From the NCBI GenBank assembly GCA_000092065.1, contig CP000585.1: a stretch of DNA of 64,000 bases; one strand, written 5' to 3'. Positions within the stretch are counted from its first letter, which is position 1. Every line of letters starts with the position of its first letter. Below, piece after piece: positions 1-64,000 of the stretch. The notes beneath the pieces are model-generated. The model saw only the letters and a program-made list of their open reading frames with translations, had not been told where the DNA came from and did no database searches. The stretch comes from Ostreococcus lucimarinus (Eukaryota). Both the position numbers and the translations under genes were made by a program.

Positions 1-408
1 GGGAAGCAAGCCGGCGAGCGTGAACCTGGCGCGGGTGTGCTTGGCGCAGCGCGCGGAACTGCTGATCGAAAACTTTGAGCGGTTGTATCCGAAATTGAAG
101 AACGAACGCGTGGAGTGGGCGCTGCAGCCGTTCGACGACCAATACGGCGACGCGTTCGATCCGTTCATGTCTTTACCGGACGATCAGGTCGACGAGTTGG
201 TGCCCGGGAACTTGCAATTCTTGAAGAAACCGCGCAAGGTCGCGCCGGGGGCGTGATTTAGATTTTGAAGATTGTTATCGACGTTCGCGCGTTCGTCTTC
301 GTCCCCGCCGCCTCGTCGACGTCGATTGCCCGAGTTCGCGTCACTCGACGACGCGCGCGCGGTCGTTCGAGCGCGCGCTCTCTCTCGCGAGTTTATTTTC
401 ACGACGTC

Positions 409-2541
409 ATGGCGTCGTGCGTCGCGCGCGCCGCGCTCTCGACGCCGTCGCGCGTCGTTTTCTACGACAAAAAGCGCACCCCAGCCGCCGCCACGCGCGC
501 GAGGGTCGTCGTCCCGCGCGCCGCGGACGCCGACGCCGACGCCGCGGCGCCCGCGGACGCGTGGCTCGAAGCTCGCCGCGCGGACCTGAGCGCGCTGACG
601 GTGGAGAAAGGGCTGAAACCGCTGTGTCGAGGGTACGGGCTGAAGCTCGGCGGCTCGAAGACGGCGCTGCTGGAGCGCGTGCTGGCGCACGAGAGCGCGA
701 ATCGCGCGGAATTCGCGCCGATGGAGGCGGTGGTGGAAAAAGCGAGCGCGTGGAGAAATTCCAGGGTGGTTCGAGTGGACGAGGCGAGCGCGAGGGCGAT
801 CGAGGAGGCGAATGCGGTCAAAGCGGAACGACGGGAAAAAGCCGGAGGCTGGGGACGGGACGAAGAGGACGATTACGGCGACGACGTGGACGAAGACCGA
901 GGATGGGGGTCGTCGTGGGCGCGCAGGGAGGACGAGGAGGAATCGTCCACGGCGCGCATGCGAGATATCGAGGCGAGGTACCCGCAGTTGAGGTTGGCAG
1001 ATGAGAAATTGACCAAGGATGACTTGGCGCGACGCGTGGCGGTGGTGAACGGCTTGCGAGCGCTCGCCAAGGAAAAAGAAGGCTATGAGGCAGATGTAGG
1101 GTTGCATTTGGAAGCCATCGCGCGAGCGATCGATAGGGGCTATAGAGATATGCGAGGGAGCGCGCTGACGGTGTTGCAAAAAGAAGTTCGGGCGCGGATA
1201 GACGTGAGCGTGGACATCGACGTGCAACGCGGTCGATTCGCCGTGCTCGTGCAAGTCGTCGGTCGAGGCGGGACAGTTGAGCGCGAATACGACGACACCA
1301 AATTTTTCACGTTCAATGTCCGGCGACAAAATCGCATGCGAACGTTGATTCGTTACATGAGCGAGGAGATTAAAACTGGCGTCGCGCGTCTGGCGACGGA
1401 AGATTTCGTCGGTCAAATCGGCAACGTCGTCGACGGCACGTTGCGTTTCCGCACCGAAACCGGGTCGTGGATGATGGACATAAAAGGCGGCGCCGCGGGT
1501 GTGATCCCGCCAGAGGAGCAGCTCTTGACTTATAACGACTTACCACTCAAGCAAGGGGACGAGTTGTCGTGCTTCGTGCTCGACGTCGATCAAAACTTGT
1601 TCACCGGTCGCGAGCAAACCCCGGTGGTGCTGTCGATGACCATTCCGGCGTTGGTCGGCGCCATCATTCGCGAAGAAGTTCCAGAGGTTGCGCGCGGGGA
1701 GATAGAGATTAAGTCGATCGCGAGAATGGCAGGCAAGGTGACGAAAGTCGCGGTAGCTCTACGCGAAGGATCAACTTCGTGGAGCAACGCGGTGGAAACG
1801 TGCCTGGGCGAAGATCAGAGCATTTTGAGACGCATTCGCGAACGATGCGGCGGCGAAGTCGTGCACTTCCTTCCTTGGTCCGACGATCCAGCGGAACTGA
1901 TCAAGTCTTCTTTATTCCCAGCTGAAGTGTTACGAGTGGAAGAAAGCTTCCCGGATGGCACGCAAAAGCGAAAGTTTACGGCGTACGTGAAGGAGGTGGA
2001 TCTCCGTCGAGCGATCGGCGCCGGCGGTAATAACGTCAAACTCTGCGCGTCGCTCACCAACGCATTCATCGTCATCGAAGTTGACGAGACCGCAGGAAAC
2101 ACTCAACGTCGTGGATCTTTCAACGACGATCTGGACGACTCTTACGACAGTGGATTCTGGGGCGACGATCGCGAAGATGACTTTTTCGGCGGCGGCGACG
2201 CTGAAAATTTTGCCAACAATCTCAACAAGGATAGATTCAGCGAGCAGACGCAAAGCGTGCAACTGGACGATCTCGGCTGGCCCGATCTCGATGACTTCGA
2301 TGATTTACCCACCACGAATGCCGCGGGGCGGGGACCTCAGGACATCCCCTCGGTGAGCGAATTGAAAACGCTCGGCGAGACGTTCTCGCAATCGTTCGAA
2401 GGCGACGACGACGCGGAGGAATGGGACGTCGGTCCGGGCCGTCCGGGATTGACCACGTTCGGCGCTACGGGACGTCCGGGTGTCGTCGGCACCGCTCTCT
2501 TCTTTGGCGACGAAGCGGGTGAATACGACGACGACGAATAG
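409..2541 (+). CDS. NusA-like transcription factor with N-terminal SAP domain, probably organelle-targeted
   Basis: SAP motif (LSALTVEKGLKPLCRGYGLKLGGSKTALLERVLAHE). S1-like and KH regions (AIGAGGNNVKLCASLTN resembles the NusA KH signature). First in-frame ATG is at 409; ORF-track start at 265 lies upstream in an arginine-rich leader. Acidic C-terminal tail. Confidence 0.6.
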   Translation: MASCVARAALSTPSRVVFYDKKRTPAAATRARVVVPRAADADADAAAPADAWLEARRADLSALTVEKGLKPLCRGYGLKLGGSKTALLERVLAHESANRAEFAPMEAVVEKASAWRNSRVVRVDEASARAIEEANAVKAERREKAGGWGRDEEDDYGDDVDEDRGWGSSWARREDEEESSTARMRDIEARYPQLRLADEKLTKDDLARRVAVVNGLRALAKEKEGYEADVGLHLEAIARAIDRGYRDMRGSALTVLQKEVRARIDVSVDIDVQRGRFAVLVQVVGRGGTVEREYDDTKFFTFNVRRQNRMRTLIRYMSEEIKTGVARLATEDFVGQIGNVVDGTLRFRTETGSWMMDIKGGAAGVIPPEEQLLTYNDLPLKQGDELSCFVLDVDQNLFTGREQTPVVLSMTIPALVGAIIREEVPEVARGEIEIKSIARMAGKVTKVAVALREGSTSWSNAVETCLGEDQSILRRIRERCGGEVVHFLPWSDDPAELIKSSLFPAEVLRVEESFPDGTQKRKFTAYVKEVDLRRAIGAGGNNVKLCASLTNAFIVIEVDETAGNTQRRGSFNDDLDDSYDSGFWGDDREDDFFGGGDAENFANNLNKDRFSEQTQSVQLDDLGWPDLDDFDDLPTTNAAGRGPQDIPSVSELKTLGETFSQSFEGDDDAEEWDVGPGRPGLTTFGATGRPGVVGTALFFGDEAGEYDDDE

Positions 2542-2606
2542 CCGCGCCGCGTTCACATTGCTGTAACTCAACCGACACACGACTTTTCTTCACACGACGA
2601 CGCACC

Positions 2607-3869
2607 ATGTCGACCGTCGACCCGTTCGTGTATCCGATGATCGCTCGCTCGCTCGCTCTCTTCGCGCTGAGCTTCGTCACCGCCGCCGACCGACGCGAGG
2701 ACGACGCGACGTTGCGGTTGGAACTGACCTTGACCACGCGCGTGGCGTCGGCGAGCGCGACGCTTCGCGTCGCTCGTCGGACAATGTCGCATCCCGAAGC
2801 GTTCATGCGCGCCTTCGCCGAAATGCTCGACGCGTACGGTCTCGAACAGACGAAGATGTTTTCACACGCGACGCTGTTCGTGCCGACGGCGTCCAACTGC
2901 GCGGTGCGGTTCGCCAAGAGTCTCGGCGCCGAGTGGAGCAGACAGGTCGTCGAGAGCGTCGGAGACGAAGTTCAATGTTGGTTGATACTGGATTTTGAAT
3001 GGTCGGGCGCGCAAGATTCTCGAACAACTTTCTTGCGGGACACGTTCGGGCTGTTCTTGAATGGATTGCGCGCGGCGATGTTGTTTGTTGATATTGGAGC
3101 GCGAGTCGACGAAGTCGTGTACGACGACGAACGATCGACGGCAAACGCGGCGACAGTATTCGTGAACTGCGCTCGGCGAATCGGGATCTCGGATTCGACC
3201 TGGGCCGCCATCGTGCGCGTTGTCGTTGGTTCGATCGAGAGTCGCCCCTTCATCGACCGCGACGGTATTTCGGTGTACATCAACGGAAGTTTGATGCCGT
3301 GGCGTCAGACTCGCGCCATGGTTGATCATTTGTGGACGCTCGACGAACGATTCAAATCGTTTGGACTCCCTCCGCTTCGCCAAGATCTCACTTTGGACGC
3401 CAATGCCGAGCACGTCGTATACTTTGCGCCACCTTGTGAGACGACAACGACGACGACGTACGTGCGCCGCGTCACGATACACTTTCTCTCCACCGCGGCA
3501 AAGCCCGCCGACGTGGTTTGCTCGGCGTTTCCGCTCGCGGGTGTCGCCGACGCGATGAAAACCACGATGACTTCCGATATTCCGATACGCGTCAGCGCAG
3601 AGTTGTCCACCGCGGGCATGTTCGACGCCCTGCAAATACTGAAACGCGACGATCCGATGCGATTTAGCTCGGCGGAGGAGAAGGAATTCATTGAGACGAG
3701 CGATCGCATCGGCCGGGGCGTGCTCGCGATTTTAGAATCGCCCTCGAGCGACGTCGCGCGAGACTTTTGCTCGCAGCGCGATGCGGATGATGAAGACTGG
3801 CGACGAAAGGTGCTGAGTAACCTTCGATCGAGTCGCGTGTACGCGGCGAATTGCGTGGAGATGAAGTGA
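2607..3869 (+). CDS. hypothetical protein (420 aa), no recognisable domain
   Basis: Long ORF with ATG at 2607 and coding-like codon usage. No motif I can name. Confidence 0.45.
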   Translation: MSTVDPFVYPMIARSLALFALSFVTAADRREDDATLRLELTLTTRVASASATLRVARRTMSHPEAFMRAFAEMLDAYGLEQTKMFSHATLFVPTASNCAVRFAKSLGAEWSRQVVESVGDEVQCWLILDFEWSGAQDSRTTFLRDTFGLFLNGLRAAMLFVDIGARVDEVVYDDERSTANAATVFVNCARRIGISDSTWAAIVRVVVGSIESRPFIDRDGISVYINGSLMPWRQTRAMVDHLWTLDERFKSFGLPPLRQDLTLDANAEHVVYFAPPCETTTTTTYVRRVTIHFLSTAAKPADVVCSAFPLAGVADAMKTTMTSDIPIRVSAELSTAGMFDALQILKRDDPMRFSSAEEKEFIETSDRIGRGVLAILESPSSDVARDFCSQRDADDEDWRRKVLSNLRSSRVYAANCVEMK

Positions 3870-3914
3870 AAGAATTATACGCTGGTTTAACAACTGTTGG
3901 TACAACGACCGCGA

Positions 3915-4944
3915 TCACCCGCGGGCGCCTGGGAATAGCACGGTCTCGGCGAAGTCTCGCGCCCACTCTTCTCCGTACCAGCTTGCAAACATCGCGATCG
4001 CTGGATCGTGCTCTAACTGCCACGCGTCGTGCGCGTCTTGCGCCTCGCGCGCCGAAGCCTCCGTCAGCACGCACCTCCGCACGTCCTCGAGAGACAGACC
4101 GAATTTGCACGCTCCGTCCATCGCCTCTGCCTCGCGCTCGGCTTCATCCAAACGATCGAGCCAGACGTCTAAGTACGCCCGCACGACGTCCAGCGACCGC
4201 GCCATCGTCTCCTCGTTCGCGAGAGCCGGTCGCGCGAAGAACATCCCGCGCGAGAAATACGTGGCGTCTTCGTAAAACTTCTTCGACGGCGTCGTCGCGT
4301 TCAGCGCCTCCGCGCACGCCGACAGCGCGCCTCCATCCCTAAGTTTCAACAATTTCGGCACGTACGCGTCGTTGTAATCGCGATCCCGACTCATCGGCTG
4401 CAAATCCACCCCTATTAAAATCTTCCTCGCCGCGCCGACGCCGACGCAAATCAAATCCACGCCGAACACCGGCGCATCGCACGCCTCGCACGCCGGATAC
4501 ACCGCGCAGTTATAAATCTGCGCCTTCTCCCCCCCGTCGACGTACGTCGAGCGCACGCGCCGCAGCCTGCGCGACGACCACGCCTCCGTCGTCGTCGTCA
4601 CGCCGCGCTTCGCGTTCGCTCGCGCCGCGAACGCGTCGTCCACGCGCGCCTCCTCGAGTCCCTCGCCGCAGCGCGCGCGAAGCGTCGTCCGCACGCACGC
4701 CTCGTGTCGCCGAAAGCTGAACCGCGCGTCGCCCGCGTCGCCGTCCTCGCGCGTCCTCGCCGTCGCCTCGGCGTCGCCGCGCGCCGTCGCCCGCCCGCTC
4801 GCGCGTCGCCTCGGCGTCGCCGCGCGCGCGCGTCCCGCCGCGCGCCTCGGCGTCGCCGCGCGCGCGCGCGTCGACGCGTCCATCGCCGCGTTCGCGTCGC
4901 GCGCGATCGCGACCGCGCGCGCGCGCGTGTGCGACGGCATTCGC
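3915..4944 (-). CDS. ferredoxin-dependent bilin reductase (PcyA/HY2/PebA family), plastid-targeted
   Basis: C-terminal 260 aa align to the FDBR family (IYNCAVYP, FGVDLICVG, FYEDATYFSRGMFFARP). ORF runs on to 5351 through low-complexity R/A-rich sequence; start is placed at the MPSH ATG (4944) or the nearby MDAS ATG (about 4884), uncertain. Confidence 0.6.
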
Positions 4945-5525
4945 TCGCGCGCGCGTCGACGCCCATCGTCATCATGCGCGCGCGCGCGACCGCGAGCACC
5001 GTCGCGCGCGCGCCCGTCGCGCGCGTCGCCCGTCGCCGCGCGCGCGTCGCCGTCGCCGCGGCGCGCGCGCGCGCTGGACGCGCCGACGCCGACGCGAACG
5101 CGACGCCGACGGCCGCGGTCGACCGCCGCGCGGTCGTCGTCGTCGCGCTCGCGTCGTGCGTCGCGCGCGCCGCGATCGCGCCGACGCCCGCGCGCGCGGT
5201 CGATCTCGCCGAGGCCGCCGCCGCGAAGGAGGCGCGCAAGGCGGCGCTGCGCGCGGCGGCGGCGGCGAGCGCGACGTCGGGGCGAGGGGAATCGGCGTTC
5301 GACGCGCCCGAGTACGGCGTGAGCGAGGAGAGCCGCACGCCGAACGCGCACAGTCGACAGGAGGAGGGGCTGAAGAAGGCGGTTCGCGACAACGCGTGAG
5401 CGCCGGAGCGCGCGCGACGGCGCGAAGGGCGTCGCTTTTTGTAATCGTCAAAGTCACACACGTTTTTGTCGAGCGCGCGACGAACGCGCGCGACGTCACA
5501 CGCGCGCGATGGGACGACGACGGGC

Positions 5526-7910
5526 ATGAAGCGCACGCTCGAGGGGACGGTGAAGACGTCGGCGCGCGCGTCGCGCGCGCGGGCGGCGCGTGCGAGCGGG
5601 CGGGCGGTGGGACGGACGGACGCGGTGCTGGCGCGCGCGCGCGGCGCGACGCTCGGAGACGTGCGACGCGAGCAGATCGACGCGGCGCTGCGGTTACTGA
5701 TCGACGAGCAGTGCACGCTGCCGTTCGTGGCGAGGTATCGCAAGGAGAGGACGGATGGGCTGGACGAGGGACAGTTGCGCGCGGTGGCGGCGGCGCACGC
5801 GGAGTGGACGCGATTGGAATCGAAGCGCGAGAGCGCGTTCGAGGCGTTGACGCGGTTGGAGATCGTGGACGAAAGGTTGTTCGCGAGATTGCGCGAAGCG
5901 AGCGCGGTGGAGACGATCGAAGACTTGATGAGCAAGTATAAGACGAAGACGAGCAGTCGCGCGGACAGGGCGCGAGAGCTCGGCTGCGAACCGCTCGCGG
6001 AGAAGATTTTGAGCGACGGCGCGGGGGGGGTCGAGGCGTTAGCGCGCGCGTACGTGAATGGGAATGATGTTCCAGACGTGTGCGAGGCGTTGAGGCTGGC
6101 GAAAGATGTGCTCGCGGAGAGGGCGGCGAACGAGACGAGCGCTCGGGAGGCGGCGAGACGATCGACGTGGCAAAACGGAAGGCTTCAGTGCGCGTTGACG
6201 ACGAATGGGAAGGCGGCGGTGGAGGGAAAGATTGACGATAAAAAGATGAAGAAGATAGCCGACGCGTTGAGGGACTACTACGAGTTCAACGCGCCATTGC
6301 GAAGGGTGAAGCCGCATCAGACCTTGGCGATTTTACGCGGCGAAGCCGCGAAGGTGTTGCGAGTGAAGATTGATTTCGACGTCGCGTGGGCAACGTCGGC
6401 GGCGATGAAAGCCATGGTAGGCTCGAGACGCTTAGGTGGGGGTTGTTATAACGTCGTTAGCGAGGCGGTGGAAGATGGTGTGAAACGGTTGCTCGCACCC
6501 TCCATCGAACGCGAGGCGAAGAGTCGACTCAAGACGGAGGCGATGGAGCGCGCCATCGCAGATTTCGGCGCTAATCTTCGCTCACTGCTTCTTCAACCGC
6601 CGCTGACACCCGCAGCTGTCGTGCTCGGCGTTGATCCAGCGTATCGCACCGGCTGCAAACTCGCCGTGGTTGACCCTACGGGAGCTCTGCTCGATACCGG
6701 CGTCGTACACTTGCCGCAATTCGAGTCGAAGGTGAAACGAGAAGGCGGCGGTCAATCCGCAGCCGCGAGCAAGCTGCAAGCGTTGGTGAAGCAATGGAAC
6801 GTCAAGGCGATCGCGATCGGCGACGGCGTAGCGAGTCGCGAAACCGAATCGCTCGTCGCCACCGCGCTCGCTGGTTTTGAAGGCGTCGGTTGGCGCGTCG
6901 TCTCGGAAGCCGGCGCCTCGGTGTACAGCGCCTCCGAAATCGCGGCGAAAGAGTTGCCGGACATAGACGTGTCATTGCGCGGAGCGGTATCTATCGCGCG
7001 AAGACTGCAAGATCCGATGGCCGAGCTCGTTAAGATCGAGCCCCAGTCCATCGGTATAGGACTGTATCAGCATGACGTCAAGGAGAAGGAGCTCGCTGAC
7101 GCGTTGACGGCGACGGTGGAGAGCGCGGTGGCAAACGTCGGTGCGAATCTAAACACATCCTCACAGTCGCTCTTGTCGCGTATTCCAGGCCTCGGCCCGT
7201 CGCTCGCGGCGAAGATCGTGCGACATCGCTCTGAGCGTGGAAGGTTCCGCGAACGCGCCGCGCTGAAAACCATCGCGGGCGTGGGCGCAAAGACGTATGA
7301 GCAAATAATTGGGTTCTTGCGCGTCCCGGACGCGAAAGACGCGCTGGAGCGCACTTCGGTGCACCCCGAGAGCTACCACATCGCCAAAAAGCTGTTGAAG
7401 ATGCTCGAAAGAGACGTGGCTGAGGTGATTGATCTCACGGCGAGCGACGCCGGCGACACGTCGATGGACGCGCTGAAACGCCTCAAGCCCAAACTCAAGG
7501 CACTTCGCGACGACGTAAAAGACCTCGAGGCGCGCGCTGCGCGCCTCAAGTGCCACCCCTTAACGCTCAAAGACATCGCGAACGAACTCAGCGCCCCGGG
7601 TGATGACGCCCGAGGCCAAGCCGCCGAGCAAAACGTGCTCCGAACGCAAGCGCTCACGCTCGAGGACTTGCAAACGGGCGCCGAAATCAAAAACGCCGTC
7701 GTCCGCAACGTCGTCCCTTTCGGCTGTTTCCTCGATCTCGGCGTCGGCCGCGACGCCCTCCTACACGTCACCGCGATGCGCAAACGCACCGACGCCAACC
7801 CCAACGCCCAAATCGATCCCCACGCGCTCTATCGCGTCGGCCAAACGTGCGCCGTTCGCGTCAAATCCGTCGACATCGCTCGCCAGCGCATCGCCGTCGA
7901 GCTCCCTTAA
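5526..7910 (+). CDS. Tex-like protein (transcription accessory protein; HhH, YqgF/RNase H-like and C-terminal S1 domains)
   Basis: LPFVARYRKERTDGLDEGQLR matches the E. coli Tex N-terminus. YqgF-like VLGVDPAYRTGCKLAVVD. C-terminal S1 (FGCFLDLGVGRDALLHV...VRVKSVDIARQRIAVEL). ORF-track start 5466 is TTG; first ATG is 5526. Confidence 0.75.
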   Translation: MKRTLEGTVKTSARASRARAARASGRAVGRTDAVLARARGATLGDVRREQIDAALRLLIDEQCTLPFVARYRKERTDGLDEGQLRAVAAAHAEWTRLESKRESAFEALTRLEIVDERLFARLREASAVETIEDLMSKYKTKTSSRADRARELGCEPLAEKILSDGAGGVEALARAYVNGNDVPDVCEALRLAKDVLAERAANETSAREAARRSTWQNGRLQCALTTNGKAAVEGKIDDKKMKKIADALRDYYEFNAPLRRVKPHQTLAILRGEAAKVLRVKIDFDVAWATSAAMKAMVGSRRLGGGCYNVVSEAVEDGVKRLLAPSIEREAKSRLKTEAMERAIADFGANLRSLLLQPPLTPAAVVLGVDPAYRTGCKLAVVDPTGALLDTGVVHLPQFESKVKREGGGQSAAASKLQALVKQWNVKAIAIGDGVASRETESLVATALAGFEGVGWRVVSEAGASVYSASEIAAKELPDIDVSLRGAVSIARRLQDPMAELVKIEPQSIGIGLYQHDVKEKELADALTATVESAVANVGANLNTSSQSLLSRIPGLGPSLAAKIVRHRSERGRFRERAALKTIAGVGAKTYEQIIGFLRVPDAKDALERTSVHPESYHIAKKLLKMLERDVAEVIDLTASDAGDTSMDALKRLKPKLKALRDDVKDLEARAARLKCHPLTLKDIANELSAPGDDARGQAAEQNVLRTQALTLEDLQTGAEIKNAVVRNVVPFGCFLDLGVGRDALLHVTAMRKRTDANPNAQIDPHALYRVGQTCAVRVKSVDIARQRIAVELP

Positions 7911-8115
7911 CCGCACCATCGCTTGTGACGAGACTTTTAAAGACCTTCGTTCCTCCATCGGCCGTCGCGGGCGACGCCACGGCGCGCGCGTCCGCGAAAT
8001 TTCCAACCGACGAACCCGCCGCGGGCAGAATACAAGATGCGACGCCTCGCGCTGTGAGATCATCTTCGACCGGCGCGTCACTTCGAGTCGCGCACCGCGC
8101 GCCCGCCGCGCCACG

Positions 8116-10851
8116 ATGCGTGCGAAAGTTCTCGCGACGCTCTCCGTCGCGCTGTGCGCGCTGTGCGCGCTGTGCGCGGGCGCACACGGCGCCGTCATGG
8201 GCATCGATCTCGGCGGTGAGTTTCTCAAAGCTTCGCTCGTCGCTCCCGGCCGAACGCCGATCGCCATCACCCTGAACGAGGTTTCGAAGCGTAAAACGAC
8301 CGCCGCGGTGTCGTTTTTCAACGATGAACGCGCGATCGGGGAGCCGGCGAACGATTTGATGCCGCGATCGCCTACGGATGTGGCGACGCGAGCGAGAGAC
8401 GCTCTCGGCGCGCGCGCGAGCGATGAACGCGTGCGCGCGGTGAAGACGAATTCGAAGCTGGCGTATGAAATTGAAGGAGATGGTGCGAGAGATGGTGCGG
8501 TGAGAGCCGTGCTGGGGAAGAAGAGCTACGCGGCGGAGGAGTTGGTGGGGATGACGCTGGAGTACGCGATGGCGATCGGGGAGGCGGCGGGACGAGGGAA
8601 GATTCGTGACGCGGTGATCGCGGTGCCGCCGTTTGCGTCGCAATCGCAGCGAAGGGCGTTGCGGGATGCGGCGGAGATCGCTGGGTTGAACGTGCTGGCG
8701 ATGAAGAGCGATTTGTCGTGCGCGGCGCTGCAGTGGGGAATCGACAAGGAGTTTCCAGAGCCAAAGTGGGTCATTTTGGTGGACGTCGGACACACGTCCG
8801 CGGGTGCCGCGCTCGTGAAATACAGCTCGTTCTCCAGTGGTAAGGTGAAGAAACAGCACGGGCAATTCGAGATGGTGTCGGTGAAGTGGGACGAAACCGT
8901 GGGCGGCGACGCGCTCGACATGCTCCTCGTCGAGCACTTTCAAGAAGAGTTCAAACAAAAGCACGGTACGGATTTATCCACGATTCCGCGCGCTGTCGGT
9001 AAGATGCGTAAGCAAGTTCGCAAGACGAAGGAAATCCTGTCTGCGAACAAAGAAGCGCCGTTTAGTGTGGAATCATTGCACGACGAAATTGACTTGCGAT
9101 CGAAAATCACTCGCGACGAATTCACTACGCTCGCCGGGGATATTTTCGAACGCATGACTGGTCCGTTGCGAGCAATCGTGGCCTCGCTCGGCGACTTCAA
9201 CATCACGCTCGATGAAATCGAGGCTATCGAAGTCATCGGCGGGAGCACGCGCGTGCCCGGAGTGAAGGAGGAGATTGGAAAAGCCATCAATGGTCGCAAG
9301 TTTGACGTGCACCTCGACGCGGACGAAGCCGTGGCCATGGGCGCAGGTCTTTTCGCCGCCAACATGTCCACAACGTTCCGCATGCGAAAGTTTGGCGCCG
9401 CGGACGCGATGCCACATGGAATGACGTATGAAGTTACACCGAGCGACGATTTTACGTCGGGTGAAGCGGCCACGCTCGTTCCGGCGTTTGCGAATTCGCC
9501 GCTTCGCCAGCGAGTGCAACTGCTCAATCGCACCGAGGACGCTAAGTTCACCGTGAACCTTGATGTGTCGAACGGCTCACCGTTACCTCCGGGCACAGAC
9601 ACCGACCAAGTCATGGTCGTCGATGTCACCGGGGTGAAGGAGGCGATGGCAAAGTACAACGACACTGTGGGCAAGATGAACGTGTACTTTGAGTTTGATG
9701 CCAATGGCGTGTTGGATGTCTACGAGGCGGTGTACGCGGTTGAGATCATCGACTACGTTCCGGAAAAACCCAAAAAGAAGCCGAAAGTGGAAAAGACAAA
9801 GGTCGATAACAACGCAACAGAAGCCACCAACGTCACGGATGACGAATCGTCGGCGACTGAAAACGCAACCGAAGCAGAGATGAACGCAACGGCTGCGGAA
9901 GACGTCACGGAAGCCACTGAAAACACCACCGCAGAAGAAGTCGTGGAAGAAGAGGAGAATCCCAAAATGAAAATGCGCCGCCGCGTGATGAAGACTTCGC
10001 TTGAAGTTAAAGTTTCGGGCTTGCACATGGAACCGATGACGCAAGCGCAACTTGAAGCTTCCGTGTCTGTGCTCGGTGAGTTGCGTAAGGTTGACGAAGC
10101 TAAGCGCGCGCAAGAAGCGGCTAAGAGTAACCTCGAGGCGTACATTTACGCCATCCGTGCCAAGCTCGACGAGGATGAAATTCAAGTCGTGACGACAGAG
10201 GAGGAACGCGAAGCTTTGAAGGAGGAACTTACAGACAAAGAGGATTGGCTGTATATGGACGGTGCAGATTCCACCACAGAAGTGTTCAAGCAAACTCATG
10301 ACGACCTCAAGTCTAAGGGCGACGCCATTGAGTTCCGCGCTAAGGAAATGACGCGACGACCTGCGATGATTGCGAAGGCGAGAGCGTTTATCGAAAAGGC
10401 CAAGCCCGAAGTAGAGTCTTGGCCGGAAAAGAAACCGTGGTTGAACGAAACGCACGTCGCGAACTTACTTGAAGAGATCAAGCAATTCGAATCGTGGCTC
10501 GACGAGAAGATTGAGGCACAAGACAAGTTGGCGGCGACTGAAGCGCCAACGCTCGAGTCAACCGAGATAAAAATCAGCCAACGACCCATTGAGACCAAGT
10601 TCGGCAAGTTGAAGAAAAAGTCCAAGCCGAAACCTCCAAAGGTTGAGAAGAACGAGACAGAAGCGAATGAAACGGATGCGAACGAAACGATCGCGAACGC
10701 AACGGATGCAGACGCGCCTACAGACGAGCCGCCGGCGGAGGACGTCGCCGGAGGAACCGATGCGGATCAGTCCGCGGAAGAAGAGCAGGTTCAGCGCGAG
10801 ACAGAGGACGAGCAAACTCCCGATCAAACGCCTCCCAAAGATGAACTTTAA
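8116..10851 (+). CDS. Hsp70-superfamily ER chaperone Grp170/HYOU1 (ORP150) with signal peptide and C-terminal KDEL
   Basis: Signal peptide MRAKVLATLSVALCALCALCAGAHG, then VMGIDLGGEFLKASLVAPG (HYOU1 N-terminal signature). Ends ...TPPKDEL. ORF-track start 7600 is in upstream non-coding frame; true ATG is 8116. Confidence 0.8.
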   Translation: MRAKVLATLSVALCALCALCAGAHGAVMGIDLGGEFLKASLVAPGRTPIAITLNEVSKRKTTAAVSFFNDERAIGEPANDLMPRSPTDVATRARDALGARASDERVRAVKTNSKLAYEIEGDGARDGAVRAVLGKKSYAAEELVGMTLEYAMAIGEAAGRGKIRDAVIAVPPFASQSQRRALRDAAEIAGLNVLAMKSDLSCAALQWGIDKEFPEPKWVILVDVGHTSAGAALVKYSSFSSGKVKKQHGQFEMVSVKWDETVGGDALDMLLVEHFQEEFKQKHGTDLSTIPRAVGKMRKQVRKTKEILSANKEAPFSVESLHDEIDLRSKITRDEFTTLAGDIFERMTGPLRAIVASLGDFNITLDEIEAIEVIGGSTRVPGVKEEIGKAINGRKFDVHLDADEAVAMGAGLFAANMSTTFRMRKFGAADAMPHGMTYEVTPSDDFTSGEAATLVPAFANSPLRQRVQLLNRTEDAKFTVNLDVSNGSPLPPGTDTDQVMVVDVTGVKEAMAKYNDTVGKMNVYFEFDANGVLDVYEAVYAVEIIDYVPEKPKKKPKVEKTKVDNNATEATNVTDDESSATENATEAEMNATAAEDVTEATENTTAEEVVEEEENPKMKMRRRVMKTSLEVKVSGLHMEPMTQAQLEASVSVLGELRKVDEAKRAQEAAKSNLEAYIYAIRAKLDEDEIQVVTTEEEREALKEELTDKEDWLYMDGADSTTEVFKQTHDDLKSKGDAIEFRAKEMTRRPAMIAKARAFIEKAKPEVESWPEKKPWLNETHVANLLEEIKQFESWLDEKIEAQDKLAATEAPTLESTEIKISQRPIETKFGKLKKKSKPKPPKVEKNETEANETDANETIANATDADAPTDEPPAEDVAGGTDADQSAEEEQVQRETEDEQTPDQTPPKDEL

Positions 10852-10940
10852 CGATGAAAACAAATCGAAAATTTTTATTAATATCAACCGAGAGTATTCT
10901 TTCCAGCACAAAACAACGAGTCGTCGCAATTAAATTAAAT

Positions 10941-12050
10941 CTAATCCACCTTCTTGGAAGGCAAGGAGCGCTCGTTCGGCGCGCCTCGGAACACGGCTGG
11001 GTACGCCAAAGACTCACTCCCACCTCTAAGCTTGAGTTGATGCTTTCTAAATTCCTTATCCGTGCCAAACATCCAGTCGCACCACGTGAAAACGCTCGAG
11101 TACGGCCCTTCGAACGTCTTGTGATGGAAATCGTGGTGCACCGCGCCACCCCAAAATGGAATCAAATTTGTGGGATTCCACGGCACGTCGTAGCCAGAGT
11201 GATCCTCCACCGTTTCCACGAGCCTGAAAAACAACCAAACCCACAGCGTCACCATGTGCTTGGCGAAAAACAACGGCCCGAGCAACGTGCCGATGCCCAA
11301 AAAGAACGTCTCCACCGGGTGCGCGTACTCGGCGGCGATGCCGAACGGAAATTTGTGCTCGTGATGAATCTTGTGCACGTACTTGTACACCCGCTTATGG
11401 TGCAATCCCCTGTGAACCCAGTAAAAGTAGAAATCTTCAATCGCGAAAAACACCGGAATCTGCCACAACAAATCCCTCGATTTCGGCAACGCCTCCATCG
11501 CCAGCGAAAATCCAAAGTACGGCGCCACGAAATAAAACATCATTTGCATCGGCAACTGAATGAACACGTGCGACTTCAAAAGCTTCGTCAGGCACTTCAT
11601 CACCATTTCCTTGCTCGGCGTTTTATCCGGCTGTATCTTCCATCGCTTAAAGTATTCAAACTGATCCATCGCCAACCACGGCGTCCACGCGCCGAAGTAC
11701 ACCGCCTCGTGGTACGCGAACGTCAGCGGACCCGCGATGACGAACGGGTGAAAGTTATCCAGCACGACGCGCCAAACTTTCGCGAACATCGCGTCGACGC
11801 GTCGCTCGAGCGCGAGCGCGGCCTCGAGCGCGCGATCGACGAGGGGATCTTTCGACGCGCGGCGCGCGAATGCGGTCAGGTGCGACGTCAACGCGTCCGC
11901 GGACGCCGCGTGCGCGAGCGTCGCGGCGCCGGCGACGACGAGCGCGACGGCGAGGATCATCCTCGCGCCGTGATCGGGCATGGCGGGCGACGACGCGCGC
12001 GCCGGCGAGTGCGGCAGCGCAAGATGGGAGTCAGCCGCCAACGTCATCAT
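10941..12050 (-). CDS. sterol C4-methyl oxidase (SMO/ERG25, fatty-acid hydroxylase superfamily)
   Basis: Histidine boxes HRGLHHKRVYKYVHKIHHEHKFPFGIAAEYAHPVE and HHDFHH. FEYFKRWKIQPDKTPSKE as in ERG25/SMO. ATG ATG at 12050. Confidence 0.7.
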   Translation of the reverse strand: MMTLAADSHLALPHSPARASSPAMPDHGARMILAVALVVAGAATLAHAASADALTSHLTAFARRASKDPLVDRALEAALALERRVDAMFAKVWRVVLDNFHPFVIAGPLTFAYHEAVYFGAWTPWLAMDQFEYFKRWKIQPDKTPSKEMVMKCLTKLLKSHVFIQLPMQMMFYFVAPYFGFSLAMEALPKSRDLLWQIPVFFAIEDFYFYWVHRGLHHKRVYKYVHKIHHEHKFPFGIAAEYAHPVETFFLGIGTLLGPLFFAKHMVTLWVWLFFRLVETVEDHSGYDVPWNPTNLIPFWGGAVHHDFHHKTFEGPYSSVFTWCDWMFGTDKEFRKHQLKLRGGSESLAYPAVFRGAPNERSLPSKKVD

Positions 12051-12221
12051 TTTGGATAAAATGTCGCCGACGCGCGCGCGCGCGCCGCTCGAGTCGCGAA
12101 ACCGTCGCTCGCCGCGCCGTGCCGCGACGCGCGTGGCGCCGAGCTAAAAAACAATACAAACTACACCATCTACCGCGCGCGCGCGAGTCGCGCGCTCTAA
12201 ACGCGTCGTCGTCGACGCGGC

Positions 12222-12731
12222 TCACCGTCCCCTGGCCTCGAGCGAACGCGAACAAATATCCGCGCACTCAAACAAGCAGTACTCCCTCGACCGAAAGCTG
12301 TCCTTGAACACGATCGGGTCGCGACGAACGCTCGCCGGCCCCAATCCCGGCCCCCCGCCGCCGCCGCGCGCGCACGTCGCCAAGCATTTATTCGCGCACT
12401 TTTCCACCGCCTTCCCGTTCGGCCCCGACGTGAGCGACTTCAGCGACCGCCTCGCGCGCGAATCGCTCTCGCTCGCGCGCAATCCGTCCGGGACGTCTTC
12501 GATGTAAAACTCCGCGCGCGCCGACGGCGCGTGCGCGCCGACGACGACGCACGCCGCGACGCCGCACGCCGCGCGCGCCAACGCCGCGCCGTCGAACGCG
12601 TCGAACGAGCGACCGCGCCGGCGCGCGTCGTCGCGCGCCGTCGCGCCGGCGCGCGTCGTCGCGCGCGCGTCGCGCCGCGCGCGCGTCGACGCCGTCCCGA
12701 GGCGGCGCGGCGTCGCGCGCGCGAGCGTCAT
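12222..12731 (-). CDS. candidate small Cys-rich protein (two CX3CX3C motifs), uncertain
   Basis: ATG at 12731. R/A-rich leader then EFYIEDVPDG...EKCANKCLATC...REYCLFECADICS. The 3' part has mixed, coding-like codon usage with lower GC than flanks. No homolog recognised. Confidence 0.25.
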   Translation of the reverse strand: MTLARATPRRLGTASTRARRDARATTRAGATARDDARRRGRSFDAFDGAALARAACGVAACVVVGAHAPSARAEFYIEDVPDGLRASESDSRARRSLKSLTSGPNGKAVEKCANKCLATCARGGGGGPGLGPASVRRDPIVFKDSFRSREYCLFECADICSRSLEARGR

Positions 12732-12769
12732 CGGCGTCGCGTTGTCGCGCGCGAAGCGACACTTCGCGC

Positions 12770-13912
12770 ATGCCGAGCGTCGCCGTCGTCAAGTTCGGCG
12801 GCGCCGTGCTCACGGACAAGCGTCAACGCGGCGTCGTCGACGCGCGCGGGCTCGCGGATTGCGCGCGCGTCGCGCGACTCGCGCGCGACGCGGGCGCGTC
12901 GTTGATCATCGCGCACGGCGCGGGGAGTTTCGGACACGGTGCGACGCGACGGACGCGCGCGACGCGACGGACGCGATGGACGCGACGCGCGACTGACGCG
13001 CGCGGTGGCGACGCGGTCGCAGCGGAGGCGAAGGCGTGCGGGTGCGCGCGCGGCGGTGACTTGCGGGACGCGGCGTTCGCGCTGGGCGTCGACGGGACGC
13101 GAGCGAAAGTGCTCGAATTGAATCGACTCGTCGTCGACGCGCTGCGAGATGCCGGCGTGAACGCGCGAGGGATGACGCCGTGGCGCGAGGGGTGGCGAAC
13201 GCGAGGGCCGGGGCGGCCGGAGACGAGCGGACGAGACGAAGGACGCGCGGTGCTCGACGCGGTGCGCGACGGCGTCGTGCCGGTGATACACGGCGACGTG
13301 GTCGAGGACGTCGCGCAAGGCACGTCAGTGTTGAGCGCGGATACGATCGTCGAGATGTGCGCGAAATGGGCGATGGAAGAGTGGCCCGATGAGTGCCCGC
13401 GAGTGGTGTTTTGCAGCGACGTCTTCGGCGTCTACGACTCGCCGCCGACGACGCGAATCATAAACGCCGACGTCACCGACGGCGACGTACCGCTCCGCGT
13501 GAACGAAACCGAAACCGCCGTGCTCTTACGCGACATCATCGTCGACGCCGACGCCGACGCGAGCGATGGCACTCGCGTTCCCTGGCGATGCGCTCGCGCG
13601 TCGCCGCTCGCGCGTCTCGCCGAAGCCGCCGACGCCGCCGCCCTCGACGCCACGTTCGCCATCGACGACGCCATCGCCGACGTCACCGGCGGTGTTCGCG
13701 CCAAGCTCACCACCGCGATCGCCATCGCCTCGTATCTTCCCCCAGGCCCTCCCCGCGTGTTCCTCGCTCGGCCGGGCGCGTTTGCCGCCGAACCGTCGCG
13801 CGTCTCCGATCACGCCCTCAACGCCATCCTCGCCTTCGACGCGCGCGGCGCGCCCGACGATGCGGCACTGAATAATTTTATCGGCACCGCCATCGCGCGC
13901 CGCGCGCCGTAG
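12770..13912 (+). CDS. isopentenyl phosphate kinase (amino-acid kinase family); two exons 12770..12938 and 13023..13912
   Basis: VKFGGAVLTDK, HGAGSFGH, HGDVV, DVTGGVRAK match plant and archaeal IPK. An 84-nt in-frame intron 12939..13022 is inferred from a GTGCGACG donor, CGACTGACG branch point and CAG acceptor; removing it deletes an IPK-atypical TRRTRATRRTRWTRR insertion. Confidence 0.6.
   Translation: MPSVAVVKFGGAVLTDKRQRGVVDARGLADCARVARLARDAGASLIIAHGAGSFGHGATRRTRATRRTRWTRRATDARGGDAVAAEAKACGCARGGDLRDAAFALGVDGTRAKVLELNRLVVDALRDAGVNARGMTPWREGWRTRGPGRPETSGRDEGRAVLDAVRDGVVPVIHGDVVEDVAQGTSVLSADTIVEMCAKWAMEEWPDECPRVVFCSDVFGVYDSPPTTRIINADVTDGDVPLRVNETETAVLLRDIIVDADADASDGTRVPWRCARASPLARLAEAADAAALDATFAIDDAIADVTGGVRAKLTTAIAIASYLPPGPPRVFLARPGAFAAEPSRVSDHALNAILAFDARGAPDDAALNNFIGTAIARRAP
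12939..13022 (+). other. putative in-frame spliceosomal intron in IPK (84 nt)
   Basis: Donor gGTGCGACGCGACGG, branch point GCGACTGACGCG 24 nt upstream of CAG acceptor. Length is a multiple of 3, so the ORF track reads through it. Confidence 0.5.
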
Positions 13913-13956
13913 CGCCGATTTCCCCGTCTCGCGCGTCCCGCCTCGCGTGTCGTCCC

Positions 13957-16900
13957 ATGTCTAGAGTCCCAACCCTCCGCGCTCCGCGCGTCGGTCCCCA
14001 GTCGTCGCCTCTCGCGCCCGTCATGGCGCGCGCGAGCCGAGGCGTCGACGCGTCCGCCGACGCGAATGCCGACGCGTCCGACGCGCCCGCCGACGCGCCC
14101 GACGCGACGTCGCCGCACGTCGACGCGGCGGTGGGCGCCGACGACGTCGCGCCCACCGCCGCGATCGCGCCCGACGCGCAATCCGCGCCCGACGCGCACG
14201 ACGCGAGCGACGACGACGCGCCGAACGCCGCGAAATCGGAGAATAAAAACAGCACCGGTCGCGGAAGCGGACGCGCGAGCGATGGACCGCACGGTGGCGG
14301 CGGCGACGGGACGCTGACGGTCACCCCGGACTCGCCCGCGGACGAGACGTGGCGCGCGCGGCGCGGGCCGCTGGACGCGAGCGACGGTGGACCGTGGACG
14401 AGCGAGGACAGCGCGGGTGCGTGAGATTAATTCGACGCGCGCGACGACGCGCGCGGGACGGGAGAGGGCGCGAGAGGGTGGTGGCGACGCGATGATGGAG
14501 TGGACCTAGTGGTGGATCTCTCGCGACGCGCGACTGACGACGGATGTACCGACGGAAACAGGGCCGCAACCCGTGGACATGTACGGGAAATTCACGTGGA
14601 AGATTGAAAACTTTTCGGAAATCAGTAAGCGGGAATTGCGATCGAACGTGTTCGAGGTGGGCGGGTATAAGTGGTACATTTTGGTGTACCCGCAAGGATG
14701 CGACGTGAGCAATCACCTGTCGTTGTTTTTGTGCGTCGCCGATTACGACAAGCTGTTGCCGGGATGGAGTCATTTCGCGCAGTTTACGATTGCGGTGGTG
14801 AATAAGGATCCGAAAAAGTCCAAGTACAGCGATACGTTGCACCGGTTCTGTAAGAAGGAGCACGACTGGGGTTGGAAAAAGTTTATGGAGCTCACGAAGG
14901 TGCTCGACGGTTTCACCGTGGCGGACACGCTCGTGATTAAGGCTCAGGTTCAAGTGATACACGAGAAAGTCGCGAGACCTTTCAGATGCCTAGACCCGCA
15001 GTACAGGCGCGAGCTCGTTCGGGTGTACCTTACGAATGTCGAGGTGCGTAGAGGCGAAAAGCGACGTCTCGAGCCGTCGAACCGAAACATCCATCGTGCT
15101 GATGAAAACACATATCAAGCATTTCTCGTTCTGAGCAATATATTCTGATGAACATCTATACACCCATAGAATCTGAACGATGGATGGATTCGAGCTCGAC
15201 TGACTCGAGCGCGCGCGTGGCGAGACAAGCGACGACGACTGACTTTATTTTCATCTTGACCAAACGCAGGGCATTTGTCGAAGATTTTTAGATGAGAAGC
15301 GCGAGAAACTGATGACGATGCGCGCGGACGAAGAGCAATGGTCAAATCTTCGTCAATTCTGGAACTCTCGCGAGGGGAAAGAGAAGGTACAGCTCACGAT
15401 GGAGAAGTCTGACATTCTGCTCAAGGGGATCGTCAAGCGCTTCTTCAACGAAAAGGAAGTGACGTCGACGCTCGTCATGGATGCACTTTACTGCGGCTGC
15501 CGCGCGTTGGACATCGCGGAAAATGACTTGGAAGCCAAGGCGACCTCCGTGAGTACCTCGAATAAGTGCTCTGTGGCCATGAGCATCGTGCAAAACAAGA
15601 GTGTTTTGACGGGTGACTTTGTCTCGGCGCTCGAGCGGGCCGCTGACGGAACCGCGTTTGACGCGGACGAAGAAGACAAGAAATCCGCCTCGGATGACCT
15701 GTCCGCCACCGATGCCGTCGAACGCGATGAAAAACGATTAGCCGAACTTGGTCGTCGCACCATCGAGATGTACGTTCTCTCGCACGTGTTTGTCAACCGC
15801 GTCGAAATCGCGTTTCGCGAAGCCGAGGCGTTGATGCGCCAAGAGGCGCTTATCGCTGAGGAGGAAGAAGCCGAACGACTCGCACAAGAGCTTGAAGGTC
15901 AGAAGAAGAGCAAGAAGCAAAAGCAAAAAGAGCGTCAACGACAGAAGAAGGCTATCGAAGACGCTGAGAAGGCTGAAAAGGAGGCGGAAGAGGCTCGCAT
16001 TCGCGAAGAAGCCGAAGCGGCGAAGGAAGCTGAGCGCGCCGCCAAGGCAGCTGCTAAGGCAGCAGCGTTGGCAGAAGAGCGCGCGCGCGAGGAGGCGGAA
16101 GCGGCCATCAAAGCAAAGGCTGAAGCCGAAGCTCGCGCCGCGCGCGAAGCCAAGGCAGCGGCCAAGGCTGCCGAGAAGGCGAAACGAGAAGCCGAGGAAA
16201 AGGCCAAGGAGGACGAGGCGAGAAAGCTCAAGGAGGAAGCCGAAGCTAAGGCCGCCGCGGAGGCCGCGGCGAAGGCTATTCCGTCCCCTAAAGCTGATAG
16301 CCCTTCGACGCCCACCCGCACGAAGTCCATGTCGCAAGTTTCGTCACCTTCGAAGGTTATCCCGGCTCCGTTGTCGAACGAAGTGAGCACGTTGCGTTCG
16401 CGAATCTCTCAGCTCGAGCTTCAGCTCGACGAGAAGACGAGCGAATGCGCGCAACTTACCGCGGATTTGGACAAAGCGAAGGATATTATTTTGCAACTAC
16501 GAAGCGAGATGGTGAGCGGTGTATCGTCGATGTCGATGCAAAAGCAGTCGTCCATGGAGTCGCTTGGCGATGTCGCTCGTACCGCCCAGGCGGCTTCGGC
16601 GATGCTCGGCGATAGCACCAATATCGTGCGCATGGGATCATCGAGCATGATCGCGAATGGCGCATCCAACGGTGCGGTGACGTCGGGTATGCAGCCGATT
16701 TTGGCGAGCGCCAAGTCGCAGCCTCCGCTTCCTCCCGGGCCTCCGCCTCCAGGAAGCGGCGACGTCGGTCCGCCGCCGCCGCCGCGCGGTCCGCCGCCGC
16801 CTGGTTCGGCGCGCGTGAACGAAACTGGACCTGCATCGCCGCAACACAGTTCTAACAGCGGCTTACCGCCTTCCTTCGCCGCCATGGCGGCTGGATCGCG

Positions 16901-17120
16901 TCCGCCAGAACCTCCAGTGGTGCCGCCCGGCATGAGTAGCTACGGTCAACAACCGCCGCCGCCCGGCATGGGTCAGCAAGTCAATCCGCTCGGCACACCG
17001 CCATCGATGAAAACTATGGCCCCACCTCCGGGGATGGGTCACCCTTCCACGTGGTCTCCGGGCATACAGGAAGAGTTCCCGCACCTCGGCATGATCAGCG
17101 ACCTGTTGGACTTCGATTGA
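13957..17120 (+). CDS. MATH/TRAF-domain plus coiled-coil protein (Arabidopsis TRAF1a/At5g43560-like); exons 13957..14416, 14562..15043, 15270..17120
   Basis: Exon 2 encodes the MATH domain (YGKFTWKIENFSEISKRELRSNVFEVGGYKWYILVYPQGCDVSNHLSLFLCV...HDWGWKKF). Exon 3 begins GICRRFLDEKREKL...ILLKGIVKRFFNEKEVTSTLVMDALY, then E/A/K coiled coil and a Pro-rich tail, all collinear with At5g43560. Both introns have GTGCGT donors, GACTGAC branch points and CAG acceptors with consistent phases. Start may be the second Met at 14023, because 13957 is only 45 nt from the IPK stop. Confidence 0.7.
14417..14561 (+). other. intron 1 of MATH gene (145 nt)
   Basis: GTGCGTGA donor, GCGACTGACGACGG branch point, AACAG acceptor. 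Phase 1 is consistent on both sides. Confidence 0.6.
15044..15269 (+). other. intron 2 of MATH gene (226 nt)
   Basis: GTGCGTAG donor directly after ...YLTNVE. Two GACTGAC motifs; CGACGACGACTGAC lies 29 nt upstream of CAG acceptor. Exon 3 resumes in phase 0 with a conserved sequence. Confidence 0.75.
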
Positions 17121-17341
17121 TCGCGTCGCGACGTTTGGGGACGACGACAAACCACATCCGTCATCGATATCCGCCGCTAGCGAGCGAAACAACTGAAAAC
17201 CTGAACCCAGGAGAGTAGATAGACCGTCGCGCTTCCACGTAGAGCTTGGAAAGACAAATTCTCCTCATTTAAAACTTTTCCTCGCGAGCGCTAACGCGCC
17301 GTCGCGTCACTGCTCGACGCGTCACTGCTCGACGTCGCGCC

Positions 17342-18502
17342 ATGTCGACCCTCGATCTCGGCGTTCACGCTCGATGCGTGTGCGCCGTACCGAGCGTGGC
17401 GCGCGCAGACGGCGACGAACCATCGCCCTCGTCGTCGTCGTCGCGATTCTTCACCGCCACGAACACGCTAAGAGGCGAAAACAAATTGATCCAAGTCGAA
17501 TTCACTCCCGAGACGAAAACGTGCGCGACGACGACGTCCATCGCGCTCGAACACCGCTGTTGCGAGACCGTCGACGTCGACGAGACTGGTACACACGTCG
17601 TGGTGACGTACGAAGACGCAGGACGGGAGACGAAGCGCGTGCGAGGCGTGGCGACGGCGGCGGTGGGCGAGCGGGACGGCGCGAGCGGGACGCCGACGGA
17701 TTTAAGACTCGACGACGCGTCGTCGAGCGCGACGGCAAAAGACGTCGAAGAGTTTGAAACGGTGAAGTGCGCGCGATTGAACCGCGTCACCGGGACGTTG
17801 GTGACGGTGGATGAGTTTAAGGCGCGCGTGTGGCGTCGTCGGGACGACGGCGCGTTCGCGAGCGCGTCTTCGTGCGCCACTCGCGTCGATCAATCGCGCT
17901 CTGAGATCATCGGCGGAATGAATACGATGCAGGACGGCGTCGCACAAGGCGCATGGGATCCTCACTCGGCGGATGCGTTCGCGTGCGGTGTGGACGCTGA
18001 CGTCGTCGTGTTCGACGCGCGCACGGCGAGTCGCGCGCAGACGATTGAAAAGGCGCACGCCCAGCAAACGCGCGACGTGCGATACAACCCGAACAAACCG
18101 CACGAGATGATGTCGTGCGGCGACGACGGATTGCTCAAGATGTGGGACGCTCGCGCGCACGAGCGGCCGTTGAAAGTCGTCGCCGGGCACGAGCACTGGA
18201 TTTGGAACTGCGCGTACAATCCCGTATACGACGCTCTCACGCTCAGCGCCGGTTCCGACGGCACCGTGCGTCTGTGGTGCGATGACGACGCGTTACCGAG
18301 CGACTCGCACAGCGCTTCACGCGCGGACGCTCGAAGCGGCATTCGCGCCGTATCCCGCCGCGTCGTCCGCGCCGACTCCGTTTCGGCGCGCGCGTGCGCG
18401 TGGAGCGCCGCCGACCCTTGGACGTACGCCGTCGTCACCGCCGACGGCGCCTTCACCGCGCTCGAAGTTCCGCGCGAGGAAAAATATAGAATTCTCCTGT
18501 AA
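17342..18502 (+). CDS. EIPR1/TSSC1-like WD40 repeat protein
   Basis: RDVRYNPNKPHEMMSCGDDGLLKMWDARA...HEHWIWNCAYNPVYDALTLSAGSDGTVRLW...AWSAADPWTYAVVTADGAFTALEVPREEKYRILL is collinear with human TSSC1, including the C-terminal ...KYHILL. Confidence 0.75.
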   Translation: MSTLDLGVHARCVCAVPSVARADGDEPSPSSSSSRFFTATNTLRGENKLIQVEFTPETKTCATTTSIALEHRCCETVDVDETGTHVVVTYEDAGRETKRVRGVATAAVGERDGASGTPTDLRLDDASSSATAKDVEEFETVKCARLNRVTGTLVTVDEFKARVWRRRDDGAFASASSCATRVDQSRSEIIGGMNTMQDGVAQGAWDPHSADAFACGVDADVVVFDARTASRAQTIEKAHAQQTRDVRYNPNKPHEMMSCGDDGLLKMWDARAHERPLKVVAGHEHWIWNCAYNPVYDALTLSAGSDGTVRLWCDDDALPSDSHSASRADARSGIRAVSRRVVRADSVSARACAWSAADPWTYAVVTADGAFTALEVPREEKYRILL

Positions 18503-18791
18503 AGCGACGCACGTCCGAGCGAACGCCGCCGTCGCCGTCCGTCCGTCTCAGCGAAAAAAAGTCGGCACGCCGAGGTGCCGACTCGGCGCCGACGCGTCAT
18601 TCCGAGACGCGACGATCGCGTCGCGCGACCGCGTCGACGCGCGCGGGCGACGTCGCGACGCGCGCGAGCGACAAAAACTAAAACGAGCGAACGAACGCGC
18701 GCGCGCGAGGTCGACGGCGCGACGCGGGCGCGGGCGCGCGACGCGGTGATTACGAATTCGACATTCGTCGTCGACACTCATCGGCGGACGC

Positions 18792-19859
18792 ATGGGGAAA
18801 GACTTTTACGAGACGCTGGGGGTGTCGCGCGCGGACGCGGACGATCAGGAAAAATTGAAAAAGGCGTACAAGAAGGCGGCGCTGAAATCGCACCCGGATC
18901 GACCGGGAGGCGACGCCGAAAAGTTCAAGGCGGTGGGTTTGGCGTACGATGCGCTGAGCGACGCGAACAAGCGGACGATATACGACCGATACGGTGAGGA
19001 GGGGTTGAAGCAAGGGTTCGTGCCGCCGGAAGCGAGGGGCGAGGCGAGCGGTGCGAGCGCGGGTGGGTTTCCGGGAGGAGGATTTTCGGGAAGCGCGCCC
19101 GGGAGTGGATTTCGCGCGTCGAGCGGCGGCGGCGGTTTCGGGTTCCCCGGCGGCGGCGGGTTTCATGAATTCACCGGTGCAGACGCGGAAGATTTGTTCG
19201 CCAGGTTTTTCGGCGGTGGCGGCGGCGGCGGCGCGGGGTCACCGTTTGGAGGAGGAATGGGCGACGCGTTCGGCGCGGGCGTGGGGAGCAAACGACGTCG
19301 TCCCGAGTGCGTGTTGAATCTCGAGTGCACGCTCGAGGAGCTGTTTAGAGGCGGACGCCGGGACATCAACTACGTTCGAAACGTGCGTGCGGGAACGAGC
19401 GGTCAGATGGCTCAAAGTAATGAGTGCATCTCGATCGATTTCAAACCCGGTTGGAAAACCGGCACGAAAATTACATTTGCCGGAAAAGGGAACGAAGACG
19501 CGCAAACCGGCGAAGCGGCGGATCTGGTCGTGGTGATCAAGGAAACGCCGCACAAATTCTTACGACGAGATGGAGATGACTTGGTGTACGAAGTTCCTCA
19601 AATCTCACTTCGCAGCGCGTTGATTGGTTGGAAGGTTGAATTCGTCAACGTAGACGGCGAGAAGGTGCGTCTATCGTTCGACGATCCTACGGCTCCAGGA
19701 TCGGCGCGCGCGGTTCGAGGAAAAGGAATGCCGAATCAGAAGACCGGGCGGAGAGGCGACCTCATCGTCACCGTAAAAACCGTCAAGTTTCCCTCGCATC
19801 TCAACTCGAAACAAAAAACATTGCTACGCGAAGCCTTCGCTCCAGGTGCCGCGGCGTGA
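18792..19859 (+). CDS. DnaJ/Hsp40 subfamily B (J domain, G/F-rich linker, C-terminal substrate-binding domains; no zinc finger)
   Basis: J domain with HPD (KDFYETLGV...KSHPDRPGG...[13 protein letters not shown]), Gly/Phe-rich region, and Sis1/DNAJB1-like C-terminus ([12 protein letters not shown]). Confidence 0.8.
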
Positions 19860-19914
19860 GCTTCGTGGCGCGTAGACCGTCGGTACAATATTTTGTCATC
19901 ATCGACATATTACA

Positions 19915-22356
19915 TCACATCATCTTTCGAAAGTTCTCTCTAATTTGTTCTAGTTTGTGCGTCGGATTCGCGCTCTTTTTCATTTCCTTACCCGCGCATT
20001 CCACCGCTTCTTCGACGAGCAAATCGATGTCGTCGCCGATGCCTCGAAGGATGGCGTCAATTTCCGATCGGAGGCGTCGACATCGTTTCACGTCGATCGG
20101 CGTTAAAGCGTCATCGTCGACTTGATCGGATTTCGATTCCGCCTTCGAGCCATCGTCACCGATGGTTTGCGTCGCGGTAGTTTCCTTCGACTTGGCGCTC
20201 GCGCGAACGCGTGCGAGTTCTTCTTCGTAATCTTTGAGCATTTGTTTCGTTCGCGGGTTGAGGGTCGGATCGATTTCGTTGGAAATCGTTCGCATGCGAC
20301 ACGACGCGGCGTGGCCTTCCGCGTTGTACGGCGACACGTCTTCCTTCCCACAAGAACCGCACACGTGGTATCCAGAGCACTCGCCTTTCTTCTGCGAGCA
20401 AAATCCCTTCGCGCTACCGCCGAGGAGGGCCTTTTCAAACTCGCGAATGCCGACCATGGACTTCATGAAGTATAAAAAGCATGGTTGCTTGTTCGCGTCC
20501 GGAATCACACCGCACACAGAGTGCAGTTTACACTCTGGCTTGTGTTTGCCGCGTCCTTCTTCACCGCAGTGACCGCAAATGTGTCGAGAGTGACATCGAT
20601 CGCCCTTGCCGCACAACGCCCAGCCACCGCTGCTTCCGATTTTAAACTTTTGCGAGTCGCTCTCCATCTTGAAATAGTCTCCGAGAGAGTGCAAGTAGTA
20701 CTTTCGACACAAATCGACTGGAGCAGAGTCGGCGAAGACGGCGTGTAAGCGACACGTCGGTAAATGCGCGTCGTTGCCGCTCTTTCCGCACGCGCCGCAC
20801 ACGTGCTCGAGCATGCACTTGTCGCTGCGGGGACACAAATTCCAAACGTGCTTTTCTTGATCCCATCCGTTACGCAAAGCTCCGCCGGTGTCGTCCACGG
20901 AGTTCAAGTAATAATCCAAGCACACTTTGTTCTCCACGCGTTTATGAATGTTGGCGTAGAGTGACGGACACATTCCAAACGTGTGACGCGGCGACTCGCA
21001 GAGTTGACACACGTGTCGACTCACGCACCCGTTGCATCCGAACTTATCCCCGCGCAAATTAAACGCAGTGCATATTTCACCAGCCGACGGCTCGCGCTGC
21101 AGATCGCGGAACACGCTGTTCGTCGGTGGCGCGGAAACTTCCTCCTTGATGGAATCGTCGTCGAGCGCAGAATCGCCCAACGTCTCCGTGGCTTGACGAA
21201 GTATGCGCGATCGATTCAACAGATCTGTGAGTTCGGCCGGGGTGGCGTCCAGACCCAGTGCATCCGCTTCGAATCGACCGGCTGTGAGTTCGGCGAGGTC
21301 GATTTCGTCTGCATCGCCGCCACGAAGTCCGGAAATGTCTTCGTGCGGCGCCACGTCGACACCATCTTCTAGCGCGCCTCCGAGGACACCACTCGCTGAG
21401 GCGTCCACGGAAGAGAAAAACGGACTCAATTCTCTGTCACCCGCTGACGGGACGTTGTGCTCGAGTTGTTGATGCGAGTTCACCGACGGTGAAGTGTATC
21501 CGAGAGGGATGTTCGCGCCCACGCGCGCGTCTCCTGTATCACCTCCGAGAAGCGCCGCGGAAAAATCACTCATCATACTTTCGATGTAATCATCACCGCT
21601 CGCTCGCGCTGGCGCGGCTTCGCTCGGCGACGCGAAGGCTGGCGAAAAGAACGACGGCGACGCGGCGCCAAACGTACCCAGCGGCAGCGACGACGCACCA
21701 GGGCCGGACGCACTCCCCATCGGCGGTGTCTGCCCGTTCGTCGACGTCGGCCCACGAGTCGCGGTGCCCCCGCGCGTCGTTCGCGGCGTCAACATCGGCG
21801 ACTTCGTCCGAGTCGGTTGCCCCGTCGGTTGCCCCGCCGCGCGCGTCGGCGCCGGCGGCTCGCTCTGTATTATCCCTCCCGCTTCATCCTTCCTCAAAAT
21901 CCGCGGACTCGCCCCTTTCATGATCCCGCTCAACATCCCCAACACGTCTTGGTTCGTCGCTCCCATCATCTTCGCCGGCGGCGGTCCGCTCGGCGAGCCC
22001 TCCGTCGACGTCTCCCCGCGGTTCGCCGGCGCCCCGACGTTCGCGTTCGTCGCCTCACCATCATCCAGCACGCACACCCGTTCGCCGCGTTCCACTCGCA
22101 CCACGCGTATCGCTCGCGCGTTCACCAGCTCTCGCTCCACGTTCGCGTCGACGCACACGAATTCTTCCGCGTTCAGCGCCGCGCGCGCCGCGCTCGAGCT
22201 CACCAGCACCCGATCTGGGCTCTTCAGTCCGATCAGAATCACCCCGAGCCGTCCGCCGCCCGCCGAGCGCGTCTCGACGACGTATCGCTGTTTCTTCGTC
22301 CCGTCCGCGCCGAGCGCGAGCTTGAACACGCGCTTGGCGTCCGCGGGGGCGGGCAT
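19915..22356 (-). CDS. large protein with four tandem Cys-rich repeats (C-x4-5-C-x5-C-x2-C...H...C..H), unclassified zinc-finger-like
   Basis: ATG at 22356; 813 aa. The C-terminal half has four repeats of about 60 aa (consensus C..YYL.S...W..C...D.C..H.CG.CG.....H...C.LH). N-terminus and a Pro/Ser/Thr-rich linker are unrecognised. Confidence 0.5.
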   Translation of the reverse strand: MPAPADAKRVFKLALGADGTKKQRYVVETRSAGGGRLGVILIGLKSPDRVLVSSSAARAALNAEEFVCVDANVERELVNARAIRVVRVERGERVCVLDDGEATNANVGAPANRGETSTEGSPSGPPPAKMMGATNQDVLGMLSGIMKGASPRILRKDEAGGIIQSEPPAPTRAAGQPTGQPTRTKSPMLTPRTTRGGTATRGPTSTNGQTPPMGSASGPGASSLPLGTFGAASPSFFSPAFASPSEAAPARASGDDYIESMMSDFSAALLGGDTGDARVGANIPLGYTSPSVNSHQQLEHNVPSAGDRELSPFFSSVDASASGVLGGALEDGVDVAPHEDISGLRGGDADEIDLAELTAGRFEADALGLDATPAELTDLLNRSRILRQATETLGDSALDDDSIKEEVSAPPTNSVFRDLQREPSAGEICTAFNLRGDKFGCNGCVSRHVCQLCESPRHTFGMCPSLYANIHKRVENKVCLDYYLNSVDDTGGALRNGWDQEKHVWNLCPRSDKCMLEHVCGACGKSGNDAHLPTCRLHAVFADSAPVDLCRKYYLHSLGDYFKMESDSQKFKIGSSGGWALCGKGDRCHSRHICGHCGEEGRGKHKPECKLHSVCGVIPDANKQPCFLYFMKSMVGIREFEKALLGGSAKGFCSQKKGECSGYHVCGSCGKEDVSPYNAEGHAASCRMRTISNEIDPTLNPRTKQMLKDYEEELARVRASAKSKETTATQTIGDDGSKAESKSDQVDDDALTPIDVKRCRRLRSEIDAILRGIGDDIDLLVEEAVECAGKEMKKSANPTHKLEQIRENFRKMM

Positions 22357-22603
22357 CGCGCCGCGTTCGCGGACTCGACACGGCGCGGGCGGCGCGACGC
22401 GAAACCGCGCGCGCGGTCGCGGCGCGTCCGCAAACGCGGCGCCGAACGACGCTCGATGCGCGCGTCGACGTGCCGCGGGCGCGGGCGCGGGCGCGCGCGC
22501 GACGAGGGACGCTCGCGGGACGCGGAGTGACGCGACGGGAGGTTGGCAGTCAACCGCCGGGGCGCGCGAGGCGGGCGACGAAGGAATCGAATGACAACTC
22601 GAG

Positions 22604-23670
22604 CTACTTCTTGCGCCTGACGGCTGGCTTGCGCTTCTGCGCCGGTTTACGCTTCGTCGCGGGCCTGCGAGCGGACGCGCCCGAGGCTTTGGAGGTCTCC
22701 GCGGCGCGCTTGCGCTTGGCGCCGACGGCGACGTCTTCGTCGTCGACGTCTTCGTCCTGGTCGAAGAGCGAACCGACGCCGAAATTCTCCATGCCGCCCA
22801 TCGCGCTCGGGTCTTCGCGAAGCTGCACGAACTCGCGGTGTACGCTCTCGATCTTGGCTACGTCGGCGTTGACGGCGACGACGACGACGGTGCCGGCGCT
22901 CGAGACGACGCGCGCGTTGTACATCACGCCCTTCATGTCAACCTTGAGCGCGCGCGAGGACTCGGCGAGCCAACGACCCACGGCGCCGGTATCGCCGTCT
23001 AAATCCACCGCCTCTCCGGCGCCTTCGATCTCAAACAAAACCTTGGACTTACCGCCTAAATTCGCCGTCGCGACGAGCTCCACGGCTGTCGAAGACGACT
23101 CCGCCGCCGGCTTCGCCGCGAGCGCCTTCGCCGTCTTCCCTTCGCTCGCCTTCGCCGCGTCGCCCGTCTCCCTCGCCGTCGTCGTCCCCATCGCGTCCTC
23201 ATCGCCACCACCGTCCCTCACCGCCGCCCTCGCCTCGTTCTCCTTCCCGTCGTCCGCGTCCACGATTCTCAAATCGTCGTCGCTCGACGAAGCCGCCGCC
23301 GCCGTCGCCGCCGCGCGCGTCCGCTCCGGCGACTTAAATTTCTCCACCCACGCCGGTTCGCTCTCGCTTCCCGATCCATCGTCGTCCGCGATCGTCGGCA
23401 GCGTCACCGTTCGTTTCTTCGTCGGCGTCGTCGTCGCCGTCTATCGCGCGTCGCGTCGTCGTTTCGTTTCGTTGCGTCAGTCGGTCCGCCGCGTTTGAAT
23501 TCCAGACAGCTCGTCGCGCGCGCGTCGCCATCCATCCATCCATCCATCCATCGTCGTCGCGTCGCGTCGTCGTCGTCGCGCACCTCGATCGGACTCGCGA
23601 CGGCGCGCAGCAGACTCGGTAACGGTTTGAACTCGTCGTCGTCGCTCGAGTCGTCGTTGATGACGATCAT
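22604..23670 (-). CDS. hypothetical acidic protein with basic C-terminal tail (NLS-like); exons 23670..23584 and 23440..22604
   Basis: Exon 1 MIVINDDSSDDDEFKPLPSLLRAVASPIE ends at a GTGCGCGACGAC donor. Intron 23441..23583 contains (ATGG)6 and branch point CCGACTGACG with acceptor GCGATAG. ORF-track start at 23407 is GTG inside exon 2. Ends ...KRKPAQKRKPAVRRKK. Confidence 0.45.
23441..23583 (-). other. intron (143 nt) containing a (CCAT)6 microsatellite
   Basis: On the minus strand: donor GTGCGCGACGACGACG, branch point CCGACTGACGC, acceptor ATAG. Phase 0 on both sides. Confidence 0.5.
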
Positions 23671-23758
23671 CGGCGCGAATCGATCGACCGCGCGCGTCGA
23701 AGAGTGACGCGATCGACTCGACGTCAATCATCGACGCGTCGCGCGTCGCGCGCGCGCG

Positions 23759-24691
23759 ATGCCGCGCTTGGAGCTCGAGCGCGATGACGTGCGAATAACG
23801 CCGACGCGCGGGCTCGGGTTCGCGTGCGAGACGGTGTCGCCGAAGCGCGACGGCGAGGCGATGAAGTCGACGGAGGTTGGTTCGGTGCTGCTGTTGCACG
23901 GATTGAATTCGCACGCGACGAACCCGAACGCGCGCGCGATGGCGGTGGCGCTCGCGAAACGAGGGATGCGAGTGATATCGTTCGATCTGCCGGGACACGG
24001 GGCGTGCGAGAGCGATGGGGACGCGCGAGGGGTGTACGCGGGGAAGGAGGCGGCGTTGGCGCGGGCGCGAAGCGCGTTGGCGGCGACGGCGACGGAAAGA
24101 TTCACGATCGTTGGATCGTCCATGGGAGGCGCGTTGGCGATATTTTGCGCGAATGCGATGCGCGGCGAGGAGGGACGCGCGGTCGAGCGCGTGGTGTTGA
24201 TAAATCCGTTGATGAAGATGAAGATGGCGCTGCCGCGCGTCGCGTTGGCGGCGCTGCGACTGGCGAGCTACGCGGCGCCGCGGTTGGAGGTGTCGCCGAA
24301 ACCGAGGGATAAGCTCGACGTGGACGAAGATCAGAGACCTGACTTTGACGACGAGGCGCAGGCGCAGTGCGACGCGGACGCGTTGAGCTGGGATAAAGGG
24401 GTGTCGTTGCGCACGGCGGTGGAGCTGTACGATTTAGTAGCGCACAACGCGGGAAATCGGCCGGAAGATTGCGGCATGGTGCGCTTGAGCTTCGAGACTC
24501 CCGTCTTACTCATCACGGGCGGACGCGACAACGTCATCTCGCCCGACACCGCCATCGATCGCGCGAAATTGGCCGTGCAAGCAGGTGGGAAGGCGGAGCA
24601 CGTGCAGTTCGCGCTCGCCGGGCACTCGTTGACTTTGCAAAGTCGCAGAGAAGAAGTGTTCGATCTCGTCGCGAATTGGCGATGGAAGTGA
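23759..24691 (+). CDS. alpha/beta-hydrolase (lysophospholipase / monoacylglycerol-lipase-like)
   Basis: LLLHGLNSHATNP...RVISFDLPGHG and nucleophile elbow GSSMGG. ATG at 23759. Confidence 0.7.
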   Translation: MPRLELERDDVRITPTRGLGFACETVSPKRDGEAMKSTEVGSVLLLHGLNSHATNPNARAMAVALAKRGMRVISFDLPGHGACESDGDARGVYAGKEAALARARSALAATATERFTIVGSSMGGALAIFCANAMRGEEGRAVERVVLINPLMKMKMALPRVALAALRLASYAAPRLEVSPKPRDKLDVDEDQRPDFDDEAQAQCDADALSWDKGVSLRTAVELYDLVAHNAGNRPEDCGMVRLSFETPVLLITGGRDNVISPDTAIDRAKLAVQAGGKAEHVQFALAGHSLTLQSRREEVFDLVANWRWK

Positions 24692-24753
24692 GGTGAGGAT
24701 GTAATGATAATATCGGCTATTTCTTGTACACGACGTCCATCGGCTAAGAGATC

Positions 24754-25572
24754 CTATGCGACCGTTTTGTAAATGGTCAAAGACACGCCGAGTACGACGA
24801 GAATTAATATCGCGTCCATGCAAAATTTTCTCGTCGAGCGAATCTTCGTCACCGCCTCCTTCAACCGGGAGTTCGCCGTTCGCATGTCCGCGTTCACGGA
24901 ATCGAGCTTATCTTCGATCGCATCCGTGATCGGTTGCTGACGGCGCATCTCCTCTTGCATCTCGCCCCCGATGTCCTTCAACACGCCCAAACCGCGCGAG
25001 ATGACGTCCAAGCCTTTGTCTTGCTTGGCTTTCCGAGCTTCAAACTCTTGTCTAAACGCTTCGCTCGCCTCGCTTTGCTCCATGTTCAAGAACGGATTCG
25101 CACTCGATCCCGGATCGGCGTCGCTCGAGATGTTCACCACGGTCGACGTCCCCCCGAATCCCCCCGCCGGCTTTTTCTTTTGCGGCGGCAACCCGCGCGT
25201 GACGCCATCCGCCACCGCCTCGACTCGATCCTCCAAATTATCCACAATCTCCAACATCGCACGCACGTCATCCTCCGTCGTCCCCGCACTCTTCACCCTC
25301 GCGACCTTCCTCAGCTTCGGCAGCTCCCCGCGCAGATAATTCTTCCCTCGACGCACCTCCGCGTTGAGCGTCGCCACCGTCGCTCGATTTCGTTCGCTCT
25401 TCACCGCCGCCGCCTTTTCAATCAATTCTTCCAAAACCGTCTCCGAATTCGTCAGCATCGCCGCGAACGCATCGGTACCGCGTAATTTCGATATTCTCTC
25501 CTCCACCTGCGCCGTGGTCTCCGTTTTCGGGAGATAGGCGTCGTATCTATCGCCGTTCGCGCCACCTGGTCA

Positions 25573-25604
<32 letters not shown>

Positions 25605-25744
25605 TCGTCTCCCTCTCGTCCGCCCCGCGTCCCACCGCCGCGCCTCTCCTCGTTCGACGACGCGCATCGCTCGCGTTTTCGCCCTCGCACGCACTTCTTC
25701 AACAGCGCGTCCGCGCGCGCGAGCAAATCTCCCGCCGACGCCAT
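24754..25744 (-). CDS. Qc-SNARE syntaxin SYP71-like; exons 25744..25695 and 25546..24754
   Basis: Collinear with plant SYP71: SNARE motif (QDKGLDVISRGLGVLKDIGGEMQEEMRRQQPITDAIEDKLDSV) and C-terminal TM (FCMDAILILVVLGVSLTIYKTVA). Exon 1 MASAGDLLARADALLKK joined to exon 2 ...KYDAYLPKTETT reproduces SYP71 MTVIDILTRVDSICKKYDKYDVDKQ. ORF-track start 25506 is GTG. Confidence 0.7.
25547..25694 (-). other. intron (148 nt) of SYP71-like gene containing a (GAC)10 microsatellite
   Basis: Minus strand: GTGCGTGCGAGG donor, (GAC)n immediately followed by branch point GACTGACC, acceptor GATAG. Phase 2 is consistent on both sides. Confidence 0.65.
25573..25600. repeat. (GTC)n trinucleotide microsatellite, about 9 units
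   Basis: Direct read gtcgtcgtcgtcgtcgtcgtcgtcgtcg. Lies inside the SYP71 intron next to the branch point. Confidence 0.9.
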
Positions 25745-25950
25745 GCGCGCGCAAACGTCTTCCCGTCGTCGCGATTCCCGTTTTCCCGTCCCGTTTCCCC
25801 GTCGTCGCGCGCCCCCGTCGCCGCCGATCGACGCGCTCGACCGTCCGTCGTCGATCGACGCGTCCTCGATGTCGCGTCGCGCGTCGCGCGTCGCGCGGCG
25901 TCGCGTTTTGCCGTTCGATTCGCAGCGCGTCGTCGTCAGAATCGCGCGGG

Positions 25951-26997
25951 ATGTCGCGCGGCGCGCTCGAGTTCGCGCCCCATCACGCGCTGGGCGGCGG
26001 CGTCCTGCTCGGCCTGGCCGTGATCGGCAAGCTCGCGCTCACCGGGCGCGTGCTCGGCGTGAGCGGCGCGTTCAAGGGGCTCGTGCGGGGCGATCGCGCG
26101 CCGTGGCGCGTCGCCTTCGTCGGTGGTTTGCTCGCCGCGGGGGCGTGCGCGCGCGAACTCGGCGCGCTGGACGCGAGCGTGTCGACGGCGATGGTGAGCG
26201 GCGCGCGCGCGGCGTGCGCGGGGGCGCTGGTCGGCGTCGGCACGGCGATGGGACGGGGGTGCACGAGCGGGCACGGCATCGTCGGCAACTCGCGGCTGAG
26301 CGCGCGGAGCGCGGCGTACACGGTGACGTTCATGCTGGCGGGAGCGGTGACGGCGACGATGTTCGACACGAACGAGGCGCTGGGGGTGGACTCGACGCGA
26401 TACACGCTCGGGCGAGGGGCGCGGAGCGCGGAGGCGGATGAATTCGGGCTGTGGGTAAAAGTCGGCGCGGCGAGCGCGTGCGCGTTCGCCGCGGCGTGGT
26501 TTTACATCGCGCGCGCGATCAAGACGGGGAGTGACGATGGGAAGGAGGGACCGAGCGCGGCGAAGCGACACGCGATCGACGTCGTCGTCGACGGCGCCGC
26601 TGGGTTTACGTTTGGCCTAGGGCTGGCGGTGAGCGGGATGATGTCGCCGGCCAAAGTGTCGGGATTTCTGAGCGTCACGCGAGCGTCTTTCGACCCTTCG
26701 TTGATGTTTGTCATGGGCGGCGCGATGGCGGTGACGATGATCGGCATGCGCGTCATCGGCGCGCACACCGGTCGCCGACCGGCGTGCTCGTACAACTCGT
26801 TCGACTTCTCGTCGAACACCAAAATCGATAAACCTCTGCTGTTGGGCGGCGTGTTATTCGGCGCGGGCTGGGGCTTGGCCGGCATTTGCCCCGGTCCCGC
26901 CATGGTGTCCTCCGTCGCGACGCCGAGCGCGGAAAACTTGATGTGGATCGCCTCCTTCATCGCGGGCATGTGGGCGCACGAACGCGCCGCCGGGTGA
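25951..26997 (+). CDS. YeeE/YedE-family membrane protein (two-domain putative sulfur-compound/thiosulfate transporter)
   Basis: Duplicated polytopic halves, each with a conserved Cys-Gly motif (GRGCTSGHGIVG; GLAGICPGPAMV). Hydrophobic throughout. ATG at 25951. Confidence 0.7.
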   Translation: MSRGALEFAPHHALGGGVLLGLAVIGKLALTGRVLGVSGAFKGLVRGDRAPWRVAFVGGLLAAGACARELGALDASVSTAMVSGARAACAGALVGVGTAMGRGCTSGHGIVGNSRLSARSAAYTVTFMLAGAVTATMFDTNEALGVDSTRYTLGRGARSAEADEFGLWVKVGAASACAFAAAWFYIARAIKTGSDDGKEGPSAAKRHAIDVVVDGAAGFTFGLGLAVSGMMSPAKVSGFLSVTRASFDPSLMFVMGGAMAVTMIGMRVIGAHTGRRPACSYNSFDFSSNTKIDKPLLLGGVLFGAGWGLAGICPGPAMVSSVATPSAENLMWIASFIAGMWAHERAAG

Positions 26998-27219
26998 TTC
27001 GTCGCGCGATTCGATCCCGTCGACGCTCGTCGTCGATCATTGTGTCAATAATATAATGTAATACTACCTTGTACCTCTGCTTTCAATATCACGAGCGCTC
27101 GTTCGCGTTGGCGTCCGCGTCCGTCGCCTTCGCGCGCCGCTCGCGCGACGCCGCGTCCGCGTTCTCGGAAAAATCTCGTCCAGACCTGACCCTGGAGCTG
27201 CGGCACAATCGCACGCGTC

Positions 27220-28024
27220 ATGGCCTCCACCTCGTGCGCCTTTTCCGTCACCGCGCGTCCGCGCGCGACGAACAAATCCACCGCTCGCGGTAAACGCGTC
27301 GTTCGCGCCCGCGCGGCGGACGCCGAGGCCGCGCCGGCGGTGGATGTGAGCTCGACCGAGGTGCGATCGCGACGCCTCTTCGCCATCGTTTTCGCGCGCG
27401 CGACGCGAACGACGCGCGCGAGCGCGCGCGAAACGCGGCCGAGACGCGGATGCGATCGCGTCGCGTCGCGGGGGTCGACGACGCGGCGCGCGCGATCGGA
27501 GGCGCGATGAAAGAGACGCGGATATGCGAAAGTTATCCATAAAGACGACGAAGGCGCGCGGCGACGGGAGGACTGACGACGAAGGCGCGCGCGCGCGACG
27601 AACGCAGGTGAAGCAGTTCTACTACTGCGTCGCGAACGCCGATTTTATGCTCAACGATGAGAACAACGAGCACTTCCCGGAGATTTTGCGCGAACGACGA
27701 CGATTCTTCAAGGAAAAGTCCAAGCCGCAAGACTTTTGGATCGTGCCGAACCCGGCGTTTTTGGACGCGATGCCGGACGTGAAGAAGAAGATTCGTCAGC
27801 CGTGCGTCGCGGTCGTCACCACGGACAAAGTTTGGAACGATTTCGTCAAGTTGCGCATGGATAGAGTGTACAAGGGCGGCGTCGAGGGCGCGGTGTGCGA
27901 TATTTTGAAGAGCTCCGCCGCCATCGATCCGAACGCGTTCCCGGCGCCGACGAATTGGACCGCGCCGTACGCCAAGTACGCCGCGGGTTGGTGGAACGCC
28001 TTCGAGCCCAACGGTGGATTTTAA
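27220..28024 (+). CDS. Ycf54-like (DUF2488; Mg-protoporphyrin monomethyl ester cyclase accessory) plastid protein; exons 27220..27360 and 27608..28024
   Basis: Exon 1 is a transit-peptide-like MASTSCAFSVTARPRATNKS...VDVSSTE ending at a GTGCGATCGCG donor. Intron has branch point GGACTGACGACG and acceptor ACGCAG. Exon 2 VKQFYYCVANADFMLNDENNEHFPEILRERRRFFKEK..DFWIVPNPAFL resembles Ycf54 (from memory of cyanobacterial Ycf54). ORF-track N-terminus 27524 is translated intron. Confidence 0.5.
27361..27607 (+). other. intron (247 nt) of Ycf54-like gene
   Basis: GTGCGATCGCG donor. GGACTGACGACG branch point about 35 nt upstream of CAG acceptor. Phase 0. Confidence 0.5.
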
Positions 28025-28205
28025 TATTCTTCGCGGCATCACGACGCGTTTCCCGGCCGCTTAGCGTTTCATAGCCGTAGCGATTCTCGTTTCGATGTCA
28101 TCGACGCCTCACCTCCACTAATCTTTTCACTCATCTTTCAATCGTGCGCACGCGCGCGCGGCGCCACTCCGAGTCGTCGCGCGCGGACGGTCGAACCCGT
28201 GAGCG

Positions 28206-29588
28206 ATGATCGCATCGCGCGCGCGAATCGCCGTCGCCCCTCGACGCGCGCTCGCGTCCTCGCGCGCGCGTTCGCCCGCGCTCGCGTCGACGTCGTCGAT
28301 GAAACTCTCGCGCGCGGCGACGCCGCGACGCGTCGCGGCGACGCCGCGCGCGGCGGTCGACGCCGAGCGCACGGTGCGCGAAATGTACGAGCGAATCAAC
28401 GCTCGAGACGTCGACGGTGCGCTCGCGTGCGTGGATGAGAACGTGGTTTACGAGGATTTCAACTTTCCGGCGCCGTTTCGAGGCAAGGCGGCGGTGAAGA
28501 AGCTGTTCGAGGAGAGCTGCGAGGGCATACCGGACGATTTGACGTTCGTGATCGATGCGTCGACGTGCGGTGGGGACGCGGTGGGGCTGACGTGGCACGT
28601 GGAGCTGATGGGGGAGGCGTTTCCGAACGCGCGCGGGTGCTCGTTTTATCGCGTAGACGAGACGAACGGAAAGTTGGTCTACGCGCGGGATTGCGTGGAG
28701 TCGCCGTTGAAGCCGGGAGAGGCGAGTTTTGGGATCATACGGCTGGTGGCGCCGTTGGTGAAGAAACAAATCGCGGCGAAGAGGGGTGAGGGCGGCGGTG
28801 GAGACGGCGCCGTCGAGACGGCGAAATCCTCGTCTTCGGACGCGGGCGGAAACGCACTGGTGAGCGCGGCGTTTTGGCTCGCGGGCGCGGCGTACTGGTA
28901 CGTCTTGTTATTGTCACCTTCGGATAATCCGATTCCGGGTGACCCGGCGTATGCGATTAAGCCCGAGACGCTGCAAGAAGTCATCGCGGAATCAACAGAC
29001 TTCTTTTTCGTGCTTCCCGTGTTGAATAAGTTCGGGATTGACGCGTTAGGCACGGCGCCGGCGGTGCACCCCGTGTCTCTCGGTGTGTTCAACTTTGCGG
29101 AGGCATTCATTTTCATGCTACTCCCGCTGTACTTTATGGACAAACGGGGAAGAGATTTGCCTACGACGAAAATGTGGTCCATCGGTATGTTTCTTACGAA
29201 CGCCGTGTTGTTACCGTACATGGCGATTCGCGCGGCGACGCCGGTTCGTGATTGGAACCCGGAGTCAAATGCGAACGTGGATGGCTGGCGCGAGACGCGA
29301 TTGGGGGAAAAGGGCGTGATGAGTAAACTCTTTGGCGGTTTCGGACTCGCCGTCGGGCTTCTGTCAGTGTATTGGACTTTGTTTGAAGACCCCTCCGCGG
29401 GTGGGCTCAGCGAGCGGGCGGCGTACTTCAATAACCTGATGCACACCGATCGAGTCAGCGTGGCTTTTGTCGTAGATATCGCGCTTGTGTGCTGCTGGCA
29501 AGCTTACTTTATGAAATCTCTCGACAAGGACTCGGGCGCGCTCGCGTACATTCCGTATTGGGGATTATGCATTTGGCTGTTGATGTAG
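28206..29588 (+). CDS. NTF2/SnoaL-like domain fused to a polytopic membrane domain; probable transit peptide
   Basis: N-terminal transit-like leader, then a SnoaL-like fold (REMYERINARDVDGALACVDENVVYEDFNFPAPFRGKAAVKKLFEE...GCSFYRVDETNGKLVYARDCVESP), then about 6 predicted TM helices. Confidence 0.5.
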   Translation: MIASRARIAVAPRRALASSRARSPALASTSSMKLSRAATPRRVAATPRAAVDAERTVREMYERINARDVDGALACVDENVVYEDFNFPAPFRGKAAVKKLFEESCEGIPDDLTFVIDASTCGGDAVGLTWHVELMGEAFPNARGCSFYRVDETNGKLVYARDCVESPLKPGEASFGIIRLVAPLVKKQIAAKRGEGGGGDGAVETAKSSSSDAGGNALVSAAFWLAGAAYWYVLLLSPSDNPIPGDPAYAIKPETLQEVIAESTDFFFVLPVLNKFGIDALGTAPAVHPVSLGVFNFAEAFIFMLLPLYFMDKRGRDLPTTKMWSIGMFLTNAVLLPYMAIRAATPVRDWNPESNANVDGWRETRLGEKGVMSKLFGGFGLAVGLLSVYWTLFEDPSAGGLSERAAYFNNLMHTDRVSVAFVVDIALVCCWQAYFMKSLDKDSGALAYIPYWGLCIWLLM

Positions 29589-29639
29589 CTCGTTTAAAAA
29601 GAATTGTTTCGCGCTTTCGCGTATTGAATAACGGTACGA

Positions 29640-31988
29640 TCAGAGCTCGGACTTTTTGCTCTTCTTCTTCTTTCTTCTGCGTTTTTTCGCCTTCTTGGCA
29701 GCCTCTTCTTTGAGCTTCGCCTCCTCCGCTAAGATGGCGTCGAGGCGCGCCTGCGTCTCGAGTTCCTCCTGCGCTCTCTGGGCGAGGTCCTCACGTGACA
29801 GCGCGGCCTCGCCTTCGACTTCCTCGCTCATAATATCGCTCAAATCGAATTCTTCCTCGACGATTTCTTCCTCGACGATTTCCTCCACCGTCTCTCCACC
29901 TTCGACCAGCTTCGGCATCTCTTGAAACCTCCACGTCTTCACCTTGCCGCCGAGAATGTCTGTACAAAAGTCTCGAACTGCAATCTCGTCGAAAGCGCCC
30001 TTGTGCGTGGCGTAACGCGACGTGCGCATCGCCAGTACAGTCACAGTGGGATAATCCACTGGATTGTTCACGTCGAAGACGCTCGAGAATGTGCGCTGCT
30101 TGGTCGGATCGACGATGGCGAAATGATACGGCTTGCCGTACAGCGCCTTGGCGACGGCGTGGATAATCTTCTTGTGCTCCGCGTTGTCGTCTTTGATGAA
30201 CGCCACGACGCACAAACCACCTTTTGCCGCGCATTGTTCGTCGAGCGCCGCCGATGTATCCACGGTCATCGGCATCGAGACCAGTGCGTCCTTGTCGACG
30301 CCGATGACGTGGTCTCGAATCTGCTGCAACCACGAGTTGACGATGGGCGTCATCAACTGTTCGACGGGGTACTTTTGAACCGACATGCGCATGCCACCCT
30401 CTTCGTCGGAGTTTTTATCGGCTTCGCGATATACCACGACGAGCGCGGGTCGAGTCTTGATCTGGAACTGCTCCGTCAACGCCTCGCTGGTGTCCGACGT
30501 AACGCCGTAGATGAAATCTTTCTGCACCGCAGACATCAGGTGAAGCACCTTTCGAGACGTCTCATCGCTCTCATCGGCGAACAGCAATACTTTGGGCGCC
30601 ATGGACGCGACGCCAAACAACGCGCTGTCGATGTTCTTAGCCGTGACAGGAATGGTGGTGTCGACGACGTTGTCGAGAAAGAATCGCCCGACGGCGTCGG
30701 GAGCAAAGCCTTCAATAGTCGCGACCGATGGCTTGAAAACGATCGGATCGCGATCGTCGTCTTCGTCATCGGTCGATGGGAACATGACCAATTCCGCACA
30801 CTTATCTTTGGACTTGAACAATCCGAATTTCGTCACCAAAGCCCGTGCGGCTTCGTCGTCGTCTCGCGCGATGACTTCTCGGAAATCAAAGACGCCTTCG
30901 TACTCGTGGAAACTTTTGGGTAAGGCGTCGACGAGTTCGACGCACTCGTCGCTAGCCTTCGTGAACGCGACCACCTGAATACGCTTGTGATTCGACAGCA
31001 CGTCGGTTTCGAAATCTTTCGCGAGCGCAGGCTTGAAAAGAGACGTCGAAAAGTCTTGTTTTTGCCCATCCTTTTTCGGCGTCGCGTCGATGGTTTCCAT
31101 CTTCAACTCCACCTCCGGTCCGGCGTGCTCGGTCAAGAACTCCAAAACCACTTCGCGCTTCATCGACGCGCTCTCAAAGGGAATCGGCGTCGCAGAAACG
31201 TCGGTCGGGTACACGACGAGTCGCGCGTCCTCGGGAGCGCCGGGCAACTGCGGCGCGACGTCGCCCTCGTACACCGCCTCGATGAAGCGCACGCGACCCT
31301 CGAGAGCGTGAGAGATGGATTTCAACAACGCCGACGTCGACGGTTTGTTCGTCAATAAAACAGCGATCGGCAGCGTGACGTCGCCACCGAAAGCCGCGCG
31401 AATCGACGCCGCGCTCGCGAAGCGCTCGGCGTCCTCCGTCGCGCTCGCGCGATTCACCAAGTGCGTCGGCAAAGCGTTTTCCGCGAACGCCGCGAACGCC
31501 TTCGCCCGCACGTCCCCAACCTGACCGTCTTCTCGCGAAATCGGATAATTCACCGGCATTTTCGCCGACCGCCGCGCGTCGTACGGATTCAACGTCGCGA
31601 ACGTCGGGTACGCGCTCACCGCGGGAATCGTCGTCAACCGCGTCAGCCTCCCCAACCGCTCGAGATCGACCCCCTCCCTCGTCACGTCCAGGCTCCCGAA
31701 ATTCACCCTCAATTTCTCCCCCGCCCCCCTCGCCGCCTTCTCGAACTCGCGCGACACCTCCCCGCAGATCGCGCACTTCTCCGAGCTCCCCGTGAACGAC
31801 ACCACCCACGGCTCGCGCGAGCGCGTCGCCAGCGTCTCGAACGCGTCCACGTCCAGCGTCACCACCGCGCCCTCGCCGCGCGCGCCGCGCGCCCTCGCCA
31901 TCGCGAGCATCGTCACCACCGCCCCGAGCGCGCCTCGCGCGCCGCGCGCGCGTCCTCGCGTCGTTCGCTCGCGAGAACGCGCGAACAT
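29640..31988 (-). CDS. PDI-family thioredoxin-domain ER protein (one CxxC active site, further Trx-like domains; basic tail ending KSEL)
   Basis: Signal peptide, then WVVSFTGSSEKCAICGEV (thioredoxin-like CAIC). Multiple Trx-like repeats. K/R-rich C-terminus ...KKKKSKKSEL. ATG placed at 31988 (MFARSRE); ORF-track start 32267 reads through the (CGTT)n 5' region. Confidence 0.5.
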   Translation of the reverse strand: MFARSRERTTRGRARGARGALGAVVTMLAMARARGARGEGAVVTLDVDAFETLATRSREPWVVSFTGSSEKCAICGEVSREFEKAARGAGEKLRVNFGSLDVTREGVDLERLGRLTRLTTIPAVSAYPTFATLNPYDARRSAKMPVNYPISREDGQVGDVRAKAFAAFAENALPTHLVNRASATEDAERFASAASIRAAFGGDVTLPIAVLLTNKPSTSALLKSISHALEGRVRFIEAVYEGDVAPQLPGAPEDARLVVYPTDVSATPIPFESASMKREVVLEFLTEHAGPEVELKMETIDATPKKDGQKQDFSTSLFKPALAKDFETDVLSNHKRIQVVAFTKASDECVELVDALPKSFHEYEGVFDFREVIARDDDEAARALVTKFGLFKSKDKCAELVMFPSTDDEDDDRDPIVFKPSVATIEGFAPDAVGRFFLDNVVDTTIPVTAKNIDSALFGVASMAPKVLLFADESDETSRKVLHLMSAVQKDFIYGVTSDTSEALTEQFQIKTRPALVVVYREADKNSDEEGGMRMSVQKYPVEQLMTPIVNSWLQQIRDHVIGVDKDALVSMPMTVDTSAALDEQCAAKGGLCVVAFIKDDNAEHKKIIHAVAKALYGKPYHFAIVDPTKQRTFSSVFDVNNPVDYPTVTVLAMRTSRYATHKGAFDEIAVRDFCTDILGGKVKTWRFQEMPKLVEGGETVEEIVEEEIVEEEFDLSDIMSEEVEGEAALSREDLAQRAQEELETQARLDAILAEEAKLKEEAAKKAKKRRRKKKKSKKSEL

Positions 31989-32037
31989 CTTTTTCCGAAT
32001 CCAATCAATCGAATGGAATGGAATCGAATCGTTCGTT

Positions 32038-32072
32038 CGTTCGTTCGTTCGTTCGTTCGTTCGCGCGTTCGC
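32038..32072. repeat. (CGTT)n tetranucleotide microsatellite, about 8 units, in the 5' region of the PDI-like gene
   Basis: cgttcgttcgttcgttcgttcgttcgttcgttcg. Confidence 0.9.
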
Positions 32073-32507
32073 GCTTCCCGCGTCGTGAATCTCCCGCGAC
32101 GCACCGTCGCCGTTCGCCGTCGCCGTTCGCCGCGCCGCGCGAAGCCGCGAATGCCGCGCGCGCGCGCCCATCCATCCATCGCGCCATCGTGCGCGCGCGC
32201 GTCGAGCGAGGTGCGCACACCGAGACGGGATTTCATGATTCAGACCTGTCGCACGGTTCGGAAGCACGCACAGCCATAAAAGTCACTCGAATACGTATTA
32301 AACATCGATAAAAGTCACCGCGACGCGCCGCGCGCGATCCGATCGCGCGCGCGCGATCTCCGTCCATCGCGGCGATGGATATACGTATCGATAGATGGCG
32401 TTAAAACGGACTCGAATGCGGGAACCGGTTAACGATAAACACCCCGCACGTCGCGATCGACGCCGCGTTCGTCGCCGTGGATCGCGCGCGCGGCACACCC
32501 GACCACG

Positions 32508-33458
32508 ATGCACGCCGCGCTCACGCAATCGACGACCCTCGCCGCGACCGCGGTCGCCGCGACGCGCGCGACGACGTCGAAGACGACGCGCCGATCGTTG
32601 GTGATCATGAATAACTCCTCGGGGCCGAAGCGGGTGCGCGACGCGACGCGACGACGGGAGACGCGACGGGAGACGCGCGAACGACGCGCGCGCGGATCGA
32701 TCGATCGATCGATCGCGGGCGAGCGATCGATCGCGACGGGCGACGCGAGAAGCGCGCGAACGGAGGCGTGAGGGGGGAGAGCGGACGATGGGAAATTCGG
32801 CGATCGGTCGCGCGGGAGACTGGGCGCGGGCGGGACTCGGGGAAACGGCGAGGGGGGGGCGATCGCGACGCGCGGGGTTGGGGCGCGAACGAGGGCGCGC
32901 GAGGGGACGCGGGGAGACGGGGGGCGTGGAGCGACGACTGACGACGAGGCGCGCGCGCGCGTGATGTGTAGGGCACGAAGTCTGCGCCGGCGCAACGCGC
33001 GGTCGGCTACAAGGGCTCCACCGATGCCGGATCGGCGCCGAAGACGTGCGTGATGCGATGCGATGCGACGCGAGCGTATCTGGACGTTATCTCGCGCGCG
33101 ATATGGCGGGAAGACGCGCGGCTGGGGGTGTGGCGACGATTGCGGGGCGCGCGAAGGCGAAAAAAATGGAAGAGGACGTAAAGATTAAGGCGCGCGCGCG
33201 CGATGGGTTGAGAGACTGACGACGACGACGACGACGACGCGTGACGCGCGCAGGCGAAGCGGCAAGGCTGGCTACGTCTACAAGCTCGGCTTGCGCAACG
33301 GCAAGGCGAACGTCGACGAGTACTCCCCGATCTGGGTGCCGCAAGACTTCAAGTCCGATGGTGATAAGTACGAAGGTAACTTGGTGTACTGGGCGGCGAC
33401 TTTGGCCGGTATCATCGGTACGGGCGCGCTCGCGATTTACCTCACCTCTGCGCTCTAA
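32508..33458 (+). CDS. psbR: photosystem II 10-kDa protein PsbR; exons 32508..32633, 32972..33045, 33254..33458
   Basis: Exon 3 encodes SGKAGYVYKLGLRNGKANVDEYSPIWVPQDFKSDGDKYEGNLVYWAATLAGIIGTGALAIYLTSAL, matching the PsbR C-terminus (...GYGVYKF..GANVDGYSPIY...LLVYNTSAL). Exon 2 (GTKSAPAQRAVGYKGSTDAGSAPKT) and exon 1 (transit peptide MHAALTQSTTLAATAVAATRATTSK...) are inferred from GTGCG donors, GACTGAC branch points, AG acceptors and phase consistency. Confidence 0.55.
32634..32971 (+). other. psbR intron 1 (338 nt) containing a (GATC)5 microsatellite
   Basis: GTGCGCGACGCGACG donor, CGACGACTGACGACGAG branch point, TGTAG acceptor. (GATC)5 at 32695..32714. Confidence 0.45.
33046..33253 (+). other. 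psbR intron 2 (208 nt)
   Basis: GTGCGTGATG donor. GAGACTGAC(GAC)6 branch region. CGCAG acceptor. Phase 2 on both sides. Confidence 0.6.
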
Positions 33459-33869
33459 GCGCGAGGCGACTTCATCGCGGGAGCGAATCCAAGTGATGTT
33501 TCGAGCGACGCTCGGCGACGGCATTATTCGGCGTCGGACGTCGGCGAATCAAAACTTTCACCTCCCATTTAGAACTTTGGCGAAACGGACGATAGAAAGC
33601 GAACGACCGCAACGAACACAACATGTAATCCCACACAACGCGTGGATCTTAACGCCTCTTTCGAAACGACTTTCGCCGCGACGGCACATCGCTCGAATTC
33701 GCGCGCGTTTGAGGAGACGACAGTGATTAACTAGTACTGTGTGTGTTCATTGACATCATCACGAAGTCGGAGTTGTGTGGTGTTATTGGCTTTCGGCGTT
33801 TTTTTGTTTGTTTTCTGGTGGGTGGGTATTTGGGATGTTTTTTTTGTTTTCGTATCGGCTCGAGTGCGC

Positions 33870-36449
33870 TCACTCCGAGCCTTGCTTGAGCTTGCTCGGA
33901 TCGATGGATCCGATCATTCCGCCCATACCGTCGCCTCCGAACTGCTTCATCGCGATGCGTTGTTCCTCGAGATCGATGGTTTGCTCTTGGTTTTCGAGCG
34001 CCTCTCGCGCCTTGGCGCGCGCCTCTTCTCGCGCCTTGGCCTCGGCTTGCTTTGCGGCTTCTTCGGCAACTTTTTTCGCCTCTTCAGCTGCTTTCTTTTC
34101 CGCTTCCAGTCGCTCGCGCTCGGCTTGCGCCTGCGCCTCGTCCTCTTTTCTGGATTCGTCGAGTTGTTGCTTTTGTTGAGCCGCGGCTTCGAACTCATTC
34201 CACAAGTCATCCGGAATGGCATCCTGCGTCGCCGCTTGCGCGCTCGCGTTCACTGGCGCGTCAGAACTCGCCAGATTTTCCCAACCTGACGGATTTTGGA
34301 CGTTCACCGCCGCCTTGGAGACGTTTTGTTTGATGCCCGGAGCCTCCTTGGCGAACTGGTTAGACGACTGGTCGACGGGCGCGGCGGCACCGGTGACGGC
34401 GGCGCGCTTCTCCGGATTACTGCCAGCACCTTCCGCGCTATCCATGCTCGAAGTGTCTGAATCCGAATCTCCGGAATCGGTGTCGGTATCGGAGTCGTCG
34501 TCGACCGGTTTCTTTTCTGGCTTTTGAGCCGACGGCCCGGCGCTGTTGAGATGAACGACGTCTTGGTAGCTTCCTCCGGTCTCTTGAACCTGCTGCAATG
34601 TTTGCTCGACAGCCGCAAGCTCGCGCGCGGCTTGCGCTTCACGCATTTTCGCCTCAAGAAGCTGCTCAGCGGCGTTGAGCTTACGCTTCTTCGGACGAAG
34701 CACGCCATTGACGTATTTGTGAAGTTTCCAGAGCGTGGCCGCGGGAAGCTCTTCGATGTTGATTTCGATCTCATCTTCCTCCCCTTGGCCCAAAGCTTGT
34801 TTCGCTTCACTAACAATTTGTACGACTCGATCCTGCTTGTCTTCGGGAAGTTCTCCAAGCAACATTGTGAGCTCAGACTTTTCATCAAAAGTCATATCGC
34901 GCGAGGGCGTCGGCGCCGGTCGCGGACGCGAGTAGCCTCCTTCGCTCCTGAATCCACGCTCTCGCTTGATTTCCTTTCGAATCCGGCCTTCCTCCTTGTA
35001 CTCCTTGTAAGTGTCTTCATCCATGCGCGCGTCATCGAAGTCGAAGTCGGGATCTTCATCTGGGTCTCTTTGTCTTTTGACCGCCCCGCGAGACCGAGAC
35101 TTTGGTCGCGGCATCGGTTCGTCGTCCCAATCATCTTCGTCGTCTTCCTTGTATATAACTTCTTGCTTGGCGCGCTTCAGTTCCTCAATCTCGCGTCTGA
35201 CCTTTTCGAGTTCCGCTCTAGCGTCTTCGAGGACAGCCACCTCAAGACTGATGGGCGTGGCGGGCGTGTTGCGAATTTCAATGTCCTCGTGCTCTCGAAT
35301 TTCGTTTTCGATTGAGACGTAGTCTTCGAGATCGCTATTCAACCACGCGGTTTCGAATAACTGGCGGACGGTTTCAGTCATGACGCCAGCATCTGACGCC
35401 GTGCCGTTGTACAGAAGGCCGTTGGAGAAGATTAAGCGCATGTCGGCGCAAAACTCAGCGGGGTTGAGATATGCCTTGGTGTCGAGCTTCGTCTTCACCG
35501 TGCCCATATCCATCGGGTTCTTGATGATGTCAAAGTAGTCTGGCACCCCATGCTTTTTCGGGTCGACCGGCACAAGGAAAATCTTGTGATACTTGTGCTT
35601 CTTCGACGCTATTAAAACTTCACGGCAACGTCTTATCATTTCCTTGCGTCGAGCGTCGCGCGCCTGCTCAACTTCGTACTCCTTTTGCAAACGCTGCGTC
35701 GTGACAGCGCGGCCATCCCTTAACTTCTTGACGCCCGCAAGATTTGCCGCGGAGCCCTTCTTCTTCGACCCGTAGGACGAGACGCCGTAACCATCGTACG
35801 GTTGCGTCGCCTTGATCGGTCGCGCCGACGCCGGACGCGGCGGAGGTAACCTGGCGAATTGTAACTGCTTCTTCGCCTCGATTTCCGCCACCTTGGTCTT
35901 GGCCTCCTCGATGGCCGCGAGACGCTTCGCCAACTCTTCCTTCTTACGACGCTTTTGCTCTTTGCGTTGCAGCTTCCGCAAAGCAAGCTCCTCTTCCGTA
36001 CACTCTTCGTCCGGTTTTTCTGGAAGCTTTGCCGAATCGTCGCCCGGCGCCGCAAACATCCCGCCGCCCTCGTCGTCGCCCGACGCGAACATCCCGTCAT
36101 CTACCTTGGCCGACGGTCTACGCACGCGTTTCTTACTCTCCAACCAATTCGAGTCAAACGCCGCGTAATCACCCGCCGGCATGTACGCGTACCCTTTCGG
36201 CGCCTTCATCGACTGATTCAGCGTCAACAAGATCTCCCCGCGGGCCGCCGACACCGCGTTCGCCGGCCACGTCGCCGCCGCCGCGTTCGCACCCGCGGCC
36301 GCCGCCGCCTCCGTGATCGCCCCATCCTCCGCGGGCGTATTCGGCGCGTCCGTCATCGCCCCATCTCCCGCCTCCGTCGCGCGCGCGTCTGGTTTTTCCC
36401 CATCCGCCGCCCCCGCTGGCGCCGTCGCCGCCGCCGCCACCGCCGTCAT
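33870..36449 (-). CDS. BET-family bromodomain protein (bromodomain plus ET/NET domain; GTE-like transcription factor)
   Basis: Bromodomain HKIFLVPVDPKKHGVPDYFDIIKNPMDMGTVKTKLD...YNGTASDAGVMTETVRQLFETAW. ET-like EEDEIEINIEELPAATLWKLHKYV. Coiled-coil and acidic C-terminus. ATG at 36449. Confidence 0.75.
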   Translation of the reverse strand: MTAVAAAATAPAGAADGEKPDARATEAGDGAMTDAPNTPAEDGAITEAAAAAGANAAAATWPANAVSAARGEILLTLNQSMKAPKGYAYMPAGDYAAFDSNWLESKKRVRRPSAKVDDGMFASGDDEGGGMFAAPGDDSAKLPEKPDEECTEEELALRKLQRKEQKRRKKEELAKRLAAIEEAKTKVAEIEAKKQLQFARLPPPRPASARPIKATQPYDGYGVSSYGSKKKGSAANLAGVKKLRDGRAVTTQRLQKEYEVEQARDARRKEMIRRCREVLIASKKHKYHKIFLVPVDPKKHGVPDYFDIIKNPMDMGTVKTKLDTKAYLNPAEFCADMRLIFSNGLLYNGTASDAGVMTETVRQLFETAWLNSDLEDYVSIENEIREHEDIEIRNTPATPISLEVAVLEDARAELEKVRREIEELKRAKQEVIYKEDDEDDWDDEPMPRPKSRSRGAVKRQRDPDEDPDFDFDDARMDEDTYKEYKEEGRIRKEIKRERGFRSEGGYSRPRPAPTPSRDMTFDEKSELTMLLGELPEDKQDRVVQIVSEAKQALGQGEEDEIEINIEELPAATLWKLHKYVNGVLRPKKRKLNAAEQLLEAKMREAQAARELAAVEQTLQQVQETGGSYQDVVHLNSAGPSAQKPEKKPVDDDSDTDTDSGDSDSDTSSMDSAEGAGSNPEKRAAVTGAAAPVDQSSNQFAKEAPGIKQNVSKAAVNVQNPSGWENLASSDAPVNASAQAATQDAIPDDLWNEFEAAAQQKQQLDESRKEDEAQAQAERERLEAEKKAAEEAKKVAEEAAKQAEAKAREEARAKAREALENQEQTIDLEEQRIAMKQFGGDGMGGMIGSIDPSKLKQGSE

Positions 36450-37266
36450 CGCCTCGGAATCCGCAAGATCTGATCAAACAGTCACGACTTCGCCAACTTC
36501 TCCTACGCGTTCGATCGCACAACGTCGCGCCGTCAGTATTCGTTCGTTCCGCGGAAAATTCCACCGCCGCTTCGCCCTCGCGCGCGCCCCGCGTCGCGTT
36601 TCCCGCGCGATGAATGTTTCAGAAATTCAACCCTCGGAATCGCATTCGCGCGCCCCGCGCCCTCGCGCGCGCGTCCCGCGCCCGCCGACGCGTCGCGCGC
36701 GCCGGATCGCGCGATTTCGGATCGCGCGCGTCCGCGTCGCGCGCCCGCGACGCGCGCGCGCGGCGTAAACCGCGACGAATCGTCGACGATAATTCTTTGA
36801 GAGAATGACGTCGGCGCGACGATCTCGACGCCGTGTCGCCGCGCGCGCGCGCCGTCGCGCGTTGCGGACGTCGCGCGCGCGACGCGCTCTTCGCGTTTCG
36901 CGCGCGCGCTTCGCGCGGCGATCGAACGGCGCACCTTTGGACGGAGAGGAGGGGAAAAGAAGTGGCGCGAGGCGGCGGAGGGCGCCGCATCTGGACGAGC
37001 TCGCGAGCGACGGGCTCGACGCGACTCGACGCGCGATCCAGGTCGCGCCAGAGCGCGCGCGCGAAGTCCTGAGCGTAAAATACAATACAACGACGCGAGA
37101 AGCGTCGATGAGCGACGAGACGCGACGCGAACGCGCCGCGCGCGTCGATGGACGAGACGCTATCGAGCGGCGCCGAAGCGCGCCGCGAAGGAGCCGAGGC
37201 GGCGGTTCGGCCGAGGCGACGAAACCGCGCGTCCGAACGAACGATCGGCGACGCGGCGCATCGTCA

Positions 37267-37797
37267 TTACCGATGTCTCGTCTCGAGATACGCCAACGCT
37301 TCGTTCGCTTTCGCGCTCCACGGTTCGCCCGCGGCGTCGAAGCACTCGACGAGTTCCCACACCGCGGCGTCGGGAACGGGACCGGCGCGAAGCGCGTCCG
37401 CGAACGCCCGTTCGGCCAACGCGGGAAGGACGCCTCGGCAGTACATGGACACGAGCGCCAGGTGGGCGTCGAGCGGCACGGCCTCGATCGTGAGCGCGCT
37501 GACGATTTCCTTCTTTAACTCTTGCGCTCGGCGCGTCTCGTCTCGCGCGCACGCGCCTATCAACGCGTCCACGCGCGGTTTGGCGCGAAGCGCCAGGTCG
37601 CGCGCGCGCAGCGCCTCGAGCCGCGCGCGTTTTTCTTCCTCGCTCAGGCGCCGCGAAGGCCCGTCGGTGGGGCGTCGAACGACGCGTCGGCGCGGCGCGG
37701 ACGCGTCGGCGGCGTCGTCGCGCGTCGCCGCGCGCGATTGACGCGCCGCGCGCGCCGCGACGGGCGCCGCGCGCGGCGCCGCGCGCGGCGTCGCCAT
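37267..37797 (-). CDS. hypothetical helical protein (176 aa)
   Basis: ATG at 37797. N-terminal R/A-rich leader, then helical LSEEEKRARLEALRARDLALR...AVWELVECFDAAGEPW. No family recognised. Confidence 0.4.
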   Translation of the reverse strand: MATPRAAPRAAPVAARAARQSRAATRDDAADASAPRRRVVRRPTDGPSRRLSEEEKRARLEALRARDLALRAKPRVDALIGACARDETRRAQELKKEIVSALTIEAVPLDAHLALVSMYCRGVLPALAERAFADALRAGPVPDAAVWELVECFDAAGEPWSAKANEALAYLETRHR

Positions 37798-37801
37798 CGC
37801 G

Positions 37802-37848
37802 GCGACGCGACGCGACGCGACGCGACGCGACGCGACGCGGTGTGTCGA
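37802..37848. repeat. (GCGAC)n pentanucleotide microsatellite, about 9 units
   Basis: gcgacgcgacgcgacgcgacgcgacgcgacgcgacgcg, lying between two minus-strand genes. Confidence 0.9.
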
Positions 37849-37872
37849 ACGCGACGATTGGGCGTGGGGCGC

Positions 37873-39666
37873 TTACAGCTCGCGTTCGTCGAAACGCGCG
37901 GGATCTAAATCGTACAACTTCCGTTGCTTGGCGTCGCTCAGGGTGGCGTACGCGCGTTGCACGGATTTAAACGTCGCTTCAGCCTTGGCGGCGTCCTCGG
38001 GAGAGGCGCGGGTCCATTTGTCGGGATGCCACACGGCGGCGAGCTTGCGATACGCGGATTTCACGGCGCGGACGTCGGCGCCGGGCTTGACGCCGAGAAT
38101 GTCGTAGAACTTGCCCCGGCGTCGCGCGTTGCCGTCTTCGACGGTGTAATCTCTTGATTCAGGGTCGTCGGCGTCGGCGCTCGAGCCGCGAAGCGCGCGA
38201 GCGGCGGCGCGACGAACGGCGTCGTCGACGCCCGGATGCGTCGGCGCGATTGTTTGCGCCGCGCGCAAATCAGTAAACGCGCCTTGGTGATCGCCGCGCG
38301 CCGTGCGTATCGCTGCGCGTAACGCATACGCCTCGTAATCGTTACCATTGAGTGATAAACACTCCGCCAGGTCTTGCGTCGCTGTGGCGAGGTCTGCGCA
38401 CGCGTCAGGATCGTCGACGGCGGCGTACTCGTGCCGCTTGAATTGACACTCGGCGCGAACGCGTAAGATTCTACCACGGAATCTCGTCGTCATCTCGCCT
38501 TCGGGCGTTTGCAACAGTTTACTCAGTAGACGGATCGCGTTCGAATGCTGTTCGTCCTCGACGTCGCGCTCAGCACGCTTGATCAAATCTTGGAGATGCA
38601 GTAAACGCGCGCCGAGCTCGATGCATTTTTTGCTCGCAAATTCGTCGTACGAGTCTCGAAAGGATGCGCTTGATATCTCCGCCAGCGCGCCGTCGACGTC
38701 GCCCATGCGCCACCGTGTCTCGGCAACGATGTATTTGCGATCGAGCGAGTCTTCAAGTAAGGTTTCACACTGTTTGATCGCCGCCTCATATCTCTGACAG
38801 CACACGAGCGCCTCTGCGACGTTGGCTCGGGCGCCTTCCAAACTCGGATTCGCGCGTAAAAGAGCCTCCGCGCTCAGGAGCGCTTCTGCCGCGGTTTCTC
38901 GATCCACGTCGTGTCTCGGTAAAGCCGTTCGAGCGCCACGTTTCGCCGCATCACGCTGTCGCTCGACCTCAGCTTTCGCCGCCGCCGCCGCGCGCTCGGC
39001 TTCTAGTCTCCCTCGCGAAGCGCTCTCGTCCTCTGGATCGATCTCCAGCACCGCCTCAAACAGCTCCAGCGCTTTTTCTGGGCACCTCAACTTCAATTGC
39101 GCCGAAGCACCGCGCAAAAGCGCCTTGACGTAGCGTGAATCGCGTTCTATCGCGCACGCCGCGTCCTCCGCAGCCGCTCGAAACCGCTCCAATTTGAGCG
39201 CCGCCGCGGAACGGTTCGCGTGATACACCGCCTTCCGCGGCTCGAGCCTGATCGCCTCCGTGAACTCATCGAACGCATTCTCGTACTCTTTCTTCTTCAT
39301 CCGCGCCATCCCTCGATCGTTCGCCTCCTCCGCTCGCGTCTCGTCGTACTCCCCGTCGCGCCACCAAGGCGCCGTCGTCCCGTCCTCCCGTTGTTTCGCA
39401 TCCATCTCCGCCAACTCGCGCGTCAAGCCTCCCATGCGATTCAATATCTCGACGAACCTCGGTTCGCCCTCGAGTCCCGCGCACCGCACGCGCCATCGAA
39501 ACTCACGAAACCGTTCCGCGCGCCACATCTCCCCCGCCTTGCGCTCATCCGTCACGAGCTCCACCTCCGCGCACGTCCCGATTCGCGCCGTCTCGCCGTC
39601 TTTCTCGGGACGCCGCGCCGCGTCTCCGTCCCTCGTCGCCGCGTCGCGCGCGCGCGCGCGCACCAT
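37873..39666 (-). CDS. DNAJC7/TPR2-like co-chaperone (TPR repeats plus C-terminal J domain)
   Basis: TPR repeats (EEANDRGMARMKKKEYENAFDEFTEAIRLEPRKAVYHANRSAAALKL...). C-terminal J domain with HPD (KFYDILGVKPGADVRAVKSAYRKLAAVWHPDKW...KQRKLYD). ORF-track start 39762 is TTG; first ATG is 39666. Confidence 0.7.
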   Translation of the reverse strand: MVRARARDAATRDGDAARRPEKDGETARIGTCAEVELVTDERKAGEMWRAERFREFRWRVRCAGLEGEPRFVEILNRMGGLTRELAEMDAKQREDGTTAPWWRDGEYDETRAEEANDRGMARMKKKEYENAFDEFTEAIRLEPRKAVYHANRSAAALKLERFRAAAEDAACAIERDSRYVKALLRGASAQLKLRCPEKALELFEAVLEIDPEDESASRGRLEAERAAAAAKAEVERQRDAAKRGARTALPRHDVDRETAAEALLSAEALLRANPSLEGARANVAEALVCCQRYEAAIKQCETLLEDSLDRKYIVAETRWRMGDVDGALAEISSASFRDSYDEFASKKCIELGARLLHLQDLIKRAERDVEDEQHSNAIRLLSKLLQTPEGEMTTRFRGRILRVRAECQFKRHEYAAVDDPDACADLATATQDLAECLSLNGNDYEAYALRAAIRTARGDHQGAFTDLRAAQTIAPTHPGVDDAVRRAAARALRGSSADADDPESRDYTVEDGNARRRGKFYDILGVKPGADVRAVKSAYRKLAAVWHPDKWTRASPEDAAKAEATFKSVQRAYATLSDAKQRKLYDLDPARFDEREL

Positions 39667-39918
39667 CGCGCGTCGCCGTGTCCGAGGCGCGCCGACGACC
39701 GCGTCGGAAACGCTCGCCGTTTTCGAGCGTTTTCGCGAAAAATAAAATCTCAAGATGCACAACCCTCGCGTATTGCGTCACTCTCGAGCCAGATCATAGA
39801 ATCAAGCGAAAAGTGAGGCTGGACGTCGTCGCCAGCGCGTGCGCTTTTTGTCCCGAGCGACGATCGACGCCGCACAGCGACGCGCTGGACGCGCACCGCG
39901 CGCGCGACGCCCGCGAGC

Positions 39919-41673
39919 ATGCGCGCCGTGACGTTCCCGAACGCGCGCCCGACGGGCGCGACGCGAACGGCGCGAGCGCGCGCGCAGGCGGCGAAACGCG
40001 CGACGCGGGGCGGCGATCATCAACGCAATCCGCGAAATGTCGAGAGGCATCGACGGCTGAGCGTCGTGATGCGACGCGATCGCGACGTCGCGATGCGCGG
40101 GGGGGTGAACGAAACGTTCGTGGATCTCGGAACGGCCTCGGGAGGGGTCGAGGAGGAGAAGGTGAGGGCGTCGGGGAAGACTCGGGACGACGAAGGGGAG
40201 ATGCTGTCGTTCGTGGTCTTCGGCGCGAGCGGGGACTTGGCGAAGAAGAAAATCTACCCGGCGCTGTTCGCGCTGTATTACGAGGGACGGTTGCCGAAGA
40301 ATTTCATGATTTACGGCTACGCGCGATCGAGCATGACGACGGAGGAGTTTCGGAATAAAATCGCGGAGTCGTTGACGTGTCGCATCGACTGGAGTAAGGC
40401 GGGGGAGAGCGACTGCGCGGCAAAGTCGGAAGAATTCTTCGCGCGGTGCGTGTACGTGCCGGGTCAATACGATCAAGCGAAGGACTTCAAGGCGTTGGAC
40501 GCGTTGATGTGCGAAAACGAACGCGCGGTTAGCAGCGTAAAGCGCGTGTTTTACCTGAGCATTCCGCCGAGCATCTTTGTACCGGTGGCGCAAAACGCGG
40601 CGCGCGAGTGCCAAAGCAAGACTGGGGACACGAGAGTCATCGTAGAGAAACCGTTCGGGAGAGACTTGACGAGCTCTCGCGAGTTGACCGCGGCGCTCGC
40701 GCAAGACTTGAGCGAGGAGCAAACGTATCGCATCGATCACTACCTCGGGAAGGAGTTGATTGAGAATCTCACCGTCATGCGCTTTTCGAACATCATGTTC
40801 CAACCGCTTTGGAACAGAAACTACATCCGCAACGTGCAAATCAACTTTAGTGAAAACTTTGGCACCGAAGGTCGCGGTGGTTATTTCGATAACTACGGCA
40901 TCATTCGCGACATTATGCAGAACCACTTGCTGCAAATCTTGGCGCTCTTTGCGATGGAGGAACCGGCGAGCCTGGACGCGGAGGACATTCGCAACGAAAA
41001 GGTCAAGGTGATTCGCTGCATGCGTCCGATTGAGATGGATAATGTCGCGTTGGGTCAGTACAAAGGACGAGAAACCGATGGGAAGAAGTATCCGGCGTAT
41101 TTGGACGACGAGACAGTGCCGAAGGGGTCGCTTTGCCCGACGTTCGCCGCGATGGCTTTGTTCATCGATAACGCGCGTTGGGACGGCGTACCGTTTTTGC
41201 TCAAGGCGGGTAAGGCCTTGCACAAGCGTCAAGCGGAGATTCGCGTGCAGTTCCGTCACGCACCTGGTAACTTGTACGGGGAAAGACAAGGTAGAGTTGA
41301 GCACGTCACCAACGAGCTCGTGATTCGCATTCAACCAGACGAAGCGATCTACTTGCGTATCAACAACAAAGTCCCGGGTTTGGGGCAGCGATTGGATCAA
41401 ACGATTTTAGATCTCCAATACAAGAACGCGTACGGTCAAGTTGAGCTTCCGGATGCGTACGAGCGTTTGATTTTGGACGTCATCAACGGCGACAAGCGTC
41501 TCTTCATTCGCAACGACGAACTCGAAGCGGCTTGGAAGCTCTTCACCCCGCTCTTAGACAAAATCGAAGAGCAAAAGATCGCACCGGAGCTTTACCCGTA
41601 CGGATCTCGTGGTCCGATCGGCGCTCACTACCTGGCTTCGCGTTTCAACGTGCGATGGGGAGACACCGAATAA
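39919..41673 (+). CDS. G6PD: glucose-6-phosphate 1-dehydrogenase, plastidic type (transit peptide)
   Basis: NADP site [20 protein letters not shown]6PD signature RIDHYLGKE. Collinear with plant plastidic G6PDH through ...[24 protein letters not shown]. Confidence 0.85.
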
Positions 41674-41813
41674 GCCCGCGCCCGCGCCGCAGCAGCAATT
41701 TTGTAAAACTTACGCAAGCTCGCAAGTATAAATAAAAACAACTTCATTAGATTTCATTAGTAATATTGGTTACGTGTGTTTTTCGACGGTGTTCGCGCTT
41801 CGTACGAGCTTGA

Positions 41814-43093
41814 TCAATCACTAATCTCGTACAAGACCTTTCCGCGAGATTTACCGGCTTCGAGGTAGTTGTGACCCTCAACGCACTGCTCAAGCGGGAA
41901 GCAGCGGTCGACGGCGACTTGAAGCTCGCCAGAAGAAATCCAGCCGAAGATGTCGTTCGCACGTTCCATGAGCTCTTCGCGAGTGACGGTGTAGTCGTTC
42001 AACTTCGGGCGGGTCAAGTAACCAGACTTGTTGATGAAGCGAAGCGGCGGGAACGCCGGGACGGCGCCGGAGGCATTGCCGAAGGAAACGAAGATACCGC
42101 GGCGAGCCAAGACGTCGATGGAGGTCTCGTACGTGGCGAGGCCGATGCCATCGATGACAGCCTTGACACCTTCGCCCTTGGTGATTTCCATCACTCGCGG
42201 CACGAGGTCGACCGAGGTGTAGTCTTCGTAGGACGTACCCGGCGCTTCATCGTACACGATGAGCTCATCGACGCCCGTGGCGCGCGCGATGTCCTCCTTG
42301 CTCTTAGAGCACGTTCCAATGACCTTGTATCCTCGAAGTTTGGCCATTTGCGCCGCCCATTGGCACGTGCCCGAGCCGGTGCCGTGAATCAACATCCACT
42401 CGCCCGGCTTCACCAGCCCGGCGTGCGCCGAGTGCGTGAGGTAGTGCGCCGTCATTCCTTGCACCCCGCACGACACCGCGACGTCCAAAGGAATAGACTC
42501 CGGTACCGTGATCACCTTGCTCGCCGGCACCGCCGTATACTGCGCGTACGTTTGAAACACAGACGAGTAGCTCACGCGGTCGCCGACCTTGACGCCTTGC
42601 GCTATGGCTTCGTCGCTCGCTGCCGCGATGTATCCACCACCCTCTTGACCGCCGATAAAGGGTAACTCGCGCTTGTACAAACCACTTCGATGGTAGGTAT
42701 CGATAAAGTTAATACCGGAGTACTTATTCTTCACGATGACGCCCCCCGCCGTGAGCTTCGGCGTGGGGTAATCCTTCTCGATCTTCATGTTCGACGCCGG
42801 TCCCGTCTCGCGGATCACCGCCGCGGTCTATATCGCGCGTCGCGTGCGTACGCATATCGTCAGTCGTCGATCTCGTCGCGCCACGCCGCCGCGCGGGGCG
42901 CGCGCGACGCGCACGCGTCGGTTTTCGTCGTCAAAAAGTGTCCCGGTGGATAAGCCGCCGCCAGACACTCTTTCGCGTCGCGTATTCGGTCGTTTCGAGC
43001 GCGCGCGCGCACCATGACATCGGGGACGCCCGACGCGAACGCGCGAACGCCCGTGAGGGTCTTGCGGAGCGAACGAGCCGATCGAGCGAGCAT
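41814..43093 (-). CDS. NADPH:quinone oxidoreductase (zeta-crystallin/Qor/Zta1-like MDR); exons 43093..43013 and 42827..41814
   Basis: KNKYSGINFIDTYHRSGLY and FVSFGNASGAVPAFP...LTRPKLNDYTVTREEL match E. coli Qor and yeast Zta1. Exon 1 MLARSARSLRKTLTGVRAFASGVPDVM looks like a mitochondrial presequence. Donor GTGCGCGCG; branch point CGACGACTGACG; acceptor ATATAG. ORF-track start 42818 is GTG. Confidence 0.65.
42828..43012 (-). other. intron (185 nt) of quinone oxidoreductase gene
   Basis: Minus strand: GTGCGCG donor immediately after exon-1 ...DVM. CGACGACTGACGATATG branch point 26 nt upstream of the TAG/ACC acceptor. Phase 0. Confidence 0.55.
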
Positions 43094-43174
43094 CGTGCGA
43101 GGCGAAGAGTGAGGTCGGGCCGGAGGGTTACAACCGGGCTGGCGCTCTGCGCGCGCGCTCTATGATACATACAT

Positions 43175-45085
43175 TTACTCGTCGTCATCCGTGAACGAGA
43201 CGGCGGATTCGGCGTCGGAATAGCTCGCTAGGTATGACGCTTCGTCGCGATCGGGCGCGGTGGGACGAGACCGACGCTTGGCGTCTCGAGAGGCGACGAT
43301 CGCGCGTCTGGTGGATTCGAGCGCGCGTCTGTTTTCGGCGCTCAAGCCGTCGTACGCTGTTTCTCCGGCGGCGTTCGTGACACGCTCGTCGGCGCCTTTG
43401 CTAACCAGATACTCGCCGAGCTCGAAGTACCCGTAACCGTAGCAATAGTGCAACGCGGTGTTGCCTTGCTTGTTTCGAGCGTCGAGCGGGACGCCGGCGC
43501 GAACGCACATCTTGGTGACGCGCTTGCGGTTGTTTTGCGCAGCGACGATGAGAACGGTGTTTCCGAACGAATCTCGCGTGTCGACGTCAAATTCGGTGCT
43601 ATTGTGCACAAGGATTTCTTGTGCTTCGCTTACGCGCCCGTTACGAACGGCGCTGAAGATGGGATGCTGAACGCCGTTCTCTCTGAGCGTCTTTGGGGCA
43701 TCTTTCTCGATCGACGTCTTGGAAGACGCTTCCTCGGGAATGATCAACTTTGCGGGAGAAAACTTTTTGTACGTCGGAGACACAGAATCTGGTCCAACCG
43801 GGGACCCGAGATTCGTGTCTCGTCGCGCTGGCTCGGGCGAACGCAGCCACTCGGGCAAATCTCTGTCGTCGAGCGTCGTCCGCGCCGGGCTCGGCGAGCT
43901 CTCCGCTGGACTCTGCGCCGCCACCGACGAGTACTTACGCTCCGTTGCCTTCTCTTCCTTGGACCACATCTCGTAGTCTTTCTTCGTGTCCTTTAATTCG
44001 TCCGCGAGCGAGCGCACGCGCGCCTCGCTCGCGTCTCGAGCTCGACGCAGCGCGTTTATTTGCTCAATCATCGCGCGCTCTTTTTCGGTGAACTGCTTCG
44101 TCGTCTTTCGCATTCGACCGAGCTCCGTCTTCAACCCCGCTTCGCCGACGTCGCTCAAATCACCCTCTGGCGCCGCCGTGGCGTTCGTGGACGAATCCTG
44201 CCGCCTCTGCGATTGCGAGACGTTTAGCAATCGCTTTTCCTCAATCTGCAACTCGGCCAACCGACGCTCCGCCTCCGTCTCCTTATCCGCGGCGAGCCGC
44301 TCGCGCTCGGCGATTCGATTTTCCCTCTCGACGAGCGATCTTTCGCGCGCACGCAGCGCGTCTTCTTCCGAACGCAACCTAATTTCAAGCTCGCGCACCT
44401 CGCGTTCCATTCGCGCCCGGTCGAGCGCGACGCGTTCCCGCTCGCTCGAATCCGCGTCCTCTCCTTCGGCGACGCGCGTCGCCGTCACCACCGGCTCGAC
44501 CACCGCTTCGACCGCGCGCGACGTCGACGCGAACGTTTCCGCGCCCTCGCGCGCCGCCTCGTCGTCTAAATCCTCCAAAGTCCGCGTCTCCTCGTCCCCC
44601 GCGCTCGCGAAACAAAAGCAACGCGCCGCCGCCGACGCCCTCCGACCCGTCGCCACCGTCGCCACCGACGTCTCCCGTCGCGCGCGCGTCGCCGCCTCCT
44701 CGCGCGTCGTCTCGTTCGCCCTCGCCTTTTCGCGCGCGTCCGTCGCGTCCGCCCTCCCTTCCGTCCCGTTCGCCGTCTCGCCTCGTCGTCGTCCTCGCGC
44801 GTCGTCGTCCCGCGCGCCCGCCTCGCGCCTCCCTCCCGCGCCTTTCGCCGTCTCCCTCGCCCGTCGCGACTCCGCCCGCGCGCGCGCCATCGCCCGCCAC
44901 CCCTCGTCGCCCTCGCGCCGCCGCGCGTCGACGCCTCGCGCCTCCGCGCGTCGTCGCGCGCGCGCGTTCGCGTCCTCCGTCGCCGCGCGTCCCGCGTCCC
45001 GCCGCGTCTCTTCCCTCGCTCCGCGTCCCGCGCGGTGTCGCGCCATCGCGCGTCGAAGCGCCTCCGAGCGCTCGCGCGACGCCAT
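43175..45085 (-). CDS. ankyrin-repeat protein with long R/E/A-rich coiled-coil N-terminal region
   Basis: C-terminal ankyrin repeats (GNTVLIVAAQNNRKRVTKMCVRAGVPLDARNKQGNTALHYCYGYGYFELGEYLVSKGAD). ORF-track start 45193 is TTG inside a tandem repeat; first ATG (MASRERSE) is at 45085. Confidence 0.5.
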   Translation of the reverse strand: MASRERSEALRRAMARHRAGRGAREETRRDAGRAATEDANARARRRAEARGVDARRREGDEGWRAMARARAESRRARETAKGAGGRREAGARDDDARGRRRGETANGTEGRADATDAREKARANETTREEAATRARRETSVATVATGRRASAAARCFCFASAGDEETRTLEDLDDEAAREGAETFASTSRAVEAVVEPVVTATRVAEGEDADSSERERVALDRARMEREVRELEIRLRSEEDALRARERSLVERENRIAERERLAADKETEAERRLAELQIEEKRLLNVSQSQRRQDSSTNATAAPEGDLSDVGEAGLKTELGRMRKTTKQFTEKERAMIEQINALRRARDASEARVRSLADELKDTKKDYEMWSKEEKATERKYSSVAAQSPAESSPSPARTTLDDRDLPEWLRSPEPARRDTNLGSPVGPDSVSPTYKKFSPAKLIIPEEASSKTSIEKDAPKTLRENGVQHPIFSAVRNGRVSEAQEILVHNSTEFDVDTRDSFGNTVLIVAAQNNRKRVTKMCVRAGVPLDARNKQGNTALHYCYGYGYFELGEYLVSKGADERVTNAAGETAYDGLSAENRRALESTRRAIVASRDAKRRSRPTAPDRDEASYLASYSDAESAVSFTDDDE

Positions 45086-45116
<31 letters not shown>

Positions 45117-45144
45117 ACGACGCGCGGCGACGGCGCGTCGCGCG

Positions 45145-45432
45145 ATGCCGCGCGACGGATCGTCGTCGTCGCGAATCCTGTCTGATCCCTCAAACATCTC
45201 TTTAAATGCGTTGAATCGTTCGTACTTTAACATGGCGCACGTGGAGGCGCGTGCTGCCGTCGTCGCGAATCCTGTCTGATCCCTCAAACGTCTCTTAGAA
45301 TGCGTTGAATCGTTCGTACTTTAACATGGCGCACGCGGAGGCGCGCGATGCCGTCGTCGCGAATCCCGTCTGATCCCTCGAACATCTCTTGAAATGCGTT
45401 GAATCGTTCGTACTTTAACATGGCGCACGTGT
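45145..45432. repeat. tandem repeat, 94-bp unit x about 3.1 copies
   Basis: Units CGTCGTCGCGAATCC[T/C]GTCTGATCCCTC[A/G]AAC[A/G]TCTCTT[T/A/G]AAATGCGTTGAATCGTTCGTACTTTAACATGGCGCACG[T/C]G[G/T]AGG[A/C]GCG repeat with period 94 (gcgaatcc at 45171, 45265, 45359). About 92% identity between copies. Confidence 0.85.
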
Positions 45433-45544
45433 AGGAGCGTGGATATTTTCGTCGTCCGACGTCGTGGTCGGTCGGACGGGCGATCGCGCGGGATCGCGAT
45501 CGCGCGCGGCGCGGGGAGTTCGGCGCGCGCGAACGCGGCGCGCG

Positions 45545-46396
45545 ATGATCGTCTCGCGGCGCGCGCGAGCGGACGACGGCGGGCGCGCGGCGCGCGACGC
45601 GAGCGCGCGCGACGGGGGGAGTTCGGCGACGGGGATCCTGAGCGGCGCGGAGATCGCGACGCTGAGCGAGCACTCGTACGATCGCTTGCTGCGGTTGAAA
45701 CCGCGAGAGATCGGACGAGGGGATCGGTTGACGGCGGAGGAGACGGCGGTGACGTTCGATACGTTCGGGCCGGCGAGCGTGTCGGTGGACATCGTGAGCG
45801 TGGAGAGGGACGAGGGAGGGACGGGGGAGGGACGAGGGCGAGGGACGGCGGACGCGTTTGAGTTTTTTGAAAAGCGGGCGTTTTTGAAGGAGAGTTCGAA
45901 GAGGAACGCGATGGATTTGGCGCGGTTGCGACGGACGCGGATCGCGGACGAGCGCGCGAAGGTGCGGGAACGAGAGCGGGAGCGCGCGGCGAGCGCGCGA
46001 CCGCCGGGAGGACCGGGCGCGAACGGAGCGCCGCCAGAGGTTCGAAGGAAGAAGAGAGGTCGAGGACGGCCGCGAAAGGATGCCGTTAACGCCGCGTCGC
46101 GCCAGCGCGACGCGCGCGGGCGAAAACGGATGTACGACCGATCGACGGAGACGTGCGCGGAGTGCGGGACGCACCAGACGCCGCAGTGGCGAAGTCTTTC
46201 GGCGCAGTTCGCCGTGCTCGAGCGCGCGGGCATGCTCAACGCCGTCGTGTGTAACAGGTGTTACGCCCGCGCGAAGCGCAGAAGCCAACGTCTGGCTCAC
46301 CCTCAAACGACCACGTCGCTCGAGAAGGTCGACGGCGCGTCCGCGCCCGCCGACGCCGACGCCCTCGGCGCTCTGTGCGCCGCCGTCGACCTGTGA
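45545..46396 (+). CDS. GATA-like zinc-finger protein with AT-hook
   Basis: CAECGTHQTPQWRSL...VVCNRCYAR resembles the GATA C-x2-C...C-x2-C finger but with a 28-residue loop. AT-hook KRGRGRPRK. ORF-track start 45464 is GTG; first ATG is 45545. Confidence 0.5.
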   Translation: MIVSRRARADDGGRAARDASARDGGSSATGILSGAEIATLSEHSYDRLLRLKPREIGRGDRLTAEETAVTFDTFGPASVSVDIVSVERDEGGTGEGRGRGTADAFEFFEKRAFLKESSKRNAMDLARLRRTRIADERAKVRERERERAASARPPGGPGANGAPPEVRRKKRGRGRPRKDAVNAASRQRDARGRKRMYDRSTETCAECGTHQTPQWRSLSAQFAVLERAGMLNAVVCNRCYARAKRRSQRLAHPQTTTSLEKVDGASAPADADALGALCAAVDL

Positions 46397-46584
46397 CCGC
46401 GCGCGCGCGCGCTCTGTACGAATACCGCTCGCTTTGTTGAGTCGAATCGTAAATTCGCTCTTTGTTGTTCTTTTGTTTTGTATTGTAGAGAACGCTTCAC
46501 GTCGTGTACGGCTCCGCGTCGTCTCGTCGCGCCCGAGCAACGAACTCGGTCGCGAACGCGCCAGACGCCGCCCGCGCGCGCGCG

Positions 46585-47373
46585 ATGGCGTCGCCGCCCG
46601 GAGGGCTATCGGGCGTCCGCGCGACGCTCGAGCGCGCGCGCGCGATGCTCCACGACGCCGTGCGTCGCGCGCGCGCGGGGAAACGCGACGCGACGGCGGT
46701 CGAGGCGGCGACGGCGAACGAGGCGCGACGACGCGACGCGGACGCGCGCGCGACGACGACGACGGGACGACGCGCGGACGGCTCGCCGTCACCGCCGAAG
46801 ACACCGACGGAATCGACGGAGAAGCGCGCGAAGAGGTCGTCGCCGACGTCGTCGCCCGAGGAGGCGCGCGAAGAGGCGGCGGCGGGACGCGCGAAGCGGA
46901 CGAAGCGGCCGCCGCCCGAACGCGGTGGAGCCGTGCGCGCACCGCTCGAACGCGACGAACCCGCGCGTGGTGTGTATTTCAACTCTTCGTCGTTTACGAT
47001 GATGTCTGCGACGCCAGAGGTGGATTCAGACGACGATGGAGCTCGACGGGAAATCGACGAGAGCGCGCGGTTGATTCACGAATTTACAGACCTCGCCGAG
47101 GAGGAGCTCCAATACATGGTCAAGTGGAATTCCATCGCGCTGAGGTTTCGGTGCTTGGGACGTCACGAAAGCCCGGCGCTGTGTGAGGCATTCGCTAGAA
47201 CGCACTGGCGCTCGCTGCGTGAGAAGGATTTCTTCTCGTATTATCTCAGAACCGTTCTGGCGATGTACGAATTCGGCGCAATCGACCGCGCGGGCGTCGT
47301 GCACGCCCTCAGGGTGGCCGCACATGTCACCGGACAAAAGCGCGTGGGTTGGAGGAGACATTCGATTCATTAG
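46585..47373 (+). CDS. hypothetical protein (conserved-looking C-terminal region, no family recognised)
   Basis: ATG at 46585 (MASPPGG). C-terminal EFTDLAEEELQYMVKWNSIALRFRCLGRHESPALCEAFARTHWRSLREKDFFSYYLRTVLAMYEFG. ORF-track start 46504 is GTG. Confidence 0.4.
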   Translation: MASPPGGLSGVRATLERARAMLHDAVRRARAGKRDATAVEAATANEARRRDADARATTTTGRRADGSPSPPKTPTESTEKRAKRSSPTSSPEEAREEAAAGRAKRTKRPPPERGGAVRAPLERDEPARGVYFNSSSFTMMSATPEVDSDDDGARREIDESARLIHEFTDLAEEELQYMVKWNSIALRFRCLGRHESPALCEAFARTHWRSLREKDFFSYYLRTVLAMYEFGAIDRAGVVHALRVAAHVTGQKRVGWRRHSIH

Positions 47374-47418
47374 TCCTAGATTTGTTGTCGCTCACTAAAT
47401 TTGCTCGCGAAATGCTCG

Positions 47419-50400
47419 CTAAATTTCATCGGCGTTTCGACTGATGACTCTTCGCAGAGACGACTCACGCATCATCCTCATGAGGGAGTAGTACATCTTC
47501 ATTTCATCCCGTCGTCTTCCGGGATAATCTAACGACCGAATTAAACGCAAACCTCGACAGACGTTGATCAGCTCATCAGTGTTGGCGATTTCGTTCACGA
47601 AGACGTCGGAGAGTTTGAAATTGTACATCGTGCGAACAAAAAAGCCGACGGTGACGAAAACAAAGCCGTACAGCGCGCGAAGACTGTAGCTCGATAAGCC
47701 CAAGCTCGACACTAAACCGACGAGGTATCGATCGCTTATGGTGGCGTATAAAACCCCGTAATCTGAAGGCGGTAGCGTCGAGTCAATTCCACAGAAATCC
47801 GGCGCAGCGGTTGGGAAAGAGGGCGACGTCGGAGTCACTTCCCACAAATTCGCCGTCGGCGTCGATCCTAGCGTCATGTTTAAGCCGATGTACGCCGACG
47901 TGTTGAAATCCAAGATCTCGACCATGGTCTCAGGTGTGAGATGAAAGCCGCGCGGTATCACGTTTGCGAACTGGATACTCCCTTGACCGTTGGTGATGAC
48001 GCCGGCGAGCGCGGCGCAATGCGCGTTGGTGAGCGTCGCCACCAAGTCTTGCGAAACCGTCTTCGCCTTCAGCGGGCCGAGTCTAGTGAACTCCGTCGTG
48101 ATAGTCATCTTGGCCGTGCACGTGGATGCTGCTGCTGCTGTGTTGAGCGACTGTGCGAGAGCTAGTTTCGAACTTTGCGGCAAAATCCAAGCGCTTTGAG
48201 AATACTTTGGAAACCGCACGCAGTCGGAGTCAATGCTGCGAAAGGAAAGACCTCTGAGAAGTTCTGACTTCATTGCCTCTTGCGAGATCGAAGACATCCC
48301 GTAACCGGTCGCGAACCCAGAGTATATCCTGTGACGCTCCGTCTTTTCATCCGCGTAGAAGTCTAATTGCACCTGCATCGTCGCAGCTTCTATTCTGTTG
48401 CTCGTCAACGCCGGATTGAATGTGCTAAAGATGAAAATCGGCCCGGTGAGCAACAGCATGATGATGGCGATGATGCCGCCGCCGAGTAGAATCTTAAGGG
48501 GCCAAGGCACAGGTTTTGCTCCGCTGTAATACTGGCGTCTGTTCCGTCTCCACGAGATGAGCATGTCCGTTTTGTGCAACAGGTAGTAAAGCGTCTCGTA
48601 CCGGAACCACATGACGTAATCTATGCTCGTGTCGCACACGACCCAGTCCAAAAGAGTTCGTATTTCGAACAAGAATGGCAACGTGTTGATGAGGTTGTAC
48701 ACGAATCGTCCTACAGGGGTATTCCCGAAACGCATGAGGACGATTTTGAACTGATACCCCTCCCTAAAACCTTCTCGAAGTTGCAACGCGCTGACGATGA
48801 ATTGGAAGAGCATCAAAACCGTAAACGCCTTGAGATGCGAGTTATGTCGCGGAGACACGAATGAACGCGTGTCCAGTAACGGAAGGAAAATGAAAACCAG
48901 TGAGACGTATAGCACGACTTGTGCAAAGTGCAAGTAGAACTTCAACTTGATGTTCTGCGAAAGATACACCAAGCGCATCACAATTATCCACATCACAGAC
49001 GACACGATGGAAATCGTCAGTCCCGTTCCAAAGGACTCCGTCGAACTCAGCGCCGTGCCAGACTCGAAGACTAAGTTACGGTAACCCGTGACAAACCAAC
49101 AAGTAATGATTAATTGTAAGAAAATCTCCAAGGAGTAAAGGTCGACGCCCGGTTTGCCGACATTCCTTTTCGGCATTTTGGCGGAATTGCTAAGACAAAT
49201 CTGCGTCACCAATTCTCTGAAACGAGTTTGTGCAACGTGTATACCCCTAGTGAAGAGGCCGAACGTCCTCATATACGCCCTTCTCCGTTCACGTCGTCTC
49301 AAAGCACGAGTGCGTTCCTTACTAGTGCGTCCTTCTAGATGGTGCGTCTCGACTTGCCGTGTTTTTCCTGTCGCGACATCCTCAAGCGGCGGCGACGTCA
49401 ACGCCGCCAAGTCGATGTCGTCCTTGAATTCACCAGCATGGTACGTCTGATAATCTTCTCGAGGAGCTAGCGGGATGGCATCGCGCCTCGTGCATTGACC
49501 CAAACTATGCATGTGTGACATGTGTAAGACGAGCGTGACAATGAGAAATATGTCTGTCCAGACTTCATCGCGAACCAAATTTCGAGCGCGTGGGACGGTG
49601 AGAAGAGTCGCACTCAACGTGCTAAACTCACTGTCCGCGGCCGGGTCATACAACGTCATCGTCGGACAATACGGTTGCGCACTGATGTACCACTTGTTGC
49701 GGTTGTCAAACTTTGCGTTCGCATCAAGTTCCATGCAGAACGCCTTGCTTCGGAGCAAAATCCGTGCGTAAAAGCACGCGACGGAATACCAGAAGATGAA
49801 ACGCCACATCTCCGGCAGTGGCTGCGGATTCCACATCGCCGCGAACGCCAAAATGAAGATCACGAGACATGCACTCATCAAATCGACGTGATCGATGAAG
49901 TTACACACCAAAGCGATGTACAACAAGCGCTCGCTTTGAGAATAGATGATCTTTCCGAAGCCGGTAATGATATTCGCGCCGCCCCAGTCTCCTTTTCGAG
50001 TCCACTCGCTTTCGCCGCCTTTGTCGTTGGGCAACGGATATAGCGCGGGATCGAGCAAGTAAGCGGCAGAATTTCTCGCAGCGTGGACAACCTTGGCAAC
50101 GCCATTTATCAACTTGTCTTTGCCCGATAAAACCTCTTCACCTTCCTCGTCGTCTTGCGGCATTGGCATGGTGACGACGTCGGATGGCTCTGACGGAGGT
50201 CCGTAACCAATCGACCTTGAACACGATTGCACGGTGAAGGAGTAGCTCATACCCGGAGTTAGACCAGAGATCACATGTGATGACGGTGCCCGTGACTCTG
50301 CATCAACGTCCACTTTCACTGGGTTCACGTGATGTGGAAATATCGTTGTCCGCGGCGAACGCTCGCGCTTTATAGTGAATTGTTCGATGTCGTCAGTCGA

Positions 50401-53400
50401 GCCGCGCATCTTCCACTTCACCTCGACGGTGGTTGAGTTTTGTGCCCGCACAGTGACATGTTCAGGAACATATTTTTCCGCCGCCGTCTCTTCGTCGATT
50501 GTGTGCCTGAACTTTTGGAAATGAGTCCATTCAGACGCTTGCAAGGCGCTCGCTCGAACTTTGTCGGTGATCATTTTGTACTCTTCATCAATCTCCTGTT
50601 GAATCTTTGCTCGCCATCCAAGAATGTATTTGCGATACAAGATGGAACGGCGAGCACGCTTGTCCATTGCGTTTTTTTCTAATCGCAAGACTTCACGGAC
50701 GTATCGTTCGTTGGAGAAAAGTTGCGCTTGAACCGAGCAAAGAATGAATAGCGCGACGTCGACGCCTATGGAACCAGAGCTGTAACCCAACACAGACACA
50801 CAGTCTGCAGCGAGCATGGTAGCGTCACACGCCGAGCCGAGTTTACGGACACCGAACAAGGAGTTAATTGTTTCGCACATGCGCGTACCCACAACACATG
50901 ACCCAAGTCGCGCAGTGCGACCATTGAGAAGTATCGGCTTGATATAGGGGATCTGATACACAAGTTTCGCCGCGAGGACGGTGAAGACGTACACGGGCAA
51001 GAGACGGAACAACTCGCCATTCCACCATTTGTGGGCGCGACTCGGGAATATTCGAGTGTTTATTCGCAACTCATTGAAGCGCATCGAAAACAAAATCGTG
51101 ATTCCCGCATAGCACAGTGATATGAAATCACTATCGTGCTGCGCCACGGCAGCCGTCGTAGTGAGAATAACGATGACCAAAAGTAGATACTTGTAGAAGA
51201 ACTTCAAGAAGAATTGACCCATGATCTCTTCAATTCTCCGTCGCACAGTCGTTCGTCGCTCGTGAATCGCCATCGAAGCGATTTGGCTGAAAGTGTAGTG
51301 CTCTTGAATGACTTGCAATTCTTCCTTAATTGAAACTTGCCTCGATAGATTTCGATTCGTCCAATTGGCGCGCTTCATTTCTTCCCTTTGAAGGTCTGCG
51401 TCCACGCTCGGAACGTACTCTTGGAGTTGCACGTTTACCGCGTCCCATCGCTTTATTTTGTCATCGTAGGAAAGTTCTGATGTTTCATCGAGCTTGCGCC
51501 GTTCTGCGAGGCGAGTATTGACTTTGTTTGCGAGAGATGTAAACGCCTCTGACTGCACCCACTCGCTACCCATCTTTTGGCCTTTCGCTTTCACGTAGCC
51601 GCGCATCCATGCCGTGCGGACGTCGTCCCGAACCATGTTTTTGTGTCCTTTTCGCACGTAATGTCCCACGAGTAACATCACGAGGATGTCAGATATTATT
51701 TCGTACTCATGTACAAAAACTGGCCTCGAGTTGCAATCCAAATACGCTGACGGCGCAGGCGCTGCGGCAGCGGAGGACGGACAGTCCCAAATATCGAGCC
51801 AAAACCGTTTTTCAGGGCACGTCTCACAGTAATTTGTATTGAGCCAACTCGGCGGCAGGCGCAAGGCGGCCATGATGTGTATCGCCAAGATGGCGCCGAT
51901 GATGAGAAGTATTGCGTAACCTTGAGACTGAAATCTCACAACTCCTGCGCGATTGTTGAAGGCCAAAAAGTATCCAAGGATGATGATATATATAGAACTC
52001 GTCACATCTGATTTTAAGAAGGCATTGATCAGTAACACGGCCATCGCGAGCAGATACTTCAAGCTCGCGAGCTGCTCAATCGCGGAATCTAGTGTCTCGA
52101 AGGTATTCTTGACATCCCACTTCACGAATCGATAAACCATCCTTATGACGATTGGGCGCCATCCGTACAGTGCGATTTTACTTTTGCTATGCTTCAAACT
52201 CCCGGCATTCACCTGTTTGACGAGATTGGCGAATATATCTTCTTCTGCGCGAATCGGCGTCTGCTGCACCATGGGGGACATGCCTTCATCCGTCGTGACG
52301 ATTTTCTTCTTGCCCACTGGCGTTTCGATGTTTTTGTTTTTCATGCGCTCGGCGACGATGAGCAATTTCAACTTCTTTGCCACATCGCATCCCTGAACTT
52401 CACCGCGAAGCTTTGCCCAATAACTCGCTCGCGGAACTGCGGTCGCCGTCGTCGATTTTGCTTTCCGTTGCACCTTGACATTGTGTCGTCTCTGCAAGAA
52501 TCCGTGTAAAACGGCGAAAATGATCACCGCATAATGCGCTCCAAAAATGTACCAGTTTGTCGTAAAAGTCAAGCACGCTTGCGTCGGGAACTGGTTTGAT
52601 GATGACGCCGCAACACTAGCATCCTGACAAAATGTCTTGGTGGAATCGAGAACGTAAGGCCACGCACAACAACTCGTGGTGGTTTGCAAGTCATCGCCGA
52701 GACGTGGATCGTAAAGTGAAATCAAGCCAAGCCAACTCCCCCAATTTTCGTTTACTAACGTGTTCAGCGATCCCGATTGGAAGATCGTCAAGAGCGTGAG
52801 CTGTTTGAACACGATGGAAATCGTCGCCAGTAGAGCCAAATAAAATCCGTAGTCATTCACCTCAGTGTGAATTGATACTGGCGCGGCATGATGATAGTCT
52901 GATTCCCTCAGGTGACGCCTGAACCACCCAGACGATCCAGATGGACTGCGCCTTGTCTGAATCGGCGGCGGCGTTATGTCGGCGGCCGTGATAACATTGC
53001 TTCGTATCCGACGCATTCGGTTCAAGAATCGCCATGAATCCGTCAAAATTCTCATCGACGTTCCAATGACGCTAAAAGTTCCATACCGAAGCGGTACGGG
53101 AGCCTTGCCGCGGATTGTTGGCACAGCGAGTTCTATGCATGCAAACATTATAACCACGACGTAGAGCATACTCACGACTTCGACTCGAAACGCCACACAG
53201 ATTGTTGCCACGAGTAAAAGCAGCTCCATGGATACGCCGTGTAACGCGGATTCGAATTCATCACCTACCGAGTCTTTCACGTGCTTTAATACCGTAGCGG
53301 TAGCGTGATACAGAAAGATAGACGGACGCATGGTGTTGATGTCCTCGACCTTCGTCGACTCGGATTCCTTACTCATATCGAGACGACGAATCGGTGTTCC

Positions 53401-54777
53401 CTCAGGCAGCCCATCTTCGTACCAGTCACTGTCGTAATCTTCACTATCGCGCTGCAAACGCTCGTTAAGCCAGTAATACAACATCACGCACATGACCAGT
53501 GTAAGGTAACGCGGCCACATGTACTTCCAAGAAAGGAGCGCCGGCGTCTGCAGTAAACCAAAGTCGAGCGGGGTGAGCTGTCGACTCAAACTACTCGGCC
53601 ACGCGTCCATGAGACTACCGGCGACCTCTGGTATGTTATAGACGTACAAAAGCGAGATGTACACGTACTGAAATGCGATATAATACCAAAGCGTATTTCG
53701 CAAACGCACCAGCCACTTATCTTGGAACTTCTTGGCGTCAACATCGGCGCCTCTCGTACCACTGAGGTTTCTCGCTGACGCCAGCATTCGCAAAATGGTC
53801 ACCAAAACTGTGACTATGTCCACAACTTGAATCATACTCATGGGCAATCCTCCAACGGTTGCTAAACCAGTGAACGTGATTGCGGCGGCTAAGATTGGAG
53901 CGTAGAGCAAAGGTCGATACCCTCCCACGCGGACTCTGAATCCCATCAGCTCTTGAAACTTGAATGAACTATCTATATCGCCGTGTGACACAGCCAAGGC
54001 GAAGCATGCGTTGGCCAACAGAGCGAAAATGAACCCAACAGTTTGCGCCGGTTTCATGCAACAAAGCCGTCCATTCCTACCCAAGGTCCAAAAGCCAAAG
54101 ATGTTTGCGACTTTGGACGTTTCTAATTCCTGCGACGTCGCCCCGAGCGAAGTAAACACATACGACCCGAATATGATCAATCCCGTCAGGAATTGCATTT
54201 TACCCGTGGTTGAAATTGCGTGCTCAAGTCGCGTCAAACGTGACGTGCGTGGATCACCGCGCCCGCCGACGAAACGCGTGTGCACCGCGACGAAGAGGAG
54301 AAACTGCAACACTCCGTTTGCCGAGTATCCCACGACGCCGCAACAAATGAAACCGAGCAGACGCCACCATTTCTGTATCGTATTCCGCAAATCTTCCTCT
54401 GTCAGCCCGACGACGAACATCAAACCTCGTCGCAAGTACTTCGCAATCGCTGTGGTTCTTCTCGACCCGCCAGCCTCCAAATGAGCCAACTCTCGTCTCA
54501 ATTCGCCTCGCGCCCACAGCGACGTCAAAGCCACGAACGCATCCGGAATGAGCGAACGCGTGCCGACCGTCGCTTCATCGAACTTTTGCAACCCGAACAC
54601 TTCCAGCCATTTCGTTGGGACTCGTTCCGCCCCGATCGCGGCGTACGACGTTTGAAAAACGACCTGCACGAACAAAAATCCTCCGGCGACGAACGTCGTA
54701 AACGTCACCGCCTTTGTCGACCGTAACACCGCCCTCGCCACCGGTCGCGTCGACGCGCACAGCGCGAGGTAACACAT
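47419..54777 (-). CDS. Piezo-type mechanosensitive ion channel homolog (about 2450 aa)
   Basis: One uninterrupted ORF of about 7.4 kb with dozens of predicted TM helices. Piezo signature LPFLFEIRTLLDWVVCDTSIDYVMWFRYETLYY (Piezo PFLFELRTLIDW). C-terminal cap and inner-helix region collinear with mouse Piezo1. ORF-track start 54795 is GTG; first ATG is 54777. GC is clearly lower than in flanking genes. Confidence 0.8.
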   Translation of the reverse strand: MCYLALCASTRPVARAVLRSTKAVTFTTFVAGGFLFVQVVFQTSYAAIGAERVPTKWLEVFGLQKFDEATVGTRSLIPDAFVALTSLWARGELRRELAHLEAGGSRRTTAIAKYLRRGLMFVVGLTEEDLRNTIQKWWRLLGFICCGVVGYSANGVLQFLLFVAVHTRFVGGRGDPRTSRLTRLEHAISTTGKMQFLTGLIIFGSYVFTSLGATSQELETSKVANIFGFWTLGRNGRLCCMKPAQTVGFIFALLANACFALAVSHGDIDSSFKFQELMGFRVRVGGYRPLLYAPILAAAITFTGLATVGGLPMSMIQVVDIVTVLVTILRMLASARNLSGTRGADVDAKKFQDKWLVRLRNTLWYYIAFQYVYISLLYVYNIPEVAGSLMDAWPSSLSRQLTPLDFGLLQTPALLSWKYMWPRYLTLVMCVMLYYWLNERLQRDSEDYDSDWYEDGLPEGTPIRRLDMSKESESTKVEDINTMRPSIFLYHATATVLKHVKDSVGDEFESALHGVSMELLLLVATICVAFRVEVVSMLYVVVIMFACIELAVPTIRGKAPVPLRYGTFSVIGTSMRILTDSWRFLNRMRRIRSNVITAADITPPPIQTRRSPSGSSGWFRRHLRESDYHHAAPVSIHTEVNDYGFYLALLATISIVFKQLTLLTIFQSGSLNTLVNENWGSWLGLISLYDPRLGDDLQTTTSCCAWPYVLDSTKTFCQDASVAASSSNQFPTQACLTFTTNWYIFGAHYAVIIFAVLHGFLQRRHNVKVQRKAKSTTATAVPRASYWAKLRGEVQGCDVAKKLKLLIVAERMKNKNIETPVGKKKIVTTDEGMSPMVQQTPIRAEEDIFANLVKQVNAGSLKHSKSKIALYGWRPIVIRMVYRFVKWDVKNTFETLDSAIEQLASLKYLLAMAVLLINAFLKSDVTSSIYIIILGYFLAFNNRAGVVRFQSQGYAILLIIGAILAIHIMAALRLPPSWLNTNYCETCPEKRFWLDIWDCPSSAAAAPAPSAYLDCNSRPVFVHEYEIISDILVMLLVGHYVRKGHKNMVRDDVRTAWMRGYVKAKGQKMGSEWVQSEAFTSLANKVNTRLAERRKLDETSELSYDDKIKRWDAVNVQLQEYVPSVDADLQREEMKRANWTNRNLSRQVSIKEELQVIQEHYTFSQIASMAIHERRTTVRRRIEEIMGQFFLKFFYKYLLLVIVILTTTAAVAQHDSDFISLCYAGITILFSMRFNELRINTRIFPSRAHKWWNGELFRLLPVYVFTVLAAKLVYQIPYIKPILLNGRTARLGSCVVGTRMCETINSLFGVRKLGSACDATMLAADCVSVLGYSSGSIGVDVALFILCSVQAQLFSNERYVREVLRLEKNAMDKRARRSILYRKYILGWRAKIQQEIDEEYKMITDKVRASALQASEWTHFQKFRHTIDEETAAEKYVPEHVTVRAQNSTTVEVKWKMRGSTDDIEQFTIKRERSPRTTIFPHHVNPVKVDVDAESRAPSSHVISGLTPGMSYSFTVQSCSRSIGYGPPSEPSDVVTMPMPQDDEEGEEVLSGKDKLINGVAKVVHAARNSAAYLLDPALYPLPNDKGGESEWTRKGDWGGANIITGFGKIIYSQSERLLYIALVCNFIDHVDLMSACLVIFILAFAAMWNPQPLPEMWRFIFWYSVACFYARILLRSKAFCMELDANAKFDNRNKWYISAQPYCPTMTLYDPAADSEFSTLSATLLTVPRARNLVRDEVWTDIFLIVTLVLHMSHMHSLGQCTRRDAIPLAPREDYQTYHAGEFKDDIDLAALTSPPLEDVATGKTRQVETHHLEGRTSKERTRALRRRERRRAYMRTFGLFTRGIHVAQTRFRELVTQICLSNSAKMPKRNVGKPGVDLYSLEIFLQLIITCWFVTGYRNLVFESGTALSSTESFGTGLTISIVSSVMWIIVMRLVYLSQNIKLKFYLHFAQVVLYVSLVFIFLPLLDTRSFVSPRHNSHLKAFTVLMLFQFIVSALQLREGFREGYQFKIVLMRFGNTPVGRFVYNLINTLPFLFEIRTLLDWVVCDTSIDYVMWFRYETLYYLLHKTDMLISWRRNRRQYYSGAKPVPWPLKILLGGGIIAIIMLLLTGPIFIFSTFNPALTSNRIEAATMQVQLDFYADEKTERHRIYSGFATGYGMSSISQEAMKSELLRGLSFRSIDSDCVRFPKYSQSAWILPQSSKLALAQSLNTAAAASTCTAKMTITTEFTRLGPLKAKTVSQDLVATLTNAHCAALAGVITNGQGSIQFANVIPRGFHLTPETMVEILDFNTSAYIGLNMTLGSTPTANLWEVTPTSPSFPTAAPDFCGIDSTLPPSDYGVLYATISDRYLVGLVSSLGLSSYSLRALYGFVFVTVGFFVRTMYNFKLSDVFVNEIANTDELINVCRGLRLIRSLDYPGRRRDEMKMYYSLMRMMRESSLRRVISRNADEI

Positions 54778-54845
54778 AATGTAACAACACGACACCTACA
54801 TCGCGGCATCGCCATTCATCAGTCTTTCACTCTTCGCTCGCGAAT

Positions 54846-54897
54846 TGTTCGCGTTCGCGTTCGCGTTCGCGTTCGCGTTCGCGTTCGCGTTCGCGTT
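54846..54897. repeat. (GTTCGC)n hexanucleotide microsatellite, about 8.5 units, upstream of Piezo
   Basis: gttcgcgttcgcgttcgcgttcgcgttcgcgttcgcgttcgcgttcgcgttc. Confidence 0.9.
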
Positions 54898-55274
54898 CAT
54901 ACCAAATCACACCGCGCCGTCGACGCCGCGATCAGCGCCGCGCCGTGCACCGCCCTCGACATCGCCATCAGCGCGTCCGCGTCGGACAGCGACACCGATG
55001 CGTCGTCATCGGCTCCATCGTCGTCGGCTCCATCGTCGAAACTCAAACTTTTATTCGTCGTCGTCGCTCGATCCGCGCGCGACGACGACGCGCGCATCGA
55101 CGACGCGACGCGCGCCAACATGGTACTTTCGCGCTCGCCCCGCGCGCCGCGCTCGCGCGCGCGCGTGTGCGGCGCTTTCGAAAGATGACGAGTTAGTTGG
55201 TTGGGTGAAAAAGGAATTTCAAACTCTGGAGCGACAAAACGCGAATACAGTTACAACAACAAAGATGATAAATA

Positions 55275-56444
55275 TTAGCGACTGGACGACGCGCGCGCGG
55301 CGGCGAGCGCGGAGGTGAACCATGAATGGGTGTCGATGCGCACGATGCCGGCGTCGGCGACGTTGGAGGCGTCGAGGGTGACGAAACTGCCCTCGGCGGC
55401 GGCGGCGACTTTGCGAGCGACTTCGTCGGCGGAACCGTGGACGAGACGCGCGCGAGCGGTCGGTGGCGCTGATTTTACGCCCTCGACGCCGTCAGCGGAG
55501 GGAAGTTGGACGATATCGTCGACGATCGCGTCGCGGTAGACGCCGATGACGTGTGGTTGGGGAGAGAAGCCGCTCGGAAAGGAGGCGTCGATGCCTCCGC
55601 CTCGAGAATTGACGTGCGCGATGTGCACGCGCTCGGCGAATTTGACAGACACGTCGCCGCCGCCTGAATCGATACCGATCATTTCTTCACCCGCACCCTC
55701 TAAACTTCCGATGGAAACGGCGCCACCACTCGTGCGCACGAGACCGAATTCACCCACGCGTAGACTCTTCGCCGTCGCGTCGCCGCCGCCGGTGTTGACG
55801 TTCACTTTATCCCCAAAAACCGCCTCAGCGTGAAACTTCCCTTCTGGTTCGGTGTCTACGTACACCACCGACCCAACAAACTTACCGCGCATCGTCACGT
55901 CCCCCCCCGCGGTGCGCACTCTGGAATCCGCGCTCACCGATCCTCGCGCGCGCACCGCGCCTCCGCTCGTATCCAGGTCCATCGTCGACCCTTTGATCGT
56001 CCCCAATTCCACGTCCCCGCCGTTCGTGCGCACTTTCACCCCCGCCTCGACGACCGATTCCACCGAAATCGTCGAATTCTCCCCCCTCAACCGCGCGTCG
56101 ACGCCGCAAAATCTCGGCGGTATCCTCGCCCGCACCGCCGCGCGCGTCCCGTCCCTCGCCCCCGTCCTCGCGTCCCGCACCAGCACCACCTCCCCTCGCC
56201 CGCCGTCGCCTCGCGCGCGCGTGATCTCGAACTCGGCGTCGTGCGCGTCGTCCGCGATCTCGATCTCGATGCGCTCCGTCGCCGACGCGTGCGGCGCGAC
56301 GACGACGTCCACGCGCGCGCGTTCGCTGTCGAACGCCACCGTCGCGCCCGGCGCGACGCCGTCGAACGTCGTCGTCGCGTGCGTCGCCGCGCGCGCGAAC
56401 GGCGCCGACCGCAGCGTCGCGCGCGCGCGCGCGAGTCGACGCAT
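55275..56444 (-). CDS. DUF4097 (putative adhesin beta-helix) protein, FAM185A-like, with mitochondrial-type presequence
   Basis: Repeated (T/S)xGGDV(T/S/E) strands (TNGGDVELG, TSGGAVRARG, TAGGDVTMRG, TGGGDATAKS, TSGGAVSIGS, SGGGDVSVKF) typical of DUF4097. N-terminal MRRLARARATLRSAPFARAA. ATG at 56444. Confidence 0.6.
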   Translation of the reverse strand: MRRLARARATLRSAPFARAATHATTTFDGVAPGATVAFDSERARVDVVVAPHASATERIEIEIADDAHDAEFEITRARGDGGRGEVVLVRDARTGARDGTRAAVRARIPPRFCGVDARLRGENSTISVESVVEAGVKVRTNGGDVELGTIKGSTMDLDTSGGAVRARGSVSADSRVRTAGGDVTMRGKFVGSVVYVDTEPEGKFHAEAVFGDKVNVNTGGGDATAKSLRVGEFGLVRTSGGAVSIGSLEGAGEEMIGIDSGGGDVSVKFAERVHIAHVNSRGGGIDASFPSGFSPQPHVIGVYRDAIVDDIVQLPSADGVEGVKSAPPTARARLVHGSADEVARKVAAAAEGSFVTLDASNVADAGIVRIDTHSWFTSALAAARASSSR

Positions 56445-56530
56445 CGCGCGCGACGTCGCGCGCGCGGAGTGGCGACGCGCGACAGAGGGCGACGCGCGCG
56501 AAACGAATTCGCGACGCGTTCGATCGCGCG

Positions 56531-57652
56531 ATGGACGCGAACGCGAACGCGACGCGCGAGAGGGACGCGCCGGACGCCGTCGCGGACGCGGCGTGCGACG
56601 TCGAGCGACGCGCGCACGTGATCAGTGGACGCGTGGCGCAGTTGGATTCAAACATGAAGTCGCTGAAACTTGAACTCTCGGCGCTGAACGATGCGCTGAT
56701 GGACATGGAGGGGAAAGCGAAGGAGGGGGACGGGGCGTACGATACGATGGAGACGCGCGCGGCGCTGTACGGCGCGAGACGGGTGATACAAGGCGCGGGA
56801 CCGGGTGGAGACTTGTACGGGTACATGAAGCCGAAGACGACGCACTCGCGGTTTCTGCGACTGTTCGTCGGGGGAGCGGTGGAGATCAATTCCGTGAGAC
56901 AAGAGGCGAGATTGCGGTTGAAGGAGGAGTATTATCACTTTCGCGATCAAAATACGGTGGTTTACGTGTTGGCGCCGTTGGCGTTGTTGCTCGGATACAG
57001 CGAACGCGTGCACCCGAAGGCGCTGGACGCGACGCAGATTGGATACTTGAGGGCGTTTTATCCGATCGCACTGCAGCTGTATTGGGTGTGGCTTTTGTAC
57101 TTTTACACCGCACTCGCGCTGCGGGAGAACATTTTGCGCGTGAACGGGTCGACGATTCGTCCGTGGTGGATTAAGCACCACTACTATTCGGCGGCGATGG
57201 CGCTGTGCGTGTTGACGATGGATTTAGATTCGCCCGCGTGCGAGGCGTTCACTTTGAGATTCTTACTCTTCACCACGCTTCAGGGAGTGGTGATGTTAGT
57301 CCAAAATAGATACCAGCGTTTCCGCTTGTACACGCGCGTGGCGATGGGGAAAGCGTCGCCCATGGACGTGGCGTCGATTGAACTCTCGGGCGGACAGCTC
57401 AAGCTTTTGTACCCACTCCTGTTCGGTTTGCAGGCGATGCAACTGTACGTCGGCGCGAGCGTGCTGTTCGTGGTCATGACGACGTATCGCATAGAAAGCC
57501 ACATCATGCGAGAGTGGCAAGCGTCCGTGGCGGGCGTCTTATTCGTTCTCATGGCGGTTGGCAACTTCACCGCCACGCTCAACACGCTGCGATCCAAGCG
57601 CTCATTCGCGCACAAGAAGCGGACTCGCAGCCAAAGTTTTCATCAGGATTAA
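56531..57652 (+). CDS. TMEM120 (TMPIT/TACAN) family membrane protein
   Basis: Coiled-coil N-terminus. Conserved core NGSTIRPWWIKHHYYSAAMAL (TMEM120A NGSRIKGWWVFHHYVSTFL) and VGNFTATLNTL (LGNFFTTLRVV). Confidence 0.75.
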   Translation: MDANANATRERDAPDAVADAACDVERRAHVISGRVAQLDSNMKSLKLELSALNDALMDMEGKAKEGDGAYDTMETRAALYGARRVIQGAGPGGDLYGYMKPKTTHSRFLRLFVGGAVEINSVRQEARLRLKEEYYHFRDQNTVVYVLAPLALLLGYSERVHPKALDATQIGYLRAFYPIALQLYWVWLLYFYTALALRENILRVNGSTIRPWWIKHHYYSAAMALCVLTMDLDSPACEAFTLRFLLFTTLQGVVMLVQNRYQRFRLYTRVAMGKASPMDVASIELSGGQLKLLYPLLFGLQAMQLYVGASVLFVVMTTYRIESHIMREWQASVAGVLFVLMAVGNFTATLNTLRSKRSFAHKKRTRSQSFHQD

Positions 57653-57717
57653 AACAACTTTAGCGCACTGTCAGTTTATTCACTGCACTACTACCATTAT
57701 AATTACTCCTTACATAA

Positions 57718-59685
57718 CTACAGCTCGTCGCGGCTCGCGATCTCCGGATCCAGGTTTGGCTTGATGTTCGCCAGCCCCTCCGGAAGCGGCAAGAAAAACT
57801 TGTGATCGCCGCACGTTTGCATGATTTGATACACGGATGACCATATATAACTGTTCGCCTCTTGAAACTGCCTGAGCATCCACGTGCGAACGATAGCGAC
57901 GTGGTACGGGTTGATGTTGTGCACACCATCTTGAGGATCGAACGGCAGTAATACGCCTTCTCTTCGCGTCTGAGCCACGGCGATGACGTAATAATCTCCT
58001 GAACTTGTCGCTTGAATCAACATCCGCTGAATCGTATCGTAATCAACTTCGACGCCCGGATGGTGGTACAGCGTCCAAGGAGTGTCCCACGTCGCGAGTC
58101 TCGGATATTCATCGGTGGTCACGGTGAAGAGCGGTCTAGTTTTGTACGTGTCGACTTGGCTCCACGGTGTACGCTTTGCGTGCGCAATCTTGGCTTCGCC
58201 GAGGAGAGATTCGAACTTTGTAAAGACCGCGCTCAAGGAAAGCTCTTCATCGATCCACTTGTACACGTCTTCGACCAGAGGAAGACTTGCCGCGCCCGTG
58301 GCAATAGCCGTCAAAGCCGCGGCGCCGCCCGGTACGCTCGGCGCTGCGAAATACGCACCTTGTATCGATTCACGTGCCCCAATTTCGACCGCTAACCCAT
58401 ATTTGGTGTAATCGCGCATCGCGGTGTAGTTCGTCGTCACTACGGGCGTACCCAGCGCTTGGCACTCGAGGACGACCATGCCGAAACCTTCCGATTTCGA
58501 CGTGTGCAAACACACGTCGGCGTGTCTTTTCAGTGCCGACGTGAAAACCTTGTCGTGCAAATTCTCATCCAGCGTGTACATGTTCGATGGAATTTGTGCG
58601 CGTTGAAGCGCGGCACGTAGGGATATACCCGTTCGCAAAACCGCGACGGGCGGCTTGCTCTTGTGGTTCAGATCGTTTTGCGTCATAGCGCTGTCCACCG
58701 TATGAATCCAGAGGTGCGTCTTTAATTTCGGGTTCGCTCGTTGAAATTCAGCGAACGCGTTGATTGACGCCACCCATCCTTTCCTGTCAGAGTTTTCGTA
58801 GTTGCCACCTTGCATGAGCACCAAGAAGGTGTCGTCGTCGACTTCGTCGATGCTCCTCGAGAACATTCTGTCGTACTTTTTAGAATCAAACACCGCGCGG
58901 CGAATGACTTTGCGTCTATTTTTGACATCGTCGGCGATTTTCAGTTTCGTCTCGAAAGAGTCCGCGAGCGCGTTGAGCGACGCGCGATCGATAAAATGAG
59001 GAATCGTGCGCGTGAGCGGCTGCTCCGTCGCGATCGCGCGACCCGTGGTGTCGGACAACGCCGCCACGCCCGAGTACGTCCGGACCACCGCCACCGACGC
59101 GTCCGCTTCTTCGTGGTGATACGGCATCCACAAAACCACGGGCACGGCGAAATCGTACCCATCGAAATACATTTGTCCGATATCCATGAGCAACACGAAG
59201 GCGTCCAGTCGGTGCGTCGACGACGCCTCGTTCACCTGCTTCATCGTCATCGACAGCTCGTTTATCCGCGCGTACGGCGCGTGCACGTCCGGCACGCCCA
59301 AAAACGTCAGGTGCTCCATCGCCTTTTGCTCCGCTTTCGTCGGCGCGCGCACGTCGCCCGCGAAGCGTTCGCGAGCGCGGCGCCAATCCGCGTACTCGCC
59401 CGGAGGCAACCGCACCCCCGGCACGCGCGGCATCCAAAACGTCTCGTACCCATTATCCGCGAACGCTTTAGAGAGTCCCAGCGCCTGCGCCTGGTACGCG
59501 CCGAACGTCCACGGAACCGTCGCCGCGACGAAGCACACGCGCCGATCGTCCGCCGCGCCCGCGCTCGCCGCGTTCGCCCCCCCCCCGCGACGTCCCCACA
59601 GCGCGTCCGCGCGCGTGACCCCGCTCGCGATCGCCCACGCGACGCACGCGACGACGACGATCGCCCGCGCGCGTCGCGTCGCCAT
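57718..59685 (-). CDS. GT4-like glycosyltransferase with N-terminal signal anchor
   Basis: Glycos_transf_1 motif HTSKSEGFGMVVLECQALGTPVV. N-terminal anchor MATRRARAIVVVACVAWAIASG (ATG at 59685). Lower GC than neighbours. Confidence 0.65.
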   Translation of the reverse strand: MATRRARAIVVVACVAWAIASGVTRADALWGRRGGGANAASAGAADDRRVCFVAATVPWTFGAYQAQALGLSKAFADNGYETFWMPRVPGVRLPPGEYADWRRARERFAGDVRAPTKAEQKAMEHLTFLGVPDVHAPYARINELSMTMKQVNEASSTHRLDAFVLLMDIGQMYFDGYDFAVPVVLWMPYHHEEADASVAVVRTYSGVAALSDTTGRAIATEQPLTRTIPHFIDRASLNALADSFETKLKIADDVKNRRKVIRRAVFDSKKYDRMFSRSIDEVDDDTFLVLMQGGNYENSDRKGWVASINAFAEFQRANPKLKTHLWIHTVDSAMTQNDLNHKSKPPVAVLRTGISLRAALQRAQIPSNMYTLDENLHDKVFTSALKRHADVCLHTSKSEGFGMVVLECQALGTPVVTTNYTAMRDYTKYGLAVEIGARESIQGAYFAAPSVPGGAAALTAIATGAASLPLVEDVYKWIDEELSLSAVFTKFESLLGEAKIAHAKRTPWSQVDTYKTRPLFTVTTDEYPRLATWDTPWTLYHHPGVEVDYDTIQRMLIQATSSGDYYVIAVAQTRREGVLLPFDPQDGVHNINPYHVAIVRTWMLRQFQEANSYIWSSVYQIMQTCGDHKFFLPLPEGLANIKPNLDPEIASRDEL

Positions 59686-60264
59686 CTCGAGTCGAGACGA
59701 GCGTCGCGTTCTGCGGCGTCGCCCTCGCGTCCCGCCCGCGTCCCGCCCGCGTCTCCGTCTCCGCCGCGTCTCCGTCTCCGCGCGCGCCTCAAAATCCGTT
59801 ATCGCACTCCCCAAAGTAATCGTGCGTCGCCCACGTCGCCCTGTCGCCGTCGTCGCTCGTCGCGATCGCCCTCGCCGCGTCCGCGATGGCTTCGGCGCAC
59901 GCGCTCAAGCTCTCGCCCTCGTCCGGCTCCACGTCGACGCACCACGCCTCGCCGTCGCCCACGGGCGCGCACCGCGCGACGTTTCGTCGCCCGATGGCGC
60001 GCTCGACGACGCTCACCGCGTCCGCGCCGCGCGCGCCGCGCGCGATGCGCGCCGACACCCGACACCGCGCGGCGTCGGCGTCGACGCGAACGCGCAGCGA
60101 CCGCGCGCGCGCGTCGACGTCGTCGAGCGTCAGCGGACGCGCGTCGCGCTCGACGCGCGCGTCTCCGCGCGCGCGCGCGTCGCGCTCGACGACGACGACG
60201 AATCGAGGCGTCATGGGCCGGGCGCGACGCGACGTGACGGCACACGCGCGCGCGAGCGACGGCG

Positions 60265-63120
60265 ATGGCGACGACGGCGACCGGGACGACGACGACGACG
60301 CGGGCGGGCGTCGCGCGCGCGCGGCGCGCGCGCGCGACGGCGACGCGTCGAACGGCGACGCGCGTCGGGAGGGGCGTCGAAGACGCGCGACGCGATGACG
60401 AAGCCTCGGCGCGACGACGAGGGCGCGCGGTCGCGCGCGCGAGCGCGGGCGCGGGCGGGAGCGGAGGGAAGAAGATAAGCCAGAATGAGTTCACGGCGCG
60501 CGCGTGGGACGCGATCGTGCGGGCGCCGGAGGTGGCGAAACAGAGCAAACAACAAATCGTGGAGACGGAGCACGTGTGCGAGGCGCTGTGCTCGCAAAAG
60601 GACGCGTTCGCGATGCGGATATTCGCCCAAGCGGGAGTGAAGGATTTGAAATTAGTGATATCGAGAACGCGTGATTTCATCGCGGGGCAGCCGCAGGTGA
60701 GCGGGGCGGCGCAACAGGTGCTGGGGAGGTTTTTGGAGTCGCTCGTGGACGACGCGCGGACGATTTCGAGCGGCATGTCGGACGAGTTCGTGGCGGTGGA
60801 ACATTTGGTGCTCGCGCTGGCGCGAGACGAGAGATTTGGGAAAGGATTGATGGCGGATTTGGGGATCACGTACGCGAATCTCGAGGCCGCGGTGATCACG
60901 CTGCGTCGGGGAGAGAACGTGACGGATCAAGACGCCGAGGATAAGTACGAGGCGCTGAAAAAGTACTCGCGGGATTTGACGGAGGAGGCTCGGGCGGGGA
61001 AGTTGGATCCCGTCATCGGCCGAGACGATGAAATTCGTCGCACGATTCAAATCTTAAGTCGTCGCTCGAAGAATAATCCGGTGTTGATCGGAGAACCCGG
61101 GGTAGGGAAGACGGCGGTGGCGGAGGGACTGGCGCAACGCGTCGTTCGAGGCGACGTCCCGACGTCTCTCCAAGACGTGAAAATCATGTCATTGGACATG
61201 GGTTTGCTCATCGCCGGCGCAAAGTTTCGAGGGGAGTTTGAAGATAGGCTAAAGGCGGTGATGAAGGAAGTTTCCGACTCCATGGGGAAAATTATCCTTT
61301 TCATCGACGAGATTCACACCGTCGTCGGCGCCGGAGGCGGAGGCGGCGGGGGCAACGGCATGGACGCGGGTAACTTGCTCAAACCCATGCTCGGGCGAGG
61401 TGAGCTGCGATGCATCGGAGCAACGACGTTGGATGAGTATCGCACGTACATCGAGAAAGATCCCGCGCTCGAACGTCGATTCCAACAAGTTATAATCGCG
61501 CAGCCGACGGTGGAGGACACGATCAGTATCTTGCGAGGTTTACGCGAACGCTACGAGCTTCATCACGGGGTCTCGATCTCTGATTCTGCCTTGGTCGAAG
61601 CGGCGACGCTCAGCGACCGATACATCGCCGATCGCTTCTTGCCGGACAAGGCGATCGATCTCGTAGATGAGTCCGCAGCCAAGCTCAAGATGGAAATCAC
61701 GTCGAAACCGACGGTTTTGGATGAAATCGATCGCGAGATTTTGAAACTTCAAATGGAGAAGATATCGTTGTCGCGACCAGGCGCTTCGCGAGACGCGCGC
61801 TCGATCCAATCCAAAGTTGAGAAGCTCGACAGCGATCTGAAGGCGCTCACCGAAAAGCAGTCGGTGCTCAACGATCAATGGCAAGGTGAACAAAACAAGT
61901 TGAAGGCGATTCAGACTTTGAAGGAAGAAATTGATTCGGTTACGAACAGCATTCAGCGCGCCGAGCGTGAGTATGACTTGAATAAAGCGGCTGAGTTGAA
62001 GTACGGTACGCTCATGACGTTGCAGCGAAGACTAAACGAGGCAGAGGAAGTGCTCGAGCTCGCTACTTCGGAGGGACCGACTCTTTTGCGCGACGAAGTC
62101 ACCGAGGCCGACATCGCGGACGTCATCTCCAAGTGGACCGGTATTCCCGTCGCCAAGCTCCAGCAAGGCGAGCGGGAAAAACTTCTTGATTTACCCGCCG
62201 AACTTCACAAGCGAGTCGTCGGCCAAGATGAAGCCGTGCAGTCTGTGTGCGAGGCTATTCAGCGCTCTCGCGCGGGTCTCTCTGACCCGAACCGCCCGAT
62301 TGCGAGTTTCATGTTCCTCGGCCCCACGGGCGTGGGTAAAACGGAGCTGTGCAAAACATTGGCAAACTTTTTGTTCAACACCGAGGAAGCGATGATTCGC
62401 ATCGATATGAGCGAGTATATGGAAAAACACTCTGTGAGTCGCTTGATTGGCGCTCCGCCCGGGTACGTCGGTTTCGAGGAAGGCGGTCAACTCACCGAGG
62501 CGGTACGACACCGTCCGTATTCTGTCGTACTTTTCGACGAGATGGAAAAAGCACACGGTGATGTTTTCAACGTATTGCTTCAGATTTTGGACGATGGTCG
62601 CGTCACCGATTCGCAAGGGCGTTTGATCAACTTCAAAAACACTATTCTCATCATGACGTCAAACATCGGTAGTCAATATGTGCTCGACACCAACGAAGCT
62701 TCGAAAGAAACTAGACGCGAGCGTGTGATGGATGCTGTGCGTGGACACTTCCGACCGGAGTTCATCAACCGTGTGGACGAGTGGATCGTCTTTGATCCGC
62801 TTGCGAAGGATCAAGTCACCGCCATCGTTCGACAACAAGTCGAACGCGTCACCTCCCGTCTCGCTGATCGTAAGATTGGACTCCGAGTCTCCGACGAAGC
62901 CGTTGCGTTACTCTCCGACACCGGCTACGACCCCGCATTCGGCGCTCGTCCCGTGAAGCGCGCGGTGCAGAGCTTATTAGAAACCGCCGTAGCCCAAGCC
63001 ATCCTTCGAGGCGACGTCAACGAGGATCAAACCGCCGTCGTCGACGTCGACCCGTCGTCCACGGGGAAGCTTGTCGTCACCGCAAAAGATTCTCCCAAGT
63101 CTGCAAACGTCATCGCATGA
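60265..63120 (+). CDS. clpB: ClpB/Hsp100 disaggregase, organelle-targeted (ClpB3-like)
   Basis: Clp N domain. Two AAA+ modules ([18 protein letters not shown]; [20 protein letters not shown]). Middle coiled-coil domain. ClpB signature [38 protein letters not shown] at 60265. Confidence 0.85.
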
Positions 63121-63429
63121 CCGAGCACTGATTCTTCTCTCGCACTCGCATTGGTGTAATACGCAAAGCCTTCATTTTTGACTCCTCGCGCCTTCGAACC
63201 GCACTTCGCGCCGCGAACGCACCGCGCACAATGGGCGAAGACGACGATGAATGGCGCTCGCGCGTCAATCGCGACGAGAACCGCGAGGAACTGTGCGTTT
63301 CGAAGCGTGGTGCTCCCGAGCGACGACGAACCGCGCGCGCAAAGTCAATCATCAATCATCTGGAATTGTCGACGAAAACGCGCCGACGGGCGAAGACTGA
63401 CCGCGCACGCATCGTCCGCGCTCGACAGC

Positions 63430-64000
63430 ATGACCGCGATGCTCTCCGCGAAAGATCCGCCCTACGCGGACGCGGTCGTCACGAACGCTAGGGTGGCGGC
63501 GACGAAGCTGGAGAAGATGCTGTTCGAAAAGTGCAAGAGCGAAGAGTCGTACAAGCGCAAAGTTTTAAACAAAATAGAGTCGATCTCGGAGAAGATCATA
63601 CGCGACAGGGCGCAAAAGAATATGGAAGCGCAAGGCTTAAAAATGGCGGAAGCGCCGGCGAAGCGGGCGAAGACGGAGGGTGTGGGAGGTGGCGAAGCGG
63701 CTTCGACTTCGACGGCGCGTTCGCCGTACGAAGAGGGGCGAGCGTATTTTGAAGCGTTGTCGCCGGTGGATCAGAAAACCATGCGAAGGGACATCTTGAA
63801 GCGATGGTTGGAAGAGAATAAAGGGAAGACGGCGATCGCAAACGAGTTTCAATCGACCGAAGACGCGCAGGTGAGGAGGCAGATTTACGTTAACAAGCTC
63901 AAAGATCACCTCGATTTGCACATGTTCAAGTCGTTGACGAATCAGTTACGGGCGCAGCGTCCGACGATAATCAATCCCGAGCTTCAAGGATTTGTCGCCG
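63430..64000 (+). CDS. KIX-domain protein (MED15-like), 5' part; CDS continues beyond window end
   Basis: Open frame from ATG 63430 to the window edge, so it has no stop and is absent from the ORF track. VAATKLEKMLFEKCKSEESYKRKVLNKIESISEKI resembles the MED15 KIX helix 2-3 (RFEEKIYTAASSQSDYLRKISLKMLTME). Lower GC than upstream. Confidence 0.35.
   Translation, partial: MTAMLSAKDPPYADAVVTNARVAATKLEKMLFEKCKSEESYKRKVLNKIESISEKIIRDRAQKNMEAQGLKMAEAPAKRAKTEGVGGGEAASTSTARSPYEEGRAYFEALSPVDQKTMRRDILKRWLEENKGKTAIANEFQSTEDAQVRRQIYVNKLKDHLDLHMFKSLTNQLRAQRPTIINPELQGFVA

Follow-up and report, generated by a model that had tools for sequence, protein, structure and literature searches.

Nine introns with near-invariant splice signals, very probably canonical U2-type introns, in a 64-kb window of the Ostreococcus lucimarinus genome

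The 64-kb stretch of DNA analyzed here (the window) is nuclear DNA of Ostreococcus lucimarinus CCE9901, and its proteins, both spliced and single exon, are identical to entries of that strain. A first-pass annotation made from the sequence had proposed nine introns in the window, one each in IPK, an acidic gene, SYP71, Ycf54, and QOR and two each in a MATH/TRAF gene and psbR. All nine were confirmed to be real, at the positions proposed or no more than two bases away: five by contigs that lack the intron, four by GenBank proteins (two introns on both counts), and the MATH pair by protein homology. The phases had been described as consistent, and indeed, every spliced model stays in frame. The introns are 84 to 338 nt long, with a GC content of 0.49 to 0.79. 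To judge from the GC content of the window (~0.61), which belongs to a contig of 847,696 bp, and from the type of the introns, they may lie outside the low-GC outlier region of chromosome 2. A dip in GC at 48 to 54 kb was considered as possible outlier-chromosome sequence and rejected, as it corresponds to a single Piezo-like open reading frame of 2,458 amino acids.

Excision was shown for five introns. For IPK, the acidic gene, SYP71, Ycf54, and QOR, 50-nt exon-exon junctions were found with 0 mismatches in intron-less Logan contigs from public sequencing runs (at least 10 independent runs). Because the introns are precisely absent, we infer that these runs are cDNA, the run type being read from the contigs themselves. 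The IPK intron (12939 to 13022, + strand, 84 nt) is stop-free and in frame, with the donor GTGCGA, CGACTGACG at 12990, and the acceptor TCGCAG. Two independent contigs (L001 and L002) lack exactly this segment and match the window perfectly in all other respects (100% identity over 1,131 nt), and in the protein collection the spliced form of IPK is present and the unspliced form absent. The acidic-gene intron (23583 to 23441, - strand, 143 nt, phase 0) combines GTGCGC, an (ATGG)6 repeat, CGACTGACG at 23483 to 23476, and GATAG, and its junction is exact in three contigs (L003, L004, and L005). In the SYP71 intron (25694 to 25547, - strand, 148 nt, phase 2), GTGCGT is followed by (GAC)10 leading straight into CGACTGAC at 25576 to 25569; a CAG 4 nt past the branch motif is skipped in favor of GATAG. 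The SYP71 junction is exact in contig L006, and the spliced protein equals XP_001418101.1 exactly. The Ycf54 intron (27361 to 27607, + strand, 247 nt, phase 0; GTGCGA, GGACTGACG at 27570, ACGCAG) has its junction exactly in L006 to L009, and a contig of 4.4 kb follows the genome collinearly, with only the SYP71 and Ycf54 introns missing. Finally, the QOR intron (43012 to 42828, - strand, 185 nt, phase 0; GTGCGC, CGACTGACG at 42866 to 42859, ATATAG) is backed by exact junctions in L010 to L013 and by a spliced protein that equals XP_001418107.1 exactly. Together with the two psbR introns, those of SYP71 and QOR are thus already incorporated in GenBank proteins.

In psbR, intron 1 (32634 to 32971, + strand, 338 nt, phase 0) carries GTGCGC, (GATC)5, CGACTGACG at 32935, and GTGTAG, and intron 2 (33046 to 33253, + strand, 208 nt, phase 2) carries GTGCGT, AGACTGAC at 33213 leading into (GAC)7, and GCGCAG. 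The GenBank protein XP_001417867.1 corresponds to residues 34 to 134 of our spliced model and therefore spans both junctions; the GenBank model appears to lack 33 N-terminal residues, and an exact look-up of the full-length spliced model (134 amino acids) in the protein collection gave no match. Homologues align without gaps across the intron 1 junction, and their alignment also backs intron 2. In Micromonas pusilla, psbR has both introns at the same codon and in the same phase, with GTGCGT and CGACTGACG/CGCTGACG, and the position of intron 1 is also common to Bathycoccus. We compared 14 environmental haplotypes, taken from genomic metagenome contigs recovered by a look-up of the BET protein encoded in the window. 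Among them, psbR intron 1 is invariant over its first 18 nt and over its final ~60 nt, which include the branch motif, and the interior shows single-nucleotide polymorphisms, an indel of a 12-nt repeat unit, a 129-nt deletion in one haplotype (L023), and a 36-nt gap beside an unresolved run of N in another (L014). The length of psbR intron 2 does not vary among the 14 haplotypes.

The two introns of the MATH gene are proposed from homology. Intron 1 (14417 to 14561, + strand, 145 nt, phase 1) reads GTGCGT, CGACTGACG at 14531, and AACAG, and the predicted junction aligns without gaps to the closest homologue; P0313, a protein from a related taxon, is spliced at this site, and P0335 keeps the intron. 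For intron 2 (15044 to 15269, + strand, 226 nt, phase 0; GTGCGT, CGACTGAC at 15236, ACGCAG), the predicted junction YLTNVE|GICRRF is crossed without gaps, and its conservation extends from algae to land plants. Scans of metagenomes for the exon-exon junctions, either both or junction 2 alone, gave no match, so that the MATH gene is without an O. lucimarinus transcript, and the full-length spliced model (930 amino acids) was absent from the protein collection in an exact look-up.

An additional argument for intron 2 comes from its predicted content, a C/D box small nucleolar RNA (snoRNA) at 15091 to 15183 (+ strand). In O. tauri, Ot-CDsno53 is an intronic C/D box snoRNA of the MATH/TRAF gene ostta05g04430 and was shown to be a stable small RNA guiding 2'-O-methylation of 18S rRNA in that species (Bousquet et al. 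2020, PMC7671301). The orthologous intron is common to both species, and the O. lucimarinus segment matches the published Ot-CDsno53 in 88 of 93 aligned columns (~95%), with three substitutions and two 1-nt indels. The predicted snoRNA lies in the same host gene and shows a 7- to 10-bp terminal stem along with boxes C, D', C', and D, as in O. tauri. When the intron was scanned permissively, the best Rfam match was snoR8a at 29.1 bits, under the gathering score of 37, and Rfam at gathering thresholds gave no match over the whole window. MATH intron 2 thus probably does an additional job as the carrier of a C/D box snoRNA.

All nine introns begin with GTGCG, followed at position +6 by T (four introns), C (three), or A (two), exactly the GTGCG[T/C/A] donor that had been described. 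The acceptors are CAG (5/9) or TAG (4/9) and the branch A lies 23 to 36 nt from the intron end, in good agreement with the [C/T]AG acceptor and the short spacing claimed previously. The statement on the branch motif was only partly correct: GACTGAC, and with it ACTGAC, is present in all nine introns, but CGACTGAC in 7/9, as is the extended form GACTGACG. That all introns share CGACTGAC was therefore slightly overstated, since the motif reads GGACTGAC in Ycf54 and AGACTGAC in psbR intron 2. When both strands of the 64-kb window are counted, ACTGAC occurs at just 19 sites; nine of these are sense oriented and fall inside the nine introns, no more than 50 nt from the 3' end (binomial P ~3e-18). 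Its placement in the introns is not due to chance. Eight of the nine introns are devoid of a U-rich tract, and there was no sign of conserved secondary structure in the introns (minimum free energy z-scores of -2.5 to +1.8), the most extreme value being that of MATH intron 2, the putative snoRNA carrier.

The first-pass annotation had further stated that four introns carry a short tandem repeat abutting the branch point. This is true of SYP71, where (GAC)10 sits immediately 5' of the branch point, and of psbR intron 2, where the repeat begins within the branch motif and extends 3' of it, although it comprises seven GAC units rather than the six reported. It is not true of the acidic gene, where (ATGG)6, a (CCAT) repeat at 23528 to 23552, lies ~45 nt upstream of the branch point, or of psbR intron 1, where (GATC)5 lies ~200 nt upstream. 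The (CCAT) repeat is length polymorphic in environmental contigs, and the SYP71 (GAC)n differs by one GAC unit between environmental alleles. In psbR intron 2, the (GAC)n located 3' of the branch point and ahead of the AG is invariant in the 14 haplotypes; tracts upstream of branch points vary.

The introns interrupt the coding sequence after nucleotide 169 of 1,059 in IPK, 460 and 942 of 2,793 in the MATH gene, 87 of 924 in the acidic gene, 50 of 843 in SYP71, 141 of 558 in Ycf54, 126 and 200 of 405 in psbR, and 81 of 1,095 in QOR. They are hence biased to the 5' ends of genes, as canonical introns are. With first exons of only 50 to 460 nt, a single-exon, prokaryote-style track of open reading frames mis-models ~40% of the genes in the interval covered by the first-pass annotation; 7 of its ~18 genes have introns in their coding sequence, making the earlier remark that such a track yields wrong N termini for about a quarter of the genes a fair one. 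The main value of the present analysis lies in this quality control of gene models, the constrained signals of this intron-poor picoalga having been in print since 2008.

Taken together, the nine introns are almost certainly ordinary "canonical" U2-type spliceosomal introns of O. lucimarinus, the class found on normal-GC chromosomes in all Mamiellophyceae. Both this intron type and its uniform signals are already known and published for the same genome. Introns of O. lucimarinus outside chromosome 2 that are confirmed by expressed sequence tags have the 5' splice site GTGCGTG, ACTGAC in 87% and GACTGACG in 66.5% of cases, a branch-to-AG distance of 20 to 35 nt, and a preference for CGCAG acceptors (Irimia & Roy 2008, PLoS Genet, PMC2483917). 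Our introns come from the same organism and share these signals, the richness in GC, and a length of ~100 to 300 nt; nothing material separates the two sets, CGCAG being found in just 4/9 here and TAG in 4/9. The match to this consensus bears out the earlier reading of a yeast-like constrained splicing as seen in Mamiellophyceae. Like hemiascomycete yeast introns (GTATGT ... TACTAAC), the nine introns belong to an intron-poor genome, show hardly any variation in 5' splice site and branch point, keep the branch-to-AG distance within narrow limits, and are biased in position towards the 5' end, but their signals are GTGCGT and GACTGACG, they are GC and purine rich, and 8/9 have no U-rich tract. 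Canonical introns of Micromonas have an AG|GTGCGT donor and an NCTGAC branch motif (Verhelst et al. 2013, PMC3879977) and resemble ours in being few per gene, 5' biased, and singletons in sequence, the psbR introns being positionally orthologous; in contrast to the 23 to 36 nt that separate the branch A from the intron end here, their branch motif is reported 43 to 52 nt from the acceptor. BOC1-type introns of the outlier chromosome (<75 nt, <43% GC, weak signals) are clearly different from these longer, GC-richer introns with strong signals.

The uniformity of the signals had also been taken as a possible mark of introner-like elements, recently propagated as in Micromonas, in which case the signals would stem from the common descent of the copies. 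The IPK intron and MATH intron 1 do share 18 identical nucleotides in a row around the branch point, and the short class IE-C (~67 nt) of Micromonas RCC299 also has the branch motif GACTGACG (PMC3879977). Introner elements (IE-A to IE-D) are, like the introns studied here, GC rich, sense oriented, and fully spliceable. They are, however, multicopy, with conserved interiors and novel positions, and they prefer gene centres (PMC3879977), whereas the nine introns have unique sequences, a 5' bias like canonical introns, and conserved positions in at least three cases. Scores of interior pairs averaged 13.0 compared to 12.2 ± 2.6 for dinucleotide shuffles, and the alignment of intron interiors that had been suggested as a check revealed, within this window, no conserved internal sequence past the splice signals. 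Copies were sought elsewhere in the 64-kb window and none were found beyond short, CG-rich, low-complexity matches, which lie on both strands and in many cases outside the nine introns. The other suggested check, intron presence in related species, was positive for both psbR introns (Micromonas), psbR intron 1 (Bathycoccus), and MATH intron 2 (O. tauri); this comparison of positions covered the psbR and MATH introns, leaving the introner reading some room at those of IPK, the acidic gene, SYP71, Ycf54, and QOR. Since the interiors are at shuffle level, copies are absent from the window, and the psbR and MATH intron 2 positions are shared, and with the literature reporting introner elements absent from mamiellophycean genomes besides Micromonas, we regard such a family as very improbable. 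Hardly better are the prospects of a narrower proposal, in which some introns (those of the same five genes, most plausibly the 84-nt IPK intron) would have been gained within the lineage from a short, low-copy element that resembles IE-C and carries GACTGACG and, separately, the branch-flanking (GAC)n would be constrained in length; taken jointly, we consider these two ideas very improbable. If (GAC)n were so constrained, the repeats would be tuners of the branch-to-AG spacing and not neutral products of slippage.

Even less credible is the view that some of these introns are not spliced, the stop-free 84-nt IPK segment being a coding insert and the motifs a compositional coincidence in a CG-rich genome. 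The unspliced IPK reading frame is open (380 amino acids), prokaryote-style gene calls of 383 amino acids are present in metagenome data, and CGACTGAC taken alone is only weakly over-represented in the window (9 matches versus 4.3 expected). Against this stand the two contigs that lack precisely the IPK segment, the clustering of ACTGAC in the final 50 nt of the introns, and the contigs or GenBank models that back the remaining junctions. For seven of the nine introns this view is already refuted, the MATH pair excepted.

How are canonical introns of this kind recognized? In this intron-poor genome, each intron is probably identified through near-consensus signals. The donor is the 5' splice site GUGCGU, and at the branch site GACUGACG, ACUG_C would pair with the GUAGU sequence of U2, leaving the A bulged. 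The acceptor is then the first usable YAG ~23 to 36 nt past the branch A; one that follows the branch by just 4 nt is skipped, as in SYP71. The pairing with U1 and U2 is deduced from snRNA sequences of the congener O. tauri only, in which the U1 5' end (AUACUUACCUG) and the U2 branch-binding GUAGUA are canonical (Supplementary File 2, PMC7671301). Divergent snRNAs were therefore rejected as the cause of the odd consensus, and complementarity to snRNAs does not account for the conserved C at donor position +4 or for the conserved sequence flanking the branch motif; on these two points the window adds no new leverage. The interior, a GC- and purine-rich low-complexity sequence, is probably unconstrained and mutates by slippage, hence the microsatellites. 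The (GAC)n runs by the branch point probably grew out of the GAC-rich context that the extended branch consensus CGACGACTGACGACG provides. The introns are probably old; they are concentrated near the 5' ends of genes, and at least some positions are common to other genera.

A scan for the same signals yielded two additional candidates. A putative tenth intron, which lies outside the interval of the first-pass annotation, is found in a KIX-domain gene (63293 to 63428, + strand) and has GTGCGT, AGACTGACC, a spacing of 28 nt, and GACAG; the reading frame joins across it, and a match to Pfam KIX_2, weak at E = 4e-4, covers the junction. The other is a candidate 5'-untranslated-region (UTR) intron of the bromodomain (BET) gene (36503 to 36934, - strand; GTGCGC, TACTGACG, 30 nt, CGTAG), which, according to the scan and our reading of the sequence, would stop 53 nt ahead of the ATG at 36449. 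Transcripts spliced in this 5' UTR were sought through the look-up of the BET protein, which returned genomic metagenome contigs only. Among the 14 haplotypes that these contigs represent, 3 of the 432 positions of the candidate intron vary.

The nine introns proposed in the first-pass annotation were fixed by reading the sequence at each site, and every joined coding sequence is in frame. They lie in IPK (12939-13022, + strand), the MATH gene (intron 1, 14417-14561, +; intron 2, 15044-15269, +), the acidic hypothetical gene (23583-23441, -), SYP71 (25694-25547, -), Ycf54 (27361-27607, +), psbR (intron 1, 32634-32971, +; intron 2, 33046-33253, +), and QOR (43012-42828, -). By exact-sequence look-up, the spliced SYP71 and QOR models showed no difference from XP_001418101.1 and XP_001418107.1, respectively, and single-exon neighbor genes in the window matched O. 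lucimarinus CCE9901 entries. For transcript-level evidence, we took advantage of the Logan collection of short contigs assembled out of public sequencing runs. These contigs aligned to the window at 99 to 100% identity with exactly the proposed introns missing, and because this absence is so precise, we infer that they are cDNA. The spliced IPK, acidic-gene, Ycf54, and QOR proteins were identical to gene calls on such contigs, and the spliced SYP71 protein to a called gene on contig L006. Searching with the 50-nt exon-exon junctions at 0 mismatches recovered those of IPK (2 contigs), the acidic gene (3 contigs), SYP71 (1 contig), Ycf54 (4 contigs), and QOR (4 contigs). L006 (4.4 kb) carries several genes collinear with the genome without the SYP71 and Ycf54 introns, and it has the look of a transcriptome assembly from a very compact genome.

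In psbR, GenBank protein XP_001417867.1 (101 aa) equals residues 34 to 134 of the spliced model and therefore spans both junctions, which were also crossed without gaps in an alignment of full-length homologs, MMETSP transcripts among them. The deposited protein begins at Met34 of the open reading frame (ORF), within exon 1 (32508-32606, +). Alignments to homologs in Micromonas, Bathycoccus, and MMETSP transcripts start at Met1, and 33 transit-peptide residues are therefore probably missing from the GenBank model. For the MATH/TRAF gene, exact protein look-up and metagenome scans for the junctions found no O. lucimarinus transcript, and its introns are supported by homology. Junction 2 (YLTNVE|GICRRF) is free of gaps, its conservation extends from green algae to angiosperms, and the closest homolog aligns without gaps over junction 1. 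Among the MATH entries of a related taxon (P0313, P0334, and P0335), one contig is spliced at the intron 1 site and the others keep the intron.

MATH intron 2 is compositionally odd, with a GC content of 0.49, a second ACTGAC, and the lowest folding z-score of the nine. In O. tauri, an intron of the MATH/TRAF gene ostta05g04430 contains Ot-CDsno53, the most abundant snoRNA of that species by read count, reported to guide methylation of 18S U1231 (PMC7671301). The segment at 15091-15183 (+) is identical to the published Ot-CDsno53 in 88 of 93 aligned columns (~95%), harbors C, D', C', and D boxes and a terminal stem of 7 to 10 bp, and is the sole such C/D candidate in the window. Rfam at gathering thresholds missed it, the best match being plant snoR8a at 29.1 bits, below the gathering score of 37. 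Judged from its sequence, MATH intron 2 hosts a C/D box snoRNA orthologous to Ot-CDsno53, which lends independent support to this segment being an intron.

The splice signals had been described as uniform. This holds for the 5' splice site, GTGCG in all nine introns (position +6 being T in four, C in three, and A in two), and for GACTGAC, also present in all nine, but not for the longer motif CGACTGAC, which is common to seven; the exceptions are Ycf54 (GGACTGAC) and psbR intron 2 (AGACTGAC). The branch A is positioned 23 to 36 nt from the intron end, and the acceptor is CAG in five introns and TAG in four. With both strands counted, the 64 kb contain only 19 copies of ACTGAC, nine of these in sense orientation in the final 50 nt of the nine introns (binomial P, ~3e-18); the nine-intron observation holds and is well beyond what chance would produce. 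SYP71 skips a CAG just 4 nt past the branch motif and uses a TAG 23 nt from the branch A. SYP71 and QOR each have two GTGCG donors available, and the contigs reveal the one in use. A polypyrimidine tract is missing from eight of the nine introns; in these, purines predominate on the sense strand, both over the intron as a whole and in the branch-to-acceptor segment (pyrimidines, 0.30 to 0.43; T, ≤0.14; e.g., 12998-13019, 33221-33250, and 42829-42858). A T-rich tail is found only in the snoRNA-bearing MATH intron 2.

Such constrained-signal introns are already published for exactly this genome. Irimia and Roy (2008; PMC2483917) describe O. lucimarinus introns nearly word for word as the first-pass annotation did: among EST-confirmed introns outside chromosome 2, the 5' splice site consensus is GTGCGTG (4.8 bits), ACTGAC occurs in 87.2% and GACTGACG in 66.5%, the branch-to-AG distance has a broad peak at 20 to 35 nt, and CGCAG is the preferred acceptor. 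Verhelst et al. (2013; PMC3879977) call this class canonical introns, found in all Mamiellophyceae, and the attribution to the yeast-like constrained splicing of this group was right. Beyond this, we add only the Ot-CDsno53 orthologue, two further candidate introns, and population data, on a small scale, for the intron microsatellites. Divergent snRNAs had been raised as a possible match to the odd consensus (PMC2483917). In the O. tauri snRNAs published in 2020, however, both the U1 5' end (ATACTTACCTG) and the U2 region that binds the branch site (GTGTAGTATCTG) are canonical (PMC7671301). If these congeneric snRNAs are representative of O. lucimarinus, the pairing of GUGCGU with U1 would include a G-U wobble at +3 and leave +4 mismatched, ACUGAC would pair with U2 GUAGU with one wobble, and the conserved branch flanks (CG upstream, G downstream) would not pair with U2.

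Alternatively, the nine introns could be introner-like elements, that is, repeated, recently propagated introns of the kind known from Micromonas, as had also been suggested. Within this one window, this reading is not supported. With the signals trimmed, intron interiors had a mean best local alignment score of 13.0, at the level of dinucleotide shuffles (12.2 ± 2.6), and the alignment of the top pair, Ycf54 and psbR intron 1, was gapped, CG-rich, and of low complexity. When the introns were compared with the whole window by BLASTN, the matches were only short, CG-rich, and of low identity; they occurred on both strands, many outside the nine introns. Furthermore, both psbR introns have counterparts at identical codon positions and phases in Micromonas pusilla CCMP1545, where they flank an exon 2 of 74 nt as in O. 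lucimarinus and have GTGCGT donors and branch motifs CGACTGACG or CGCTGACG; Bathycoccus psbR has intron 1 only. Finally, the nine introns are all located in the 5' part of the respective gene, like the canonical introns of Micromonas and unlike introner elements, which seemed absent outside that genus (PMC3879977).

Four intronic repeats had been placed at the branch point. Tandem Repeats Finder and direct counting found all four, but only two touch the branch motif: (GAC)10 in SYP71 and (GAC)7 in psbR intron 2 (a count that includes the GAC within CTGAC). The acidic-gene (ATGG)6 and the psbR intron 1 (GATC)5 are located farther upstream, at ~45 and ~200 nt from the motif, respectively. In four introns the extended branch context is the GAC-rich CGACGACTGACGA, from which the GAC tracts therefore seem to have grown by slippage. 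We then turned to thirteen environmental genomic contigs of O. lucimarinus (L014 to L026), each covering part of the window. In 14 haplotypes of psbR intron 1, the first 18 nt and the last ~60 nt, including branch motif and acceptor, are invariant, whereas the interior is hypervariable: it has numerous SNPs, an indel of a 12-nt repeat unit, a gap of 36 nt in L014 adjoining an unresolved N run, and a deletion of 129 nt in L023. The SYP71 GAC tract differs by one unit among the environmental contigs, and the acidic-gene ATGG tract is also length polymorphic. The (GAC)7 of psbR intron 2, located between branch point and AG, has the same length in 14 of 14 haplotypes, and this intron shows 2 variable sites only and no length change. 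Taken together, these population data are what one would expect of introns whose signals are constrained and whose interior is free.

Two further ACTGAC sites of the 19 mark additional candidate introns predicted from the same signals. One, in a KIX-domain gene near its 5' end (63293-63428, +; GTGCGT, AGACTGACC, 28 nt, CAG), lies outside the previously annotated interval (12939-43012); the reading frame joins over it, and a weak Pfam KIX_2 match crosses the junction. The other is a candidate 5'-UTR intron of 432 nt in the bromodomain (BET) gene (36934-36503, -; GTGCGC, TACTGACG, 30 nt, TAG), with almost no variation (3 variable sites among 14 environmental haplotypes).

The acidic hypothetical protein (22604-23670, -) had no Pfam match; its C-terminal half presumably resembles plant BIN4/MID, an accessory subunit of topoisomerase VI. 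GC content averages ~0.61 over the window, and the dip at 48 to 54 kb arises because an intron-less ORF of 2458 aa (47419-54795, -), with Piezo mechanosensitive-channel domains (THU9-anchor and cap) and an fn3 domain, has a GC content of ~0.50. The gene order thioredoxin/PDI-like, psbR, bromodomain BET (29640-36449) is common to Ostreococcus and Micromonas (contig L027), and the PDI-like gene adjoining psbR is kept in Bathycoccus also (contig L028).

Follow-up and report, generated by a model that had tools for sequence, protein, structure and literature searches.

The window, by which we mean the whole 64-kb stretch of DNA that was analysed, encodes on its minus strand a protein built around an array of Cys-rich repeats. 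The complete coding sequence appears in the list of open reading frames at 19915..22356 (-), as a single exon that runs from ATG to stop (813 aa plus the stop codon). An earlier note on this DNA had reported a protein of the same length. The start codon of the gene is conserved. Ten orthologue clusters were found, full-length and colinear with this protein at 51-62% identity. Synteny around the gene is conserved in all lineages, GC content by codon position follows the order GC3 > GC1 > GC2, and dN/dS for the whole gene is 0.16-0.29. On these grounds, the colinear orthologues included, the gene is genuine. It is conserved, single-copy, and under purifying selection. No tRNAs were found in the 64-kb window.

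Three regions surround the array. The N-terminal region, at 22057..22344 (-) (aa 5-100), is conserved, globular and family-specific, with 33 invariant columns, a mean column identity of 74%, and dN/dS of 0.09-0.30. It has no match in Pfam or PDB, and a profile built from it and searched against 5.8 billion proteins returned fragments of the same gene only. Its alternating hydrophobic stretches make the small beta domain suggested in the earlier note plausible. A low-complexity linker follows at 21082..22056 (-) (aa 101-425), delimited by composition, alignment and conservation profile. Its first half is basic and rich in Gly, Ser, Pro, Ala and Thr, while its second half is acidic, with a net charge of -23. 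Islands of invariant short motifs stand out within it: DVLGMLSGIMKGASPR, LTPRTxRGG, DDYIESMMSDF, DRELSPFF, GALExGVDVAPxED and LGLDATPAELxDLLNRS. The C-terminal tail at 19918..20280 (-) (aa 693-813, 121 aa), recognized from alignment and conservation, has dN/dS of 0.17-0.34 and no Pfam match. It carries a conserved motif, NExDPTLNPRTKQLLKDYEEEL, then a variable spacer, and then a conserved, probably helical end, IDVKRCRVLKSEIDAxLRG...NPxxKLEKIRE. Neither a signal peptide nor a membrane segment was detected in the protein, the highest Kyte-Doolittle mean over 19 residues being 1.03. The region of putative zinc modules is basic (pI 8.4), in contrast to the acidic linker. An intracellular protein is the best reading of these sequence features.

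The Cys-rich repeats occupy aa 426-692, or 33% of the protein, rather than the whole C-terminal half as previously described, and are followed by the conserved 121-residue tail. This array holds 25 of the 29 Cys residues of the protein, all within aa 429-686. Each unit has eight candidate ligands that fit a general pattern, C-x(11-31)-C-x(2-6)-C-x3-H-x-C-x2-C-x(4-12)-H-x(3-4)-C. Across a six-frame translation of the whole window there are four copies of the core C-x3-H-x-C-x2-C, all of them in this gene. Unit R1, the compact one, is encoded at 20929..21081 (-) (aa 426-476; C429-x11-C441-x2-C444-x3-H448-x-C450-x2-C453-x4-H458-x4-C463). Unit R2 is at 20716..20928 (-) (aa 477-547; C479-x28-C508-x5-C514-x3-H518-x-C520-x2-C523-x7-H531-x3-C535), unit R3 at 20488..20715 (-) (aa 548-623; C550-x31-C582-x5-C588-x3-H592-x-C594-x2-C597-x7-H605-x3-C609), and unit R4 at 20281..20487 (-) (aa 624-692; C626-x26-C653-x6-C660-x3-H664-x-C666-x2-C669-x12-H682-x3-C686). 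The corrected consensus reads C..(Y/F)(Y/F)(L/M).S..[insert]..(W/F)..C-x5/6-C-x3-H-x-C-x2-C-G..-H-x3-C. The consensus in the earlier note captured a real Cys-rich pattern, and its example string, WNLCPRSDKCMLEHVCGACGKSGNDAHLPTCRLH, was located at aa 505-538, but it missed one invariant residue, the His that separates the third Cys from the fourth.

Units R2, R3 and R4 are mutually homologous by hhalign (E 2.8e-12, 5.3e-8 and 1.9e-5), and their homology is also visible by tblastn inside the window (E 7e-13 to 5e-4). R1 matches the other units only over a 13-residue core, with hhalign E-values of 4e-4 to 1e-2 and probabilities of 4-34%, and it is without the insert of 15-20 residues present in R2-R4. 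For both reasons the array is described as three full units plus one compact unit. The repeats first described as four tandem copies of about 60 residues are thus real as Cys-rich repeats, but their lengths are 51, 71, 76 and 69 aa for R1 through R4. All 32 ligands are invariant across the ten orthologue clusters. The middle spacer of R1, x2 here, is x3 in two lineages. R3 is the best conserved unit, with aa 581-600 showing 93% identity across orthologues, and it has an additional invariant Cys, C615. Column identity averages 79% in the putative zinc region versus 57% across the whole protein, and dN/dS there is 0.05-0.14, from three independent close pairs, versus 0.23-0.64 in the linker.

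Only a few closely related marine green picoalgae have the protein, and its source is probably an Ostreococcus-like member of the Mamiellales. Its orthologue distribution, which the earlier note had singled out as worth checking, is narrow. When 1.84 billion representatives were searched exhaustively with a profile, the matches were all orthologues, apart from two retroelement-like fragments that match R1. A metagenome scan with the R1 profile yielded 26 loci, every one an orthologue. A scan of viral contigs for the gene found none and thus gave no indication that a prasinovirus carries a copy. Assembly GCA_014466335 carries two lineages of the gene, and for that reason is regarded as a metagenome.

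Searches against known families returned sub-threshold scores at most. No Pfam model reached its threshold with the whole protein, with its single units, with 30 long and 11 compact units searched singly, or with the ten full-length orthologues; the best score was 15 bits against a cutoff of 27. Among these low-scoring models, zf_CCCH_4 hit 2 of 30 single units at E 0.044 and one of ten full proteins at E 0.71, and zf-nanos hit 2 of 30 units at E 0.046. The CCHC knuckle model AIR2-like_ZnK4 hit R1 only, in 6 of 11 R1-type units, at E 0.017 to 0.02 and 15.3 bits, below its cutoff of 27. NF-X1-type and TRAF-type fingers were also considered; their models are in the Pfam library, and none matched. 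Searches of PDB sequences at E<=10 with profiles, three in all, returned nothing. With a single sequence as query, the only matches were two at chance level (E 0.64 and 2), located in the linker and the N-terminus and not in the repeats. Fold searches likewise returned nothing. No confident match to a known zinc-finger family appeared in the Pfam scans, and the description of the repeat as unclassified stands for Pfam, PDB-sequence and fold searches alike.

In fingers of the CCCH type, as seen in the structure of TIS11d, the first Cys is followed by a helix, and a second, short helix separates Cys 2 from Cys 3. AlphaFold2 run on the whole putative zinc region with ten orthologues reached a pLDDT of only 44, the alignment being too shallow. 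A single unit, R2, modelled with an alignment of 30 paralogous and orthologous sequences, reached a mean pLDDT of 63.7. In the R2 model a helix begins directly behind the first Cys, the stretch from the second Cys to the third contains another, short helix, and CxxC is flanked by short beta bridges. Structure prediction of a repeat had been put forward as a check for a metal-binding knuckle. With low to moderate confidence, the predicted helix layout of R2 resembles that of CCCH fingers and the CxxC bridges resemble those of knuckles.

We propose, with moderate confidence, that this protein is an intracellular, lineage-restricted, multivalent nucleic-acid-binding protein whose array consists of four double-zinc modules. 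The modules most likely bind zinc, and we infer that their ligands are paired sequentially rather than interleaved. In each module, ligands 1-4 (Cys, Cys, Cys, His) would form a CCCH-like finger, and in units 2-4 the loop from its first to its second Cys grows to 26-31 residues, with helical structure predicted for it. One residue further on, ligands 5-8 (Cys, Cys, His, Cys) would form a finger like a CCHC knuckle, canonical in unit 1 and with a longer Cys-to-His loop in units 2-4. Four modules with two sites each would hold about eight zinc ions per protein. The array would bind single-stranded nucleic acid, probably RNA, in multivalent fashion; binding of nucleic acid is the most likely function by analogy with both parent finger types, and single-stranded targets are proposed on the same analogy. 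Contacts to bases or backbone might be made by the aromatic pairs (YY/YF after the first Cys), by the W/F before the second, and by basic residues. The N-terminal domain, the motifs of the acidic linker, and the helical C-terminal tail may recruit partner proteins. In favor of this explanation are the 32 invariant ligands, the strong constraint on the array, the homology of the units, the recognizable CCCH and knuckle elements, the weak CCCH, Nanos and AIR2-like hints from Pfam, the retroelement-like relatives of R1, the layout of the R2 model, and the sequence features of an intracellular protein. Judged by spacing, what weighs against it is that neither half obeys the rule of its own family in all units. 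Also against it are family scores that all stay below threshold, structure models of low to moderate confidence, fold searches that returned nothing, and an aromatic between the third Cys and the His that only R4 has.

The acidic linker invites a different function for the same modules, namely a sequence-specific transcription factor in which the four modules read double-stranded DNA and the linker is an activation domain. The acidic linker half, at net -23, contains the invariant DDYIESMMSDF and DRELSPFF, which resemble acidic activation motifs; the former, strongly acidic and hydrophobic, would fit a transcription activator equally well. Tandem zinc modules with a basic surface, here pI 8.4, are common in transcription factors, and some plant CCCH and CCHC proteins are described as DNA-binding (PMC9100697, PMC12777328). 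Neither half of the unit, however, looks like a known finger that reads double-stranded DNA (C2H2, GATA, Zn2Cys6, Dof and others), with no hit to the Pfam models even at E<=10, and the elements that are recognizable, C-x5-C-x3-H and CX2CX4HX4C, belong mainly to single-strand binders. We regard a transcription factor as unlikely. In RING and PHD domains, C-x2-C provides ligands 1-2 and C/H-x2-C provides ligands 7-8, with variable loops between ligands 2-3 and 6-7. The central C-x3-H-x-C-x2-C of our units is like the middle of RING-like signatures, and ligands 4 and 5, one residue apart, are unusually tight for two independent fingers. Each unit might be an interleaved cross-brace double-zinc domain (RING, PHD or treble-clef-like) that acts as a ubiquitin ligase or in protein-protein interaction and does not bind nucleic acid. 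A weak but repeated match to 7 of 11 R1 units came from the Cys-rich region of rotavirus NSP1 (E 0.3-0.8), and TRAF3_RING matched one unit at E 0.99, but the RING, PHD and zf-C3HC4 models all stayed at E about 1 or worse. The spacing also differs: ligands 1-2 are separated by 11-31 residues, ligands 7-8 are H-x3/4-C, and the long variable loops fall between ligands 1-2 and 6-7. Moreover, R1 holds a complete canonical knuckle, a type that folds on its own. The RING-like reading was rejected on ligand spacing, and a cross-brace of any kind is very doubtful.

Two further alternatives concern the bonding and the origin of the repeats. Of the disulfide-rich families, S_locus_glycop matched 3 of 30 units (E 0.0013) and carboxypeptidase A inhibitor matched 2 of 30. 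These weak matches, at chance level, are what might favor a secreted or extracellular Cys-rich repeat that is disulfide-bonded and without metal. Yet the protein has neither a signal peptide nor a membrane segment, each unit contains two His that are just as invariant as its Cys, spacings such as CxxC and C-x3-H typically mark metal sites, and the remainder of the protein includes a long, acidic, disordered linker. This candidate, extremely improbable, was rejected because of the ligand spacing and because no signal peptide is present. As to origin, the two fragments P0058 and P0059 are the sole non-orthologous matches among the 1.84 billion representatives, and they match R1 alone. Their unit is compact, C-x9-C-x3-C-x3-H-x-CQLCESPDHPYTRC, and 48% identical to R1, including HVCQLCESP.HP...CP. 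P0058 also shows a gag-polyprotein aspartyl-protease signal (E 3e-5), a remnant of retroviral type beside the unit, and nucleic-acid-binding knuckles are typical of such settings. These findings, together with a contig GC of 0.61 that is similar to the host clade, would fit capture by the host of a nucleocapsid-type module from a retrotransposon Gag, later duplicated and expanded, as the source of the array or at least of unit 1. The protein might then work on nucleic acid today, in silencing or as a chaperone for instance. The E-values over the whole library, however, are marginal (2e-4 and 4e-4), the fragments lie on contigs of 519 and 1650 nt that show neither reverse transcriptase nor integrase, the module of P0058 lies after the protease remnant and not before it, and transfer from host to element is equally possible. 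Further copies were sought, but a metagenome scan with P0059 found no relatives and the R1 scan gave orthologues only. Such a capture appears quite unlikely; it is a reading about origin, and is compatible with the preferred explanation of the array as a set of nucleic-acid-binding double-zinc modules.

More tentatively, the 70-residue unit could be an undescribed, integrated double-zinc domain in which a CCCH-like site with a helical insert packs on a CCHC-like site, the basis of a new nucleic-acid-binding family, confined to Ostreococcus-like picoalgae, that possibly arose from a retroelement nucleocapsid-type module amplified in place. If the preferred explanation of the array is correct, the protein would be a clear example of a lineage making its own multi-zinc array for nucleic-acid binding out of two ancient finger types, by fusing them one residue apart, inserting a helical loop, and duplicating the resulting unit. 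It would add an unmodelled domain to the family databases, and would point to a conserved single-copy regulator, under strong constraint, in marine picoalgae of ecological importance. The genomes of these picoalgae are very small, so that each retained gene is likely to matter. Present annotation pipelines yield "hypothetical protein" with no domain, which a seed alignment of the unit would remedy. The very narrow distribution, and a functional role that is predicted only, limit the impact.

Both finger types invoked here have well-known members: the tandem fingers of TTP/TIS11d, CPSF30 and plant C3H proteins for CCCH, and the nucleocapsids of retroviruses and retrotransposons, Air1/2, CNBP and Lin28 for the CCHC knuckle. 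RNA-binding CCCH fingers typically have an aromatic residue between the third Cys and the His; here it is present in R4 only and absent from three of the four units. The plant CCCH definition is C-X4-15-C-X4-6-C-X3-H, with C-x5-C-x3-H as its invariant half (PMC2267713). The first four ligands of our units are likewise Cys, Cys, Cys and His, the C-x5/6-C-x3-H half is exact in R2-R4, and the aromatic pair after the first Cys and the tandem arrangement of units add to the likeness. The full CCCH spacing was found in none of the four units, each of which breaks one of the two variable spacers: the first spacer is 28, 31 and 26 residues in R2-R4, where 4-15 are allowed, and the middle spacer of R1 is 2-3, where 4-6 are allowed. 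The CCCH-like half is also fused here to a second putative zinc site across a one-residue gap, and the best zf-CCCH-type E-value, 0.044, is sub-threshold.

The CCHC zinc knuckle is CX2CX4HX4C, with Gly at +1 and +4 after the second Cys and an aromatic or hydrophobic residue after the first (PMC9100697). The last four ligands of our units are in the same order, Cys, Cys, His, Cys, and R1 has the spacing exactly (C450-x2-C453-x4-H458-x4-C463). Both glycines are found in R2 (CGACGKSG) and R3 (CGHCGEEG), while R4 has the first only and R1 (CQLCESPR) neither. In addition, the nearest outside relatives of R1 adjoin a retropepsin remnant. The distance from the second Cys to the His is longer than in a knuckle, 7 residues in R2 and R3 and 12 in R4, and that from the His to the last Cys is 3 in all three; next to the first Cys, where an aromatic is usual, R2-R4 have Gly and R1 has Gln. 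CPSF30/Clipper-type proteins resemble the arrangement proposed here in that both finger types occur in one chain, which in their case binds RNA, but there a block of five CCCH fingers precedes one or more separate knuckles, while here a fused eight-ligand unit occurs four times; no sequence similarity between the two was detected. Nanos is a compact double-zinc RNA-binding module, although its first site is CCHC rather than CCCH, its last spacer is 4 rather than 3, and the zf-nanos model is absent from 28 of 30 units and far below threshold in the rest. Its second site is C-x2-C-x7-H-x4-C, and R2 and R3 have the same C-x2-C-x7-H spacing. The first description of the repeat had its spacing matching neither CCCH nor B-box, RING, PHD or CHY fingers. 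With the overlooked His restored, each unit reads C...C-x5-C-x3-H and then, one residue on, C-x2-C...H-x3/4-C, and R1 contains an exact knuckle. Because a CCCH half and the elements of a knuckle can be recognized, the unit is best described as two known finger types fused and expanded in an unusual way, a variant built from known zinc-finger elements whose spacing is not wholly foreign.

The open reading frame reported in the earlier note is present: window 19915-22356, on the minus strand, reads from ATG to stop as an 813-aa protein in the ORF listing, and it is a real gene. A search of 5.8 billion proteins finds ten orthologue clusters, all colinear with the query over 87-100% of its length, 51-100% identical to it and, when aligned, sharing a common start codon and a common end. 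Codon-position GC falls from GC3 (0.69) through GC1 (0.61) to GC2 (0.50), whole-gene dN/dS is 0.16-0.29 in three independent pairs of close orthologues, and neighbour order (WD40 protein, DnaJ, a 267-aa orphan and others) is kept in all lineages examined; on these grounds the gene is called real. The upstream 267-aa neighbour (22604-23407, minus) is acidic and low-complexity, and no Pfam family matches it. Every lineage has it in synteny, at 53-58% identity; it is a second clade-restricted orphan on the same strand.

The window is eukaryotic and compact, encoding a Piezo channel, a BET bromodomain protein, ClpB/Hsp104, Hsp70 and DnaJ. The Piezo-type mechanosensitive channel, a 2458-aa ORF (47419-54795, minus), matches the Piezo THU9/anchor (1e-34) and cap (2e-28) domains and has a fibronectin type III domain besides; the sole low-GC stretch of the window (48-54 kb, GC 0.50 versus a mean of 0.61) coincides with it. 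GC spikes of 0.70-0.72 at 4001-6000, 12001-14000 and 36001-38000 rise from a background of about 0.60.

Translation gives 29 cysteines, 25 of them within residues 429-686. The Cys-rich block (aa 426-692) is one third of the protein, and a conserved tail of 121 aa follows it directly, so the repeats do not form the "C-terminal half" once proposed. Its units, R1 to R4, are 51, 71, 76 and 69 aa long. Profile-profile comparison of unit orthologue alignments relates R2 to R3 (E 2.8e-12), R2 to R4 (5.3e-8) and R3 to R4 (1.9e-5) over 58-63 columns, with R1 alignable to the others only in a 13-residue core (E 4e-4 to 1e-2); searching the window with each unit by tblastn gives the same picture. Across all six frames of the 64 kb there are exactly four copies of the core motif C-x3-H-x-C-x2-C, each of them in this gene. 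The full pattern, C-x(11-31)-C-x(2-6)-C-x3-H-x-C-x2-C-x(4-12)-H-x(3-4)-C, holds eight potential metal ligands: C429, C441, C444, H448, C450, C453, H458 and C463 in R1; C479, C508, C514, H518, C520, C523, H531 and C535 in R2; C550, C582, C588, H592, C594, C597, H605 and C609 in R3; and C626, C653, C660, H664, C666, C669, H682 and C686 in R4. The earlier example string lies at aa 505-538; the consensus offered with it leaves out one invariant His.

None of the 32 ligands varies among the ten orthologue clusters. Mean column identity is 79% in the Cys-rich block versus 57% in the whole protein, and dN/dS is 0.05-0.14 in the block versus 0.23-0.64 in the linker. Such invariance and constraint, far beyond chance, would mark a structural metal site. 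Outside the eight-ligand sets, H503, H556, H589 and C615 are also invariant in all orthologues, and could serve as alternative ligands, form a site between units or touch a bound partner.

The unit goes unrecognised in every model-based test, and its description as unclassified stands. Pfam has no match to the whole protein. Among single units, R1 resembles AIR2-like CCHC knuckle 4 below threshold (15.3 bits, cutoff 27, E 0.02; 6 of 11 R1-type units), zf_CCCH_4 and zf-nanos each match 2 of 30 long units at E about 0.045, and the remaining matches are Cys-rich noise. Searching every PDB chain by sequence and by profile, at E<=10, yields no relevant match. A model of the whole block, for which only ten orthologues were available, is poor (pLDDT 44); one of R2, built from an alignment of 30 sequences in which the R2, R3 and R4 units of all orthologues are combined, has mean pLDDT 63.7, and about 70-74 across the ligand-dense core. 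Both place a helix right behind the first Cys, a second within the insert, a three-residue helix from second to third Cys, and isolated beta bridges near CxxC. The structures of TIS11d and of nucleocapsids suggest this layout for a CCCH finger with a knuckle behind it. We infer that metal binding in each unit is sequential, not interleaved.

Residues 5-100 are conserved, with 33 invariant columns and an alternation of hydrophobic stretches that would suit a beta-rich domain. The linker (aa 101-425; window 21082-22056, minus) is disordered and low-complexity, basic in its first half and strongly acidic (net -23) in its second, where DDYIESMMSDF, DRELSPFF, GALExGVDVAPxED and LGLDATPAELxDLLNRS are invariant. 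Its short motifs look like docking or activation motifs. Near-invariant DVLGMLSGIMKGASPR and LTPRTxRGG also occur in the linker, and GALExGVDVAPxED extends to GALExGVDVAPxEDxSGL. The tail (aa 693-813) carries a conserved NExDPTLNPRTKQLLKDYEEEL motif, and its end is probably helical.

The gene is restricted to a narrow clade of algae. Scanning metagenomes with the R1 profile gives 26 loci, all the same single-copy gene, in four or five lineages (GC 0.58-0.63); a viral-contig scan finds no contig carrying it, and the N-terminal domain has no relatives except fragments of this gene. Orthologous contigs come from marine samples and have a Ycf54 gene nearby. Together with the gene content of the window, this would point to a green picoalga in the Mamiellales, one most likely Ostreococcus-like. 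GCA_014466335.1, the single NCBI assembly with the gene, holds two lineages of it only 56% identical, on L001 (JACLAB010009613.1) and on the identical duplicates L024/L025 (JACLAB010008440.1, JACLAB010001621.1), so this assembly is a metagenome. Between lineages, housekeeping genes in the neighbourhood share only 49-61% identity, versus 52-65% for the zinc protein, which is therefore not evolving unusually fast. The most divergent lineage (contigs L024-L031, e.g. L024 6474-9458; GC 0.58) encodes proteins P0009 and P0010. These have a tail insertion of about 100 aa (VKFSPSEMRDIKNILV...KYSKDELMELMRQMK) and about 25 additional residues ahead of R1, with the four zinc units unaltered.

Exhaustive HMMER search of 1.84 billion cluster representatives with the zinc-block profile returns six proteins: two orthologue representatives, two frameshifted fragments of the gene (P0056, P0057), and P0058 and P0059 (E 2e-4 and 4e-4), whose match is confined to R1. 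The last two carry a compact CCCH+CCHC unit, C-x9-C-x3-C-x3-H-x-CQLCESPDHPYTRC, 48% identical to R1, on short metagenome contigs (P0058 at L005 128-436, P0059 at L004 252-1472) of only 519 and 1650 nt. A gag-polyprotein aspartyl-protease signal (E 3e-5) directly upstream of the P0058 unit makes a retroelement connection possible. In both, the unit sits right behind a truncated retropepsin-like segment (...DSGA...VADGS|LICYAYNN...), an odd order for a retroelement. These loci could be what is left of a Gag-Pol, or else a chimera or a host gene, and further scans find no additional copies of their unit. Retroelement origin of the unit is improbable in our estimate, and is compatible with the double-zinc nucleic-acid-binding reading.

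That reading, to which we give an even chance, is of an intracellular protein whose four double-zinc CCCH-like/CCHC-like modules would grip single-stranded nucleic acid, probably RNA, multivalently, the other conserved parts recruiting partners. A DNA-binding transcription factor, with the acidic region serving in activation, is doubtful. An interleaved RING-like module for protein interaction, disfavoured by ligand spacing and loop positions, is improbable, a little more so than retroelement origin. We find an extracellular disulfide-rich repeat scarcely credible; neither a signal peptide nor a membrane segment is found in the protein.

The earlier note took the spacing to match neither CCCH nor the other fingers it named, a claim that does not hold up; once corrected, its observation is essentially right. 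The plant CCCH finger is defined as C-X4-15-C-X4-6-C-X3-H, and the C-x5/6-C-x3-H ending in R2-R4 is the constant half of that finger (PMC2267713). R2-R4 also carry an insertion of 15-20 residues behind the conserved C..YY(L/M).S start. Zinc knuckles have the spacing CX2CX4HX4C and two characteristic glycines (PMC9100697); R1 has exactly this spacing, and R2 and R3 retain both glycines (CGxCGxxG) but have three additional residues ahead of His. Since ligands 1-4 are Cys-Cys-Cys-His and ligands 5-8 are Cys-Cys-His-Cys, the unit reads, from its sequence, as a CCCH-like finger joined to a CCHC-like knuckle through a single residue. Its novelty would be that of a fresh assembly from already known zinc-finger elements.

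Follow-up and report, generated by a model that had tools for sequence, protein, structure and literature searches.

A variable-copy 94-bp tandem repeat between the head-to-head ankyrin and GATA-like genes of Ostreococcus lucimarinus, a probable young minisatellite of their shared promoter region

Polymorphic tandem repeats in promoters are known in yeast (Vinces et al., 2009, as cited in PMC3887541), and promoter minisatellites (VNTRs) are dealt with for yeast and humans in PMC4857002 and PMC3899988; the influence of natural variation in such promoter repeats on expression has been studied across the yeast genome (PMC3516485). No account of a promoter repeat of this kind in Ostreococcus came up in a search of the literature. 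The array reported here lies in a stretch of 64,000 nucleotides of O. lucimarinus (NCBI GenBank assembly GCA_000092065.1, contig CP000585.1), hereafter the window, whose G6PD protein was identical at 490/490 positions to XP_001417868.1 of O. lucimarinus CCE9901, so that the window belongs to this strain or to one almost identical with it. It resembles the promoter VNTRs in that units of tens of bases are arranged head to tail immediately upstream of genes, the copy number varies among individuals, the changes recur and the local diversity is far above that of the flanks. It differs from them in having a long (94 bp) and complex unit that is not AT-rich simple sequence, in being present in only 1–3 copies and in serving two divergent genes. 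The likeness is one of structure and polymorphism, and the expression side of it is putative.

The locus can also be compared with two other kinds of system. As in bidirectional promoters, the start codons of the two divergent genes are close together (459 bp), the arrangement is conserved across Ostreococcus lineages, and a low-GC island with a switch in strand composition lies between the genes; unlike bidirectional promoters generally, the central part is multiplied in an array. As in tandem enhancer or cis-module arrays, a block with putative sites (TTTAAC and CACGTG) is repeated near genes, but conservation of the candidate motifs from copy to copy is not strict, and no conservation of motifs was demonstrable in the more distant Ostreococcus species. 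Our preferred reading is that the array is probably a young, species-specific minisatellite of variable copy number, derived by tandem duplication of a promoter-region core shared by the two head-to-head genes. The array is a fairly ordinary type of feature, and its mildly interesting twist is that a sister lineage has independently duplicated part of the same putative bidirectional promoter.

The array consisted of three head-to-tail units at 45164-45445, which were 90–94% alike and contained no indels. Tandem Repeats Finder reported it at 45164-45441, with a period of 94, 3.0 copies, 91% matches, 0% indels and a score of 479, and the in-register alignment of the repeats gave identities of 94% and 90% to copy 1 for copies 2 and 3, respectively. 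Its parts were the following:

45140..45163, left boundary of the array: an apparent partial-copy remnant, delimited by reading the sequence against the unit junctions.
45164..45257, repeat unit 1 (94 bp): the unit nearest the ankyrin gene, extra with respect to the common 2-copy alleles.
45258..45351, repeat unit 2 (94 bp): 94% identity to unit 1.
45352..45445, repeat unit 3 (94 bp): the unit nearest the GATA-like gene, its final GGATA merging into the unique right flank.

In the preliminary description of this DNA, the 94-bp repeat in three copies had been placed at 45145-45432. The array itself is real, and those coordinates sit about 15 bp too far to the left. The offset is understandable because the left flank at 45140-45149 (GCGCGATGCC) resembles the 3' end of a unit, a resemblance that brings the array to some 3.1–3.2 copies. 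Two motifs had also been attributed to every unit: TTAACATGGCGCACG was exact in 3/3 units, whereas CTGATCCCTCAAAC was exact in units 1 and 2 only and unit 3 reads CTGATCCCTCGAAC. A 20-nt and a 28-nt sub-motif each occurred exactly three times in the 64-kb window, where shuffled sequences would be expected to give about zero, and no match to them was found elsewhere in the window. The array was the strongest tandem repeat of the window, the runner-up being GC-rich low-complexity sequence with a score of 203; at a score threshold of 130, it was the sole tandem array there that was not GC-rich low complexity. Both its head-to-tail arrangement and the length of its unit fall within the structural definition of a minisatellite (unit of about 10–100 bp).

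Whether the unit was dispersed or unique, a check proposed together with the preliminary description, was addressed by a scan of the metagenome collection, in which it was unique to the array locus. The 20-nt core AATCGTTCGTACTTTAACAT was present in four contigs of this collection, all of them representing the array locus with 97.5–99.4% identity, and had 0 matches in the viral contigs. Matches of 11–13 nt were detected elsewhere in the window, the best two at 3343 (inside a CDS) and at 32026 (inside a (CGTT)n microsatellite), and they were ascribed to chance because they lie within a coding ORF and a microsatellite. Moreover, the 3-copy structure was reproduced independently: metagenome contig L012 carries three units, the first two identical to units 1 and 2 of the window, and contig L029 likewise carries three. 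That several metagenome contigs break within the array could be taken as a sign of an assembly artefact; nevertheless, the confinement of the core, within the metagenome collection, to a single locus instead of many unrelated sites, the chance nature of the short matches and the two independent 3-copy contigs make it next to negligible in probability that the array is an assembly artefact, a fragment of a transposable element or another dispersed repeat.

Many independent short-read metagenome contigs (L003-L007, L009-L011, L013, L016 and L031) stopped within or close to the array, or at the very GC-rich beginning of the GATA-like gene. Logan contig L016 terminated inside unit 1, an end point that is no reliable guide to where transcription starts. 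The array locus seems to break short-read assemblies repeatedly, which matters to anyone assembling Ostreococcus genomes.

The genes and the second repeat that surround the array were the following:

43175..45085, minus strand: ankyrin-repeat protein gene (Pfam Ank_2/Ank_4/Ank_5; orthologues found).
45085..45114: (TCGCG)6 microsatellite directly upstream of the ankyrin ATG (period 5, 6.0 copies, 100% matches).
45545..46396, plus strand: GATA-like gene, 283 aa, with an atypical zinc finger (CX2C-28 residues-CX2C).

The array was located 79 bp upstream of the ankyrin ATG (45085, minus strand) and 100 bp upstream of the GATA-like ATG (45545, plus strand), the two start codons lying head to head and 459 bp apart. 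The statement of the preliminary description that the repeat sits exactly between two divergent genes was thus borne out, and the pair was kept in the same orientation in five other Ostreococcus lineages (L001, L014, L017, L018 and L019). A head-to-head pair less than 1 kb apart, in an arrangement that is conserved, is what is expected of a bidirectional promoter. The array formed a low-GC island (50–56% GC) between flanks of about 80% GC, and the GC skew flipped its sign across it, as expected for diverging transcription. The (TCGCG)n microsatellite was a second variable repeat of the same intergenic region, with 4–6 copies among the alleles (four in L002 and five in L013).

The overlap of unit 1 with the start of the ankyrin ORF, as originally proposed, was not supported: the start in question is a TTG, and the first ATG of the gene, at 45085, lies 79 bp outside the array (an alternative ATG is found at 45046). 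Towards its N-terminal end, the gene consisted of GC-rich sequence of low complexity. The peptide MRDQTGFATT does occur in two of the listed ORFs, as had been noted, and both of them begin at TTG. These starts and the shared peptide are irrelevant, since the ORFs were listed under the bacterial code and the host is a eukaryote.

The name of the second gene also calls for some caution. The only Pfam hit of its protein was to GATA, with a score of 18.7 bits below the cut-off of 26.8 and a coverage of 14/36 profile positions. In addition, its finger (CAECGTHQTPQWR...CNRC) has a loop of 28 residues instead of the usual 17–20, so that the protein has neither the gathering score nor the CX2C-X17-20-CX2C spacing of the Pfam GATA family. 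The label used in the preliminary description, which is retained here, therefore reflects a partial hit below threshold. The protein was encoded exactly on 23 metagenome contigs.

A 31-nt direct repeat was also observed around the start of this gene, at 45495-45525 and 45598-45628; its two copies are 90% identical, are spaced by 103 bp and contain GGGGAGTTCGGCG. One copy lies in the GATA-like 5' leader and is conserved in L014, and the other lies just inside the coding region.

The loci used for comparing alleles were gathered through protein look-ups of both flanking genes and through a DNA scan with the core. Fourteen sequences spanned the array from flank to flank: three had 3 copies, nine had 2 copies and two had 1 copy, these alleles coming mostly from short-read metagenome assemblies, which are able to collapse or break tandem repeats, and the 1-copy state being represented by two contigs only. 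Their distribution was as follows:

3-copy alleles: the window, L012 and L029.
2-copy alleles: L002, L013, L015, L023, L025 (an 837-kb contig), L026, L027, L030 and L032.
1-copy alleles: L024 and L028.

Copy number thus differs among individuals as it does in a VNTR, with the reservation that most of the sequences are short-read metagenome assemblies. The comparison of copy number, likewise a check proposed with the preliminary description, gave one, two and three copies among wild genotypes and supported the earlier suggestion of a young minisatellite, here one specific to its locus. A single metagenome yielded both L012 (3 copies) and L013 (2 copies). The allele of L027 is equal to units 2 and 3 of the window except for one base, which identifies unit 1 as the extra copy of the window allele; the first copies of the 2-copy alleles L013 and L015 showed 4–5 differences from unit 2 of the window and 8–9 from unit 1. 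The unit-3 type of copy was found in all of the alleles seen, the 1-copy alleles included. One haplotype of this last copy, CCGGCTGATGGCGCGAAC, was found with 2 and 3 copies, and the other one with 1, 2 and 3. Copy number therefore varies on both last-copy haplotypes, and either there have been several gains or losses of units or the alleles have been reshuffled by recombination. In L011 the repeat junction was different, with a period of 95 that takes in sequence of the right flank, which points to a separate duplication event.

Among the alleles, the coding flanks were 99.3–100% identical, while the array region was 88–95% identical. The array is thus a hypervariable marker specific to its locus, with 1–3 copies and many substitutions amid genes that are more than 99% identical, and could be used to tell O. 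lucimarinus genotypes apart in metagenomes.

The 1-copy alleles show that the additional units can be dispensed with. If copy number has an effect at all, it is probably a quantitative one and possibly almost neutral. The coexistence of alleles with one, two and three copies lends weight to a serious, though on balance improbable, alternative reading, in which the array is a selectively neutral intergenic minisatellite and neither gene is measurably affected by the number of units. Among the differences that separate the three copies of the window, several are CpG-to-TpG or CpG-to-CpA changes, a mutational pattern and not a selective one, and the upstream copy of L009 has decayed; both observations are in line with neutrality. 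A genome-wide study of natural variation in yeast promoter tandem repeats reportedly revealed limited effects on expression as well.

The comparison with the sister lineages provided evidence against neutrality. In L014, which is 97–99% identical to the window in conserved genes, there was no array but one sequence with homology to the unit over its full length; aligned locally, this copy scored 76 against the unit (shuffle maximum 39) and 62 against the AT-rich core alone (shuffle maximum 32). According to a three-way alignment, the conserved intergenic parts were the stretches beside each ATG and the block TGAATCGTTCGT(G)ACTTTAACAT(C)GGCGCACGTG, which in L014 had 0 substitutions and two single-base insertions. 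Hence, the repeated unit holds the only intergenic part, beyond the ATG-adjacent stretches, that is conserved with the single-copy lineage, which argues against a purely neutral repeat. The ancestral state was probably single-copy, given that one copy is present in L014 and in two O. lucimarinus-type contigs.

In L001, which is 94–97% identical in conserved genes, the same intergenic region contained a different tandem array, in which a 103-bp unit is present in 1.9 copies. No homology was detected between this 103-bp unit and the 94-bp unit. The sequence ATA(C/T)GACGGTGCGTG(A)TACC is common to the L001 unit and the left-hand portion of the L014 promoter, a match whose score was reached by 0/300 shuffles. 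In two close lineages, different pieces of the ancestral promoter were thus duplicated. The duplication of another piece of the same promoter in a second lineage also speaks against neutrality: as the 64 kb of the window hold no second array of this kind, the double duplication would be an improbable coincidence unless the region is a hotspot or selection is involved. Furthermore, the intergenic DNA of Ostreococcus is very compact and is expected to be mostly promoter or UTR, an expectation that is likewise at odds with a neutral spacer.

The more distant Ostreococcus lineages L017-L019 kept the gene pair and had no array. Local matches to the core (such as TCTTGAAATGC and AATGCG..GAAT) were found in them with p values of about 0.02–0.2, and a joint k-mer test across these lineages was not significant.

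Within the unit, the candidate sites and the least variable block were the following:

45213..45233 (unit 1), 45307-45327 and 45401-45421, plus strand: the least variable 21-nt block, GAATCGTTCGTACTTTAACAT, at unit positions 50-70.
45237..45242 (unit 1) and 45425-45430 (unit 3): CACGTG, a G-box/E-box palindrome; unit 2 has CACGCG.

The 21-nt block lies within the stretch of about 35 nt that is conserved with the single-copy L014 and contains the TATA-like sequence TTTAAC. In this conserved stretch, GAATCGTTCGT is followed by ACTTTAACAT and then by GGCGCACGTG; it includes TTTAAC and usually CACGTG. The candidate core-promoter or binding-site sequences of the unit were the TATA-like TTTAAC on the plus strand, TTTAAA/TTCTAA on the minus strand, and CACGTG. 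CACGTG was present in 10/17 of the first copies tabulated and in L014, and several others had CACGCG. Since neither copy of L015 has it, the motif is not strictly conserved; it occurred 21 times in the window overall.

Constraint was evaluated on 26 copies (22 distinct), which had been found without reference to the core sequence. In these copies, only 2 singleton changes fell within GAATCGTTCGTACTTTAACAT, whereas segments of equal size averaged 31.5 changes. The permutation p value for the 21-nt block was 0.027 unstratified and 0.067 stratified by CpG class in a smaller set, and 0.085 stratified in the 26 copies. These values are suggestive of constraint on the block within the species; as statistics they are weak, and to that extent they leave ground to the neutral reading set out above.

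The length of the unit, 94 nt, is in the right range for a small or medium-sized non-coding RNA such as a snoRNA, and a tandem cluster of RNA genes was considered. The test was prompted by a genome paper on O. tauri, which documents compact intergenic regions and many small RNAs and reports 138 candidate snoRNAs together with 116 ncRNAs of medium size, a part of which is intergenic (bioRxiv 10.64898/2026.07.10.737489). Every unit of the array contains CTGA, which is D box-like. On the other hand, no Rfam family overlapped the units (gathering threshold over the whole window, and E values up to 10 around the array), no tRNA was found with ARAGORN, and no C-box-like motif was present on either strand. 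The folding of the unit was no better than that of shuffled sequences on both strands and in two registers (z between -0.4 and +1.4). Outside the core, the unit cannot be aligned even to that of the close lineage L014, the L014 core has two single-base insertions, and the copy number ranges from 1 to 3. With neither a family match nor a stable conserved fold with boxes, it is very improbable that each unit is such an RNA. A scan for bacterial promoters and terminators was also run and is uninformative for a eukaryote.

A coding repeat was not supported, as 94 is not a multiple of 3. For the same reason, reading frames are not kept between units.

The preliminary description had further proposed that, if located in a 5' UTR, the array could act as a series of upstream ORFs, since an ATG is present in each unit. 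On this reading, each ATG would open a short ORF that regulates one of the two mRNAs, GATA-like or ankyrin. Each unit of the window does contain ACATGG on the plus strand, a favourable eukaryotic start context, opening ORFs of 15, 15 and 4 codons, and the same CATG supplies an ATG on the minus strand. However, many natural copies read ATC in place of the plus-strand ATG, among them the final unit of most alleles, the two units of L015 and the only one of L014, and the minus-strand peptide MLKYERFNAF is frameshifted in L014 by a 1-nt insertion. As neither the start codon nor the peptide is conserved, the proposal was abandoned as extremely improbable.

Under the preferred reading, that of a young minisatellite made from the promoter-region core, an ancestral single copy would have been duplicated in tandem, and unequal recombination or replication slippage between units would then have generated alleles with 1, 2 and 3 copies, which now occur side by side in natural populations. 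Each extra unit would add protein-binding or initiation sites, TTTAAC and CACGTG being the candidates, and would put 94 bp more between the start regions of the two genes; altered expression of one or both genes could result. A regulatory role of the array as a series of cis-modules, as raised in the preliminary description, is plausible given its position and the block conserved in the single-copy lineage L014, and it is from position alone that we infer promoter function and an effect of dosage. If copy number does affect expression, the array would represent natural regulatory variation driven by a tandem repeat in a eukaryotic genome that ranks among the smallest and most compact, in which promoters are only a few hundred bases long.

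A stronger version of this proposal holds that the shared promoter is a hotspot at which selection repeatedly favours tandem duplication, the copy number of the 94-bp unit (and of the 103-bp unit of L001) acting as a reversible dial of expression. We regard this version as doubtful. If true, the dial would adjust how strongly a fast-evolving zinc-finger regulator, the ankyrin gene or both are expressed in wild Ostreococcus populations.

Nucleotide identity between the sister lineages was uneven around the locus. When positions 44400-47400 of the window were compared with L014 and L001, much faster divergence was seen in the GATA-like gene (82–84% identity), in the N-terminal ankyrin sequence (78–91%) and in the VEFS-box gene (88%) than in Piezo, G6PD and ADH nearby and in the C-terminal ankyrin sequence, which showed 94–99% identity. 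The Piezo-type channel homologue is encoded by an uninterrupted ORF of 2458 aa at 47419-54795 on the minus strand, and its orthologues on related contigs gave matches to Piezo_cap, Piezo_THU9_anchor and fn3.

Orthologues of the GATA-like protein were apparently confined to Ostreococcus-type contigs, with 5 hits among 5.8 billion proteins. Contig L008, which encodes a match to this protein with 68% identity, was set aside because it is non-syntenic and comes from another organism. This contig carries two copies of a 120-nt element at 24-143 and 440-559, which are 90% identical and 416 bp apart, with short called ORFs between them; these elements may resemble the repeated 'introner' introns of Micromonas.
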